From NCBI GenBank assembly GCA_963662715.1, contig OY759724.1, forward strand, positions 1,800,001-1,832,000: a stretch of DNA of 32,000 bases. Reading direction: 5' to 3'. The DNA is from Candidatus Omnitrophota bacterium (GTDB lineage: Bacteria > Omnitrophota > Gorgyraeia > Zapsychrales > JANLHA01). The translations under genes and the position numbers were made by a program. Of this stretch, positions 1-32,000 are shown one piece after another. Numbering within the stretch: position 1 is the first letter of the stretch; the number at the start of each line of letters is the position of its first letter. The notes below the pieces were generated by a model. That model was not told the origin of the DNA. It did not search any database and saw only the letters and a list, made by a program, of their open reading frames with translations.

Positions 1-557
1 TAATAGCCGCGGGACTTTTGACGGAATCTTCTTTGGTTTTAAAGGGTGAATTCAGCCGCACATTTATTCAGGCGGACGGAAAAATTCTTGAATTTTTGAA
101 AAAGATGGGCGTCCGGATAATCTTGACGAAAAATACGTTAAAATGGCAGAGGAAAGGCCCCTTGCGGGGAGGGGATTTTTCTCTGAAGGATTGTCCGGAT
201 CTGGTCCCGATTATGGCCGTGCTGGCGCTTTTCGCCAAAGGGACGACGCGCCTGAAGAACATTAAACATGCCCGCGTGAAAGAGTCCAACCGGATTTCAG
301 ATTTGCGAAGGGAATTGCTCAAGGCCGGGGCGCGATTAACGGAGACATCCGATACTCTGACAATTCACCCGCAAGCCCAGTATAAGACCTCCGCGTGCCT
401 TAATCCGCATCATGATCACCGTTTAGCCATGGCCTTTTGTGTTTTAGGTTTGAAACTCGGGGCGGTCATTGAAGATATTGAATGTGTTTCAAAATCTTAC
501 CCGGGATTTGTGCGGGATATTAAAAAGCTTGGGGCCAAGGTCAGATTCTGTTCCTAG
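1..557 (+). CDS. aroA: 3-phosphoshikimate 1-carboxyvinyltransferase (EPSP synthase), C-terminal part; CDS enters from the left edge
   Basis: Frame 3 is open from position 3 with no upstream stop, so the TTG at 18 is probably internal. C-terminal EPSP synthase motifs are present (KESNRISDL, DHRLAMAF, SKSYPGF). Stop TAG at 555-557. Confidence 0.85.
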   Translation, partial: IAAGLLTESSLVLKGEFSRTFIQADGKILEFLKKMGVRIILTKNTLKWQRKGPLRGGDFSLKDCPDLVPIMAVLALFAKGTTRLKNIKHARVKESNRISDLRRELLKAGARLTETSDTLTIHPQAQYKTSACLNPHHDHRLAMAFCVLGLKLGAVIEDIECVSKSYPGFVRDIKKLGAKVRFCS

Positions 558-676
558 CCGTTTTTCCCTTTTGCACGGTATGCCTGAGATTATCTATTTT
601 TTTCTGGAATAGGGGTCTTAAATGGAGTATAAAATAGAATAATAGATAATAATAGACTAAATAAAATGATTATTCG

Positions 677-705
677 TTGACAGTAAATTTCTTTTCATAT
701 ATGAT
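677..705 (+). promoter_or_regulatory. candidate sigma70 promoter for mreB (TTGACA-17-TATGAT)
   Basis: TTGACA at 677-682, 17-nt spacer, TATGAT at 700-705, about 80 nt upstream of the mreB start. By-eye match only. Confidence 0.45.
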
Positions 706-786
706 GTTTCCTGTTGCATAGCAACTAGTTACTAGTTATTTCTCCTCGAGAAATATTCCATTAATATAAAAAAAGGAAGGACTCAG

Positions 787-1857
787 TTGCTAAAATTTAT
801 CCGATATATCCAAAGAACCATCAATTATGTCTTAGGTTTGTTTTCCAATGACATGGGCATTGATTTGGGGACCGCCACGACGCTTGTTTATGTGAAGGGC
901 GAAGGCGTCGTCCTGTGCGAGCCTTCGGTTGTTGCCATTGAAAAAGAAACGAACCGGGTCGTGGCCGTGGGGGATGAAGCCAAGAAAATGTTGGGCCGTA
1001 CTCCGGGAAATATTGTCGCGATCCGGCCGATGAAAGACGGGGTTATTTCAGATTTTGAAATCACCGAAGCGATGTTGAAATATTTTATCAAGAAGGTCCA
1101 TAAACGTCAGGTTCTGGTTCGGCCGGCGATGGTCATTGCTATTCCTTCGGGCATTACCGAAGTGGAAAAGCGCGCCGTAAAAGATTCTGCGGAAAGAGCC
1201 AGCGCCCGGTCCGTGGAGCTGATTGAAGAGCCCAAAGCCGCTGCGGTCGGAGTCGGGCTTCCGGTCGAAGAAGCCGCAGGGAATATGATTATTGACATCG
1301 GTGGTGGAACGACGGAATTTGCTGTTATTTCATTGGGAGGACTCGTTTATTCCAAGTCGATCCGGATTGCCGGTGATGAAATGGACCAGGCGATTATGGA
1401 GTATTTAAAGAAAACTTATAATCTGATGATCGGAGAACGAACAGCGGAGGAGATTAAGATCCGGATCGGATCCGCTTATCCGCTGGAGGAAGAACTGACA
1501 ATGGACGTGCGGGGCCGGGATCTTATTGCCGGGCTGCCAAAGACAATTACAATTTCATCTGAAGAAATTCGGGAGGCACTGCAGGAACCGATTCAGGCCA
1601 TTGTTGATGCTTCAAAAATCACTTTGGAAAATACTCCCCCGGAACTTGCTGCGGATTTGATTGATCGAGGGATTGTTATGGCTGGCGGCGGCTCCCTCTT
1701 GCGGGGATTAGACAAGAGAATTGCCGAAGAGACAGGCCTTCCTGTTCACATTGCCGATGATCCTTTAACGGCTGTCGTCTTGGGAACGGGGCAGGTTCTT
1801 AACATGCCCGTGAAGCTTAGAAGACGTGTTGTTGTCCCGACCAAATTGGATTTTTAA
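787..1857 (+). CDS. mreB: rod shape-determining actin homologue MreB
   Basis: N-terminal [20 protein letters not shown] and actin-fold phosphate/adenosine motifs ([20 protein letters not shown]). TTG start preceded by GGAAGGA. An ATG start further in would delete conserved residues. Confidence 0.95.
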
Positions 1858-1924
1858 GTTCGTGCTTTCTCATTCTTGCGAGAGGTTCGTTTTTTTCCTC
1901 TTGTGGCCGGAACAACGAGGCGCC

Positions 1925-1964
1925 AATCCCTCCCGATGTCTACGGGGAGGGATTTACTTTTTTT
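1925..1964 (+). terminator. intrinsic terminator/attenuator-like hairpin between mreB and mreC
   Basis: AATCCCTCCC (1925-1934) pairs with GGGAGGGATT (1945-1954), leaving a 10-nt loop. TAC and then T7 (1958-1964) follow. Confidence 0.5.
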
Positions 1965-1990
1965 AAAATGATTATTTAATATTTACGTGA

Positions 1991-2776
1991 GTGTCTAGAT
2001 ACCATAAAAAAACATTAATTTACGGCTTCATTATCCTCAGTGTCGTTTTGTTGTTTTTCCTCCCCTCCCGTTTTGTTGCGCCCTTGAAATTCAAAATCAT
2101 TGAAGGCACGTCTTTGCCGGTACGCATTATTTCGATCCCGTTGCTGGAACTGAAAAAGATGGTTTTTTATCACAAAACACATGCCGACTATGTCAAGCTG
2201 AGGAAAGATTATAACACGTTAAAGGCCCGTCTGGTCGGCATGGAAGAGGTTGTCCTTGAAAACAATCGGTTGGAGAAACTGCTGAAATTCAAGCGCAGTC
2301 TGGTTTATTCATCTATCGGGGCCAGTGTCGTTGGCCGGGATCCCTCCAATTGGAATGAGACCGTTATTATTGATAAGGGAACGAGCGCCGGGGTTGATGT
2401 CGGGATGCCGGTTGTGAATGCCCAGGGGGTCGTCGGAAAAGTTGCAGAAGTGAGCGAAAAGAAAAGCAAGGTGATCCTTTTGACAGACCCGGGATTCGGC
2501 TCGGCCGCGCTGGTGAAGCGTTCCCGGGAAACGGGACTTATTTCCGGAACCCTCCAAGGCCTCTGCCGTATGCGTTATCTGTCAGCCGACGCTGATGTGA
2601 AAATAGGAGATCAGGTCATTACGTCTAAGCTCAGCTCTTCTTTCCCGGAAGGATTGCTGGTGGGAGAAGTCATCGCCGTTTATCGTAAAAAGAACAAGCT
2701 TTCCCTGGATTGTATTATCCAGCCGGCCGTCCCTTTGTCCCAGATAGAAGAGGTTCTGGTTATCCAGACACGCTAA
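1991..2776 (+). CDS. mreC: rod shape-determining protein MreC
   Basis: N-terminal TM helix, then a coiled-coil segment, then MreC beta-domain motifs (GVDVGMPVV..GVVGKV, GDQVITS..FPEGLLVGEV). Position after mreB fits. GTG start has no clear SD, so the start is uncertain. Confidence 0.85.
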   Translation: MSRYHKKTLIYGFIILSVVLLFFLPSRFVAPLKFKIIEGTSLPVRIISIPLLELKKMVFYHKTHADYVKLRKDYNTLKARLVGMEEVVLENNRLEKLLKFKRSLVYSSIGASVVGRDPSNWNETVIIDKGTSAGVDVGMPVVNAQGVVGKVAEVSEKKSKVILLTDPGFGSAALVKRSRETGLISGTLQGLCRMRYLSADADVKIGDQVITSKLSSSFPEGLLVGEVIAVYRKKNKLSLDCIIQPAVPLSQIEEVLVIQTR

Positions 2777-2778
2777 TT

Positions 2779-3264
2779 ATGTATCTTATTGCCATTATAT
2801 TAGGACTGGTTTTTGCCACTTTTGTCATAGAATGTGCGCTAGCTCAATTGATGAGTTACGCTTATATTCCTAATTTGCTTATTATCCTTATTGTTTTTTT
2901 CAACCTGTACCGGGGGACTCGTTACAGTCTGACAGCCGCGATCTTTGCCGGAGTGTTTAAAGACAGTTTTAGCGCCGGGCCTTTTGGCTTGTATACATTC
3001 TCATTTATCATTGCGGCATTTCTCTCGACGTTATTTAAGATGTACATTTATCAGACAGGCTCAATGCCCTCCCGCGTTTTTCTGGTCTGCGTCGTTACGA
3101 CCGGTTACGTCACCACGTTTTGGGTCGTGCAGCTTATGTTTACGTCTTTAACTTTTCCATCGGTCTTTTTCCATATTTTCGTTCCGGAAGTCGGTTTAAC
3201 AACTCTCATAGCTCCTTTGGCTTTTAAGAAATATCGGCAATGCGCGTTAAGATTATTCGCATAA
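2779..3264 (+). CDS. mreD: rod shape-determining protein MreD (polytopic membrane protein)
   Basis: Small, very hydrophobic multi-TM protein directly after mreC. I use the in-frame ATG at 2779 (MYLIAIILG...) rather than the track start at 2710, which overlaps the mreC 3' end. Called from context and hydrophobicity. Confidence 0.75.
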   Translation: MYLIAIILGLVFATFVIECALAQLMSYAYIPNLLIILIVFFNLYRGTRYSLTAAIFAGVFKDSFSAGPFGLYTFSFIIAAFLSTLFKMYIYQTGSMPSRVFLVCVVTTGYVTTFWVVQLMFTSLTFPSVFFHIFVPEVGLTTLIAPLAFKKYRQCALRLFA

Positions 3265-4955
3265 TTCTTTTTTTGGGTTTGCTCTGCGTGAGCTTAGACC
3301 TGATCTATATTCAGGGTATCCGGGGGAGTTTTTATTTTCACCAAAGTGTCAATAACCGCATCAGGGTTATCCCGATGGAGGGCATCCGCGGCCGTATCCT
3401 TGACTGTAACGGAATTGTTCTGGCGGATAACCGTTTGTCTTTTAACGTGGCGGTTATCCCGCAGGATATTAAAGAAAATGAGAAAGTCTTCCATTATTTA
3501 AGCCAGGTTTTAAATGTAAAAAAGAAAAAATTGCTGCAGCAGTATTATCAGAAAAAACTGGCTCCTTTTGCTCCCGTCGTTGTGGCGGAGGATGTTGACA
3601 AGCGCGTCGCGATGATCCTGGAAGAGAACCGTTTCCGCTTCCCGGGCCTTTACGTTCAGGAGCATTACCGGAGGTCTTATAACCTCAAAGAGATCGGCGC
3701 GCATATCCTGGGGCATGTGGGAAAAATTAACCGGATCAGGATGGAGAAATTGAAAGATTACGGTTACACGCCTTTGAGTGTCGTCGGTTATTCCGGCGTG
3801 GAAGAATACTATGATAATTATCTGAAAGGGCAGGAGGGCGGCCAGCAAATTGAAGTGAACAACCGGGGGCAACAGGTCAGGCTGCTCAGTATCCGGGAGC
3901 CGGAAAGCGGACAGGATGTCCAGTTGACTATTGATGCCCGTATCCAGCAACTTGCCCAGGAAAGCCTTACGGGACGGAACGGGGCCATTGTCATCATGGA
4001 TTTTGACAGCGGAGCTATTTTGGGTATGGTGAGTTCGCCCTCTTATGATCCCAATATTTTTGTCGATAATCGTCTGAAGAAAAAGATAAGCTGGGCCATG
4101 ACAGATTCTTCGTCCCCTCTTCTTAACCGGGTGATACAAGGTCAGTATCCTCCCGGGTCGATTTTTAAAACGATTGTCACCATTACCGGCTTGGCCCATA
4201 AAAAAATCAGCCGTCACACGAGCTTTAACTGCCCGGGTTATTATGCTTTGGGCCGGAGGAAGTTCCGCTGCGCGCACGTCCACGGTTCGCAGAATCTGAT
4301 CCAAGGCATTGCCCACTCATGTAACGTTTATTTTTTCAACGTCGGTTTGCTTGTCGGCCCGGATTTGCTGCATAAATATGCCAGACTGCTGGGGCTGGGG
4401 CAGCTTACCAATGTCGATTTGCCGGCGGAAGAAAAGGGTTTTGTCCCGAGCCGCAGGCAAAGGAAGATTAAGAATCCGCAGGGCTGGTTTAAGGGCGACA
4501 CCTTGAATTATTCCATCGGACAGGGAGAAGTCCTGGTCACGCCTCTGCAAATAACGCGTCTTATGACGACGATCGGCAGGGGGGGCAAGGAAGTCCAGCC
4601 TTTTTTAATAAAGAAGATCGGAGACCAGGATATTGTTCAATTTTCAACGATCAGGATTATCAATGTCGACCCGAAGATTTTTGACACGCTCCAAGAGGGG
4701 TTAAAGGAGGTTGTCAAGGACCCCTACGGCACGGGACGGCTTTTGGATATGCCTGATTTTGAAATTTCAGGAAAGACCGGAACCGCGCAGTCCATTCCCG
4801 GCCATGAGGACCACGGATGGTTCGCTGGCTATAATCTAAAAGGAAAAAGACGCATATCTTTTTGTGTTTTTCTGGAATTCGGCGGTTCCAGCTATAATGC
4901 CGTTGTTATTGCCCGGGAATTATTACAGCGACTAAGGCAGGAAAATATTCTGTAG
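3240..4955 (+). CDS. mrdA: penicillin-binding protein 2 (elongasome class B transpeptidase)
   Basis: N-terminal TM anchor, PBP dimerisation region, and transpeptidase motifs SIFK (SxxK) and KTGTA (KTG). Sits between mreD and rodA. Confidence 0.9.
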   Translation: MRVKIIRIILFLGLLCVSLDLIYIQGIRGSFYFHQSVNNRIRVIPMEGIRGRILDCNGIVLADNRLSFNVAVIPQDIKENEKVFHYLSQVLNVKKKKLLQQYYQKKLAPFAPVVVAEDVDKRVAMILEENRFRFPGLYVQEHYRRSYNLKEIGAHILGHVGKINRIRMEKLKDYGYTPLSVVGYSGVEEYYDNYLKGQEGGQQIEVNNRGQQVRLLSIREPESGQDVQLTIDARIQQLAQESLTGRNGAIVIMDFDSGAILGMVSSPSYDPNIFVDNRLKKKISWAMTDSSSPLLNRVIQGQYPPGSIFKTIVTITGLAHKKISRHTSFNCPGYYALGRRKFRCAHVHGSQNLIQGIAHSCNVYFFNVGLLVGPDLLHKYARLLGLGQLTNVDLPAEEKGFVPSRRQRKIKNPQGWFKGDTLNYSIGQGEVLVTPLQITRLMTTIGRGGKEVQPFLIKKIGDQDIVQFSTIRIINVDPKIFDTLQEGLKEVVKDPYGTGRLLDMPDFEISGKTGTAQSIPGHEDHGWFAGYNLKGKRRISFCVFLEFGGSSYNAVVIARELLQRLRQENIL

Positions 4956-5014
4956 AAGGGATGATCGACCGTCATAGGTCCCTTGGCCATTTTTTATAAG
5001 GAGCGAGGAAGTTT

Positions 5015-6121
5015 ATGCGCAGGGATTTGGGTTTTATTATTCTGTTATTCACCATTATCATTATCGCTATTGGTTTGGTCTGTCTTTACAGCGCGTCCTA
5101 CCAGAATGTCCGGGTGTCCCATAAGGTTTTTTATGATCAGCTGGTCCTTTCCATTGCCGGGGTTTTCTTGCTGATTTATTTGAGCCAGCTTGATTACCGG
5201 AGATTTTATGACCTGGCTTATTTTTTTTACGGCGGAAGTGTTCTTCTGCTTATTTTGGTTTTAATCGGCGGACGTCACGCCTTGGGCGCCCAGAGATGGT
5301 TTACTGTCGCGGGCATCAGTTTTCAGCCGTCGGAATTGGCCAAGCTGACGTTAATCCTGGGTCTGGGACGATATTTCAGTGACCGTCGTTCTGCTCTTTC
5401 CGTCAGGCCACGGGATCATTTCGGGGTTTTATGGCACGATCTTTTTATCCCTTTATGCCTGACACTCGTTCCGATGGTTCTTATTTTCAAGCAGCCGGAT
5501 TTGGGGACAGCACTTTTGTTTTTTGGTATTTTTATATTTATGCTGTTTGCCAGCGGGCTGCGGTACCGGTATGTCCTCGGCTTCCTTTTCCTCTGTTTAT
5601 CGGTTCTGCCGTTTGGCTGGAACATTATTAAGCCGTATCAAAAGGACCGGCTGCTTGTATTCCTGAACCCCAATATCGATCCTTTAGGAGCCGGATACAC
5701 AATCATTCAGTCCAAGATCGCGGTCGGTTCGGGGCGGCTCTGGGGCAAAGGCTGGTTAGCCGGGACGCAGAATCAGCTCAATTTCCTTCCCGAAAGGCAT
5801 ACGGACTTTATTTTTTCCGTCATTGGAGAAGAGTGGGGGCTTTTCGGAACGTTGATTTTGTTGCTGTGTTATGCGGTTATTATTCATGCCGGATTAAAAG
5901 TCGCGGAACAAGTCAAGGACCGGTTTGGGATGCAAATTGCGGTGGGGATCATTGGCATCTTTTCATTACAGGTCTTAATTAATATCGGGATGGTTCTGGG
6001 GATGTGTCCTGTGGTCGGGTTGACCTTGCCTCTTATCAGTTACGGCCGGTCCTCTTTTCTGGTGTCCTTGATTATGATCGGTATACTATTGAACTTAAGT
6101 AAGCGGCGGACTATCTTTTAG
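5015..6121 (+). CDS. rodA: SEDS peptidoglycan polymerase RodA (FtsW/RodA/SpoVE family)
   Basis: About 10 TM segments and SEDS motifs (FQPSELAK, PDLGTA, LPERHTDFIFSVIGEEWG, PLISYGRSS). Called rodA rather than ftsW because it follows mrdA. Confidence 0.9.
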   Translation: MRRDLGFIILLFTIIIIAIGLVCLYSASYQNVRVSHKVFYDQLVLSIAGVFLLIYLSQLDYRRFYDLAYFFYGGSVLLLILVLIGGRHALGAQRWFTVAGISFQPSELAKLTLILGLGRYFSDRRSALSVRPRDHFGVLWHDLFIPLCLTLVPMVLIFKQPDLGTALLFFGIFIFMLFASGLRYRYVLGFLFLCLSVLPFGWNIIKPYQKDRLLVFLNPNIDPLGAGYTIIQSKIAVGSGRLWGKGWLAGTQNQLNFLPERHTDFIFSVIGEEWGLFGTLILLLCYAVIIHAGLKVAEQVKDRFGMQIAVGIIGIFSLQVLINIGMVLGMCPVVGLTLPLISYGRSSFLVSLIMIGILLNLSKRRTIF

Positions 6122-6218
6122 GTTAAACGGAGACAGTCGGCAGAAACCGGAAGCGGAGAAATCTTGTCTTGCGGGGCAATTCATTATAAATTATATATAT
6201 AAATAAGATAATCTGTTG

Positions 6219-6224
6219 TATAAT
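6219..6224 (+). promoter_or_regulatory. candidate -10 element (TATAAT) ahead of the pilus cluster
   Basis: Perfect TATAAT in the AT-rich 174-nt gap after rodA, about 75 nt upstream of the MshEN gene. No convincing -35. Confidence 0.3.
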
Positions 6225-6295
6225 AGGCCAAAATTCTTATAGCTAAAAGACAGAATAAAAAAAGATATAAAATTTTGTGATGAATTCCAGATGAA

Positions 6296-6754
6296 TTGAA
6301 GAATATGAAAGACTACAAACGGACATCCAATAAACATTTAGGTGAATTACTCGTTGAGAAGGGTGTTATCGACCGGGAACAGGTCGCCATGGCCATGGCT
6401 TATCAAAATGAGAATGGCGGTCTTATCGGCGAGATCTTAGTTGAATTGAAATTCGCCACCGAAGAAGACATCGCTCAAGCCCTTACCTGCCAATATGGAT
6501 TCCCCTACCTGCCCTTATCGAACTATGAAATCGATCAAGAAGTCATTAACGCCGTCCCGGAGAACGTCTGCCAGAAGAATTGTCTTATCCCCATTGATAA
6601 GATCGGAAAAAGTTTGACCGTGGCCATGTCCAATCCTTTAAATCAAACAGCTGTCGAGGATATTGAAATGCTGACCGGTTGCAGTGTGCAAACCTTTGTG
6701 TCAACGACAAGCGATATCAAAGAAGCTATCAAAAAATACTACAGTATAGTTTAA
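6296..6754 (+). CDS. stand-alone MshEN / T2SSE_N domain protein (putative c-di-GMP receptor), no ATPase domain
   Basis: 152 aa that align by eye with the N-terminal roughly 150 aa of both downstream ATPases (VPENV..LIPIDK..LTVAMSNPLN..EDIEMLTG..IKEAIKKYY). Tandem 24-aa MshEN-like motifs (HLGELLVEKGVIDREQVAMAMAYQ, then LIGEILVELKFATEEDIAQALTCQ) are separated by the 5-aa spacer NENGG. The start could be TTG 6296 or ATG 6305. Confidence 0.8.
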   Translation: MKNMKDYKRTSNKHLGELLVEKGVIDREQVAMAMAYQNENGGLIGEILVELKFATEEDIAQALTCQYGFPYLPLSNYEIDQEVINAVPENVCQKNCLIPIDKIGKSLTVAMSNPLNQTAVEDIEMLTGCSVQTFVSTTSDIKEAIKKYYSIV

Positions 6755-6761
6755 GGACCCT

Positions 6762-8498
6762 ATGTTTTCCTTAAAAGAGCGATTACAAGAAATCCTTCTG
6801 CGAGATAACATTATTAAGCAGGAAGATTTAGACAGGGCTTTACAAGAACAAAAGAAATCCGGCGGTGATCTGAGTAAAGTCCTGGTGGAGTTAAATCTTA
6901 TTGGCGAGGATGACTTAACGCATATTCTCAGTGAAGGCTTGGGCCTCCCCCCGATTGACATATCCCGGCTGACAATCGACCCCAATGTCGTTAAGCTTAT
7001 TCCCCAGGAAGTCGCTGTCAAGTACCAGATTATGCCTATTTCCAAAATGGGCGGGAATCTGACGTTGGCGATGGCGGATCCGTTGAACATTTTTATTATT
7101 GATGATGTCAAAACCTTAACGGGGCTGAACATTACACCTATTATTGCCAGGTCCACACAGCTTCAGCAGGCGATTGAGCATTGTTATACGAATGAGGGTG
7201 AGTCTGCCGAAACACTGGAAAGCATTATTAAGGATATGCGTGATGCCGAGGAACTGGAGTTGGTGAAGGATCTGGAAGGGGACGGGGAGAAAGTATCCGT
7301 TGAAGATATTACCCAGGATGCCCCGATGATCAAGCTCACGGATACGATCATCCAGCAGGCTGTTATGGCCAAGGCCAGTGACGTTTTTATTGAGCCCTTG
7401 GAAAAAACGCTTCGTATCCGTTACCGTGTGGACGGGATTATCCGGGAAATTGATCAGATGTCGAAGGCGTTGCATCTTCCGATCATTTCCCGTATTAAAG
7501 TCATTTCCAACCTGGATATTTCCGAAAGGCGGGTTCCTCAGGACGGGAGATTCCGGACGATCCTTTCCGGAAACAGGGAAGTGGATTTCCGCGTGAACGT
7601 TTTGCCGACTGTTTTCGGGGAAAAGATCGTTTTGCGTGTTCTGGATAAATCGGCCGGGATGGTCGATATCGCCCAGCTGGGTTTTCAGCCGGCGGACCTG
7701 AAGAGGCTCCAGGAATGCTCCCAGAAACCGCACGGGATGATTTTGTCCTGCGGTCCGACGGGCAGCGGGAAAACGACAACACTATATTCTATTTTGAAAT
7801 TTGTGGACTCCCCGGGCAAAAACATCGTGACCGTTGAAGATCCTGTGGAATATCAGATGGTCGGGATGAATCAGGTGAACGTTAAGCCTTCGGTGGGCCT
7901 GAGTTTCGCTTCGACGTTACGTTCTATTTTGCGCCAGGACCCGGATGTGATCATGATCGGAGAAATCCGGGAGAGGGAAACCCTGGATATCGCTGTTAAG
8001 GCCGCGTTGACCGGGCATCTTGTCGTCAGTTCTTTGCATACCACGACCGCCCCAGGCTCTGTGATCCGTATGGTGAATATGGGCGTTGAACCTTTCCTTA
8101 TCTGTTCTTCTGTTATTGCCATTGTCGGCCAGAGATTATTAAGAAGGATCTGTCCGAAATGCAAACAGGAGAACGTGGTGTCAAAGGAAATGGCCGATAA
8201 ATTAGGCCTCCAGACAAAAGGGCAGAAGGGAGAGTTGACCCTTTTTCGCGGCAAAGGTTGTAAAAACTGTTTGAACACAGGGTACAAGGGCCGGGTGGGG
8301 ATCGCGGAAGTCCTGGTCCTGACCCCCAAGGTCCGGAAGGAAATTTTACAGCATTCCGGGGAACTGCAGATCAAAATGACCGGGAGAAAAGAAGGTATGA
8401 CGACCATGCGGGAAGATGCCGTGGCCAAAGCTTTGGCGGGTTTGACAACGATGGAAGAAGTGTTGCGGGTGACGGCCCCCGATGAGCCGCTGCCGTAA
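6762..8498 (+). CDS. pilB: type IV pilus / T2SS assembly ATPase, PilB/GspE family (paralog 1)
   Basis: T2SSE_N-like N-domain, Walker A GPTGSGKTTT, Walker B/Asp box DPDVIMIGEIRE, His box SSLHT, and a tetracysteine motif CPKC...CKNC typical of assembly rather than retraction ATPases. Confidence 0.9.
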   Translation: MFSLKERLQEILLRDNIIKQEDLDRALQEQKKSGGDLSKVLVELNLIGEDDLTHILSEGLGLPPIDISRLTIDPNVVKLIPQEVAVKYQIMPISKMGGNLTLAMADPLNIFIIDDVKTLTGLNITPIIARSTQLQQAIEHCYTNEGESAETLESIIKDMRDAEELELVKDLEGDGEKVSVEDITQDAPMIKLTDTIIQQAVMAKASDVFIEPLEKTLRIRYRVDGIIREIDQMSKALHLPIISRIKVISNLDISERRVPQDGRFRTILSGNREVDFRVNVLPTVFGEKIVLRVLDKSAGMVDIAQLGFQPADLKRLQECSQKPHGMILSCGPTGSGKTTTLYSILKFVDSPGKNIVTVEDPVEYQMVGMNQVNVKPSVGLSFASTLRSILRQDPDVIMIGEIRERETLDIAVKAALTGHLVVSSLHTTTAPGSVIRMVNMGVEPFLICSSVIAIVGQRLLRRICPKCKQENVVSKEMADKLGLQTKGQKGELTLFRGKGCKNCLNTGYKGRVGIAEVLVLTPKVRKEILQHSGELQIKMTGRKEGMTTMREDAVAKALAGLTTMEEVLRVTAPDEPLP

Positions 8499-8578
8499 CC
8501 CGATACGGAAAGCAAATACATACACCATGCCGGGCACACGACGTCCCCCCTTCGGGGACGCGGATCCGCCCATAAAAA

Positions 8579-10297
8579 TTGTCAGATATGTCACAACCAC
8601 TTAAGACAAAGATTATTCAAACGCTGATAGAGTCGCTCAATATTAAAAAAGAGGACCTGAACGAGGCGATGGAGCTGCAGAAAAGCAAGAACATCAGCCT
8701 GGACAGGGCTTTGATTGAGAAAGGCCTTATCAAAGAAGAAGACCTGATGGTCCTGCTTGTCCGGGAACTTCATATCCCTTTTATTAATTTAAAAAAATAC
8801 AAGATCGACCTTTCTTTAAAAGAGGTTATCCCCGAACGGGTCGCCCGGCAATACCGTATAATTCCTCTTTCCCAAATGGAAAAGACTATTACGATTGCGA
8901 TGTCTGATCCCTTAAATATCTTTGCCATTGATGATCTCAAGAATCTGACGGGCAAGGATGTGGACGTTGTCATGAGCACGGAATCAGATATTATGAATAC
9001 GATCGAAAGTTATTATGGCGGGAAGATTTCCAGTTCGGTCCAGGACGTCAGTAAGGATATCGACGTGGGGGGGCTGGAAATTATTTCTGACAGTGAGCTG
9101 ATTGAGGGTGCGGAGATCGCCGCTGATGAAGGGGAGCAGGCGCCCATTATCCGGCTTGTGAACCTTGTCATCCGGGAAGCCATAAAACAGCGGGCTTCGG
9201 ATATTCATATCGAGCCGATGCTCGACAGCATGCGCGTCCGTTACCGTATCGACGGGACTCTTGTGAACGCCATGAAAATCCCCAAAGACAATCAAAATGC
9301 CATTATCGTCCGTGTCAAGATCATGTCCCGCCTGGATATTACGGCCACCCAGGTGCCGCAGGACGGCCGTTTTAAAATGCGGGTCGCCAACCAGGAAGTG
9401 GATTTCCGCGTGTCTCTTTTGCCGACGACTTTCGGGCAGAAAATTGTCATGCGCGTCCTTGATAAAAAGAATCTGCGTGTCGGGCTGGACGGTCTTGGTT
9501 TCTCAGAGGCGTCGATCGAGAAGCTTAAAGATGCCATTGCGCAACCTTTTGGCATGATCCTCGTGACAGGTCCTACGGGGAGCGGGAAATCGACAACCCT
9601 GTATTCGATTATCAATGAGTTGAATCAGGTTGATAAGAATATTATTACTGTCGAAGACCCGGTTGAATATGTCGTTGATGGTTTGACGCAGATTCAGGTT
9701 AAAGCGGATATCGGATTGACTTTCGCGGAAGGCTTAAAGGCGATCCTCCGGCAGAGTCCGGATATTGTTATGGTCGGGGAAATCCGTGATTTTGAGACGG
9801 CGGACATCGCTATTAAGGCGTCGTTAACGGGGCAAATGGTTTACTCGACGCTGCATACCAATGATGCTCCGGGGGCGTTAACGCGTTTGGTTGATATGGG
9901 CGTAGAGCCTTTTTTGGTGTCCTCGAGTCTGGTGCTGGTCTGCGCACAAAGACTTTGCCGTAAAATATGCCGGCACTGTAAAGAACCTGTCACGATCCCG
10001 GATAAAGTTTTGCAGGAGTTGGGCATCCCGGTGAAAAAAGGACAGATTTTTTATCAGGGAAAAGGTTGCGATGGCTGCCGGCAAACAGGTTTTTTCGGAA
10101 GAATAGGCGTTACAGAAATGATGCCGTTGGACGATCATATCCGGGAGCTGCTGATTATGGGGAAGTCTTCCGATGAAATTAAGAACTATGCCAGGGAAAA
10201 AATGGGAATGCTGACATTGTGGGAAGACGGCGTGCAGAAATTTCTGCAGGGGGAGACAACATTGGATGAGGTCCTGAGGATCAGCTCCAGCGATTAA
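8579..10297 (+). CDS. pilB: type IV pilus / T2SS assembly ATPase, PilB/GspE family (paralog 2)
   Basis: Same architecture as paralog 1: GPTGSGKSTT, SPDIVMVGEIRD, STLHT, CRHC...CDGC. By eye about half of the core positions are identical to paralog 1. The start could be TTG 8579 or ATG 8588. Confidence 0.9.
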   Translation: MSDMSQPLKTKIIQTLIESLNIKKEDLNEAMELQKSKNISLDRALIEKGLIKEEDLMVLLVRELHIPFINLKKYKIDLSLKEVIPERVARQYRIIPLSQMEKTITIAMSDPLNIFAIDDLKNLTGKDVDVVMSTESDIMNTIESYYGGKISSSVQDVSKDIDVGGLEIISDSELIEGAEIAADEGEQAPIIRLVNLVIREAIKQRASDIHIEPMLDSMRVRYRIDGTLVNAMKIPKDNQNAIIVRVKIMSRLDITATQVPQDGRFKMRVANQEVDFRVSLLPTTFGQKIVMRVLDKKNLRVGLDGLGFSEASIEKLKDAIAQPFGMILVTGPTGSGKSTTLYSIINELNQVDKNIITVEDPVEYVVDGLTQIQVKADIGLTFAEGLKAILRQSPDIVMVGEIRDFETADIAIKASLTGQMVYSTLHTNDAPGALTRLVDMGVEPFLVSSSLVLVCAQRLCRKICRHCKEPVTIPDKVLQELGIPVKKGQIFYQGKGCDGCRQTGFFGRIGVTEMMPLDDHIRELLIMGKSSDEIKNYAREKMGMLTLWEDGVQKFLQGETTLDEVLRISSSD

Positions 10298-10483
10298 TAA
10301 TTATATTATCATTTATTGAAAATTTTTGGCAGCGGGCAGAAAAAATTTCTTATGCCGCAATGAAAATATGCCCGACGTCGTATCGAATTTTAAAAAAACA
10401 AAAAAATTCCATGAAAGACTTTTTATCTCCCCCAAAATGATGTTATATTATGGGTGGATGATTTTTACATAAGGACAGAAAAC

Positions 10484-11686
10484 ATGCCTACCTATAAATA
10501 CGTAGCAAAAGACCAGTCGGCGCGTAATGTCGTTGGCAAAATTAACGCCGAAAGTCAGTCGTCTGTCATCGAGGAGCTGAGAAAACGGCAGCTCACCATT
10601 ATCGATGTCAAAGAAGTAAAGTCGGGTACTTCCAAAGCCTATTTTGTCAGGAAATCCGTTAAGCCCGAAGATCTCGTCGTGTTCTCCCGGCAGTTATCGA
10701 CCATGGTGGACGCCGGCATCCCCATATTGCAGGCCCTGGATGCTTTGCAGGAACAGATCACACAAGCCTATTTCCAATCTGTGGTGATCGCGGTCCGTGA
10801 TGATATCCAGCTTGGCAGCAGTTTATCCGCCGCCTTTGCAAAACATCCCAAAGCGTTTGATACGCTCTTTGTTAATATGGTTAAAGTCGGTGAGACCGGC
10901 GGTGTTTTAAGCTCGATCCTGGACCGGATATCTTCTTACCTGGAAAAGACCTTAAAGTTGAAACGGAAAGTCAAATCCGCGTTAATATATCCCAGCGTTG
11001 TTATTTTTATGGCGGTTGTTATCACGGTTATTCTGCTTGTCAAAGTCGTCCCCACGTTTGCTTCCATTTATGATTCCTTCGACTCAGAGCTGCCGGCCAT
11101 GACCCAGATGCTGATCAATGTCAGTGACCTGCTTAAACATAATTTATTGTATTTGCTGGGAGGGCTGGTGCTGTTTGGGATCCTGGTGACACGGGGGTAT
11201 CACACCGATCGCGGTCGGGAAATTATTGATAGAGTGTCTTTACGCGTTCCTATCTTCGGCCCGCTCATCCGTAAAGTCGCCATCAGCCGTTTTAGCCGGA
11301 CGTTGGCGACGTTATTGCAGACGGGCGTCCCGATCCTGGAATCCCTGGATATCGTTGGCCGGACCAGCGGGAACCGGGTCGTAGAAAATGTTATCGTGAA
11401 TGTCAAAAATAACGTCCGGGAGGGGGAGAGTATCGCGACTCCTTTGGTGAAGAGCGGTGTGTTTCCTCCCATGGTGACGCGTATGATTTCTATCGGGGAA
11501 AAATCGGGCCAGTTGGAAAAAATGTTGGGTAAAATTGCTGATTTCTACGATGATCAAGTCGATGCTGCCGTTGCCGGTTTAACGAGTATTATTGAACCCC
11601 TCATCATTGGTTTTCTTGGTATTGTCGTTGGTTTTATTGTTATCGCGTTATTTTTGCCGATTATTAATATTACTCAGATTATTTAA
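10484..11686 (+). CDS. pilC: type IV pilus / T2SS inner-membrane platform protein PilC/GspF
   Basis: Two GspF-type repeats (FSRQLSTMVDAGIPILQAL and FSRTLATLLQTGVPILESL) and three TM segments. I use ATG 10484 (MPTYKY..., AAGGA 8 nt upstream) rather than the track GTG at 10454. Confidence 0.9.
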   Translation: MPTYKYVAKDQSARNVVGKINAESQSSVIEELRKRQLTIIDVKEVKSGTSKAYFVRKSVKPEDLVVFSRQLSTMVDAGIPILQALDALQEQITQAYFQSVVIAVRDDIQLGSSLSAAFAKHPKAFDTLFVNMVKVGETGGVLSSILDRISSYLEKTLKLKRKVKSALIYPSVVIFMAVVITVILLVKVVPTFASIYDSFDSELPAMTQMLINVSDLLKHNLLYLLGGLVLFGILVTRGYHTDRGREIIDRVSLRVPIFGPLIRKVAISRFSRTLATLLQTGVPILESLDIVGRTSGNRVVENVIVNVKNNVREGESIATPLVKSGVFPPMVTRMISIGEKSGQLEKMLGKIADFYDDQVDAAVAGLTSIIEPLIIGFLGIVVGFIVIALFLPIINITQII

Positions 11687-11720
11687 ACCCAGTGTTCCGT
11701 CTCTGGAATTTTCTTAAATT

Positions 11721-13295
11721 ATGGTTTTTACAAAAGAAAAGATTTTTGTTTGTTTTTTAAGCATTTCTCTGTTGTGTTTCCGTCTCCCCGGACTTTTCGC
11801 AGAAGAGGAGGCTCCCGCAGAGAAAATGCCTGCCGAACTGATGTTGGAGAACGCTATTGTTGATTTAAAGCAGACCATGAAAGACGCTATCCGGAAGAAT
11901 GAAGAGATTGAACAAAGAAATGGTGTGTTGCGTCAGGAGATTCTGAAGTATAAGGAGGACTTGCTCGAGCTGGAGAAGGAGAAAGACCAGTTCCTGGATG
12001 AACAGAGAATCCTGCAGGAAGCTTTGAGATTGCAGGAAGAGAAAAAGGACCTGTTGCTGAAAAAAACGGCGTCTCTGGCGGAAGAACAGAAATACCGGGC
12101 TGAAAAACAGGGGGATATGCAAAAGGAAATAGAGATTTTTATTAAAAAGCAGGATGCCTATCAGAAAGAAGCGGTTTTATTGGAGAACGAGGTGGATTTT
12201 TTTCGGAAGCAAGCCCGGAAAAAGGACCTGCAGGCTTTTTTGCGGGATAAGGATAGCAAAAGAAAAGAATTGGAAGAGCAAATAGCAGAAAAGGAAGAAA
12301 GTTTCAGGAAAAGAAAAGAGGATTTTCAGCGGGCGAAACAAAACATTGCTGAAGCATGCGATAAGAGAGACCGCCTTGAATCGGAAAAGGCAGAGAGGCA
12401 GCAGGCCATGGCTGAATTACATAATCAACGGGATAGTCTCGTGCGGGAGAAGGATGTTCTAGAAAAGCAGCGGGCGTCTTTTCAGACTAAAGAAGAAGCC
12501 CAGTTGCAGGCCTTTCAGGAAGACCTGGCCCGTCTGCGGTCCTATAAAGAACAATTGGAAAATGGTATTAACGATATGAAGGAAGCCCGGGAGCAGATAA
12601 AATATTCCTTTTCCCTGCAGGAAAAACAGTTCTCTGCTTTCAAAAAGTCGTTCGTTCAAGAGGCCGCTTTGCTGCAGAGGCAAAAAAGAGAATTGGAGAG
12701 TCTTGTCGCGTTGCAGAAAGCCATCTGCGATTTCTTACCCGAGGACAAGGCTTCGGACAGAGATATTTCCCTTGTCCGGGAATCTCTTCAGGATGAGATT
12801 CATAATACAAAGCTGGCCATTAAGAAGGCGCATATTTTTATTAGGGATTATCAAAAGCAGGAAAAAAAGCTTGTCCATGAAATCGCCCGCTTAGAAGCCA
12901 AGAAGAAACAGGTGGAGCGCCAGGCGTCAGAATCATCCGAGTCGGCCGAAGACATCAAAGAAGAGCTGACCCGTTTATTATCCGACGTTGAATTTGAAGA
13001 TGATGTTCCGGCCGAGGCTCCGGCAGCGGCCCGTGACGATAAAAGTCCTAAACCGCGTTCTGAGACAGACCGGACCGTAGAACGGGAAATTGAAGCTATG
13101 CAGTTAAGAGAGGCTGTTTTGTCGAATTCTTTGTCAATAATTCAGACACGTTATGAACAGGAAAAAGCGGTTGTCGATGATTTTCACAAGGAAGAAAAAG
13201 AACTTAAGGAATATTGGCAGGTTCTGCAGCAGGAGAATCGGGCCCTCCAGGAAAAAGTTTCCGGGCTTATTCAAGCCGTCGAAGCCGGCGAGTAG
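11721..13295 (+). CDS. secreted/periplasmic coiled-coil protein of unknown function embedded in the pilus cluster
   Basis: Long ORF with coding-like composition. Hydrophobic N-terminal signal-like segment (IFVCFLSISLLCFRLPGLFA|EEE), then about 480 aa of E/K/Q/R/L-rich heptad-like sequence and an acidic/proline linker (SESSESAED...PAEAPAAARDDKSPKP). I recognise no catalytic motif. Confidence 0.7.
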   Translation: MVFTKEKIFVCFLSISLLCFRLPGLFAEEEAPAEKMPAELMLENAIVDLKQTMKDAIRKNEEIEQRNGVLRQEILKYKEDLLELEKEKDQFLDEQRILQEALRLQEEKKDLLLKKTASLAEEQKYRAEKQGDMQKEIEIFIKKQDAYQKEAVLLENEVDFFRKQARKKDLQAFLRDKDSKRKELEEQIAEKEESFRKRKEDFQRAKQNIAEACDKRDRLESEKAERQQAMAELHNQRDSLVREKDVLEKQRASFQTKEEAQLQAFQEDLARLRSYKEQLENGINDMKEAREQIKYSFSLQEKQFSAFKKSFVQEAALLQRQKRELESLVALQKAICDFLPEDKASDRDISLVRESLQDEIHNTKLAIKKAHIFIRDYQKQEKKLVHEIARLEAKKKQVERQASESSESAEDIKEELTRLLSDVEFEDDVPAEAPAAARDDKSPKPRSETDRTVEREIEAMQLREAVLSNSLSIIQTRYEQEKAVVDDFHKEEKELKEYWQVLQQENRALQEKVSGLIQAVEAGE

Positions 13296-13353
13296 TATAA
13301 CTTATTTAATATTAAGTAGTAGCCGGGGGCAATGGCAGGAAATTTTCCCGGCC

Positions 13354-13383
13354 TTGACAAGGCCGTTTTGAGGATAGTATACT
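13354..13383 (+). promoter_or_regulatory. sigma70-type promoter (TTGACA-18-TATACT) driving the riboswitch leader
   Basis: TTGACA at 13354-13359, 18-nt spacer, TATACT at 13378-13383. The -35 lies inside the perfect palindrome GGCCTTGACAAGGCC (13350-13364). Confidence 0.6.
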
Positions 13384-13404
13384 TTCAGTAGGTTTAGACA
13401 ATTT

Positions 13405-13505
13405 GGAGATGTCAAAGGTAAACCATTCGTAAGGATGGGACACAAAGCTAGAGGGCCCTACCAGAGGGAGAGATATCCCCGGAGGGCAGCCAGTTGCCAT
13501 CAGAA
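13405..13505 (+). promoter_or_regulatory. c-di-GMP-I (GEMM-I)-like riboswitch aptamer
   Basis: AGGTAAACCATTCGTAAGGATGGGACACAAAGCT (13416-13449) resembles the 5' half of the V. cholerae Vc2 aptamer as I recall it (GGGCAAACCATTCGAAAGAGTGGGACGCAAAGCC), including a GNRA-capped hairpin. A GC-rich second helix follows, then a closing GGCAGCCAGTTGCC segment. TTGCC 13494-13498 can pair with GGTAA 13417-13421. The boundaries are approximate. Confidence 0.75.
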
Positions 13506-13531
13506 GGTTGTATTTACAAGGCAAAAACGAT

Positions 13532-13566
13532 AATCTGTCCATCTTACGAAGGACAGATTTTTTTTT
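13532..13566 (+). terminator. intrinsic terminator (riboswitch expression platform)
   Basis: AATCTGTCC (13532-13540) pairs with GGACAGATT (13551-13559). Inner T-A and C-G pairs leave a TTAC loop. A run of 9 T follows (13558-13566). Confidence 0.85.
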
Positions 13567-13753
13567 GGAATTGAATTGACAGTTAGAGGAACTATGTTAG
13601 CATGGAACTAAAGAAAAAGCCGACCTGTAAGCTAAGACAATGCCTCAGAGCAAGTTATGTGAACCGTCATTATTCGTATTTTTTGCTTTTGTTCTGTCAG
13701 GGTTGTTGATGGCTTGCGTGGTTAATCCGGGCTTGTGAAAGGAGGGAAAGAAA

Positions 13754-14146
13754 ATGAATAAGAAAGGTTTTACGCTCGTTGAAATCATGATCGTCGTCGC
13801 CATCATCGCCTTACTGGCAGCCATCGCTATTCCTAACTTGCTAAGAGCCAAGATCTCTGCTAATGATGCGTTGGCAAAGAGTACATTGCGTTCGCTGTCA
13901 ACAGCTTCCGAGACCTTCGCCACGGCAAATACGGGTAATTATCCTGTTGACATTACGTCTTTGACCGGCGCTACGCCGCCGTATATCAACACGGAATATT
14001 GTGCAACCACAGTGTCCGGTTTTAATTACTCCTGTACTTTTGACGCCAGTGGTGGACACTATACGTATACTGCAACTCCGGTAACTGTTGGAACATCAGG
14101 GACAACGACTTACACGATTACAACGGGAGGTATTTTAACTCCGTAG
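13754..14146 (+). CDS. prepilin with class III signal peptide (type IV pilin / GspG-like major pseudopilin)
   Basis: MNKKG|FTLVEIMIVVAIIALLAAIAIPNLL is a short basic leader, a G|F cleavage site, Glu at +5 and a hydrophobic helix. A GspG-like NTGNYP motif is present. A Cys pair (YCATTVSGFNYSC) and a T/G-rich C-terminus follow. GGAGG lies about 9 nt upstream. Confidence 0.9.
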   Translation: MNKKGFTLVEIMIVVAIIALLAAIAIPNLLRAKISANDALAKSTLRSLSTASETFATANTGNYPVDITSLTGATPPYINTEYCATTVSGFNYSCTFDASGGHYTYTATPVTVGTSGTTTYTITTGGILTP

Positions 14147-14174
14147 TTTTAGACAGCATGTGCGAAACAGCTTC

Positions 14175-14207
14175 TAGGGGGGGCCAGCATGGCCCCCCCT
14201 ATTTTTT
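14175..14207 (+). terminator. strong intrinsic terminator after the pilin gene
   Basis: TAGGGGGGGCC (14175-14185) pairs perfectly with GGCCCCCCCTA (14191-14201) around a 5-nt loop AGCAT. T6 follows (14202-14207). Confidence 0.9.
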
Positions 14208-14302
14208 GGAATCAATTGATGAGTAAGGGTTTAGGGGATATAAAGATTTGCTGTATGTTAAAAAAATTTTTTAACCAAAACACTGGGCTTTCAATTAAAA
14301 GG

Positions 14303-14311
14303 TGCTATAAT
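14303..14311 (+). promoter_or_regulatory. candidate extended -10 promoter (TGcTATAAT)
   Basis: TGC plus perfect TATAAT (14306-14311). The A7/T6 near-palindrome GTTAAAAAAATTTTTTAAC (14257-14275) sits where an UP element would. No good -35. Confidence 0.4.
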
Positions 14312-14331
14312 GCACCGATTAAGGAGGAAAT

Positions 14332-14466
14332 ATGAGGCCTCCCCCATTAAATACAGTTATTATTATTATACTTATACTCGGATTTATTGCCTTTGCCCGG
14401 TATCTTGTGATTGTTAACCAGGATATCCAGCAGCAAATCACTCTGGTCGGTCATACAGCGAGGTAA
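14332..14466 (+). CDS. unannotated 44-aa small membrane protein (hypothetical)
   Basis: Too short for the ORF track. AAGGAGG (14321-14327) lies 4 nt before the ATG. Translation is MRPPPLNTVIIIILILGFIAFARYLVIVNQDIQQQITLVGHTAR, with one clear TM helix. Stop TAA at 14464-14466. Confidence 0.4.
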   Translation: MRPPPLNTVIIIILILGFIAFARYLVIVNQDIQQQITLVGHTAR

Positions 14467-14598
14467 GACAGCAAGCGGGGGGCGTTGTCCTTAGTTCTTT
14501 TGCTTCCTAATGTTGAGATGCTGGTGGCGCATGTTTGATAGCTCAGGGCGGCAAGGTGAATTCCTAAAGAGATGATTGAAAAAAAAGCATATTGGGCT

Positions 14599-14627
14599 TT
14601 TAAATGGGGTATAGTTTTTGTTACAAT
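14599..14627 (+). promoter_or_regulatory. weak candidate promoter for pilMNOPQ (TTTAAA-17-TGtTACAAT)
   Basis: Extended -10-like TGTTACAAT (14619-14627) with a 4/6 -35 match at 14599-14604, about 78 nt upstream of pilM. Confidence 0.3.
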
Positions 14628-14704
14628 AGGGAATGTCTTAATTACTAGAAATAAATACTTTATAAGATTCTTCACTTTAACCGGATGTAAAAAGGTATTT
14701 CAAT

Positions 14705-15757
14705 ATGGCAGGTTTTCTTAAGCGTGTTATCCCGGAGCGGGCGGCAGTTCCGATGCTTGGTTTAGATATCGGGACCTATGCCTGCAAGGGCGTTAAAATG
14801 AAAAAAACGGGTTCCGGGTATACCTTATTAGACTGGGCCGTCGTTCCTGTAGAGGCGGGGGATCAGAAGAAAGCTATAAAACAGATAGTGCAAAAAATGT
14901 CAGCTGACCATATGGCTCCTTTAACGGCTGTCAACGGGAAAGGGACTCTTATCCGTTATATTGAACTGCCCCGTATGCCGCTGGCTGACTTGAAAAAATG
15001 TTTCGCCATAGAAGCTGATAAGTATTTTCCGTTTCCTTTAGACCGTATTTACACCGATTGCCATATTCTGGACACCACCCTGAAAGACAATAAAATGCTG
15101 GTCTTGGTCGCGGCATCCAAGAAAGAAATTGTTGATGACCGGGTGTCCCTGTTAACGGAATTAGGGTATCATCCTGATTTTATTTCACTTAATGCCGTAG
15201 CCATTTCTAACATTATTAATGTCCTGAACCCTAAGATGGATGAAAGTCCGGAAAAAACCGCAGACTCTGCCAATCACGCGGCTGTCGCTATTCTGGATAT
15301 CGGCGAGGTGGTCAGCAACTTAACGATTATGGCGCAGGGCATGCCTCTTTTCACCCGTGATGTCTTTATCGGAGGGCGGGATTTTACGAAAGCTTTAACA
15401 AATTCTTTAAGCCTGCGTTACGAAGAAGCAGAAAAACTTAAAGGGAATCCGGAGAAACAACTTGGGAAAGTCTTGGATGCCTGTGAATCTGTTATCATTA
15501 ACCTGGTGTCGGAATTGAGATTGTCGTTTGATTATTTCATGACGGAAAAGAATATCGGTATTACCTATTTGCTGCTTACCGGAGGGACATCCAAACTCGA
15601 AGGGATGGATAATATCATTGCCAAGAATTTGGATATTAAAGTCTCCCGGTGGAACCCCTTTCCCTGGGTGACCCTGGGAGAGAAGATCCAGGCGGAAGAG
15701 ATTGAAGGCCAGGCGCCGTTTTTGGCTGTCGCCCTGGGATTGGCCTTGTATTCTTGA
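14705..15757 (+). CDS. pilM: type IV pilus assembly protein PilM (actin-like ATPase fold)
   Basis: About 350 aa. LGLDIGTYACKGV N-terminal phosphate-1-like motif and LLLTGGTSKLEGM near the C-terminus. First gene of a pilMNOPQ-ordered block. Confidence 0.9.
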   Translation: MAGFLKRVIPERAAVPMLGLDIGTYACKGVKMKKTGSGYTLLDWAVVPVEAGDQKKAIKQIVQKMSADHMAPLTAVNGKGTLIRYIELPRMPLADLKKCFAIEADKYFPFPLDRIYTDCHILDTTLKDNKMLVLVAASKKEIVDDRVSLLTELGYHPDFISLNAVAISNIINVLNPKMDESPEKTADSANHAAVAILDIGEVVSNLTIMAQGMPLFTRDVFIGGRDFTKALTNSLSLRYEEAEKLKGNPEKQLGKVLDACESVIINLVSELRLSFDYFMTEKNIGITYLLLTGGTSKLEGMDNIIAKNLDIKVSRWNPFPWVTLGEKIQAEEIEGQAPFLAVALGLALYS

Positions 15758-15799
15758 CGCGGCCCGAGGCGGTAGGCATAACAAAAAGAATATTATAAA

Positions 15800-16384
15800 A
15801 TGATTGAAATAAATTTAGTACCACCGCAGTTTAAAAAGAAAAAGAAAAGCCGCCAAGTCAGCGAGTCGGCATCGAGCCCTTCTAAGAATAATATCATTGG
15901 GTTTGCCAGCCTTTTTATCGTTTTTCTGGCTATTGTCGCCGGAGCCTTGCAATTTATCATTTCGCAGAAATTAGCCCAGCGGAAAAAGTTGATGTCAGAA
16001 CTGGCAGAATTGGTCCCGCAGAAGATAAATACCGACAGATATGTCGGACAGATCAAGGATATTAATAAAAGATTAGAGCCGCTGGAAGAGATCCTGGGAC
16101 AGAAGGATATTATGTGGTCGAAAAAATTGCATGCTGTCAGTGAAAGCTTGCCTCGGGGTGTATGGCTGACCAAAATGCATCTGGACGAGGATGTTTTGCT
16201 TATTAACGGCAGTGCGGTATCGAAAGTCCAGACCGAAATGATCAGCGTGCATAGTTTTAATACAAGCTTAAAAAATAATGAGGATTTTATGGCGGATTTC
16301 AAGGAAATCGAACTCGAATATATCAAAAGCAGAACGATTAACGGAACCCCTGTCGCGGACTTCACGATCAGGGTTGATTTGTAG
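15800..16384 (+). CDS. pilN: type IV pilus assembly protein PilN
   Basis: N-terminal IEINLVPPQ motif (the PilM-binding INLLP type), a basic stretch, a single TM helix, then a periplasmic coiled-coil and ferredoxin-like region. Position fits. Confidence 0.85.
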   Translation: MIEINLVPPQFKKKKKSRQVSESASSPSKNNIIGFASLFIVFLAIVAGALQFIISQKLAQRKKLMSELAELVPQKINTDRYVGQIKDINKRLEPLEEILGQKDIMWSKKLHAVSESLPRGVWLTKMHLDEDVLLINGSAVSKVQTEMISVHSFNTSLKNNEDFMADFKEIELEYIKSRTINGTPVADFTIRVDL

Positions 16385-16409
16385 CCTCCGGGCAGAAAGA
16401 GGTTGATCC

Positions 16410-17015
16410 ATGGGTGGCATGACAGGACAGATGGGATCAGTTGTTAATAAGATGAACGAAAAGAATCCCTTTATGGTGATTGCGGGGGTCTTTACCGTGA
16501 TCCTTGTTGTTTTTTATCTGTTCCCCCTGCAGTTTCAGATCAAGACGCTGCAGACCGTCAACCCTAAAATCGAGGAACTCACAAATGACGTCACGGAGAC
16601 GAAGAATAATATTCTTCGTGTCAATCAGTATAAGAAGGAAGTCGCTAATCTGGAAAGCAAATACGAAAATTTGCAGCGAAGAATTAAGCAAAAGGAAGAC
16701 ATCCCGTTTTTATTGGAAAATATCTCCAGAATTGCGGATAAACACGGCGTGAGGATTGAACAAATTATGCCGCAAACAGCGATTGATGAACCTCTCCTGG
16801 AAAATGATGAGGGAAAATATTTCTCCATACCGATCATCATTGAGGCGCAAAGCGGTTTCCATAATTTTGGTATGTTTCTTAATCAGCTGGAACGGGAGGG
16901 GGTTTTTTTGCGGCTGACGGATTATTCGATTCAGACGGGTATCGATGACCCTCATCTGTGTTTGATTAACTTGTCCATTGAACTCGTTGTCTTTGAAGAT
17001 GGGGGCAAGGGATGA
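16410..17015 (+). CDS. pilO: type IV pilus assembly protein PilO
   Basis: Single N-terminal TM helix, coiled coil, and a PilO-like C-terminal domain. AAAGAGG lies 7 nt upstream. Size and position after pilN fit. Confidence 0.8.
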   Translation: MGGMTGQMGSVVNKMNEKNPFMVIAGVFTVILVVFYLFPLQFQIKTLQTVNPKIEELTNDVTETKNNILRVNQYKKEVANLESKYENLQRRIKQKEDIPFLLENISRIADKHGVRIEQIMPQTAIDEPLLENDEGKYFSIPIIIEAQSGFHNFGMFLNQLEREGVFLRLTDYSIQTGIDDPHLCLINLSIELVVFEDGGKG

Positions 17016-17395
17016 AAACTATGACGATCATGCGGGTTTTTATCTGTACTTTGATTCTCTGGGGCTACCGGGGGCCTGGGCTTCAAGCCGAAGAGGCTAT
17101 GGAAGAGGAGCCGGAGTTTATTTATGCCCCTAATGACAAAAGGGACCCTTTTTGGCCTTTGGTCAATTCCAAGGGGATGATTATCAGCTTTGAAAAAGAT
17201 TTGCTGGTAACGGATTTGATGCTGGAAGGAATATTTGTCGGTGAGGCAGGGAAGAACGTGGCTATCATTAACGGAAAAATTCTGCAGAAAAACGAATCAA
17301 TCGGTGTATTCACCGTTAAAGATATAAAGGAAAATCGGGTAACATTACAAAAAGGTCAAGAACGAGTCATACTAAAACTCAAAAAGGAGGATTGA
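17012..17395 (+). CDS. pilP: PilP-like periplasmic pilus assembly protein
   Basis: ATGA overlap with pilO. Signal peptide, an RDPFWPL motif (PilP-type DPF), and a small beta-rich C-terminus (VAIINGKIL..GV..VKDI). No canonical lipobox seen. Confidence 0.7.
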   Translation: MKTMTIMRVFICTLILWGYRGPGLQAEEAMEEEPEFIYAPNDKRDPFWPLVNSKGMIISFEKDLLVTDLMLEGIFVGEAGKNVAIINGKILQKNESIGVFTVKDIKENRVTLQKGQERVILKLKKED

Positions 17396-17396
17396 C

Positions 17397-18725
17397 ATGT
17401 TTAGGAAATGGGTAACACTGGTTATTTTTTTGGCCTTGATGATGACTCCTGCCTATGCACAAGAAAGCACCACGGCTGGTCAGCCTGGCTCGCAAGATAG
17501 TTTGTCTTTCTCCGACGAAGGGCATGTGAGCCTGGATTTTAGGGATGCAGATATCCAGAACGTGTTGCGTATCCTTTCTTATAAGAGTGGAGTCAACATC
17601 GTGGCAGGTCCGGAAGTGACAGGATTAATCACGATCAAACTGCAGGATGTCCCTTGGCAGAAAGCCTTGCAGGTTGTTTTGGAAACCTACGGCTATGCCT
17701 ATGAACAGCGGGGCAATATTATCACGGTCACAACGATTGAGAATCTTAAGAAAAGGCGGGAGGACGCGAAAGCATTGGCTGAGCAGGAACCGTTAATCAC
17801 GAAAACGTTTGTTCTGAATTATGCGAAAGCCACGGAAGTCATCGGCTCTGTTGCCAAGATGAAGACGGACCGGGGCAGCGTTAATCATGATGAGCGGACC
17901 AACGCCATTATTGTGCGGGATATCCCGGAGAACCTTGAGTTGATCGCAGAAGTGATTTCAAAACTGGATGAGACAACACCCCAGGTGCTGATCGAGGCCA
18001 AAATTGTTGAGACAACATTGAGCAACAGCGATAAATTAGGTATTGACTGGGTCGCCCAGGCTTCCATTACCGGGTCGGCCCGGCCGCATATCTGGCCTTT
18101 TTCAAACTCGACGGAAAATAAATATATGAAGGATGATAATTTCCCGTCAGCTTCCGAATCCGACTTCACCTTCGGGACTTTGAGTTTCGCCGAGGCGCAG
18201 GCGGTTTTTGAAGTGTTGTCATCTCGTTCTGATACGAATATTCTGTCAAACCCGCGTATCGTAACGCTGGATAACAAAACAGCAAAAATCACCGTGGGGA
18301 GCCAGTATCCGATCCCGGAGTACAACTACAATGAGGAACAGGCCACATTGCAGGTCAGCGGCTGGGAGTATAAAGACATCGGTATTATTTTTGAAGTTAC
18401 GCCGCATGTGAATAACACCGGCCATGTGACCCTGGATATTAATCCGAAGATTACGGCCATCCTGGATTATGTCACGGTAGAAAACACGTCGCTTCCTCAA
18501 TTGAGTGCCGAAGAGGCTCAGACGAGTGTTATGATAAAAGACGGTGAGACTCTTGTTATCGCGGGCTTGATCAAAGACCAGGTCTCCGACGTCGTAAGGA
18601 AAATCCCGTTATTAGGAGATATCCCGCTTCTGGGACAACTGTTTCGTAAAAACGAAAAGACAACGACGAAAACAGATCTTCTGATTTTCCTGACGCCGCA
18701 TATTATTACGGATGAACAGGAATAG
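17397..18725 (+). CDS. pilQ: type IV pilus secretin PilQ (compact, no AMIN domains)
   Basis: Signal peptide ending PAYA|QES. N0/STN-like domain (VSLDFRDADIQNVLRIL...DVPWQKALQVVL). Secretin core (NPRIVTLDNKTAKITVG, KIPLLGDIPLLGQLFR). AAGGAGG RBS. Confidence 0.9.
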   Translation: MFRKWVTLVIFLALMMTPAYAQESTTAGQPGSQDSLSFSDEGHVSLDFRDADIQNVLRILSYKSGVNIVAGPEVTGLITIKLQDVPWQKALQVVLETYGYAYEQRGNIITVTTIENLKKRREDAKALAEQEPLITKTFVLNYAKATEVIGSVAKMKTDRGSVNHDERTNAIIVRDIPENLELIAEVISKLDETTPQVLIEAKIVETTLSNSDKLGIDWVAQASITGSARPHIWPFSNSTENKYMKDDNFPSASESDFTFGTLSFAEAQAVFEVLSSRSDTNILSNPRIVTLDNKTAKITVGSQYPIPEYNYNEEQATLQVSGWEYKDIGIIFEVTPHVNNTGHVTLDINPKITAILDYVTVENTSLPQLSAEEAQTSVMIKDGETLVIAGLIKDQVSDVVRKIPLLGDIPLLGQLFRKNEKTTTKTDLLIFLTPHIITDEQE

Positions 18726-18853
18726 CCGTCTTTTTTCGGTGTAACGTATTGAAAAAAAGAAGATTATGAGCCTCTGCCTCCAGTTGGGATTGTCACAGCT
18801 AGGGGGCAGAGGTGTCCTTTTAGATTAGAATATTGTGAGGAATAGGAGGTATT

Positions 18854-20152
18854 GTGTCGAGAGAGATTTTGATTCAGATCGGGACGGGCGAGACCCGGGT
18901 GGCGATCATTGATGAAGGAAAGCTGGATGATTTTTATATTGAGAAAGTGAATGATCAATCCATATTAGGCAATATTTATAAAGGGAGGGTGGAGTCTATC
19001 CTTCCGTCTATTAATGGAGCTTTTGTGAACATCGGACAGGCGAAGAACGGTTTTCTTTACTTGACGGATGCGATCAATCCTCTGCTGGAAGAGGATCTGA
19101 ACGGCCCGAGGAAACTGTTGCAAAGAATTCTGAAGCGCAAAAAGAAAACACTGGCCAAGCAGAGCACATCCCCGCAACCCCTTAAAGAAGGGCAGGAGAT
19201 CCTTGTTCAGGTTGTTAAGGATCCTTTTAGCAATAAGGGGGCCCGCTTAACAACGCATATTTCCCTGGCGGGCCGGTTTATTGTTTATATGCCGTTTGAC
19301 AAGCATAATGGTGTTTCAAAAAAGATTATTCACGCGGAGGAACGGCAGCGCCTGAAGGATGTTTTGAAAAGTTTTACTTTTGCGCGGCAGGGGGGATTTA
19401 TCGTCCGGACTGTTTCTTACGAGCAGGGCAAGAGAGAGCTGTTGCGGGATGCCAAGTTTTTATATAAAATTTGGCAGCAGATCGCCAAATTGTCGGAAAA
19501 TAAAAAAGCCCCGGCTCTCATTTATAAAGAATTTGATCTTATCTGGAAAGTGGTGCGGGATTATCTGAACTCCCGAATTGATAAAGTGATTATCGATTCG
19601 CCGGAGGACTTCGCGAAGCTCAAAAGATTTGTGCAGAATCTGATCGGGAAAGAGGAAGTCCGTAAAATTCATCTTTACCGGGGGACAACGCCTCTCTTTG
19701 AATCCAAAGGGGTTTCCAAAGAGCTGGATAAAATATATAATCCCAAGGTGCATTTGAAATCAGGCGCGTATATTGTCATCGAACCCACGGAAGGTCTGAT
19801 TGTGGTTGATGTCAACAGCGGAAGGTTTAAGACCAAAGCATCTCCGGAAGAGGCGGCTTTCATGGTCAATATGGAAGCTGCTCCGGAAATAGCCCGTCAG
19901 CTGCGTTTAAGGGATTTGGGCGGCATTATTGTTATTGATTTTATAGACATGTCCCGGGAAATGCATAAACGTAAAGTGCTGGAAGCTTTGCAGGTCGCTT
20001 TAAAGAAAGATCATGCGAAATCAGAAGTTAACCGGATTTCTTCTTTGGGATTAGTGGAGATGACCCGGGCGCGTACCGGTAAAGCCTTGGAATCCATAGC
20101 TTTTGGAGTGTGCCCGTATTGTGAAGGCCGGGGCCGGGTTAAGATCAGTTGA
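18854..20152 (+). CDS. rng: ribonuclease G/E family endoribonuclease
   Basis: GTG start with AGGAGG 5 nt upstream. S1 domain (GNIYKGRVESILPSINGAFVNIG), DNase I-like catalytic region (VVDVNSG, IIVIDFIDM), and a C-terminal CPYCEGRG Zn-link-like motif. At 432 aa it is shorter than E. coli RNase G. Confidence 0.85.
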   Translation: MSREILIQIGTGETRVAIIDEGKLDDFYIEKVNDQSILGNIYKGRVESILPSINGAFVNIGQAKNGFLYLTDAINPLLEEDLNGPRKLLQRILKRKKKTLAKQSTSPQPLKEGQEILVQVVKDPFSNKGARLTTHISLAGRFIVYMPFDKHNGVSKKIIHAEERQRLKDVLKSFTFARQGGFIVRTVSYEQGKRELLRDAKFLYKIWQQIAKLSENKKAPALIYKEFDLIWKVVRDYLNSRIDKVIIDSPEDFAKLKRFVQNLIGKEEVRKIHLYRGTTPLFESKGVSKELDKIYNPKVHLKSGAYIVIEPTEGLIVVDVNSGRFKTKASPEEAAFMVNMEAAPEIARQLRLRDLGGIIVIDFIDMSREMHKRKVLEALQVALKKDHAKSEVNRISSLGLVEMTRARTGKALESIAFGVCPYCEGRGRVKIS

Positions 20153-20180
20153 TTTTGGGAACCGGTAGAATGAGATGTCT

Positions 20181-20221
20181 TTATAGCCCAGCAGAGAACG
20201 GCTGAAATCGCTGGGCTATAA
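20181..20221 (+). terminator. 12-bp hairpin downstream of rng (terminator-like, no T-tract)
   Basis: TTATAGCCCAGC (20181-20192) pairs perfectly with GCTGGGCTATAA (20210-20221) around a 17-nt loop. AAATTTGTT follows rather than a U-run. Confidence 0.35.
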
Positions 20222-20228
20222 AAATTTG

Positions 20229-20256
20229 TTGACATTTTTGAATAATACGCTTTAAT
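20229..20256 (+). promoter_or_regulatory. candidate promoter for rplU (TTGACA-16-TTTAAT)
   Basis: TTGACA at 20229-20234 and TTTAAT at 20251-20256, in an AT-rich region about 60 nt upstream of rplU. Confidence 0.4.
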
Positions 20257-20315
20257 TAATTACTTAAAAAAATATTAATATTTTTAAAAAATAGGATACT
20301 GAAGGAGGTTGAAGG

Positions 20316-20630
20316 ATGTTTGCTATTGTGAAGCTTGGGTCAGCCCAGTACAAAGTCAGCGAGGGGGATGTGATTCATCCCAACCGGTTAAAAGGAGAAA
20401 AGGGGGATGAGGTAACGCTTGATCATGTCCTGCTTTTTGCAGACGGCGCTAATGTGCAGATCGGCCGTCCTTATTTGGAGAACATCAAGGTCCAGGCGAA
20501 GGTCGTTGATCATGGTGCCGGGGATAAAGTTGTCGCATACAAGTACCGGTTGCGAAAAAGCTCAGCTGTTAAGAAAGGCCATCGGCAGAAATTAACGGCG
20601 CTGAGTATCAATAAAATAACAGTTCAGTAG
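20316..20630 (+). CDS. rplU: 50S ribosomal protein L21
   Basis: MFAIVKLGSAQYKVSEGD... is the typical L21 N-terminus. 104 aa. GAAGGAGG RBS. Confidence 0.95.
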   Translation: MFAIVKLGSAQYKVSEGDVIHPNRLKGEKGDEVTLDHVLLFADGANVQIGRPYLENIKVQAKVVDHGAGDKVVAYKYRLRKSSAVKKGHRQKLTALSINKITVQ

Positions 20631-20683
20631 ATTTTTTCGCTTGAAAAGAGATTCTAGATTGTAGGCATAGGAAGACATCGTTT

Positions 20684-21664
20684 ATGGCATTTGTTGATGA
20701 AGCAAGGATTTTTGTTAAGGCCGGAGACGGCGGTAAAGGTTGCGAAAGTTTTTATCGGGATAAATATATGCGGCGCGCCAGGCCGGACGGCGGAGACGGC
20801 GGCAAGGGCGGTGATGTTGTTTTTCAGACTGACCGGTGCATCCAGACATTATTAGATTACCGTTATAAACAGCATTATAAAGCCCGCAGCGGCGGGCATG
20901 GCAGCAGTAAAGGGAAAAAGGGCAAGACAGGGGCCGATTGTGTTTTGAAGATCCCCTTGGGCACAATCGTCCGGGACCACGACACAGGTTTGCTCATAAA
21001 GGATCTCACCGAGGAAGGGCAGTCGGTTGTTGTCGCTCAGGGCGGAGTCGGCGGCCGGGGAAACATCAATAACCGGACCCCCTTACCGCCGGGCCCCGGG
21101 GAAACCCGGACCATCCATTTGGAATTGAAGCTTATTGCTGACGTCGGAATCATCGGGTTCCCCAATGCCGGGAAATCGACATTCATTACGGCCATCTCGA
21201 AAGTCAAGTCAAAGATTGCCGGATACCCTTTTACAACCAAAGCTCCCATTCTCGGCGTTGTGATAGGCGAGTACGGCCCGGACTTTATTGTCGCCGATTT
21301 GCCGGGGTTGATTGAAGGGGCCCACACGGGCCGGGGCCTGGGTGACCGGTTCCTGAAGCATGCGGAGCGGACGAAAATTCTGTTGCACATGCTGGACATG
21401 GCCGCCACGGAGGGGCGGGACCCCTTTGAAGATTATGAGAAAATCAACCGGGAATTAATGGCGTATAGCGACCAGTTGTCTTTTAAGACAAAGATCGTTG
21501 TGGCCAATAAGATGGATCTCCCTTCGGCGGAATCGTATTTAAGAGATTTTCAAAAACGGTATCCCGGGGTTCCCGTTTATCCTGTTTCCGCCTTGAACCG
21601 GGAAGGCGTAGACGCCGTCCTGGAGCAGATTAGAAGAGATTTGAACAAGTCAACCGTAATATAA
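20684..21664 (+). CDS. obg: GTPase Obg/CgtA (Obg fold plus G domain, no C-terminal extension)
   Basis: MAFVDEARIFVKAGDGGKGCESF and the glycine-rich Obg fold. G1 GFPNAGKST, G3 DLPGLIEGA, G4 NKMD. Confidence 0.95.
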   Translation: MAFVDEARIFVKAGDGGKGCESFYRDKYMRRARPDGGDGGKGGDVVFQTDRCIQTLLDYRYKQHYKARSGGHGSSKGKKGKTGADCVLKIPLGTIVRDHDTGLLIKDLTEEGQSVVVAQGGVGGRGNINNRTPLPPGPGETRTIHLELKLIADVGIIGFPNAGKSTFITAISKVKSKIAGYPFTTKAPILGVVIGEYGPDFIVADLPGLIEGAHTGRGLGDRFLKHAERTKILLHMLDMAATEGRDPFEDYEKINRELMAYSDQLSFKTKIVVANKMDLPSAESYLRDFQKRYPGVPVYPVSALNREGVDAVLEQIRRDLNKSTVI

Positions 21665-21673
21665 CCACTGTCC

Positions 21674-22780
21674 ATGCCGAGAAAATTTCCCAGACAAATC
21701 AAACGCATCGTTATGAAAGTCGGTTCCAGCATTATCGCTTCTTACCGGATGAAACCCCGAACAGCCCTTCTTCGTTCTCTGGTGGCCCAGATCAGGGCCT
21801 TACAGCAGCAGAGTATAGAGGTTATTCTTGTCAGTTCCGGGGCCATCGTCCTGGGGATGGGTGAACAGAATTTGAAATACCGCCCCGGGGATGTCGCTTC
21901 TTTACAGGCTTTGGCTGCTATCGGTCAGATGGTTCTTATGCGGACGTATGCGGATTTGTTCAAGCCGAAGAAGATGACCTGCGCGCAGGTTCTGTTAACC
22001 TGGGATGATTTCTCCGACCGGACTCGTTTCAACTGCGCCCGGAACACGCTGGAAACGATCATTGAGCAAGGCGTTATCCCTATTATTAATGAAAATGACA
22101 CGATTTCGACGGAAGAGATTAAGTTCGGCGACAATGATAAACTTTCTGCTCTGGTTGCCAGCATGCTTCATGCGGATCTTCTCGTGATTTTGTCTGACGT
22201 CGAAGGCCTGTATGATCTTAAAAGCGGCCGCAAAAAAGTCTTTCGGGAAATCAAGGATATTACAGAAGATATTGAAGGCCTCGCGTCCGGCACGGCGAAC
22301 AAACATATGTCCAAGGGGGGGATGTCCGCCAAGTTGCAGGCCGTACAGATTGCGACGCATGCGAACGTCCCCTGTGTTATCGCCAACGGCCGTACGAAAA
22401 ACGTTTTGCCGCGTATCTGCCAGGGGGAGAGGATCGGGACATTATTCGTGGAGAAAGAAAATAAACTTTTGGCCCGGAAGCATTGGATATCTTTCGGCGC
22501 CAAGGCCAAAGGAACGCTGTTTGTGGACGAAGGAGCGCAAAAGGCTCTGTTGCAGGGCGGGAAGAGCCTGCTGCTTCCGGGGATTGTCAAAAGCGAGGGG
22601 CATTTCAAAGTTCAGGATGTCGTTATTATTTGCGGAAAAGGACAGCAGGAGATTGCCCGGGGGATCACCAATTATTCGGCGGCGGAATTGCATAAAATTC
22701 TGCACAGCGCCAGCGGGGAAACGAAACGGGGGCAGCGGGAAGTCGTCCACTGTGATAACCTCGTCTTATGTCAGCGGTAG
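21674..22780 (+). CDS. proB: glutamate 5-kinase (with C-terminal PUA domain)
   Basis: RIVMKVGSS, VSSGAI, INENDT, FGDNDKLSA motifs, plus a PUA-like C-terminus (GTLFVDEGA...GI). Followed by proA. Confidence 0.95.
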   Translation: MPRKFPRQIKRIVMKVGSSIIASYRMKPRTALLRSLVAQIRALQQQSIEVILVSSGAIVLGMGEQNLKYRPGDVASLQALAAIGQMVLMRTYADLFKPKKMTCAQVLLTWDDFSDRTRFNCARNTLETIIEQGVIPIINENDTISTEEIKFGDNDKLSALVASMLHADLLVILSDVEGLYDLKSGRKKVFREIKDITEDIEGLASGTANKHMSKGGMSAKLQAVQIATHANVPCVIANGRTKNVLPRICQGERIGTLFVEKENKLLARKHWISFGAKAKGTLFVDEGAQKALLQGGKSLLLPGIVKSEGHFKVQDVVIICGKGQQEIARGITNYSAAELHKILHSASGETKRGQREVVHCDNLVLCQR

Positions 22781-22892
22781 TCCGTGTTCTCCTGCCAGCC
22801 TTTTGTCCGGGAAGGATTTTCGTGGAATTCAAGCAAGCCGTTGTATACGATTTTAGAGGTAAAACTATAAAAGGACAAGCAGAGGTGAAAAT

Positions 22893-24149
22893 ATGACAGC
22901 CGAGAAACAGATCAGGAAGACAGCGGCAACGGCTAAATCCGCCGCCCGAGAACTGTCATTGTTGACTTCAGCGGAAAAGAATAAGGCGCTTAAGGTCATG
23001 GCGCAGGCCCTCGCACAGAACAAGGATTTCCTGGTTCAGCAGAACAAAAAAGACCTGGCCGCGGCCGCAAAAGCGAATTACCCGAGAGCCTTGGTCGACC
23101 GCTTGACTTTGAATGAGAAGCGTATTCAGGGTATGGTTGATTGTCTTAAAGATACGATGAAATTAAAAGACCCCTGCGGGGAAGTTCTGCAGGTCTTTAA
23201 GCGTCCGAACGGATTAAAAATCAAGAAAGTCAGAACACCGATAGGATTAATCGGGATTATCTATGAATCCCGTCCCAATGTTACGAGCGATTGTATCGGA
23301 CTTTGTTTGAAGTCCGGGAATGCCGTTATTTTAAAAGGAGGCAAAGAGGCTCTTCACTCCAACCAGGCTGTTTTTAAAGTGCTCCGGGACGCTTTGGGAC
23401 AGACCCGGATCCCTTCCAACGCTATTCAGATGATCGCTTCAACGGACAGGGGTTCTGTCCATGCGCTGCTGAAATGTCATGATACCGTGGACCTTATCAT
23501 CCCCCGGGGCGGGGAAGGGCTCATCCGTTTTGTCTCGGAACATTCTTTGATCCCCGTTATCAAGCATTATAAGGGCGTGTGCCATACGTATGTCTCGGAT
23601 AAGGCTGACCTGAAGAAGGCTCATCATATTTGTTTTAACGCCAAGGTTCAGCGTCCGGGTGTGTGCAATGCGATGGAAACGATGCTGGTCCATGAAGGCG
23701 TGGCGGCGCGGTTTCTTCCCGTTATGCTGGATGCTTTTATAAAAGCCGGGGTCGAAATCCGCGGATGTCCCCGGACGCGACGGATGGTTAAGGGGATCAA
23801 ACCCGCCAACCCGGAAGACTGGAGCGAAGAATACCTGGATATGATATTGTCTGTCAGGGTTGTGAAATCTCTTCAGGAGGCCATTGAACATATCAATACC
23901 TATGGCTCGCATCATTCCGATGCCATTATCTCGGAGGATAAAAAAGAATCGCAGTGTTTTACTCGCAGTGTTGATTCCGCCTGCGTTTATACGAATGCCT
24001 CAACCCGCTTCACCGATGGTTATGAATTCGGGTTCGGCGCGGAAATCGGCATCAGCACCGATAAACTGCATGCCCGCGGGCCGATGGCCCTGGAAGAGTT
24101 GACGACATATAAATTTATCATCGAAGGAACGGGCCAGATAAGAACTTGA
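22893..24149 (+). CDS. proA: gamma-glutamyl phosphate reductase
   Basis: Aldehyde dehydrogenase-type ProA motifs (IGIIYESRPNVT, ILKGGKEA, PGVCNAMETMLVH, NASTRFTDG). Confidence 0.95.
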   Translation: MTAEKQIRKTAATAKSAARELSLLTSAEKNKALKVMAQALAQNKDFLVQQNKKDLAAAAKANYPRALVDRLTLNEKRIQGMVDCLKDTMKLKDPCGEVLQVFKRPNGLKIKKVRTPIGLIGIIYESRPNVTSDCIGLCLKSGNAVILKGGKEALHSNQAVFKVLRDALGQTRIPSNAIQMIASTDRGSVHALLKCHDTVDLIIPRGGEGLIRFVSEHSLIPVIKHYKGVCHTYVSDKADLKKAHHICFNAKVQRPGVCNAMETMLVHEGVAARFLPVMLDAFIKAGVEIRGCPRTRRMVKGIKPANPEDWSEEYLDMILSVRVVKSLQEAIEHINTYGSHHSDAIISEDKKESQCFTRSVDSACVYTNASTRFTDGYEFGFGAEIGISTDKLHARGPMALEELTTYKFIIEGTGQIRT

Positions 24150-24155
24150 GGGGTT

Positions 24156-24767
24156 TTGAGCTTAATGCCACCTTTACGCATCGGTATATTCGGAGGGACA
24201 TTTAATCCCATTCATCTGGGGCATATGGCCATGGCGCAGAAGGCCATGGAGAAATGCCGCCTCAGTAAAGTGATTTTTGTCCCTACGGCTTTGCCTCCGC
24301 ATAAAAAGATTGCGCGATTGGCGTCAGCCAGGCATCGTTATCATATGGTGGCTTTAGCGATCAAGGGGAATCCGCGGTTTGAAATTTCCGATTACGAAAT
24401 TCAAAAAGGCGGCAAATCCTACACGATTGATACGGTCCGGCATTTTCAGCGTGCCTTGCCTCGCGGGGCAAAGGTGTTTTTCATTATCGGTGAAGACAAC
24501 CTTGCCGCGCTTGATACGTGGAAAAATATCGATGATATTCTGGAGATCGTAACTTTTATTGTTGTTAACCGGCCGGGATTTAAAAACAAACAAAAGAAGA
24601 TCCCTTTTCAGTCTGTCAACATGCCGGGTATGGATATTTCCTCGTCATATCTGCGCAGAGGGATCGTTCAGGGCAAGACAATAAAATATCTTGTGCCGGA
24701 GAATGTCTTAGAGTATATTGAAAAACATCAGTTGTATAATAATTGCGAAAAAAAACAGGGGGCATGA
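24156..24767 (+). CDS. nadD: nicotinate-nucleotide adenylyltransferase
   Basis: IGIFGGTFNPIHLGH (HxGH nucleotidyltransferase motif) and ISSSYLR. The start could be TTG 24156 or ATG 24165. The obg-proBA-nadD order is common. Confidence 0.9.
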   Translation: MSLMPPLRIGIFGGTFNPIHLGHMAMAQKAMEKCRLSKVIFVPTALPPHKKIARLASARHRYHMVALAIKGNPRFEISDYEIQKGGKSYTIDTVRHFQRALPRGAKVFFIIGEDNLAALDTWKNIDDILEIVTFIVVNRPGFKNKQKKIPFQSVNMPGMDISSSYLRRGIVQGKTIKYLVPENVLEYIEKHQLYNNCEKKQGA

Positions 24768-24768
24768 T

Positions 24769-26187
24769 ATGAACCGTAAAAAAGATATTATTAAGTTTGG
24801 GACCGACGGGTGGAGAGCTGTCATAGCCGACACCTTCACTTTCGAAAACGTCGAGATTGTGAGCCAAGCCATCAGCGAGTGGATCAAACGGGATTTAAAA
24901 AAGATCGGAGGACGGAAAAGAGTCGCCGTCGGGTATGATTCCCGGTTTATGTCTGCCGAGTTCGCGGAAATCGTTTCCTGCGTCCTGGCGAAGAACAATA
25001 TCGAGGTGCTGTTGTCGGATGCGCCGATCCCCACCCCGGCTTTAAGTTACGGCGTTACGGTCAACCGGTGCGTCTGCGGGGTCATGATCACCGCGAGCCA
25101 TAATCCTTATAAGTTTAACGGCATAAAAATAAAAACAGCTCAGGGCGGAGGGGCCTCCAAGGACATCACGAATAAGGTCGAGGACTATCTCTGCCTTGTC
25201 CCCGTCCAGACCATGGAGTTTGCGAAAGCTGAAAAAGCCAAAAAGATCCGTCTTTACAACTATAAGACGGAGTATATAAAATTTATCAAGAACTATATTG
25301 ACCTGAAGAAAATAAAAGCCACCCGTTTTAAAGTGCTCATGGATGCGATGCACGGCAGCGGTAATGGCCTTATCGCCGAGGTCTTGAAGGGGTCGAAAGT
25401 TCAGCTGTCTTTGATGCGGGAGGACATTAACCCTTATTTTGACGGGAAAAAGCCGGAGCCGGTTGTGGAATATCTTGACGGGATTCTGACCAGGGTCCGG
25501 AAAGAAGGTTTTGACCTGGGGCTTGTTTTAGACGGGGATGCGGACAGAATTGCCGCGGTCGCTTCCGGAGGGGAGTTCCTGCATCCGCAGAAAATTTTGG
25601 GGCTCTTGATTCTGCATCTGGTCAGGAACCGCGGCCGGAAAGGGGGAATCGTTAAGACGATTTGCGGGACGACCATGATGGATAAGATCGCCGCTAAATT
25701 GGGGGTGAAGCTTTACGAAACCCCGGTGGGGTTTAAGTATATATCCGATTTGATGGTGTCGGAAAATATTGTTGCCGGCGGTGAAGAGGCCGGGGGTATG
25801 GGCTTTCAGGATTATATCCCGGAAAGAGACGGCACTCTGGCCGGGCTGTTGTTGCTGGAAATGATGGTGTATCAGAAGAAAAACATCAAGAAGATCGTGC
25901 AGGAGATGGAACAGGAATTCGGCCGGTATTATTATGAAAGAAGCGACGTGAAGCTGGGGAAGAAGCCTTTCAGCCCGGAGAAATTCAAGGAAACCAAGGT
26001 TCTTTTAGGGAAGAAAGTCGTTGATGTTAAGGCTTTTGACGGTGTCAAGCTGATCTGCGAAGATGAAAGTTGGCTGATGTTGCGCCCTTCCGGCACGGAA
26101 CCCCTCGTGCGCGCTTATTCCGAGGCCAAGACTCTCAAGAGAGCTAAAGATCTTATTAAGTACGGAGACAAACTCCTGAGATCCTAA
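24769..26187 (+). CDS. alpha-D-phosphohexomutase (phosphoglucomutase/phosphomannomutase family)
   Basis: FGTDGWR, active-site loop TASHNP, metal loop DGDADR, and sugar loop GEEAGG. I use ATG 24769 (MNRKKD..., AGGGGG upstream) rather than the track start at 24718, which overlaps nadD. Substrate specificity cannot be called by eye. Confidence 0.85.
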   Translation: MNRKKDIIKFGTDGWRAVIADTFTFENVEIVSQAISEWIKRDLKKIGGRKRVAVGYDSRFMSAEFAEIVSCVLAKNNIEVLLSDAPIPTPALSYGVTVNRCVCGVMITASHNPYKFNGIKIKTAQGGGASKDITNKVEDYLCLVPVQTMEFAKAEKAKKIRLYNYKTEYIKFIKNYIDLKKIKATRFKVLMDAMHGSGNGLIAEVLKGSKVQLSLMREDINPYFDGKKPEPVVEYLDGILTRVRKEGFDLGLVLDGDADRIAAVASGGEFLHPQKILGLLILHLVRNRGRKGGIVKTICGTTMMDKIAAKLGVKLYETPVGFKYISDLMVSENIVAGGEEAGGMGFQDYIPERDGTLAGLLLLEMMVYQKKNIKKIVQEMEQEFGRYYYERSDVKLGKKPFSPEKFKETKVLLGKKVVDVKAFDGVKLICEDESWLMLRPSGTEPLVRAYSEAKTLKRAKDLIKYGDKLLRS

Positions 26188-26206
26188 GAGAGGGAGCTGT
26201 GGGCGA

Positions 26207-26797
26207 ATGATTTATTGGGTGAGTTACTTTATCATTAAGCTTTTCAGCGCTGTTCTTTTTCCCTTTAAGATTGTAGGCAGAGAAAACATTCCCTCCCAGG
26301 GCGGGTTCATTTTTGCGAGCAATCATTTGAGTTATCTCGACCCTGTCATCGTCGGTCTGTGTGTCTGGCGGCGAATCAATTATATGGCCAAGGCCTCGCT
26401 TTTTAAAAACAAAATGTTTGCCTGGTTCCTGCGTCGCGTAGGTGTCTTTCCTGTGCACCGGGGAAAACCGGATATCGGGGCTTTGCGGGAAGCCATGCGC
26501 CGCTTGAAAAAAGGCTCGCCGCTTTTATTGTTTCCGCAGGGCACCAGACTGGAACAGGGCAAGGTCCCCCAAGCCCACTCCGGGGTAGGGTTCCTCATCG
26601 CGAAAAGCCGGGTTCCGGTTGTCCCCGTTTATATCCAGGGGTCCGGCCAGGTTCTGCCGCCGGGGGCCAAGTGGTTCAAGCGGCACCCTATCCGGGTCAT
26701 TATCGGCCCGCCCTTGCGGTTGTCCGAAGTTTCCTCTTATGAAGCGGCTTCCCGGCAGGTTATGGAGGCTATCCTTTCCCTTTCCCCCTGCTGCTGA
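26207..26797 (+). CDS. plsC: 1-acyl-sn-glycerol-3-phosphate acyltransferase
   Basis: HX4D motif (NHLSYLD), FPQGTR, and a VPVVPV block typical of the PlsC/LPLAT family. Confidence 0.85.
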   Translation: MIYWVSYFIIKLFSAVLFPFKIVGRENIPSQGGFIFASNHLSYLDPVIVGLCVWRRINYMAKASLFKNKMFAWFLRRVGVFPVHRGKPDIGALREAMRRLKKGSPLLLFPQGTRLEQGKVPQAHSGVGFLIAKSRVPVVPVYIQGSGQVLPPGAKWFKRHPIRVIIGPPLRLSEVSSYEAASRQVMEAILSLSPCC

Positions 26798-26832
26798 TTA
26801 TTATTTAAGGAAGACAGGATGCTTTTTTAAGT

Positions 26833-26864
26833 CTTGCGGGGCTATGGCCTGCAAGTTTTTTCTT
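26833..26864 (+). terminator. intrinsic terminator after plsC
   Basis: CTTGCGGG (26833-26840) pairs with CCTGCAAG (26848-26855), with one G-U pair and a 7-nt loop. TTTTTTCTT follows. Confidence 0.7.
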
Positions 26865-26955
26865 GGGTGGACGAATTAAATATCAGATATGATAATAATA
26901 GTGTTTATTTAGTTGTCTCGTCGAAGAAAAATGGCCTGTCTTAAAAAGATTTTAT

Positions 26956-26985
26956 TTGACAAATCTATAATAATTGAGATAATAT
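26956..26985 (+). promoter_or_regulatory. candidate sigma70 promoter for rpsA (TTGACA-18-TAATAT)
   Basis: TTGACA at 26956-26961 and TAATAT at 26980-26985, about 60 nt upstream of the rpsA ATG. Confidence 0.5.
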
Positions 26986-27047
26986 GGGCACTTTGAAGAA
27001 ATTTGTTATATCTTCAGAGAATTTGAATAAAAGAGAGGGATTTTTAT

Positions 27048-28598
27048 ATGAATAAAGAATCACAATCAGTTATGTCAGAACTTTATGATAAGTCTGTCAA
27101 AGTGATCAAGGAAGGAGAGATCGTTAAAGGCCGGATCGTGGCCCTGACAGACAGCGAAGCTGTTGTTGATATCGGATTTAAGTCAGAAGGCTTTGTGTCT
27201 TTGGAAGAGTTCCGGAATAAAGAAGACATCAAACTTGATCATGAAATTGACGTTTTAGTCGAATCTATAGAAGATGAAGACGGCCGGCTTGTTTTGTCTA
27301 AAATCAAGGCAGAGAAGGTTAAAGGCTGGCAGAAGATCATGGGCGGGATCGAAGAAGGCGCTGTTGTGGAAGGCCGTGTTATTAAGATGGTCAAAGGGGG
27401 ATACATGGTTGATATCGAAGGGCTGGAAGCGTTCCTCCCGATGTCCCTTTCCGCCTTTAAGGGCTATGCTCCGGATACGATTATGGCCAACACATTTAAT
27501 TTTCAAGTGGCCAAGATCAATAAGCAGCGACGCAACCTCATCCTTTCCCGAAGAGATATTTATCAAAAAGAACGCGAACAGATCCGGGAGAAACTGTGGG
27601 ACGAGCTCGAAAAAGGGCAGCGCCGTAAAGGCGTTGTTAAGGGCATTACCGATTTCGGCGCCTTTATTGATTTGGGAGGCGTTGACGGTTTGCTGCATAT
27701 TACCGACATGAGCTGGTCGCGGATTAATCATCCGTCAGAGATCGTCTCCATCGGTGATCAGATTGAAGTGCTTATCATCGACTATGATCAGGAAAATTCT
27801 AAAGTGTCTTTGGGGTTGAAGCAGATAACCCCCAACCCATGGGACGATATTTACGATAAATACCCTGCCGGAAGCCAGATTAAAGGAAAAATCGTCAATA
27901 TCATGCCTTACGGGGTTTTTGTTGAGATCGAAAAAGGCATCGAAGGGCTGCTGCATTCTTCTGAGATTACCTGGCAAAAGAAGCTGGTCAATCCGCAGGA
28001 AATGTTTTCGGTCGGAGACGAAATCGAAGCCCAGATTATTAACGTCGACAAAGATTCCAAAAGAATATCATTAAGCATGAAAGCTCTGGAATGCAACCCC
28101 TGGCTGGAAGCCGAAAAAACGTTGCCTGTCGGGACAAAGGTGAAAGGCATCGTGCGGGGATTTACGGATTACGGAGCTTTTGTGGAGTTGAAGTCCGGGT
28201 TGGAAGGCATGATTCATGTCTCTGATATGTCCTGGACAAAGAAAGTCAATCATCCTCAAGATATCCTCGAAAAAGGACAAGACGTTGAAGTTATGGTGCT
28301 GGGGATCGATGCAGATAATCGGAAAATCACACTGGGATTAAAACAGCTGTCGGACAACCCGTGGCCCGTTATCGCCGAGAAATATAAGGTCGGGGACGAA
28401 GTTGAAGTGGAAGTTGTCCTGAATTCCAATTTTGGCGTTTTTGTTAAGTTGGAAGATGATGTGGAGGCCCTGGTTTATTCTTCGGAGATAGATAAAGACC
28501 AGGCCTCGGCTCTTAACCCCGGTGATAAATTGCGTGTCAAGATTATTAAGGTTGATGTAGAGCAAATGAAGATTGGTGTCAGCACGCGTTTGAGTTAG
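27048..28598 (+). CDS. rpsA: 30S ribosomal protein S1
   Basis: Repeated S1 domains (G.VV.G.V...GGY.VD, GVVKGITDFGAFIDLGGVDGLLHITDMSW, and so on). 516 aa. Confidence 0.95.
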   Translation: MNKESQSVMSELYDKSVKVIKEGEIVKGRIVALTDSEAVVDIGFKSEGFVSLEEFRNKEDIKLDHEIDVLVESIEDEDGRLVLSKIKAEKVKGWQKIMGGIEEGAVVEGRVIKMVKGGYMVDIEGLEAFLPMSLSAFKGYAPDTIMANTFNFQVAKINKQRRNLILSRRDIYQKEREQIREKLWDELEKGQRRKGVVKGITDFGAFIDLGGVDGLLHITDMSWSRINHPSEIVSIGDQIEVLIIDYDQENSKVSLGLKQITPNPWDDIYDKYPAGSQIKGKIVNIMPYGVFVEIEKGIEGLLHSSEITWQKKLVNPQEMFSVGDEIEAQIINVDKDSKRISLSMKALECNPWLEAEKTLPVGTKVKGIVRGFTDYGAFVELKSGLEGMIHVSDMSWTKKVNHPQDILEKGQDVEVMVLGIDADNRKITLGLKQLSDNPWPVIAEKYKVGDEVEVEVVLNSNFGVFVKLEDDVEALVYSSEIDKDQASALNPGDKLRVKIIKVDVEQMKIGVSTRLS

Positions 28599-28733
28599 CC
28601 GTTCAGGCGCGTGCCGGCACTTGCCAGCTACACGTCTTTCTCGTCAAATCATCAGGTATATTCTTTTGCCCCTTTGCTAAAGCAGGGAATGCGTTTGCCG
28701 GTCTTGCATCCTTAAGCTGCGGGGATCCTTTCT

Positions 28734-29900
28734 ATGGATATCGATAAACATATAGCATCCATCCTCCGGGGGACAACGGAAATCATTAATTTGGAAAATT
28801 TAAGATCCAAGTTAACGAAATCTATGGAAACGCGGGAACCCCTTATTATTAAGGCGGGGTTTGATCCTACCGCGCCGGATATTCATCTGGGGCATGTTGT
28901 TCTCCTTCGCAAACTCAAACAGTTTCAGGACCTGGGGCACCGGGTCTTTTTCCTTATCGGGGATTTTACGGCGCAAATAGGCGACCCGTCCGGACGGGAC
29001 CGGCTGCGTCCCAAAATGTCTCCGGAGATCGTGGCTCAAAATGCCCGGACGTACAAAAAACAGGTCTTCAAAATTTTGGATCCCGACAAAACAGAGGTGG
29101 TATTCAACAGCCATTGGCTTTCGTCTTTAACGGCTCAGCAGATGTTGGAGCTGTCGGCTTTTTCGACCGTCGCGCAGATGCTGGCCAGAGCTGATTTCAA
29201 GAAGCGTTTCGAGGAGCAAAAAGAGATCAGTATGCTGGAATTTTTTTATCCTCTCTTGCAGGGCTATGATTCGGTTGTTTTGAAGGCGGACATTGAATGC
29301 GGAGGCTCGGATCAGAAATTCAATCTTCTGATGGGCCGGCAGTTGCAGGAGTCTTATCGGCAGGAACCCCAGGTCGTTATCATGACCCCGCTTTTGGAAG
29401 GAACGGACGGTGAGAAAAAGATGAGTAAATCCCTGGATAATTATATCGGCATTGATGAGGCTCCGGATAGTATCATGGGGAAGGTGATGTCGATTGATGA
29501 CGAATTGATGATGCGGTATTATGAAATTTTAACCGAGGAAGATCTTGCTGACATAAAAAATATGCATCCCAAAGAGGCTAAGCTTTCTCTGGGAGAAAAG
29601 ATTATTCAGTTGTTTCATGATGCCGACACCGCCCGGACAGCACGCGCTAACTTTGAAAAAATATTCAGTCAGAAGCAACTGCCCGATGAGATGGCGGAAT
29701 ATGTTCTCCCGTCGGATAACTCTACGCTTTTGGTGGATATCCTGGTGGAAACCCAAGTCGCCCCTTCCAAAAAGGAAGCGCGGCGGTTAATAACGCAGGG
29801 CGCTGTCTCCTGGGAGGGGGAAAAAATTTCGCAGGAAGACTGGACGCCGCAAAAAGGTGTTCTGAAAATAGGGAAAAGACGTTTTCTCAAAATTGTTTGA
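28734..29900 (+). CDS. tyrS: tyrosine--tRNA ligase
   Basis: HIGH motif (PDIHLGH), KMSKS present verbatim, GDFTAQIGDPSG, and a C-terminal S4-like domain (SKKEARRLITQGAV). Confidence 0.95.
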   Translation: MDIDKHIASILRGTTEIINLENLRSKLTKSMETREPLIIKAGFDPTAPDIHLGHVVLLRKLKQFQDLGHRVFFLIGDFTAQIGDPSGRDRLRPKMSPEIVAQNARTYKKQVFKILDPDKTEVVFNSHWLSSLTAQQMLELSAFSTVAQMLARADFKKRFEEQKEISMLEFFYPLLQGYDSVVLKADIECGGSDQKFNLLMGRQLQESYRQEPQVVIMTPLLEGTDGEKKMSKSLDNYIGIDEAPDSIMGKVMSIDDELMMRYYEILTEEDLADIKNMHPKEAKLSLGEKIIQLFHDADTARTARANFEKIFSQKQLPDEMAEYVLPSDNSTLLVDILVETQVAPSKKEARRLITQGAVSWEGEKISQEDWTPQKGVLKIGKRRFLKIV

Positions 29901-29965
29901 AACAGGCCTCCTTCCTAACTGCAATGTTGGGAAGATGATATATTTCTGGCAAAAAAATAAAATAC

Positions 29966-29994
29966 TTGACAAAATTAGGCTTGACATATATACT
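29966..29994 (+). promoter_or_regulatory. candidate sigma70 promoter (TTGACA-17-TATACT)
   Basis: TTGACA at 29966-29971 and TATACT at 29989-29994, the same hexamers as the riboswitch promoter. A second TTGACA lies at 29981-29986. Confidence 0.45.
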
Positions 29995-30013
29995 TTACTT
30001 TCATTTTATGATT

Positions 30014-30056
30014 TCATTGTAGGGTGTCCATTTACTAACTACAATGATATTTTTTT
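30014..30056 (+). terminator. hairpin plus T-run between tyrS and tRNA-Thr
   Basis: TCATTGTAG (30014-30022) pairs with CTACAATGA (30039-30047) around a 16-nt loop. TA and then T7 (30050-30056) follow. The stem is AT-rich. Confidence 0.45.
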
Positions 30057-30068
30057 GTAAGTTAATTT

Positions 30069-30098
30069 TTGTGATTTTAAGTAAATAATAAATATATT
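30069..30098 (+). promoter_or_regulatory. weak candidate promoter for the tRNA-Thr/rpmG unit (TTGTGA-18-TATATT, GC-rich discriminator)
   Basis: TTGTGA at 30069-30074 and TATATT at 30093-30098, followed by GGCCCTTGCGCG. A GC-rich discriminator is typical of stable-RNA promoters. Confidence 0.3.
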
Positions 30099-30140
30099 GG
30101 CCCTTGCGCGAACAAACCATGACATTGCGATCATCAGATC

Positions 30141-30213
30141 GCCCCTGTAGCTCAGCCGGTAGAGCACGTCCTTGGTAAGGACGGGGTCACCGGTTCAAGT
30201 CCGGTCGGGGGCT
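30141..30213 (+). tRNA. tRNA-Thr (anticodon GGT)
   Basis: Hand-folded cloverleaf. Acceptor GCCCCTG/CGGGGGC with one G-U pair, D arm GCTC..GAGC, anticodon stem CGTCC/GGACG with loop TTGGTAA, T arm ACCGG-TTCAAGT-CCGGT. No encoded CCA. Confidence 0.9.
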
Positions 30214-30234
30214 CTGCGATAGAAAGAGAAAACA

Positions 30235-30387
30235 ATGCGAGAGAACATACAGTTTCAGTGTACTGATTGTAAAAGGATTAATTATCAGAGCACGAAAGAT
30301 AAAAAGAAAAAGCCGGAGCGGATTGAACTGAAGAAGTACTGTCGGTTTTGTCGCAAGCATACGTTGCATCGAGAAACAAAAAAATAA
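30235..30387 (+). CDS. rpmG: 50S ribosomal protein L33
   Basis: Not in the ORF track (50 aa). Translation is [50 protein letters not shown], the classic L33 with CxxC...CxxC zinc ribbon. AAAGAGAA lies upstream. Confidence 0.9.
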
Positions 30388-30441
30388 CATTATTTTACAT
30401 CAGGCTGTGCTTCCAGTTTTTTGTCGAACACGGTGTAAAAT

Positions 30442-30515
30442 AGGCCTGTAGCTCCAACTGGCAGAGCAACGGTCTCCAAAACCGTGTGATGTAGGTTCGA
30501 ATCCTACCAGGCCTG
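30442..30515 (+). tRNA. tRNA-Trp (anticodon CCA)
   Basis: Hand-folded cloverleaf. Acceptor AGGCCTG/CAGGCCT, anticodon stem ACGGT/ACCGT with loop CTCCAAA, T arm with GGTTCGAATCC. Its position before secE is a widely conserved arrangement. Confidence 0.9.
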
Positions 30516-30527
30516 CTTATAAAGATT

Positions 30528-30713
30528 ATGATTGCAAAAATAGGTAAATTTTTTTCCGAAACCCTTGTTGAATTAAAAAAGGTGTCTTGGTCCACAAAGC
30601 AGGAGCTGAAGGATTCGACATTGATCGTCTTTGTCAGTTCGGCATTCTTGGCTTTATTCATCTGGATCACGGATATGCTTCTTTCTAACTTTATCCGAAT
30701 CCTCATTAAATGA
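30528..30713 (+). CDS. secE: preprotein translocase subunit SecE
   Basis: 61 aa with KFFSETLVELKKVSWSTKQEL (the SecE KV.WP-type motif) followed by one TM helix. Located before nusG. Confidence 0.85.
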   Translation: MIAKIGKFFSETLVELKKVSWSTKQELKDSTLIVFVSSAFLALFIWITDMLLSNFIRILIK

Positions 30714-30720
30714 TCGTGTT

Positions 30721-31251
30721 ATGGCTATGAAATGGTTTGTTATACATACTCAAACGGGCGCTGAAGAAAAAGCTAAAGCTGGTCTTGAAAGCCGAATGAA
30801 TTCAACGAATCTTAAAGATTTTATTGAAGAGATTATTGTCCCCACAGAACAGGTCTCCGAAATCCGCGGTGGCAAGAAACGCATCACAGCCCGCAAGTTT
30901 TTCCCGGGATACATCCTTGTGAAAATGGAAATGAATAAAGAGAGCTGGTATTTGGTCAAAAGCACTCCCGGGATCACGGGATTCATCGGTCCGGGACGTC
31001 GGCCGACGCCTATCTCCGAAGATGAAGTCAATGCTATTGTCCGCAGGACAGAAGACACCGAAACCAAACCAAGTCCGAAAGTCGTTTTTGAGGTCGGAGA
31101 GGCGATAAGGATCGCCGAGGGGCCTTTTTCGAATTTTAACGGGACCGTTACAGAAGTTTATCCGGATCGAGGCAAATTAAAGGTCAGTGTTTCAATCTTT
31201 GGGCGGTCAACATTAGTGGAAATGGAATATTGGCAAGTGGAGAAAATATAA
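30721..31251 (+). CDS. nusG: transcription termination/antitermination factor NusG
   Basis: I use ATG 30721 ([18 protein letters not shown]...), not the track start at 30631, which overlaps secE. NGN domain and KOW motif ([24 protein letters not shown]). Confidence 0.95.
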
Positions 31252-31252
31252 C

Positions 31253-31678
31253 ATGGCAAAAGAAGTCGTAGCGCAAATCAAATTATATGTTCCAGCGGGG
31301 CAGGCCAACCCGGCGCCGCCGGTGGGGCCGGCTTTAGGTCAGCACGGGGTCAACATCATGGGCTTCTGCAAGGCCTTTAATGAAAAAACCAAGGGGAGAG
31401 AAGGGCTGATTCTCCCGGCTGTTATTTCTGTTTATAAAGATAAATCTTTTGATTTTATCATTAAGACCCCCCCGAGTTCGGTCTTGATTAAAAAGGCTGC
31501 TAATCTGGCGAAGGCGTCCGGAGCGGCAGGGAAAGAGAAAATAGCGACTTTAAATCGAGCTCAGGTAACAGAGATTGCTAAGACTAAAATGGAAGACTTG
31601 AACACGCAGGACATGGAGCAGGCAGTCAAAATTATCGAAGGCACGGCTCGGAGCATGGGAATTGAGGTGGTTGATTAA
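31253..31678 (+). CDS. rplK: 50S ribosomal protein L11
   Basis: [35 protein letters not shown] is nearly invariant L11 sequence. Confidence 0.97.
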
Positions 31679-31679
31679 T

Positions 31680-32000
31680 ATGGTCAAATTATCGAAAAGA
31701 AAAAAAGAATTGAACGCTATCGCTAAAGAAAAACCGTCGTATACGTTGGAAGAGGCCATTCAGAATATCGACAAATTTCCACAGGTTAAATTTGATGAGA
31801 CCGTCGAATTGCATTTAAGTTTAAATATTAACCCCAAAAGTTCCGACCAGGCCATCCGCGGAACCGTGATGTTGCCGCATGGGACAGGGAAAAAAATCCG
31901 TGTGGCTGTCTTTGCTAAAGGGGAAATGGTTCAAAAAGCGGAAGAGTGCGGGGCTGATATTGTGGGTTCCAACGAATTGATCGATAAAGTGGCTAAGGGA
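31680..32000 (+). CDS. rplA: 50S ribosomal protein L1, N-terminal part; runs off the right edge
   Basis: Not in the ORF track because no stop falls in the window. ATG at 31680, then MVKLSKRKKELNAIAKEKPSYTLEEAI...FDETVELHLSLNINPKSSDQAIRGTVMLPHGTGK, typical of L1. The frame stays open to 32000. Confidence 0.9.
   Translation, partial: MVKLSKRKKELNAIAKEKPSYTLEEAIQNIDKFPQVKFDETVELHLSLNINPKSSDQAIRGTVMLPHGTGKKIRVAVFAKGEMVQKAEECGADIVGSNELIDKVAKG

Follow-up and report, generated by a model that had tools for sequence, protein, structure and literature searches.

The window analysed here, a stretch of 32,000 nucleotides from a Candidatus Omnitrophota bacterium (contig OY759724.1), carries a type IV pilus locus in which two genes for PilB-type assembly ATPases, each with an MshEN domain of its own, are preceded by a small gene that encodes an MshEN domain and nothing more (Table 1). 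What does a free copy of this domain do at such a site? Type IVa pili have been proposed as the basis of attachment of the ultra-small, probably host-dependent Omnitrophota (PMC10066038), and control of assembly through the N1/MshEN domain of PilB-type motors is, according to one review (PMC11656802), still little understood, owing to the flexibility of the domain and its poor resolution in structures. Small proteins of MshEN-only content are already known, as are ATPases with several MshEN domains. A preliminary description of the locus had suggested that c-di-GMP sensing might have moved from the ATPases to a separate subunit acting in trans, and had called for a profile search, an alignment to characterised MshEN domains, a structure model and a survey of related genomes, all of which are reported here. 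The organisms are uncultured, and function is read throughout from sequence.

Table 1. Features of the pilus locus, in positions of the window
Feature	Position	Strand	Basis or remark
AT-rich gap from rodA to the MshEN-only gene	6122..6304	+	likely to serve the pilus motor operon as promoter and 5' leader
Stand-alone MshEN/GSPII protein	6305..6754	+	149 aa; Pfam, NCBIfam, AF2, Foldseek, orthologues in 36 species genomes
MshEN_N four-helix bundle, predicted 53-residue c-di-GMP site	6335..6493	+	gapless alignment to V. cholerae MshE (VcMshE) R9-Q61
Motif 1 HLGELLVEKGVIDREQVAMAMAYQ; spacer NENGG; motif 2 LIGEILVELKFATEEDIAQALTCQ	6335-6406; 6407-6421; 6422-6493	+	
MshEN_C (T2SSE_N1-type alpha/beta) subdomain	6494..6751	+	PF05157 match, AF2 secondary structure, Foldseek 2bh1
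PilB1, complete assembly ATPase of PilB type, own MshEN domain included	6762..8498	+	PF00437 442.8, PF05157 79.2, TIGR02538 643.5 bits
PilB1 degenerate c-di-GMP motif (residues 7-59)	6780-6938	+	six deviations
PilB2, second full-length PilB-type ATPase	8579..10297	+	PF00437 438.8, PF05157 80.4 bits; true start probably ATG 8588
PilB2 degenerate motif	8609-8767	+	NF053729 29.5 bits, below cut-off
PilC platform protein	10454..11686	+	PF00482 T2SSF 222.6 bits; conserved position after PilB2 in related loci
Type IV pilin	13754..14146	+	PF07963 N_methyl
PilM, PilN, PilO, small PilP-position protein, PilQ secretin (remainder of the type IVa pilus machine)	14705..18725	+	PF11104, PF05137, PF04350, PF00263/PF03958

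The open reading frame that had been described, 152 aa on the forward strand from 6296 to 6754, is present, and it encodes the MshEN module only. PF05157 is its sole Pfam match (75.4 bits against a cut-off of 23.1; residues 67-150 of the 152-aa ORF), and Pfam found neither the T2SSE ATPase domain (PF00437) nor a PilZ domain (PF07238) in the protein. Against TIGR02538 it scores 85.2 bits, for a cut-off of 675.65, and aligns to profile positions 2-137 only, while a sequence search of the PDB returned the N-domains of PilB, PilF and MshE. The start codon had to be revised: comparison with homologues makes ATG 6305 (149 aa) more likely than the TTG at 6296. The peptide MKDYKRTS, found again in related genomes, supports this start, and the best 120 homologues are 148-165 aa long, mostly 149-151 aa. 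The MshEN-only gene is currently annotated as 'hypothetical protein' or, wrongly, as 'PilB'; the name 'type IV pilus assembly protein PilB' (JGI) given to homologues is an over-annotation, because the ATPase domain is absent.

Judged from gene order, the MshEN-only gene is the first cistron of an Omnitrophota type IVa pilus motor operon, followed by PilB1, PilB2 and PilC. Its stop codon occupies 6752-6754, and PilB1 starts 7 nt on in another frame. The gap that separates it from rodA contains a perfect TATAAT at 6219-6224. A scan of 5900-10600 for sigma-70 promoters and terminators gave counts no higher than in shuffled sequence, and the sigma-70 consensus scan made no call within the rodA-MshEN gap, so that we take the operon boundaries from gene spacing only. 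EAL and PilZ domains were not found in the pilus operon by Pfam.

The AF2 model of the stand-alone protein (pLDDT 89.5, pTM 0.80) has helices at residues 4-18, 24-37, 41-47 and 53-64; the part that follows is mixed alpha/beta and contains three strands. Together with Foldseek, it establishes the two-subdomain MshEN fold, an N-terminal four-helix bundle followed by an alpha/beta N1 subdomain. Foldseek gave TM scores of 0.87 to 9g1w, 0.67-0.73 to 5htl and 0.62 to 8pdk, with 7lkm also matched, and a TMt of 0.72 to the EpsE N1 domain 2bh1. The T2SSE_N1-type part of GspE and PilB is the part that makes contact with platform partners. [quoted passage not shown] In PilF the GSPII-A site is blocked by an N-cap hexapeptide. 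By eye, the residues KRTSNK that precede HLG in our protein do not fit the pattern T/S/D-xx-E/Q/D; helix 1 of the model does run over residues 4-10 in this N-cap region, but residues 1-7 have pLDDT <50.

Part of the case for a ligand is the state of the c-di-GMP motif, which consists of two 24-residue copies of (R/K/L)LGxx[LVI][LVI]xxG[LVI][LVI]xxxxLxxxLxxQ with 5 residues between them. The 24+5+24 segments that the preliminary description had quoted for the three proteins are correct, and those of the stand-alone protein, PilB1 and PilB2 all align without gaps to R9-Q61 of VcMshE. In the stand-alone protein the site is near-consensus: its spacing is exact, each motif has its Gly3 and Gln24, and every hydrophobic position is conserved. 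PilB1 has replaced Gly3 by Q and by S among its six deviations; PilB2, also with six, has Gly3 replaced by I and by D, and Gln24 by E. Gly3 and Gln24, which the free protein has retained and both ATPases have lost, are the residues that make polar contacts to c-di-GMP (PMC5013675, PMC11731258). Bit scores for the NCBIfam 'c-di-GMP_motif' profile NF053729 follow the same order (61.2 for the stand-alone protein, 44.9 for PilB1 and 29.5 for PilB2, with a cut-off of 38); by E-value all 37 sequences match, degenerate PilB N-domains included, so the profile discriminates only through bit score against cut-off, together with inspection of the residues.

The motif is thus better than that of either PilB, as had been claimed, but the claim left out two deviations of the stand-alone protein itself. 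At position 1, motif 1 has H rather than R, K or L, and at position 10 motif 2 has K rather than G, A or S; both lie outside the published strict and relaxed patterns. Among the free proteins the former position is H or Q, neither of which is among the tested residues R/K/L, and the K of the turn is invariant among 36 close orthologues. Leu at position 1 of motif 2 confers nM affinity on PilF GSPII-B, and the stand-alone protein has the same Leu. A consensus motif is insufficient for binding, given that PilF GSPII-A with its consensus restored still does not bind (PMC12002112). It also counts against binding that, by eye in the PilF alignment, a variable Asn stands opposite the guanine-contacting MshEN_C Asp of VcMshE and PilF.

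Such a contrast could have been peculiar to one genome. We found the order MshEN-only, PilB, PilB, PilC in 36 Omnitrophota species genomes, in which orthologues of the free protein have 55-92% identity, and in three more distant lineages (L040/L041, L043 and L044; ∼45% identity where measured, for L040). Across the 36, every contig that continues beyond the MshEN-only gene has pilB1-pilB2 immediately downstream of it, then pilC if it is long enough, and MshEN and PilB1 are separate ORFs in all of these close loci. The gap to pilB1 is 7 nt in the window, 2 nt in L043 and -8 nt in L040. Gly3 of both motifs is kept in 36/36 free-protein orthologues, as is Gln24 of motif 2, with Gln24 of motif 1 in 34/36; mean deviations from the relaxed consensus are 2.0 for the stand-alone proteins, 5.7 for PilB1 orthologues and 6.1 for PilB2 orthologues. 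Each of the 32 Omnitrophota PilB1 orthologues examined has a degenerate motif. The three distant lineages repeat this contrast of an intact free protein and a degenerate PilB1. For PilB2, degeneration is seen in all close relatives and in two of the distant lineages; L043 has a half-degenerate one that retains Gly3 and Gly10 of motif 2. Comparison of these genomes thus extends the descriptive claim, a free MshEN domain with a better motif than either PilB, to the Omnitrophota phylum. Chance occurrence of the gene and motif is excluded by the same motif state recurring in 36 species-level genomes.

The same data bear on whether the gene does anything at all. Truncated pilB fragments that retain only MshEN_N do occur, the reference strain of P. 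thiaminolyticus being one case (PMC9765702), and a frameshifted or duplicated 5' fragment of pilB could leave a non-functional remnant of this kind. The free protein has an intact two-subdomain fold, and PilB1 is complete (aligned to TIGR02538 over residues 8-571), so the earlier statement that this is not a frameshift fragment holds. Mean pairwise identity of the free protein across 30 species is 72%, the level of the PilB1 and PilB2 ATPase cores (71% and 70%) and above that of their N-domains (64% and 58%). A remnant is refuted by this conservation, and we give the idea practically no credence. Nor is the gene a recent duplicate of the pilB 5' end, since it has only 31-32% identity to the adjacent PilB N-domains.

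Where, then, did it come from? The three MshEN domains of the window are 31-36% identical to one another, 40-45% identical to the N-domain of Geobacter PilB and, for two of the three, 42-45% identical to that of a candidate division CSSED10-310 PilB. Their mutual identity is lower than their identity to outside PilB N-domains, and they are therefore old paralogues rather than the products of a recent split. In locus L042 the free gene is missing upstream, and a single 765-aa protein, P0134, combines an MshEN domain, a linker and a full PilB1-like protein (42% identity to the stand-alone protein, 47% to PilB1), followed by a PilB2-like gene and pilC; this fusion is known from one metagenome contig only. 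Comparative evidence, namely tight linkage to pilB1, the motif contrast, conservation at the level of the ATPase cores and the fused homologue, partly supports the proposal of sensing in trans. That sensing has 'moved' is the uncertain part, given the age of the paralogues.

Our preferred reading, to which we lean without great assurance, is that the stand-alone protein regulates the pilus assembly motor as an N-domain acting in trans and is a predicted c-di-GMP binder. It would bind the nucleotide through its intact 53-residue site and supply the motor, most probably PilB1, with an additional regulatory N-domain in trans, so that the free MshEN and PilB would form the split equivalent of ATPases with a covalent (MshEN)2- or (MshEN)3-T2SSE arrangement, such as T. 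thermophilus PilF. The N-domains of PilB1 and PilB2 would have lost the nucleotide site and presumably kept a structural or platform-binding role. Domain identity, fold, the motif state of the three proteins, synteny and conservation across the phylum, and the fused homologue are observed; binding of c-di-GMP, the identity of the partner protein and the way in which pilus assembly would be affected are matters of inference. Ties to c-di-GMP signalling speak for this reading: a GGDEF-domain sensor gene next to the MshEN gene in many loci, fusion of close relatives of the domain to PilZ, and the PilZ genes and GGDEF domains reported for the phylum.

A different role is conceivable that needs no nucleotide. 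The free N1/GSPII domain might be a decoy or competitor that occupies the PilM/PilC docking site of the PilB N-domains and so determines the frequency with which PilB1 or PilB2 engages the machine, or which of the two does so, with the motif residues kept for the fold or for a protein interface. Several observations are in keeping with this. The MshEN_C half of the free protein is conserved like the N half (72% versus 74% identity), the EpsE N1 domain matched by Foldseek is one that binds the cytoplasmic domain of EpsL/GspL (2bh1, 4pht), and helix alpha4 with the following linker, LKFATEEDIAQALTCQYGFPYLPL, is nearly invariant, solvent-facing positions included, which exceeds what contacts to c-di-GMP alone require; presence of the motif is, moreover, no guarantee of binding. 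Yet fold stability by itself does not account for the restriction of Gly3 and Gln24 to the free protein, when the PilB N-domains lose them and remain folded MshEN domains, and precisely the residues that contact the ligand have been selectively retained across ∼40 lineages. We consider a decoy unlikely. A mirror-tree analysis over 20 species, from which the MreB/PBP2/RodA background was first removed, singled out no partner for the free protein: r was 0.76 with the PilB2 N-domain, 0.61 with the PilB1 N-domain and 0.49-0.56 with the ATPase cores, but RodA still gave 0.56 and is a poor control, and we therefore do not count this analysis as evidence for a partner.

The upstream neighbourhood raises another alternative. 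L043 and L044, two of the distant lineages, and 17 of the 36 close loci have a gene for a HAMP-GAF-GGDEF* membrane sensor, its GGDEF active site degenerate, directly upstream of the MshEN gene, whose start codon it often overlaps. The free MshEN protein could then be an adaptor in a relay like that of FimX, PilZ and PilB, passing a signal, which may or may not be c-di-GMP, from the sensor to one or both PilB N-domains. There is a precedent for a small protein that bridges a degenerate c-di-GMP enzyme to a PilB N-domain (7lkm, 7lkq; PMC8389850), and the GGDEF signature is degenerate everywhere (GDHEF, AEHEF, RDDKF and SEDSL, each without RxxD), as in receptor- or adaptor-type GGDEF domains such as that of FimX. 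However, the window's lineage and its nearest relatives have no sensor gene at this site while their MshEN gene is unchanged, and L040 has a receiver-domain gene in the sensor's place. We rate such a relay as likewise unlikely. The degenerate signature means that local synthesis of c-di-GMP is not demonstrated by these neighbours. A motif-only scan of 0.57 Mb of related DNA found no canonical GGDEF signature (the sole pattern matches were MreB false positives) and no match for HD-GYP; a preprint reports PilZ genes and GGDEF domains from Omnitrophota (bioRxiv 10.1101/2023.11.21.568195). A PilT-like gene is the immediate upstream neighbour in some lineages.

It is also conceivable that the protein is a general small receptor or buffer for c-di-GMP with targets other than the pilus motor, its place before pilB being historical. 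Orphan MshEN-only genes do occur in Omnitrophota at a distance from pilus genes (L039, beside Macro-domain and MscS genes), close relatives of the domain are fused to PilZ and related ones also to a DnaA-type ATPase domain and to coiled coils, and the ATPase-less PA3740 of P. aeruginosa is listed as characterised for c-di-GMP binding (PMC5013675). Against this, the orthologue group stays immediately upstream of pilB1 even where other neighbours differ, and in L042 the domain is fused to PilB1. We regard a general receptor as very improbable.

Returning to a regulatory N-domain acting in trans, a more elaborate, and in our view doubtful, form of it can be put forward. In this the locus would be a three-tier module: a membrane HAMP-GAF sensor whose GGDEF domain is catalytically dead would signal to the free, nearly invariant MshEN, which would make a c-di-GMP-dependent choice between two nucleotide-blind PilBs at PilM/PilC. 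If true, this would be an arrangement not described elsewhere, in which the free domain is a diffusible 'clutch' and more than a detached N-terminus; with the upstream PilT-like gene, it could mean switching between extension modes or pilus functions. More simply, the MshEN-only protein is a likely regulatory input to Omnitrophota type IVa pili. A putatively ligand-competent MshEN made as a separate protein, presumably co-translated with the motor in stoichiometric amounts, gives a direct route to the question of how the domain controls assembly, since it lends itself to purification, titration and mutation apart from the ATPase.

How does this arrangement compare with known systems? The protein resembles the MshEN of V. 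cholerae (5HTL) in its Pfam and NCBIfam family, its two-subdomain fold (TM 0.67-0.73) and its gapless 24+5+24 site. The two have ∼26% identity, and the V. cholerae domain is the covalent N-terminus of an ATPase whereas ours is a polypeptide of its own; motif 1 has R at position 1 there and H/Q here, and motif 2 has G at position 10 there and K here. With T. thermophilus PilF, a (GSPII)3-T2SSE protein, and with further (MshEN)2-4-T2SSE ATPases (Cthe_1107 and P0134/P0141/P0142) it shares the principle of more than one MshEN domain per motor subunit, only some of which are, or here are predicted to be, competent for c-di-GMP. In P0134 a motif-bearing MshEN comes first and a degenerate one, next to the ATPase, second, and the operon of the window has the same order. 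In these ATPases the extra MshEN is covalent, whereas the window has a separate gene product and two ATPase paralogues.

PA3740 of P. aeruginosa is alike in being small, MshEN-only in content and without an ATPase. Compared by description, its N1 subdomain is highly divergent, whereas that of the Omnitrophota protein is canonical; the Omnitrophota gene keeps its place before pilB1, and PA3740 is not known to belong to a pilB operon. It is listed among experimentally characterised c-di-GMP-binding proteins (PMC5013675 supplement). The FimX-PilZ-PilB system of Xanthomonas has in common with our proposal a c-di-GMP input in trans, brought by small proteins or ones with degenerate domains that dock on the N-terminal domain of PilB, and a protein with a degenerate GGDEF domain (PMC8389850; 7lkm, 7lkq). 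There, however, the adaptor has a PilZ fold and the sensor uses EAL, whereas the small protein of Omnitrophota is the MshEN domain itself.

We take the MshEN-only gene to begin at its ATG, which would give a protein of 149 aa, since both this length (148-153 aa) and the MKDYKRTS start match those of close orthologues. MshEN (PF05157, 75.4 bits) is the sole Pfam match of this free protein, with no ATPase domain found by Pfam, while NF053729, the NCBIfam model for the segment that binds c-di-GMP (cut-off 38 bits), gives it 61.2 bits, PilB1 44.9 and PilB2 29.5. As the preliminary description held, the small ORF did not arise as a fragment by frameshift: PilB1 starts 7 nt past its stop codon in a different frame, and the PilB equivalog model covers PilB1 over nearly its full length in a profile alignment. 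The AlphaFold2 model of the free protein (pLDDT 89.5, pTM 0.80) has four helices at the N-terminus and, after them, a mixed alpha/beta subdomain, and its best PDB matches are without exception MshEN/GSPII domains: PilF GSPII-A (9g1w, TM 0.87), MshEN (5htl, TM 0.67-0.73), the PilB N-domain of the X. citri PilB-PilZ complex (7lkm) and PilF GSPII-B (8pdk). Orthologues are publicly annotated as 'hypothetical protein' or 'PilB', the second of which is wrong.

From the gene layout, the MshEN-only ORF opens a complete type IVa pilus cluster as its first cistron; in this cluster two PilB-type ATPases stand in tandem and all listed genes from mre to pilQ share a strand. The mechanical start of PilB2 is probably wrong; ATG 8588 agrees better with the 568-570 aa of most orthologues. 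Among the window ORFs no PilT-like gene was noticed, the Pfam scan covering those of the pilus cluster and its flanks. The coiled-coil protein is rich in Glu, Lys and Gln and has no Pfam match; its gene keeps its position in many, not all, of the related loci that extend there, at an identity of only 21-36%.

Features of the pilus cluster in the window and of related loci (L numbers, fetched from related genomes or metagenome contigs)
Feature	Position	Strand	Remarks
mreB, mreC, mreD, PBP2 gene, rodA	787-6121	+	
AT-rich gap	between rodA and small MshEN ORF		174 nt
MshEN-only ORF	6296-6754 (TTG 6296; ATG 6305)	+	Pfam PF05157
alpha4-linker segment	6446-6517		residues 48-71 of 149-aa protein
PilB1	6762-8498	+	full-length PilB-type ATPase
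PilB2	8579-10297 (mechanical TTG start)	+	full-length PilB-type ATPase
pilC	10454-11686	+	
coiled-coil protein	11721-13295	+	524 aa, signal peptide (N-terminal signal-like segment); between pilC and pilin gene
pilin gene, then pilM, pilN, pilO, small PilP-position gene, pilQ		+	
second MshEN-only paralogue	L005:6227-6640, L007:5321-5749, L014:12018-12449, L015:12098-12502, L025:8789-9229		
HAMP-GAF-GGDEF	L014:6561-7991, L017:4162-5610, L029:6509-7966, L031:6564-7982, L043:4523-5887, L044:5691-7001		
PilT-like ATPase	L043:5944-7011		355 aa, T2SSE domain only
orphan MshEN-only	L039:9001-9456		41% identical to window protein (BLASTP); adjoins Macro-domain and MscS-channel genes

The relaxed pattern published by Wang et al. 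2016 (PMC5013675), with position 1 widened to accept Leu after Neissner et al. 2024 (PMC11731258), served to score each 24-residue c-di-GMP motif. The three segments quoted in the preliminary description are exact and align without gaps to R9-Q61 of V. cholerae MshE. Two positions of the free protein depart from the pattern (position 1 of motif 1 is H and position 10 of motif 2 is K), against six in PilB1 and six in PilB2. Among the failures in both ATPases are Gly3 of each motif, whose backbone amide hydrogen-bonds the guanine of c-di-GMP, and the Gln that ends motif 2 and contacts the ribose-phosphate of the ligand (PMC5013675, PMC11731258). Given these losses, the earlier ranking of the free protein's motif above that of either PilB was right, although its own two deviations had gone unmentioned.

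A scan in which a single genome represented each GTDB species gave 38 loci, 36 of them from Omnitrophota MAGs, some labelled 'uncultured Planctomycetales'. The proposed survey for an MshEN-only gene upstream of pilB finds gene and motif conserved: all 36 Omnitrophota loci encode an orthologue (146-153 aa, 55-92% identity), and where the contig is long enough the order is rodA, an optional insert, MshEN-only, pilB1, pilB2, an optional second MshEN-only paralogue, pilC, the coiled-coil gene and pilin. The free protein keeps Gly3 of both motifs and Gln24 of motif 2 in 36/36, and Gln24 of motif 1 in 34/36. In the Omnitrophota PilB1 orthologues, Gly3 is lost from motif 1 in all and from motif 2 in all but one; Gln24 is mostly kept in motif 1 and mostly lost (to G) in motif 2. 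PilB2 orthologues have lost both Gly3 residues throughout, keep Gln24 of motif 1 in 24/31 and lack that of motif 2 in 30/31 (mostly E). Within the scanned set, a complete motif in a full-length PilB occurs only in the CSSED10-310 candidate division (L037), at a locus where the free MshEN gene is absent.

Mean pairwise identity over 30 species is 72% for the whole free protein and 74% for its motif-bearing half, 64% and 58% for the N-domains of PilB1 and PilB2, and 71% and 70% for their ATPase cores, so the small protein is constrained as strongly as the catalytic domains. Across these 30 species the segment LKFATEEDIAQALTCQYGFPYLPL hardly varies. Because this near-invariance of helix alpha4 and the following linker extends to solvent-facing positions, it suggests that the segment is probably a protein interface. 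The N-domains of full-length PilB proteins from CSSED10-310 and Elusimicrobiales (L038) contain KFATEEDIA as well. Among the window's three MshEN domains, pairwise identity is 31-36%; the Geobacter PilB N-domain is 40-45% identical to each, and that of CSSED10-310 42-45% to two of them. Judged by their sequences, we regard the three as old paralogues. Some species have, between pilB2 and pilC, a second MshEN-only paralogue of 146-154 aa. It shares 33-40% identity with the first and retains Gly3 and Gln24 in both motifs; it is absent from the window, where 156 nt separate pilB2 from pilC.

Searched without a profile, 1.8 billion cluster representatives yielded 21,502 matches. Among the best 150, 60 are of 215 aa or less, and those with a named source are all from Omnitrophota. 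Gene contexts were examined for four such distant proteins. L040/L041 (45% identity) reads receiver-domain gene, MshEN-only, PilB, PilB, PilC; L043 reads PBP2, RodA, radical-SAM gene, HAMP-GAF-GGDEF, PilT-like ATPase, MshEN-only, PilB, PilB, PilC, pilins, PilM; and L044 reads histidine kinase, receiver, GAF-GGDEF, MshEN-only, PilB, PilB, PilC. In all three the motif of the free protein is fully intact, including Gly at position 10 of motif 2, and the PilB1-type N-domain degenerate. Of the PilB2-type N-domains, those in L040 and L044 are degenerate and the one in L043 retains Gly3 and Gly10 of motif 2. In L043, the one distant lineage where it was seen, the PilT-like gene immediately precedes the MshEN-only gene, and the two overlap. 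Linkage to pilB is not universal among free MshEN proteins of the phylum; the L039 gene is far from any pilus gene.

One metagenome representative, P0134 (765 aa), joins a region 42% identical to the free protein (residues 4-149) through a Gly/Lys/Asn-rich linker of ~40 residues to a region (193-758) 47% identical to PilB1 across its whole length. Of its two MshEN domains, the first retains the Gly3 and the terminal Gln of each motif, but position 2 of motif 1 is Thr and motif 2 contains an insertion; the second is degenerate. On its contig (L042) a PilB2-like gene and then pilC follow downstream, and no free MshEN gene lies upstream. Of the evidence that the free protein and PilB1 work together, this Rosetta-stone arrangement, from a single metagenome contig, is the most direct. 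P0141 and P0142 are genuine (MshEN)2-T2SSE ATPases, and other representatives fuse the same MshEN subfamily to PilZ, a DnaA-type ATPase domain or coiled coils. P0158 (454 aa) couples an MshEN domain, whose c-di-GMP motif looks intact, to a DnaA-type AAA+ ATPase domain (PF00308), an arrangement that, if real, suggests c-di-GMP input to a DnaA-like protein. The MshEN-PilZ fusions P0165, P0199 and P0162 each hold two different c-di-GMP receptor domains, and one of them also has DUF7305, which recurs where the L042 and L044 pilus loci end.

Between rodA and MshEN-only, 17 of the 36 close loci have a same-strand gene of 472-493 aa, which often overlaps the MshEN start codon and encodes a HAMP-GAF-GGDEF protein (Pfam) with predicted N-terminal membrane segments; it is absent at that site in the window's own lineage. 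Two distant lineages (L043, L044) also have a GGDEF gene upstream, with no HAMP match recorded for the L044 copy. RFGDHEF aligns with the RYGGEEF of solved diguanylate cyclases, and the inhibitory-site RxxD reads SxxD; the signature varies as GDHEF and AEHEF, with RDDKF in L043 and SEDSL in L044. The GGDEF domain is thus degenerate throughout the phylum, and a role as receptor or adaptor is more likely for it than one as cyclase. This neighbour ties the operon to c-di-GMP-type signalling, without demonstrating local synthesis of the ligand.

The best explanation of the strictly conserved ligand site in the free domain, the loss of the sites in the cis domains of both ATPases, the tight co-translation and the fused homologue is that the free protein would be the nucleotide-sensing N-domain of the pilus motor, supplied in trans. 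An action on the motor is quite likely and binding of c-di-GMP probable; the two combined we favour with modest confidence. Motif conservation is necessary, not sufficient, because PilF GSPII-A regained no binding when the full consensus was restored, its site being blocked by a capped, extended helix 1 and inter-subdomain contacts (Neissner et al. 2025, PMC12002112). We saw no match to an N-cap hexapeptide like that of PilF GSPII-A before the HLG of the free protein, the model N-terminus being of low confidence.

A 2024 review of PilB cofactors (PMC11656802) does not mention free MshEN proteins, and the main Omnitrophota genomics paper (PMC10066038) discusses type IVa pili, with the MshEN-only gene and c-di-GMP absent. 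MshEN is an established c-di-GMP receptor, tandem MshEN-ATPase architectures are already known, and PA3740, a protein of MshEN content alone, binds c-di-GMP (PMC5013675); FimX-PilZ can deliver c-di-GMP input to PilB in trans (PMC8389850). The free MshEN protein is thus a variation on known MshEN architectures. [quoted passage not shown] Whereas the GSPII domains of PilF are joined to the ATPase, the candidate sensing domain here is a separate protein, which would make it the split counterpart of such multi-GSPII ATPases.

Follow-up and report, generated by a model that had tools for sequence, protein, structure and literature searches.

The region described here is probably a chromosomal type IVa pilus (T4aP) biogenesis locus of Candidatus Omnitrophota, conserved across the phylum and present here in its most reduced form, with two proposed c-di-GMP inputs: a riboswitch before the pilin gene and a stand-alone MshEN protein with the PilB motors as its presumed target. 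The host phylum is uncultured and nanobacterial. All of the cluster genes are carried by the + strand of the window (the whole 32-kb stretch of DNA that was analyzed), and Pfam, NCBIfam and Rfam matches bore out the parts and their order as given in the initial annotation: MshEN-only protein, PilB1, PilB2, PilC, coiled-coil protein, riboswitch, prepilin, 44-aa ORF, PilM-N-O, PilP-like protein and PilQ. By synteny, the core rodA-MshEN-PilB1-PilB2-PilC...pilin...PilMNOPQ-rng is kept across 80 related loci. We infer four transcription units, of which the first would run from the MshEN-only gene through PilB1, PilB2 and PilC to the secreted coiled-coil protein, the second would consist of the riboswitch leader and a monocistronic major pilin gene, the third would encode the 44-aa membrane protein, and the fourth would encode PilM-N-O-P-Q.

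Components of the pilus locus

The features of the locus are as follows.

6305..6754, +: stand-alone MshEN (GSPII) domain protein, 149 aa (Pfam, NCBIfam, AlphaFold model)
6762..8498, +: PilB1, T4aP assembly ATPase paralog, 578 aa (T2SSE, MshEN domain)
8579..10297, +: PilB2, second PilB-type ATPase paralog, 572 aa (family models)
10484..11686, +: PilC platform protein (two T2SSF domains)
11721..13295, +: secreted coiled-coil protein, 524 aa (signal-peptide-like N-terminus)
13354..13383, +: promoter 1, TTGACA-18-TATACT, driving the riboswitch leader (sigma-70-like match)
13404..13506, +: c-di-GMP-I (GEMM-I) aptamer including closing helix P1 (RF01051)
13532..13566, +: leader intrinsic terminator, 8 + 2 bp stem then U9 (predicted fold)
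13576..13603, +: promoter 2, TTGACA-16-TAGCAT with TG upstream (between terminator and pilin gene)
13754..14146, +: major prepilin, 130 aa, leader MNKKG/FTLVE, two Cys (N_methyl, TIGR02532)
14175..14207, +: strong intrinsic terminator after the pilin gene (12-bp stem, 9 G-C pairs, T-run)
14332..14466, +: 44-aa single-pass membrane protein gene (conserved in related loci L001-L003)
14599..14627, +: promoter-like site before pilM, TTTAAA-17-TACAAT with TG upstream (pattern match)
14705..15757, +: PilM (PilM_2, 163 bits)
15800..16384, +: PilN (Pfam PilN, 35.4 bits against a cut-off of 22.8)
16410..17015, +: PilO (Pfam PilO, 55.8 bits)
17012..17395, +: PilP-like protein, 127 aa, with signal peptide, KRDPFxPL motif and beta domain (position and profile)
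17397..18725, +: PilQ secretin, short form, 442 aa (Pfam STN/N0, Secretin_N, Secretin)

PilB1 combines a T2SSE domain (443 bits) with an MshEN domain and scores higher with the PilB model TIGR02538 than with GspE (643.5 versus 556.5 bits). Its best solved relative is Geobacter PilB (5ZFR, 550 bits, versus 387 for GspE 4PHT), and each of the two ATPases scores about 550 bits to Geobacter PilB versus 387-402 to GspE. PilB2 is 43% identical to PilB1, and in all 61 of the 61 loci compared the first gene is nearer to PilB1 and the second to PilB2, so that the duplication is ancient and the order fixed. The Walker A, catalytic Glu, Walker B and His-box motifs of PilB1 are intact across its orthologs, and neither Walker A nor the His box varies among the 42 sequences aligned for PilB2; judged from these alignments, both paralogs keep intact catalytic motifs. 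PilC, whose start is probably the ATG at 10484 within an ORF that opens at a GTG at 10454, contains two T2SSF domains (222.6 bits) and scores 433 and 430 bits with the NCBIfam T4P PilC models versus 387 with GspF, all of these under the cut-offs. Its identity to proteins of Omnitrophota MAGs is 49-89%.

The coiled-coil protein matched no Pfam family. Its composition is biased toward E, K, L and Q (15.6% Glu, 11.6% Lys), and 16 of the 21 loci L001-L021 have a counterpart after PilC or PilQ. These counterparts are fast-evolving (22-37% identity where detectable) and share the same N-terminus and composition, and the protein appears to be a lineage-restricted accessory component.

The best solved relatives of the pilin are Geobacter PilA-N (4.8e-12) and Thermus PilA4 (6XXD, 1.2e-10, residues 6-118), while the match to a GspG structure reached 9.6e-5. 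An NTGNYP motif in the pilin had been taken as GspG-like, but it also aligns to bona fide type IVa pilins and is thus not GspG-specific. The prepilin cleavage signature occurs once in-frame in the six frames of the window, with one additional off-frame match inside PBP2. Downstream, the terminator that follows the pilin gene and a block upstream of pilM (GTTTTTGTTACAATA) are conserved in L001-L003. The 44-aa ORF is preceded by a conserved TGnTATAAT -10 element of its own and by a Shine-Dalgarno sequence, and in its conserved core the differences from L001-L003 fall largely at third codon positions, as read from the alignment by eye.

PilM passes the TIGR01175 cut-off (178.9 bits versus 133). 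The N-terminus of PilN, MIEINLVPP, resembles the PilM-binding INLLP motif. The 127-aa protein encoded between pilO and pilQ is weakly assigned as PilP-like: a profile of 19 orthologs retrieved M. xanthus PilP (3JC8 chain P, E 0.003) first, with the GspC HR domain and GspB after it, and 18 of the 19 members gave weak T2SSB matches. The secretin proceeds from a signal peptide to N0/STN, one Secretin_N (N1) and the Secretin domain, and Pfam found no AMIN domain in it, which agrees with its earlier description as an AMIN-less 442-aa protein. It scores 309 bits with TIGR02515 (cut-off 284), whereas the GspD and MshL models stay under their cut-offs, and its best solved relatives are the PilQ proteins of M. 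xanthus, V. cholerae and P. aeruginosa. In terms of family scores, the components classify as T4aP and not as T2SS or MSHA; T4aP models give the highest scores for PilC, PilM and PilQ, and the last two also pass the NCBIfam cut-offs.

The riboswitch leader of the pilin gene

The c-di-GMP-I riboswitch proposed earlier before the pilin gene is genuine by the covariance evidence. Rfam model RF01051 matches positions 13407-13501 with 57.7 bits (E-value 5.8e-9), above the gathering score of 35, and a covariance model (R1) detects the aptamer in the window and in 15 related loci (16 sequences). In the 14 sequences that reach the first pilin gene, the aptamer is located upstream of that gene; the other two, L010 and L027, end earlier. 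Among 14 distinct homologs, 94.8% of the helix cells are paired and 8 pairs are changed on both sides, compared with 24-48% in slid controls. Helix P1 covaries (GAUG/CAUC, AUUG/CAAU, UCUG/CAGA), as does a P2 base pair (U-A or C-G), and the aptamer of the window has the canonical A where the RF03167 variant (GGC) has G.

Promoter 1 is the best sigma-70-like match (11/12) within positions 6100-18900; L001-L003 share its -35 and -10 elements, and TATACT recurs at -10 in more distant homologs. The leader is predicted to fold with -54.9 kcal/mol (z = -4.0), and a stem with a U-run is found at the same place in nearly all homologs with differing stem sequences. Promoter 2 matches at 10 of 12 positions and is conserved in L001-L003, and a perfect TTGACA-16/17-TAnnnT is present in the terminator-pilin interval of 12 of the 14 riboswitch-bearing sequences. 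Because this conserved promoter sits between the terminator and the pilin gene, riboswitch control of the pilin supply is probably partial.

With regard to the direction of the switch, the folding models moderately favor an OFF switch. The aptamer and an independent terminator do not overlap and coexist in all minimum-energy folds of the homologs, while every predicted terminator-free fold pairs the 5' arm of the terminator with the 3' strand of aptamer helix P2 or P3; in 7 of 13 cases this costs 3.5-8 kcal/mol. Since the only predicted antiterminators use up these aptamer strands, an aptamer stabilized by its ligand would be expected to favor termination. An ON switch, in which c-di-GMP would raise pilin transcription following the logic of C. 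difficile pilA1, is possible but doubtful. It has a precedent in the C. difficile c-di-GMP riboswitch that increases pilus operon expression (cited in PMC11656802), its output would be coherent with activation of the MshE type and thus with an activating MshEN sensor, and the window's own antiterminator is predicted to be weak (cost 12.3 kcal/mol); the absence of overlap between terminator and aptamer and the consumption of aptamer strands in the terminator-free folds speak against it. The predicted antiterminators must open the stable P2 hairpin and are weak in some homologs, the window included.

The stand-alone MshEN protein

The MshEN-only ORF spans 6296-6754 as listed, but translation probably begins at the ATG at 6305, because close homologs begin with MKDYKR. 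The earlier assignment of this protein to the MshEN family stands: it scores 75 bits with Pfam MshEN and 61 bits with the NCBIfam c-di-GMP_motif model NF053729 (cut-off 38). Its AlphaFold model (pLDDT 82.7) superimposes on MshE bound to c-di-GMP (5HTL) with a TM score of 0.81-0.86 and 2.0 A rmsd, and in this model the MshEN fold is complete. In essentially every related locus that extends over this position, the gene immediately precedes PilB1.

Comparison of 63-69 orthologs showed that the protein retains the glycine of each 'LG' half-motif, the two glutamines and the 5-residue spacer, and across the phylum these are G11, G40, Q32, Q61 and the exact spacer length. The two motif arginines have given way to H/Q and L, and the protein does not match the published c-di-GMP motif in its relaxed form. 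In V. cholerae MshE, the G11L and G40I substitutions abolish c-di-GMP binding, whereas changing Arg9 shifts the affinity less than 5-fold (PMC5013675). At the glycine positions of the motif, PilB1 has Q and S and PilB2 has I and D. Because the glycines are kept in the stand-alone protein and lost in the N1 domains of both ATPases, it is proposed as a candidate c-di-GMP receptor, and we give about even weight to the view that it would sense the nucleotide in trans for PilB1 and PilB2. The closest solved relatives of the protein include Thermus PilF GSPII-A, an MshEN-like domain that does not bind despite a near-consensus motif.

Accessory genes, rival readings and proposed mechanism

Family models for PilT, prepilin peptidase, GGDEF, EAL and HD-GYP matched no ORF of the 32 kb, and tblastn of the window with a relative's PilT, GGDEF protein and minor pilins gave matches only in the ATPase cores of PilB1 and PilB2. 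Together with the six-frame prepilin signature, these searches confirm the reported absence of PilT, PilD and minor pilins from the window, which contains no c-di-GMP turnover gene. Relatives are better equipped. A PilT gene lies directly upstream of the MshEN gene in 27 of the 80 related loci, minor pilins lie between the pilin gene and pilM in several, and PilX-like minor pilins and TPR proteins are carried. A REC-HD-GYP protein with an intact HHExxDGxGYP motif is present in 21 loci and a HAMP-GAF-GGDEF neighbor in 54. In 37 of 38 cases the active site of the latter is degenerate, and these neighbors therefore do not show that c-di-GMP is made locally; L018 and L019 have an intact GGEEF protein. 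PilT, the minor pilins, the HD-GYP phosphodiesterase and the degenerate-GGDEF sensor, which relatives carry in this locus, have been lost from it or moved elsewhere in the lineage of the window. The window is a reduced locus, and the organism is not demonstrably PilT-less.

The initial annotation had suggested that the locus may be a non-retractile fiber or T2SS-like apparatus built from hybrid T2SS/T4aP parts. This reading is very unlikely: the missing PilT, PilD and minor pilins and the pilin's match to the GspG NCBIfam model would fit it, but that match (42 bits) falls under the cut-off of 88.85, Pfam T2SSG does not match the pilin, GspC, GspL, GspM and the GspH-K pseudopilins are all absent, and PilB1/PilB2, PilC, PilM, PilQ and the pilin all score best as T4aP. 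The T2SS part is largely refuted, and with PilT and minor pilins present in the orthologous loci of relatives, non-retractility cannot be inferred from this locus. A machine of the Thermus or HofQ/ComE kind, a pilus or translocator used primarily for DNA uptake instead of adhesion or motility, is also unlikely. The short secretin aligns end to end with HofQ models (215 bits, residues 39-438), but these stay far under their cut-offs while the PilQ model passes. Thermus PilF and PilA4, which PMC12002112 links to both piliation and natural transformation, are among the closest solved relatives of the MshEN protein and of the pilin, and a single pilin without a local pilT would be compatible with competence; the window, however, has no comEA, comEC or dprA, the pilT, PilX-like and TPR genes of relatives are typical of full T4aP systems, and the phylum literature favors host attachment (PMC10066038).

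Somewhat more credible, though still improbable, is the reading as an ordinary T4aP locus, with pilT, pilD, minor pilins and c-di-GMP enzymes encoded elsewhere in the genome, the MshEN protein as a non-sensing structural or adaptor subunit and the riboswitch as the sole input. Because pilT is adjacent in only the minority of loci counted above, scattered accessory genes are normal in the phylum, and the KEGG tables of Seymour et al. 2023 list pilD (K02654) and pilT (K02669) for the two species clusters examined. The lost arginines and the kinship to the non-binding PilF domain point the same way, as does the X. citri PilB N-terminal domain, which docks PilZ and not nucleotide (7LKM and 7LKO, among the fold matches). 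Against it stand the phylum-wide retention of the MshEN glycines, glutamines and spacer next to PilBs that lose the glycines, and the HD-GYP and GGDEF-domain genes beside the MshEN gene in most relatives.

In the reading that we favor, a reduced T4aP locus with two inputs, the PilB paralogs would, as judged from family knowledge, power pilin polymerization on PilC, and the fiber would cross the PilMNOP alignment complex and then the short PilQ channel. The first input would be the canonical aptamer with its strong promoter 1 and self-contained intrinsic terminator, where c-di-GMP binding would promote termination and shift pilin mRNA from a high level, fed by both promoters, toward a basal one from promoter 2 alone, without absolute gating. 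If the riboswitch is an OFF switch and the MshEN sensor activates, their outputs would oppose each other. Of the dual c-di-GMP control proposed earlier, the riboswitch and the complete MshEN fold have held up, while gating of the pilin is probably partial and nucleotide binding by the MshEN protein is putative. The second input would be this protein, sensing the nucleotide and acting in trans on the PilB1/PilB2 motor, and the description of the locus as a compact pilus machine is supported, with two plausible c-di-GMP inputs.

Gene content and class of the pilus machine

The window encodes a type IVa pilus (T4aP) machine that has two PilBs, an MshEN module on its own and, between two promoters, a c-di-GMP riboswitch of class I. 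The gene list and gene order proposed in the initial annotation, with every gene on the forward strand, were borne out by the ORF listing and by Pfam and NCBIfam scans:

6296-6754 as listed, forward strand: MshEN-only protein, 149 aa; start probably at ATG 6305, judged from close homologues
6762-8498, forward strand: PilB1 (ORF listing, Pfam/NCBIfam scans)
8579-10297, forward strand: PilB2 (ORF listing, Pfam/NCBIfam scans)
10484-11686, forward strand: PilC, two T2SSF domains
11721-13295, forward strand: coiled-coil protein, 524 aa, signal peptide, without a Pfam family
13754-14146, forward strand: prepilin, N_methyl and TIGR02532 match
14332-14466, forward strand: 44-aa ORF, single-pass membrane protein gene
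14705-15757, forward strand: PilM (TIGR01175)
15800-16384, forward strand: PilN, Pfam PilN above gathering score
16410-17015, forward strand: PilO, Pfam PilO above gathering score
17012-17395, forward strand: PilP-like protein, 127 aa, positioned between pilO and pilQ
17397-18725, forward strand: secretin, 442 aa, with N0/STN, one Secretin_N and Secretin domains and no AMIN domain

The reported absence of PilT, the prepilin peptidase and minor pilins from the 32 kb was also confirmed, by family scans and, for PilT and the minor pilins, with a relative's sequences as queries, and just one prepilin cleavage signature was found in the six reading frames. No c-di-GMP turnover gene was present among the ORFs of the 32-kb window. 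The upstream flank of the locus consists of housekeeping genes (aroA, mreBCD, pbp2 and rodA). The downstream flank begins with rng, rplU, obg, proBA, nadD, a phosphoglucomutase/phosphomannomutase-family gene and an acyltransferase-family gene, and continues with a gene for an S1-domain protein (probably rpsA), tyrS, tRNA-Thr, tRNA-Trp, nusG and rplK. The tRNA-Thr(GGU) and tRNA-Trp(CCA) genes are located at 30141-30516, ahead of nusG-rplK with no tuf in between, and a 61-aa ORF at 30528-30713 may be secE.

The 44-aa ORF is taken as a real gene by comparative criteria. It is conserved in the related loci L001-L003, and most of the differences in its conserved core, as read from the alignment, are third-position changes. 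The ORF is served by an extended -10 element of its own (TGnTATAAT), which is also conserved, and by a Shine-Dalgarno sequence; it was not detected in loci more distant than these. A 48-aa ORF at 14189-14335 was rejected, as it overlaps a terminator and is not conserved.

The cluster had been described as a mixture of T2SS and T4aP parts, but its core parts score as T4aP. The top family for both ATPases is TIGR02538 (643 bits for PilB1 and 623 for PilB2, just under the equivalog cut-off of 675.65), and the two proteins match Geobacter PilB at about 550 bits and M. xanthus PilB at about 522, compared to 387-402 for GspE. For PilC, the NCBIfam T4P PilC models rank at the top (433 and 430 bits versus 387 for GspF), with all of these scores under the strict cut-offs. 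PilM reaches 178.9 with TIGR01175 (cut-off 133), and the secretin reaches 309.3 with the PilQ model TIGR02515 (cut-off 284.35) and has PilQ proteins as its best solved relatives, while the GspD, MshL and HofQ models stay under their cut-offs. The HofQ models align end to end with this secretin, and short AMIN-less secretins of the PilQ family, such as HofQ/ComE, are already known. The 127-aa protein has no match to Pfam PilP; its family profile finds M. xanthus PilP first (weakly, E 0.003), followed by the GspC HR domain and GspB, and this weak match is consistent with a PilP assignment suggested by its position between pilO and pilQ.

A GspG-like pilin was ruled out in the same way. The pilin has the short leader MNKKG/FTLVE, with F+1 and E+5 (a class III signal peptide), and two cysteines. 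Its score with the GspG model TIGR01710 is 42 bits against a cut-off of 88.85, it lacks a Pfam T2SSG domain, and among solved structures Geobacter PilA-N is far closer (4.8e-12) than GspG (E 9.6e-5), with Thermus PilA4 aligned over the whole length. The NTGNYP motif, which had been considered GspG-like, aligns with the equivalent loop of the T4a pilins Geobacter PilA-N and Thermus PilA4. Furthermore, no GspC, GspL, GspM or minor pseudopilin (GspH-K) families were found among the window ORFs. An MSHA system was rejected as well: the MshL model TIGR02519 falls short of its cut-off (156.9, where 250.2 is required), PilMNO stand in place of Msh-specific proteins, and none of the MshI/J/K/M/N accessory set is in the window. 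On family scores and gene content, the cluster is assigned to T4aP, and neither to a T2SS/T4aP mixture nor to MSHA.

The locus among relatives and its paired motors

A search with the window's PilC against one genome per species returned 80 loci, each limited to 10 kb on either side, with PilC identities of 49-89%. Almost every one carries the label Candidatus Omnitrophota or comes from a MAG of that kind that was mis-binned as "Planctomycetes". As determined by tblastn and ORF clustering, the 80 loci share one syntenic architecture, in which the genes in parentheses are lineage-variable:

5' part: rodA - (radical SAM) - (HAMP-GAF-GGDEF) - (PilT) - MshEN - PilB1 - PilB2
middle: PilB2 - (REC-HD-GYP or second MshEN) - PilC - (coiled-coil protein) - pilin(s)
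3' part: pilin(s) - (minor pilins or TPR protein) - PilM-N-O-P-Q - rng - rplU - obg - proB

Of the variable genes, the window carries the coiled-coil protein alone, as do L001, L003 and the more distant L020, and the fragmentary locus L002 has the same reduced content as far as it extends. The parts list that had been called atypical thus amounts to a reduced edition of a phylum-wide locus.

The same comparison bears on the suggestion that the fibre is non-retractile. In 27 loci, the gene just ahead of that for the MshEN protein encodes a true PilT (more than 50% identical to the reference from locus L041), and since orthologous loci of relatives contain pilT, non-retractility cannot be inferred from the window. 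Minor pilins, including a PilX_N/DUF4900 protein, occupy the pilin-pilM interval in L005, L006, L009, L012, L016 and L017; in clades other than the one with the coiled-coil protein, this interval holds a TPR protein of about 666 aa. T4aP are encoded by nearly all Omnitrophota, which are uncultured and mostly ultra-small bacteria thought to be predators or parasites, and the pilus is their proposed organ of host attachment (Seymour et al. 2023, PMC10066038). The portion of the supplement of that study that covers two species clusters lists pilD and pilT KOs for both (PMC10066038). The terms c-di-GMP, riboswitch, PilT and secretin do not occur in its main text, nor in a 2026 Omnitrophota genome preprint.

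PilB1 and PilB2 are 43% identical to each other. In all 61 loci where both genes are complete, the first gene resembles PilB1 of the window more closely and the second resembles PilB2, and so the duplication predates the sampled radiation and the gene order is fixed. Because Walker A, the catalytic Glu, Walker B and the His box are retained in both paralogues, with PilB2 the more invariant, both are probably active; both also appear to be required. The secreted coiled-coil protein is a lineage-restricted accessory. It recurs after PilC or PilQ in 16 of the 21 loci L001-L021, a single sub-clade, as proteins of 300-700 aa with 45-54% E/K/Q/L/R, and at 22-37% identity it evolves very fast.

Candidate c-di-GMP inputs: the free MshEN protein and the riboswitch

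The MshEN-only protein scores 75.4 bits with Pfam MshEN (threshold 23.1) and 61 with NF053729 (cut-off 38). Its AlphaFold model (pLDDT 82.7) matches chain 5HTL_B, the V. cholerae MshE N-domain with c-di-GMP, in Foldseek at TM 0.81/0.86 and 2.0 A rmsd, and also superposes on the GSPII domains of Thermus PilF. According to this model, the protein has the MshEN fold, which is composed of a four-helix N subdomain and an alpha/beta C subdomain. In the published MshEN motif, RLGxxLLxxGLLxxxxLxxxLxxQ occurs twice, and a spacer of 5 residues separates the copies. The phylum-wide consensus of the MshEN-only proteins, (Q/H)LGELLIERGIITQEQLDQALAVQ-KEKGG-LIGEILVELGFATEEDIAQALTAQ, retains both "LG" glycines, the hydrophobic positions, both Gln and the spacer, while both Arg are replaced; the G47 equivalent in the window's protein is Lys, and a relaxed form of the published pattern did not match this protein.

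In the two motors, the motif glycines are replaced (Q/T and S in PilB1; I and D/R in PilB2). Mutagenesis of MshE has shown that G11L and G40I abolish c-di-GMP binding, and that changes of Arg9 shift the affinity less than five-fold (PMC5013675). The retention of the glycines in the free domain and their loss in the PilBs, taken with these mutants, lends support, short of proof, to a division of labour, with the free domain as putative c-di-GMP sensor for motors whose N1 domains would have lost this ability. [quoted passage not shown]

The stand-alone family consists of strongly conserved proteins of about 150 aa, with the best 120 clusters all at least 71% identical, and its members are named "hypothetical protein" at NCBI and "PilB" at JGI. 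When window positions 6305-6754 were searched against 1.84 billion representatives, stand-alone MshEN proteins proved common at the level of 50% clustering, as did proteins in which 2-7 MshEN domains follow one another, and the architecture is thus widespread. Many of the top matches were the tandem proteins (2 to 7 domains, 290-1345 aa), which suggests a large uncharacterised diversity of MshEN-array proteins. In the MshEN structure paper and in a 2026 c-di-GMP gene survey, no mention of a stand-alone or single-domain MshEN was found. L011, L013, L015-L019 and L021 have another free MshEN gene in the PilB2-PilC interval (for example L016:9533-9997), which shares 33-43% identity with the first and places one such gene on each side of the PilB pair.

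Other c-di-GMP-related genes are found in the relatives' loci. In 21 of them, the PilB2-PilC interval encodes a REC-HD-GYP protein with an intact HHExxDGxGYP (for example L029:8904-9974), which by its motifs looks like a two-component-controlled c-di-GMP phosphodiesterase within the pilus operon. In 54 loci, a HAMP-GAF-GGDEF gene adjoins the MshEN gene (for example L005:4545-5993 and L041:3159-4619). This neighbour was considered as a diguanylate cyclase and rejected: its active site is degenerate (DDDEF, AEHEF, GDHEF and similar), with GG(D/E)EF missing from 37 of 38 full-length copies, and the I-site arginine is lost. It is more likely a sensor or adaptor. L018 and L019 carry as extra genes one for an intact GGEEF protein and one for a 1415-aa GGDEF-AAA-HEAT protein.

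The second candidate input, the riboswitch, precedes the pilin gene. Its aptamer, at 13407-13501, scores 57.7 bits with Rfam RF01051 (c-di-GMP-I; gathering score 35, E 5.8e-9), and the L001 aptamer scores 58.4. The remaining elements of the unit are as follows:

13354-13383, forward strand: promoter 1, TTGACA-18-TATACT, the best promoter match of the whole region
13532-13566, forward strand: leader terminator, self-contained, following a 25-nt linker after the aptamer
13576-13603, forward strand: promoter 2, TTGACA-16-TAGCAT, after the leader terminator
14175-14207, forward strand: the pilin gene's own, strong terminator

With nhmmer and a purpose-built covariance model, the aptamer was found in the window and in 15 loci. 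It precedes the first pilin gene in every locus that extends to that gene, and it is present in 13 of about 39 pilin-including loci. In 14 distinct sequences, pairing holds for 94.8% of cells, and both partners differ in 8 pairs, compared to 24-48% pairing in slid controls and 0 of 500 shuffles reaching the covariation score. P1 occurs as GAUG/CAUC, AUUG/CAAU and UCUG/CAGA, and one P2 pair as U-A or C-G. The ligand-contact positions are canonical, with an unpaired G before G(U/C)AAACC, an invariant AAA junction and an invariant CCA; we take these nucleotides to be the equivalents of G20, A47 and C92 in Vc2 numbering. By score, covariation and ligand-contact nucleotides the aptamer is a c-di-GMP-I riboswitch, for which ligand binding and an effect on expression are predicted. 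The variant family RF03167 (c-di-GMP-I-GGC), which at permissive thresholds scores a nearly equal 57.3 bits in the window and is the top model in L005, was rejected: where a G defines the variant, the window carries the canonical A, and the score is therefore not due to the variant nucleotide.

Two divergent aptamers were observed. At L018:17517-17617, an A takes the place of the unpaired G that the other homologues keep in front of G(U/C)AAACC (column 14 of the aptamer homologue alignment A1), a position that on our reading is the G20 equivalent. G20A makes some Geobacter GEMM-I RNAs selective for 3'3'-cGAMP, and the L018 locus also carries extra GGDEF-family proteins. At L012:12270-12417, an insertion of about 45 nt with two extra hairpins separates P2 from the ACAAAGC junction; this aptamer scores 39 bits with the family model and is missed by Rfam at the gathering threshold.

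The leader folds with z = -4.0, and the aptamer helices and the independent terminator coexist in the minimum-energy folds of the window and, clearly, of 11 of 13 homologues. In folds constrained to lack the terminator, the 5' arm of the latter, rich in pyrimidines, instead pairs with the 3' strand of P2, rich in purines (with that of P3 in L002 and L017), at a cost of 3.5-8 kcal/mol in 7 of 13 sequences and of 12.3 in the window. No consistent antiterminator using the 3' strand of P1 was found, the recurrent partners being the 3' strands of P2 and P3. These predicted antiterminators are incompatible with a ligand-locked aptamer, and the folding models accordingly point, with moderate confidence, to an OFF-switch design. 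A perfect TTGACA-16/17-TAnnnT follows the terminator in 12 of 14 riboswitch-bearing sequences. Since this second promoter lies behind the terminator, the RNA probably tunes the pilin transcript level above that of a basal promoter rather than gating it. A search of 13296-14720 for a second structured RNA gave only sub-threshold, chance-level sRNA matches over the pilin terminator. In the pilin 5' UTR of about 150 nt, downstream of promoter 2, the block TTATGT(G/A)AACCGTCATTATTC at 13655-13675 is common to L001-L003 while its surroundings diverge; it matches no Rfam family and could be a protein- or RNA-binding site.

Relation to known systems and proposed circuit

From the original view of the system, the c-di-GMP link and the compactness are retained, while the hybrid character is given up in view of the T4aP-scoring parts. 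The closest precedents are Thermus PilF, V. cholerae MshE, the riboswitch of C. difficile with PilB2 of C. perfringens, and PilB-PilZ-FimX of X. citri. The core parts and the pilM-N-O-P-Q order are those of the M. xanthus and P. aeruginosa T4aP, as is a prepilin with a short leader, F+1 and E+5, and the M. xanthus machine 3JC8 ranks among the closest solved structures for PilB1/2, PilQ and the PilP-like protein. Unlike these two systems, the window has tandem PilB paralogues, a separate MshEN protein, a secretin with a single N1 domain and no AMIN, a PilP-like protein in which no lipobox is obvious, a riboswitch before the pilin gene, and no pilT, pilD or minor pilins at the locus.

PilF of Thermus thermophilus, which has three GSPII/MshEN domains, is the best sequence match of the MshEN-only protein (E 1.4e-37), whose fold matches GSPII-A and GSPII-B, and the window pilin aligns with PilA4 over its length. 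Both systems attach extra MshEN modules to a single pilus motor; c-di-GMP is bound by some of these modules but not by others, and that of the window is a candidate binder. The extra domains of Thermus are fused in one polypeptide, whereas that of the window is a separate product (two in some relatives), and the window ATPase is duplicated. V. cholerae MshE, the MSHA motor activated by c-di-GMP via MshEN, has the same domain fold (TM 0.81-0.86 to 5HTL), and its two 24-residue half-motifs and 5-residue spacer are recognisable in the MshEN-only protein. In contrast to MshE, the window has its sensor-like domain in a protein apart from the ATPase, both motif Arg are missing from it, and the alignment complex is PilMNO.

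The clostridial c-di-GMP riboswitch is class II, while that of the window belongs to class I, has an OFF-like layout and is followed by a second promoter; the window's host also differs in being a diderm with a secretin, and the sensor domain is stand-alone. As in the window, the type IV pilus genes of the C. difficile pilA1 operon are preceded by a c-di-GMP riboswitch, there an ON switch, and C. perfringens PilB2 binds c-di-GMP, with an MshEN-type motor domain in the same kind of system (PMC11656802). The idea of a dual RNA and protein input thus has a precedent. X. citri PilB-PilZ-FimX (PMC8389850) offers a precedent for a separate c-di-GMP sensor acting on PilB through its N-terminal domain, and 7LKM and 7LKO are among the fold matches of the MshEN-only protein. 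The trans-acting sensor in X. citri is FimX, a degenerate GGDEF-EAL protein that acts via PilZ, whereas the window's candidate is a free MshEN domain; like FimX, the HAMP-GAF protein that relatives encode beside the MshEN gene has a degenerate GGDEF.

A tentative scheme, which we regard as possible but rather unlikely as a whole, would have the free 149-aa MshEN subunit, split from the motor N1 domain, read c-di-GMP in place of the degenerate N1s and license an obligatorily paired PilB1/PilB2. With the locus-encoded HD-GYP and degenerate-GGDEF partners and the riboswitch-guarded promoter pair of the pilin gene, it would form a phylum-wide local circuit that controls the pili by which these ultra-small and host-dependent bacteria would attach to their hosts; in lineages that lack pilT at the locus, retraction might also fall to one of the PilBs.

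The comparison adds that the pilus locus is a core syntenic unit of the chromosome, flanked by rod-shape genes on one side and rng-rplU-obg on the other, that it always includes a free MshEN protein and two PilB paralogues, and that it is repeatedly associated with c-di-GMP through the riboswitch, an HD-GYP protein and degenerate GGDEF proteins. The hypotheses that are raised concern a trans-acting MshEN sensor, the purpose of the twin PilBs, and the tuning of pilin by a riboswitch between two promoters. A correct name for the stand-alone MshEN family would improve the annotation of thousands of metagenomic proteins. The individual pieces are known, and it is their fixed, phylum-wide combination in host-dependent nanobacteria that yields concrete and biochemically testable hypotheses.

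Follow-up and report, generated by a model that had tools for sequence, protein, structure and literature searches.

The type example of the RF01051 family of class I c-di-GMP riboswitch aptamers (c-di-GMP-I, or GEMM-I) is Vc2 from V. cholerae. One of the ligand contacts in Vc2 is made by A47, an intercalating adenine. Two other positions of Vc2 have described roles in ligand contact: G20 contacts one guanine of c-di-GMP, and C92 forms a Watson-Crick pair with the second ligand guanine (PMC6140456). GEMM elements have already been associated with the type IV pilus and secretion genes pilM, pilO, pilQ and pulF (PMC1950547). Two riboswitches of C. difficile and one RNA of Bdellovibrio bacteriovorus are the closest described systems to the locus analyzed here. 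Cd1, a class I aptamer with an intrinsic terminator located 5' of flgB, is an OFF switch in which c-di-GMP causes premature termination, and Cdi-2-4, a class II riboswitch 5' of pilA1, has a terminator-type platform through which c-di-GMP turns pilA1 ON (PMC6366702). What defines the merRNA of B. bacteriovorus is its massive expression, and no ORF is conserved downstream of it (PMC3627812). The literature that we searched, the coverage of which was incomplete, contained no description of a c-di-GMP riboswitch from Omnitrophota.

We analyzed a 32-kb stretch of DNA (the window) from a Candidatus Omnitrophota genome. The riboswitch that we describe lies within a type IV pilus gene cluster, 250 nt 5' of the pilin gene. 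The order of the cluster is two PilB ATPases with MshEN domains, PilC, the riboswitch, pilin, PilM, PilN, PilO and PilQ, and the genes neighboring the riboswitch are all on the + strand. The presumed target is a major type IV prepilin of 130 aa (13754-14146, + strand) with an N-methylation motif (PF07963 N_methyl, E = 1e-8). Its ATG at 13754 is preceded by the ribosome binding site AGGAGG at 13740-13745, and a strong intrinsic terminator at 14175-14207 on the + strand (12-bp stem with 9 GC pairs, then TTTTTT) marks the end of the pilin transcript. The original prediction had placed the element on the + strand with a prepilin gene downstream, and this arrangement was confirmed and is conserved in relatives. 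Upstream of the riboswitch, a 524-aa protein (11721-13295) is a low-complexity coiled coil that had no Pfam match and, when used as a probe for related loci, identified no confirmed relative.

When the 32 kb of the window were searched with all 4227 Rfam families, RF01051 gave a full-length match at 13407-13501 on the + strand (57.7 bits; model positions 1-87 of 87; gathering score 35). This search had been named beforehand as the test of the prediction that a GEMM-I-like aptamer is present, and the prediction passed it. The class II family (RF01786), named as the control, had no match at E ≤ 10 in a permissive scan of 13300-13800. A covariance model of our own scored the window aptamer at 99.9 bits. 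RF01051 matched at the same place in all seven loci that we retrieved from the closest relatives (PilM identity 79-82%), with scores of 57.6-58.4 bits. We classify the element as a canonical class I c-di-GMP riboswitch aptamer, and predict from its sequence that it binds c-di-GMP. As a regulator it is of a known kind, well supported yet ordinary, and would be flagged by any Rfam-based annotation pipeline.

The structure of the aptamer follows that of Vc2, with two hairpins, an AAA linker, a GNRA-type tetraloop and the equivalents of G20, A47 and C92. In the Rfam alignments, helix P1 is formed by GAUG (13408-13411) with CAUC (13498-13501). The core, AGGTAAACCATTCGTAAGGATGGGACACAAAGCT at 13416-13449, contains the 5' half recognized in the original prediction, that is, AAACC, a hairpin capped by GTAA, and GGGAC-N-CAAAGC. 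Within the core are the junction pairs (13418-13419 with 13442-13443) and the first hairpin (13423-13428 with 13433-13438), which is closed by the GUAA loop at 13429-13432. The AAA linker between the two hairpins is at 13444-13446. The second hairpin (13446-13493) is GC-rich, as had been noted, with an AG bulge at 13488-13489 near its base; GGCAGCCAGTTGCC is at 13485-13498. Using the Rfam alignments and the numbering of the Vc2 sequence, we take G13417, A13444 and C13497 (all + strand) to be the equivalents of G20, A47 and C92, respectively. These three bases were invariant in 13 homologues. The assignment does not agree with one pairing that had been proposed to close the aptamer, TTGCC (13494-13498) with GGTAA (13417-13421), since in the Rfam alignments both G13417 and C13497 are unpaired ligand-contact positions.

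There are small differences from the described aptamers. One junction pair is U-A in the window and C-G in the RF01051 consensus. Compared to Vc2, the tetraloop is GUAA, of the GYRA type, and the AG bulge takes the place of the 11-nt receptor. The GUAA loop and the AG bulge fit the GYRA subtype without receptor, an already described form of GEMM (PMC1950547). Two related riboswitch families share both clan and overall fold with the window aptamer. The first, the c-di-GMP-I-GGC variant (RF03167), ranked at the top of the permissive scan, but we rejected it because its score (57.3 bits) was under its gathering score of 59 and because its defining G was absent; the RF03167 consensus has G at the A47-equivalent position, where the window has A13444. 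The second, the cGAMP-sensing GEMM-Ib, is marked by an A at Vc2 position 20 (PMC6140456). We rejected this reading because G occupies the equivalent position in the window and in each of the 13 homologues.

Conservation of the pairing was consistent with this structure. Across the 13 homologues, 99.1% of cells were paired for the 18 modelled pairs, compared to 23-49% when the partners were slid. Changes on both sides were found in three of the 18 pairs, a number reached by none of 500 shuffles, although most of the pairs were invariant and the covariation is therefore modest. Full-length aptamers were found 1-2 kb 5' of pilM in about 24 of the 80 Omnitrophota species sampled, and these species have a common layout of promoter, aptamer, separate terminator and pilin. 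In principle, the sequence might be GEMM-like by chance, or degenerate, and play no part in regulation; the case for a function of the window copy does rest on sequence evidence. However, the match had an E-value of 5.8e-9 and was 22 bits over the gathering threshold, the core is invariant and the helices covary among species with PilM identity of only ~45%, and the intergenic region is conserved where the flanking non-coding DNA is not. We consider a chance sequence extremely improbable and this reading to be effectively refuted.

The leader begins with a promoter, here called promoter P1 (13354-13383, + strand), that has the predicted sequence TTGACA-18-TATACT and matched 11 of 12 positions in a consensus scan. 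Transcription from promoter P1 would start near 13387-13391. In close relatives, the hexamers of promoter P1 are invariant, the spacer is variable and the upstream sequence is divergent; the leader is conserved from the -35 onward and not 5' of it. For comparisons over greater distances, we used a set of 25 Omnitrophota leaders. A promoter with at least 10 of 12 matches was located 14-40 nt 5' of the aptamer in 21 of the 25, compared to 2.3% of random windows.

The leader ends with the clean intrinsic terminator that had been predicted upstream of the prepilin ATG. It occupies 13532-13566 on the + strand and has a 9-bp stem (13532-13540 with 13551-13559; arms AAUCUGUCC and GGACAGAUU), a 10-nt loop (13541-13550) and a run of nine T residues (T9; 13558-13566), the first two of which also close the stem. 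The predicted free energy is -13.5 kcal/mol (z = -3.6 relative to shuffles). Our consensus scan missed this terminator because it allowed only loops of 3-8 nt. The terminator is conserved in close relatives, with changes that are wobble-compatible, and its T-run ends 188 nt 5' of the pilin ATG. Every pilin-linked aptamer in the 25 leaders is followed by a hairpin and a run of T5 to T9 that starts 30-57 nt 3' of the aptamer, and by a pilin gene whose product has the conserved N-terminus KGFTLVEIMIVVAIIALLAAIAIPNLLRAK.

The relation between aptamer and terminator bears on the direction of the switch. In all 25 leaders, the terminator stem starts 3' of the aptamer and the two share no nucleotides. 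Because they never overlap, folding of the aptamer as stabilized by ligand is compatible with termination. We found that the terminator has a different competitor. Positions 13536-13547 of the terminator double as the downstream strand of a proposed antiterminator, the upstream strand of which (13429-13442, + strand) comprises the GUAA loop, the 3' strand of the first hairpin and the GGGACA junction. In this duplex, GUAAGG (13429-13434) would pair with UCUUAC (13542-13547), and GGACA (13438-13442) with UGUCC (13536-13540), with a predicted free energy of -11.4 kcal/mol in the window. An alternative pairing pointed out in the original prediction, AAGGATGGGACA (13431-13442) with TGTCCATCTT (13536-13545), is essentially this antiterminator, and the direction of the switch, which had been left open, can therefore be read as OFF.

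Several comparisons support the antiterminator, and with it the proposal that transcription is controlled by termination. In 22 of the 25 leaders, no upstream segment was a better partner for the terminator 5' arm than the 3' strand of the first hairpin together with the GGGAC junction. Three leaders (L069, L086 and L036) had little complementarity. Energies of the antiterminator duplexes were better than those of shuffles (mean z = -2.0). Pairing with the first hairpin was much stronger for riboswitch terminators (-13.0 kcal/mol) than for 57 other terminators from the same loci (-5.8 kcal/mol; Mann-Whitney p = 1.3e-8), although the 25 leaders are phylogenetically related and such statistics overstate their independence. 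The junction position equivalent to 13440 covaries with the terminator, being A-U in the window clade and L072, G-C in L065, L039 and L066, and G-U in L046 and L074. In partial transcripts in which the terminator 3' arm was absent, 11 of the 25 leaders had a minimum-energy fold in which the 5' arm was paired with aptamer positions 23-36. There is thus a terminator expression platform with conserved complementarity to the first hairpin, and we infer its dependence on ligand.

The two conformers, aptamer and antiterminator, have similar predicted energies, -39.2 and -35.2 kcal/mol, respectively, in the window and -41.4 and -42.3 kcal/mol in leader L009. A ligand with nM to pM affinity could tip the balance between two near-equal conformers such as these. 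In most leaders, the equilibrium minimum-energy fold is aptamer plus terminator, which implies that the switch must be kinetically controlled. The antiterminator of the window is weaker than that of most relatives (L072 and L066, for example, form stronger duplexes): the duplex has a z of -1.8, its segment ranks seventh among 118 windows, and the forced antiterminator fold of the partial transcript is 4 kcal/mol above the aptamer fold. The window also has a clade-specific insertion that lengthens helix P1. This copy may therefore terminate by default.

We also looked by eye for an antiterminator of the classical type, in which the 3' strand of helix P1 and the linker pair with the terminator 5' arm. 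It was clear in L045b. As the window and most of the other lineages had a weak version or none, we rejected it as a general mechanism.

The opposite logic, in which c-di-GMP blocks termination and raises pilin expression, would correspond to C. difficile pilA1 and to a common GEMM design. In many GEMM elements, the 3' side of the second hairpin is shared with the terminator, giving ON logic (Weinberg 2007, PMC1950547), and elsewhere c-di-GMP often promotes type IV pili, for example via MshEN ATPases (PMC5013675), which are encoded alongside the riboswitch here. In this clade, GGCAA (13520-13524) is also able to pair with UUGCC (13494-13498), as had been pointed out in the original prediction. 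This helix, however, coexists with the antiterminator in the ligand-free fold, and so that part of the prediction stands as a supporting helix of the ligand-free conformer, restricted to this clade. In addition, aptamer and terminator stem have no nucleotides in common in any of the 25 leaders, the stem starting 3' of the aptamer in each. A single conserved segment competes with the terminator, and this segment has to be folded into the aptamer in the ligand-bound state. No linker that could serve as an antiterminator released by ligand is conserved beyond single lineages. An ON switch seems quite unlikely in light of these findings. On the comparative data, the element is most likely an OFF switch at high c-di-GMP.

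These results can be compared to the two C. difficile systems. Like Cd1, the window has a class I aptamer with an intrinsic terminator 3' of it in a surface-appendage operon, with OFF logic that is demonstrated for Cd1 and predicted here. It is unlike Cd1 in three respects: the element would control pili rather than flagella, the proposed antiterminator uses the internal first hairpin and junction and not (or besides) the 3' strand of helix P1, and the window has a putative second promoter 3' of the terminator. Like Cdi-2-4, the element is a c-di-GMP riboswitch with a terminator-type platform directly 5' of a major type IV pilin gene. Cdi-2-4 has a class II aptamer (RF01786), for which the window has no match, and is an ON switch, whereas the anatomy of the window element indicates OFF.

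The second promoter-like site, P2 (13576-13603, + strand), was overlooked in the original prediction. It is directly 3' of the riboswitch terminator, between the terminator and the pilin gene, and consists of TTGACA, a 16-nt spacer and TG-n-TAGCAT (10 of 12 matches, with the TG of an extended -10). In relatives, the hexamers of P2 are invariant and the spacer is variable. A site with at least 10 of 12 matches was found within 110 nt 3' of the terminator in 14 of the 25 leaders, compared to a background of 2.3%. There was no convincing GG-N10-GC when the pilin 5' region was inspected by eye for a sigma-54-type promoter. The 5' UTR between P2 and the ATG (13610-13760) had no significant fold (z = -1.0) and no Rfam match. 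As judged from these sequences, P2 probably gives a basal level of pilin mRNA that is independent of the riboswitch, such that the riboswitch tunes rather than fully gates expression. With P2 present, transcription of pilin is probably not wholly under the control of the switch, and if P2 is active, the quantitative weight of the switch is uncertain. The original proposal that c-di-GMP gates pilin transcription thus stands with respect to termination control, and the gating is probably partial.

A more extreme possibility is that promoter P1, aptamer and terminator form a stand-alone RNA. Transcription from promoter P1 would nearly always end at the terminator, the ~175-nt product would be a c-di-GMP buffer or sponge or would act in trans, and pilin would be made from P2 only. 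There is a precedent in merRNA, which contains a c-di-GMP riboswitch but has no target in cis (PMC3627812). The element resembles merRNA in that its c-di-GMP-I aptamer is part of a discrete unit running from promoter to terminator, and both come from lineages for which a host-dependent lifestyle has been proposed. Some members of the phylum Omnitrophota have been proposed to be host-dependent or predatory. The conserved promoter-like site directly 3' of the terminator, in the window clade and 14 of the 25 leaders, would fit a stand-alone RNA, as would the equilibrium preference for aptamer plus terminator and the finding that the window aptamer fold is favored even without ligand. In contrast to merRNA, with no conserved downstream ORF, the unit is always directly 5' of a pilin gene on the same strand (25 of 25 Omnitrophota leaders). 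The terminator 5' arm is constrained to complement the first hairpin (p = 1e-8), which would be needless for a constitutive terminator, and a good P2 is absent in 11 of the 25 leaders. Furthermore, the L045 leader has complete units in tandem, which is typical of cis-regulation. We consider a stand-alone RNA rather unlikely. There is also a small chance that the unit is a semi-autonomous module, in which an abundant terminated RNA of ~175 nt buffers or sequesters c-di-GMP or acts in trans, as proposed for merRNA, and read-through affects pilin output by adding to P2 activity or occluding it.

The probable explanation for the locus as a whole is a class I riboswitch in the pilin leader that is OFF at high c-di-GMP, with a basal supply of pilin mRNA from P2. 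In this mechanism, transcription starting at promoter P1 would produce the aptamer RNA, and the next fold would be set by c-di-GMP. Bound c-di-GMP would lock the aptamer, including the first hairpin (13423-13438) and the GGGACA junction. With the aptamer locked, the terminator (13532-13559) would fold and RNA polymerase would halt at T9, giving an RNA of ~175 nt and no pilin mRNA from promoter P1. At low c-di-GMP, positions 13536-13547 of the nascent terminator (its 5' arm and loop) would pair with 13429-13442. Formation of this antiterminator would prevent formation of the terminator and allow read-through ~190 nt into the pilin gene.

Our findings do not change existing knowledge of the riboswitch class itself. 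Like other members of RF01051, the element is located in the 5' leader of a gene for pili or motility, and the family has long been known 5' of pilus genes. The recurrence of a promoter 3' of the riboswitch terminator is a small architectural oddity. The predicted effect of high c-di-GMP, less read-through into pilin, is opposite in sign to that at pilA1, the best-studied pilin riboswitch. If the semi-autonomous module is correct, then c-di-GMP would act on the pilus at two levels, possibly with opposite signs: the riboswitch would lower pilin mRNA, and the adjacent MshEN-domain proteins would act on the assembly ATPases. With this element, a well-supported c-di-GMP receptor is added for the uncultured phylum Omnitrophota, in which signalling is almost unknown. 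About a quarter to a third of the species sampled show this link between c-di-GMP and the major type IV pilin.

When the whole window was searched with all 4227 Rfam families, three matches exceeded the gathering score: RF01051 (c-di-GMP-I) and two tRNAs. As expected from the original prediction of a GEMM-I-like aptamer, the RF01051 match, at 13407-13501 on the + strand, covered model positions 1-87 of 87 with 57.7 bits (gathering score 35; E = 5.8e-9). The tRNA genes (30141-30213, 67.1 bits; 30442-30515, 61.4 bits) are just 5' of nusG and the ribosomal protein L11 gene. There was no match to the class II c-di-GMP model at E <= 10 in a permissive scan. At permissive thresholds, the top clan member by E-value was RF03167 (c-di-GMP-I-GGC; 57.3 bits, gathering score 59). 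We rejected this variant: its score was below threshold, and its defining G, at the position of A47 in Vc2 (the Vibrio cholerae type example of the class), is mismatched by A13444.

The ligand-contact positions in the Rfam alignment, G13417, A13444 and C13497, are the canonical combination; we take them to correspond to G20, A47 and C92 of Vc2. G20 recognizes one ligand guanine and C92 pairs with the other, and cGAMP-sensing relatives have an A at position 20 (PMC6140456). The closing helix of the aptamer, helix P1, is formed by GAUG 13408-13411 and CAUC 13498-13501. It had been placed at a GGTAA/TTGCC pairing, but two bases of that pairing, G13417 and C13497, belong to the ligand pocket, so this placement is wrong. 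A GUAA (GYRA) loop caps the first hairpin; the second lacks an 11-nt receptor and instead has an AG bulge close to its base. The GYRA-loop, receptor-less subtype was already in Weinberg et al. 2007 (PMC1950547). The element is almost certainly a c-di-GMP-I riboswitch.

The predicted expression signals were also recovered. The promoter TTGACA-18-TATACT at 13354-13383 (the P1 promoter) scored 11/12 in a consensus scan. The intrinsic terminator consists of a 9-bp stem (13532-13540/13551-13559) enclosing a 10-nt loop, with a T9 run at 13558-13566 (dG -13.5 kcal/mol, z -3.6); a simple consensus scan with loops capped at 8 nt passed over 13532-13566. The downstream ORF, 13754-14146, encodes a prepilin with an N-methylation motif and is followed by its own strong terminator at 14175-14201.

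Every gene in the window is encoded on the + strand. The first are mreBCD and the genes for PBP2 and rodA, in that order, followed by genes for a stand-alone MshEN-domain protein (6296-6754, 152 aa), two PilB-type ATPases with MshEN domains (6762-8498 and 8579-10297), PilC (10454-11686) and a 524-aa coiled-coil protein that matched no Pfam family (11721-13295). The riboswitch lies between this last gene and the pilin gene, after which come PilM, PilN, PilO, a small protein and the PilQ secretin, and then housekeeping genes. In the stand-alone MshEN protein, the tandem 24-residue c-di-GMP-binding motif is near-canonical, with a 5-residue spacer (HLGELLVEKGVIDREQVAMAMAYQ-NENGG-LIGEILVELKFATEEDIAQALTCQ); the motifs of both PilB ATPases are degenerate, with G positions replaced. 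The N-terminus of the 524-aa protein resembles a signal peptide and its long coiled coil is rich in E, K and Q; the protein keeps its place between pilC and the riboswitch in relatives. Between the pilin gene and pilM, a 44-aa ORF (14332-14466) preceded by a good RBS encodes a hydrophobic segment (MRPPPLNTVIIIILILGFIAFAR...), and all close relatives have a called gene of 36-43 aa at this position.

We compared 80 PilM loci from relatives annotated as Candidatus Omnitrophota (designated by L-numbers). RF01051 matched at the same position, with 57.6-58.4 bits, in 7/7 loci retrieved from the nearest relatives, whose PilM identity is 79-82%. In the alignment of these intergenic regions, conservation started exactly at the -35 of the P1 promoter, and DNA further upstream was unalignable. 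Within the conserved stretch were the aptamer, the terminator with its T-run and a second TTGACA-16-TGnTAGCAT motif; between that motif and the RBS, parts of the 5' UTR were also conserved. Both promoter-like sites had invariant hexamers and variable spacers. A covariance model of 18 pairs made from 13 aptamers had 99.1% of cells paired, with three pairs changed on both sides. Searching all 80 loci with this model, we found full-length aptamers in approximately 24 species, on the pilM strand and 1-2 kb upstream. Every case had an intrinsic terminator, with a T5-T9 run beginning 30-57 nt past the aptamer, and then a pilin gene (N-terminus KGFTLVEIMIVVAIIALLAAIAIPNLLRAK) beginning 94-461 nt past it. 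One locus, L045, had a tandem pair of complete aptamer-plus-terminator units in a single pilin leader (912-1062 and 1099-1245), and L071 had one unit ahead of each of two separate pilin genes (1816-1961 and 2951-3090).

Several pilin-linked aptamers were long, at 117-162 nt (L039:3065-3181, L066:2974-3114, L040:2625-2786, L036:2970-3097 and L063:2821-2973). These had extra hairpins inside the second hairpin or junction and lower model scores (45-77 bits), with an unchanged terminator and pilin arrangement. A second GEMM-I of another subtype, distinguished by its C-G junction pair, GUGA loop and second hairpin, was upstream of an 841-aa non-pilin ORF in L027 (8-96); Omnitrophota genomes therefore carry more than one c-di-GMP-I riboswitch.

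The direction of the switch was assessed in the 25 pilin-linked leaders. In the common GEMM design, the terminator 5' arm overlaps the second hairpin on its 3' side, giving ON logic (PMC1950547). Here, the terminator was a separate hairpin with zero nucleotides common to the aptamer in 25/25 leaders, so a ligand-stabilized aptamer is compatible with termination. The sequence of the terminator 5' arm was unusually conserved (consensus CCYAUUCY; UGUCC(C/A)UCUU in the window clade) and complementary to the first-hairpin 3' strand and GGGAC junction, a pairing we refer to as the proposed antiterminator. When leaders were folded up to, and excluding, the terminator 3' arm, aptamer positions 23-36 were the partner of the 5' arm in the MFE structure of 11/25. 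Duplex energies between positions 22-40 and the 5' arm had a mean z of -2.0 against composition-matched shuffles, with z < 0 in 24/25 leaders, and among all upstream 19-nt windows the best partner started at positions 12-23 in 22/25. Pairing with the first-hairpin segment averaged -13.0 kcal/mol for riboswitch terminators versus -5.8 kcal/mol for 57 other terminators in the same loci (Mann-Whitney p = 1.3e-8; the leaders are related, making p-values optimistic). The junction position equivalent to 13440 covaried with the terminator: A-U in the window clade and L072, G-C in L065, L039 and L066, and G-U in L046 and L074. Three leaders had little complementarity.

In the window, GUAAGG 13429-13434 pairs with UCUUAC 13542-13547, and GGACA 13438-13442 with UGUCC 13536-13540. 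This is essentially one of the two alternative pairings originally proposed; the other, a GGCAA:UUGCC helix, formed beside the antiterminator in a forced ligand-free fold and was confined to the window clade. Aptamer and antiterminator conformers were close in energy (-39.2 vs -35.2 kcal/mol in the window; -41.4 vs -42.3 kcal/mol in L009), and the window antiterminator was weaker than in most relatives. An insertion absent from the closest relatives, GGTTGTATTTACA, can extend the closing helix (13398-13404 with 13504-13511). The extended helix stabilized the aptamer fold by approximately 4 kcal/mol over the antiterminator. Because of the weaker antiterminator and the lengthened helix P1, the window copy may be biased towards termination.

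The equilibrium MFE fold of most leaders was aptamer plus terminator, and control must therefore be kinetic. Since the competitor segment must fold into the aptamer with ligand, bound c-di-GMP would hold this segment, free the terminator 5' arm and allow termination. From these sequence comparisons, the element is probably an OFF switch, in which c-di-GMP causes termination before the pilin gene. We consider the explanation as a whole, direction included, reasonably likely.

The second sigma-70-type promoter-like site found by consensus scan, P2 (TTGACA-16-TAGCAT with an upstream TG, 13576-13603), is 10 nt past the T-run and before the pilin gene. Sites of at least 10/12 followed the terminator within 110 nt in 14/25 leaders and preceded the aptamer in 21/25, compared to 2.3% of random windows of the same loci. 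A promoter at P2 would fit a semi-autonomous RNA made from the P1 promoter, aptamer and terminator, similar to the Bdellovibrio merRNA, a proposed c-di-GMP store (PMC3627812). However, the pilin gene is obligatory downstream, the terminator sequence is constrained and some leaders have no P2, and we regard a semi-autonomous RNA as rather unlikely. Past P2, the pilin 5' UTR as a whole had no significant fold (z = -1.0). It contains a block, TTATGTGAACCGTCATTATTC (13652-13676), that is invariant in close relatives, and a similar string, TTTATGTGAACCGC, is the riboswitch linker and terminator 5' arm in L027; the block may bind a protein or may be what remains of a second unit.

GEMM-I riboswitches have been known since 2007-2008 and were tied to pilus genes from the outset (PMC1950547). 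In C. difficile, class I Cd1 is a terminator-type OFF switch for flagellar genes, and class II Cdi-2-4 turns the pilin gene pilA1 ON (PMC6366702). The OFF sign proposed here is that of Cd1, but the target is a pilin gene rather than flagellar genes; the pilin target is like that of Cdi-2-4, whereas the sign would be opposite. Our literature search, of incomplete coverage, found no published c-di-GMP riboswitch in Omnitrophota. The window element is a regular RF01051 member; the proposed first-hairpin antiterminator and the frequent post-terminator promoter-like site are details at the level of the lineage and do not amount to a new kind of system. With an active P2, the riboswitch would govern only the P1-derived share of pilin mRNA. 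Because three MshEN proteins adjoin the riboswitch and the stand-alone protein has a near-canonical motif, c-di-GMP may act on the pilus at both the RNA and protein levels.
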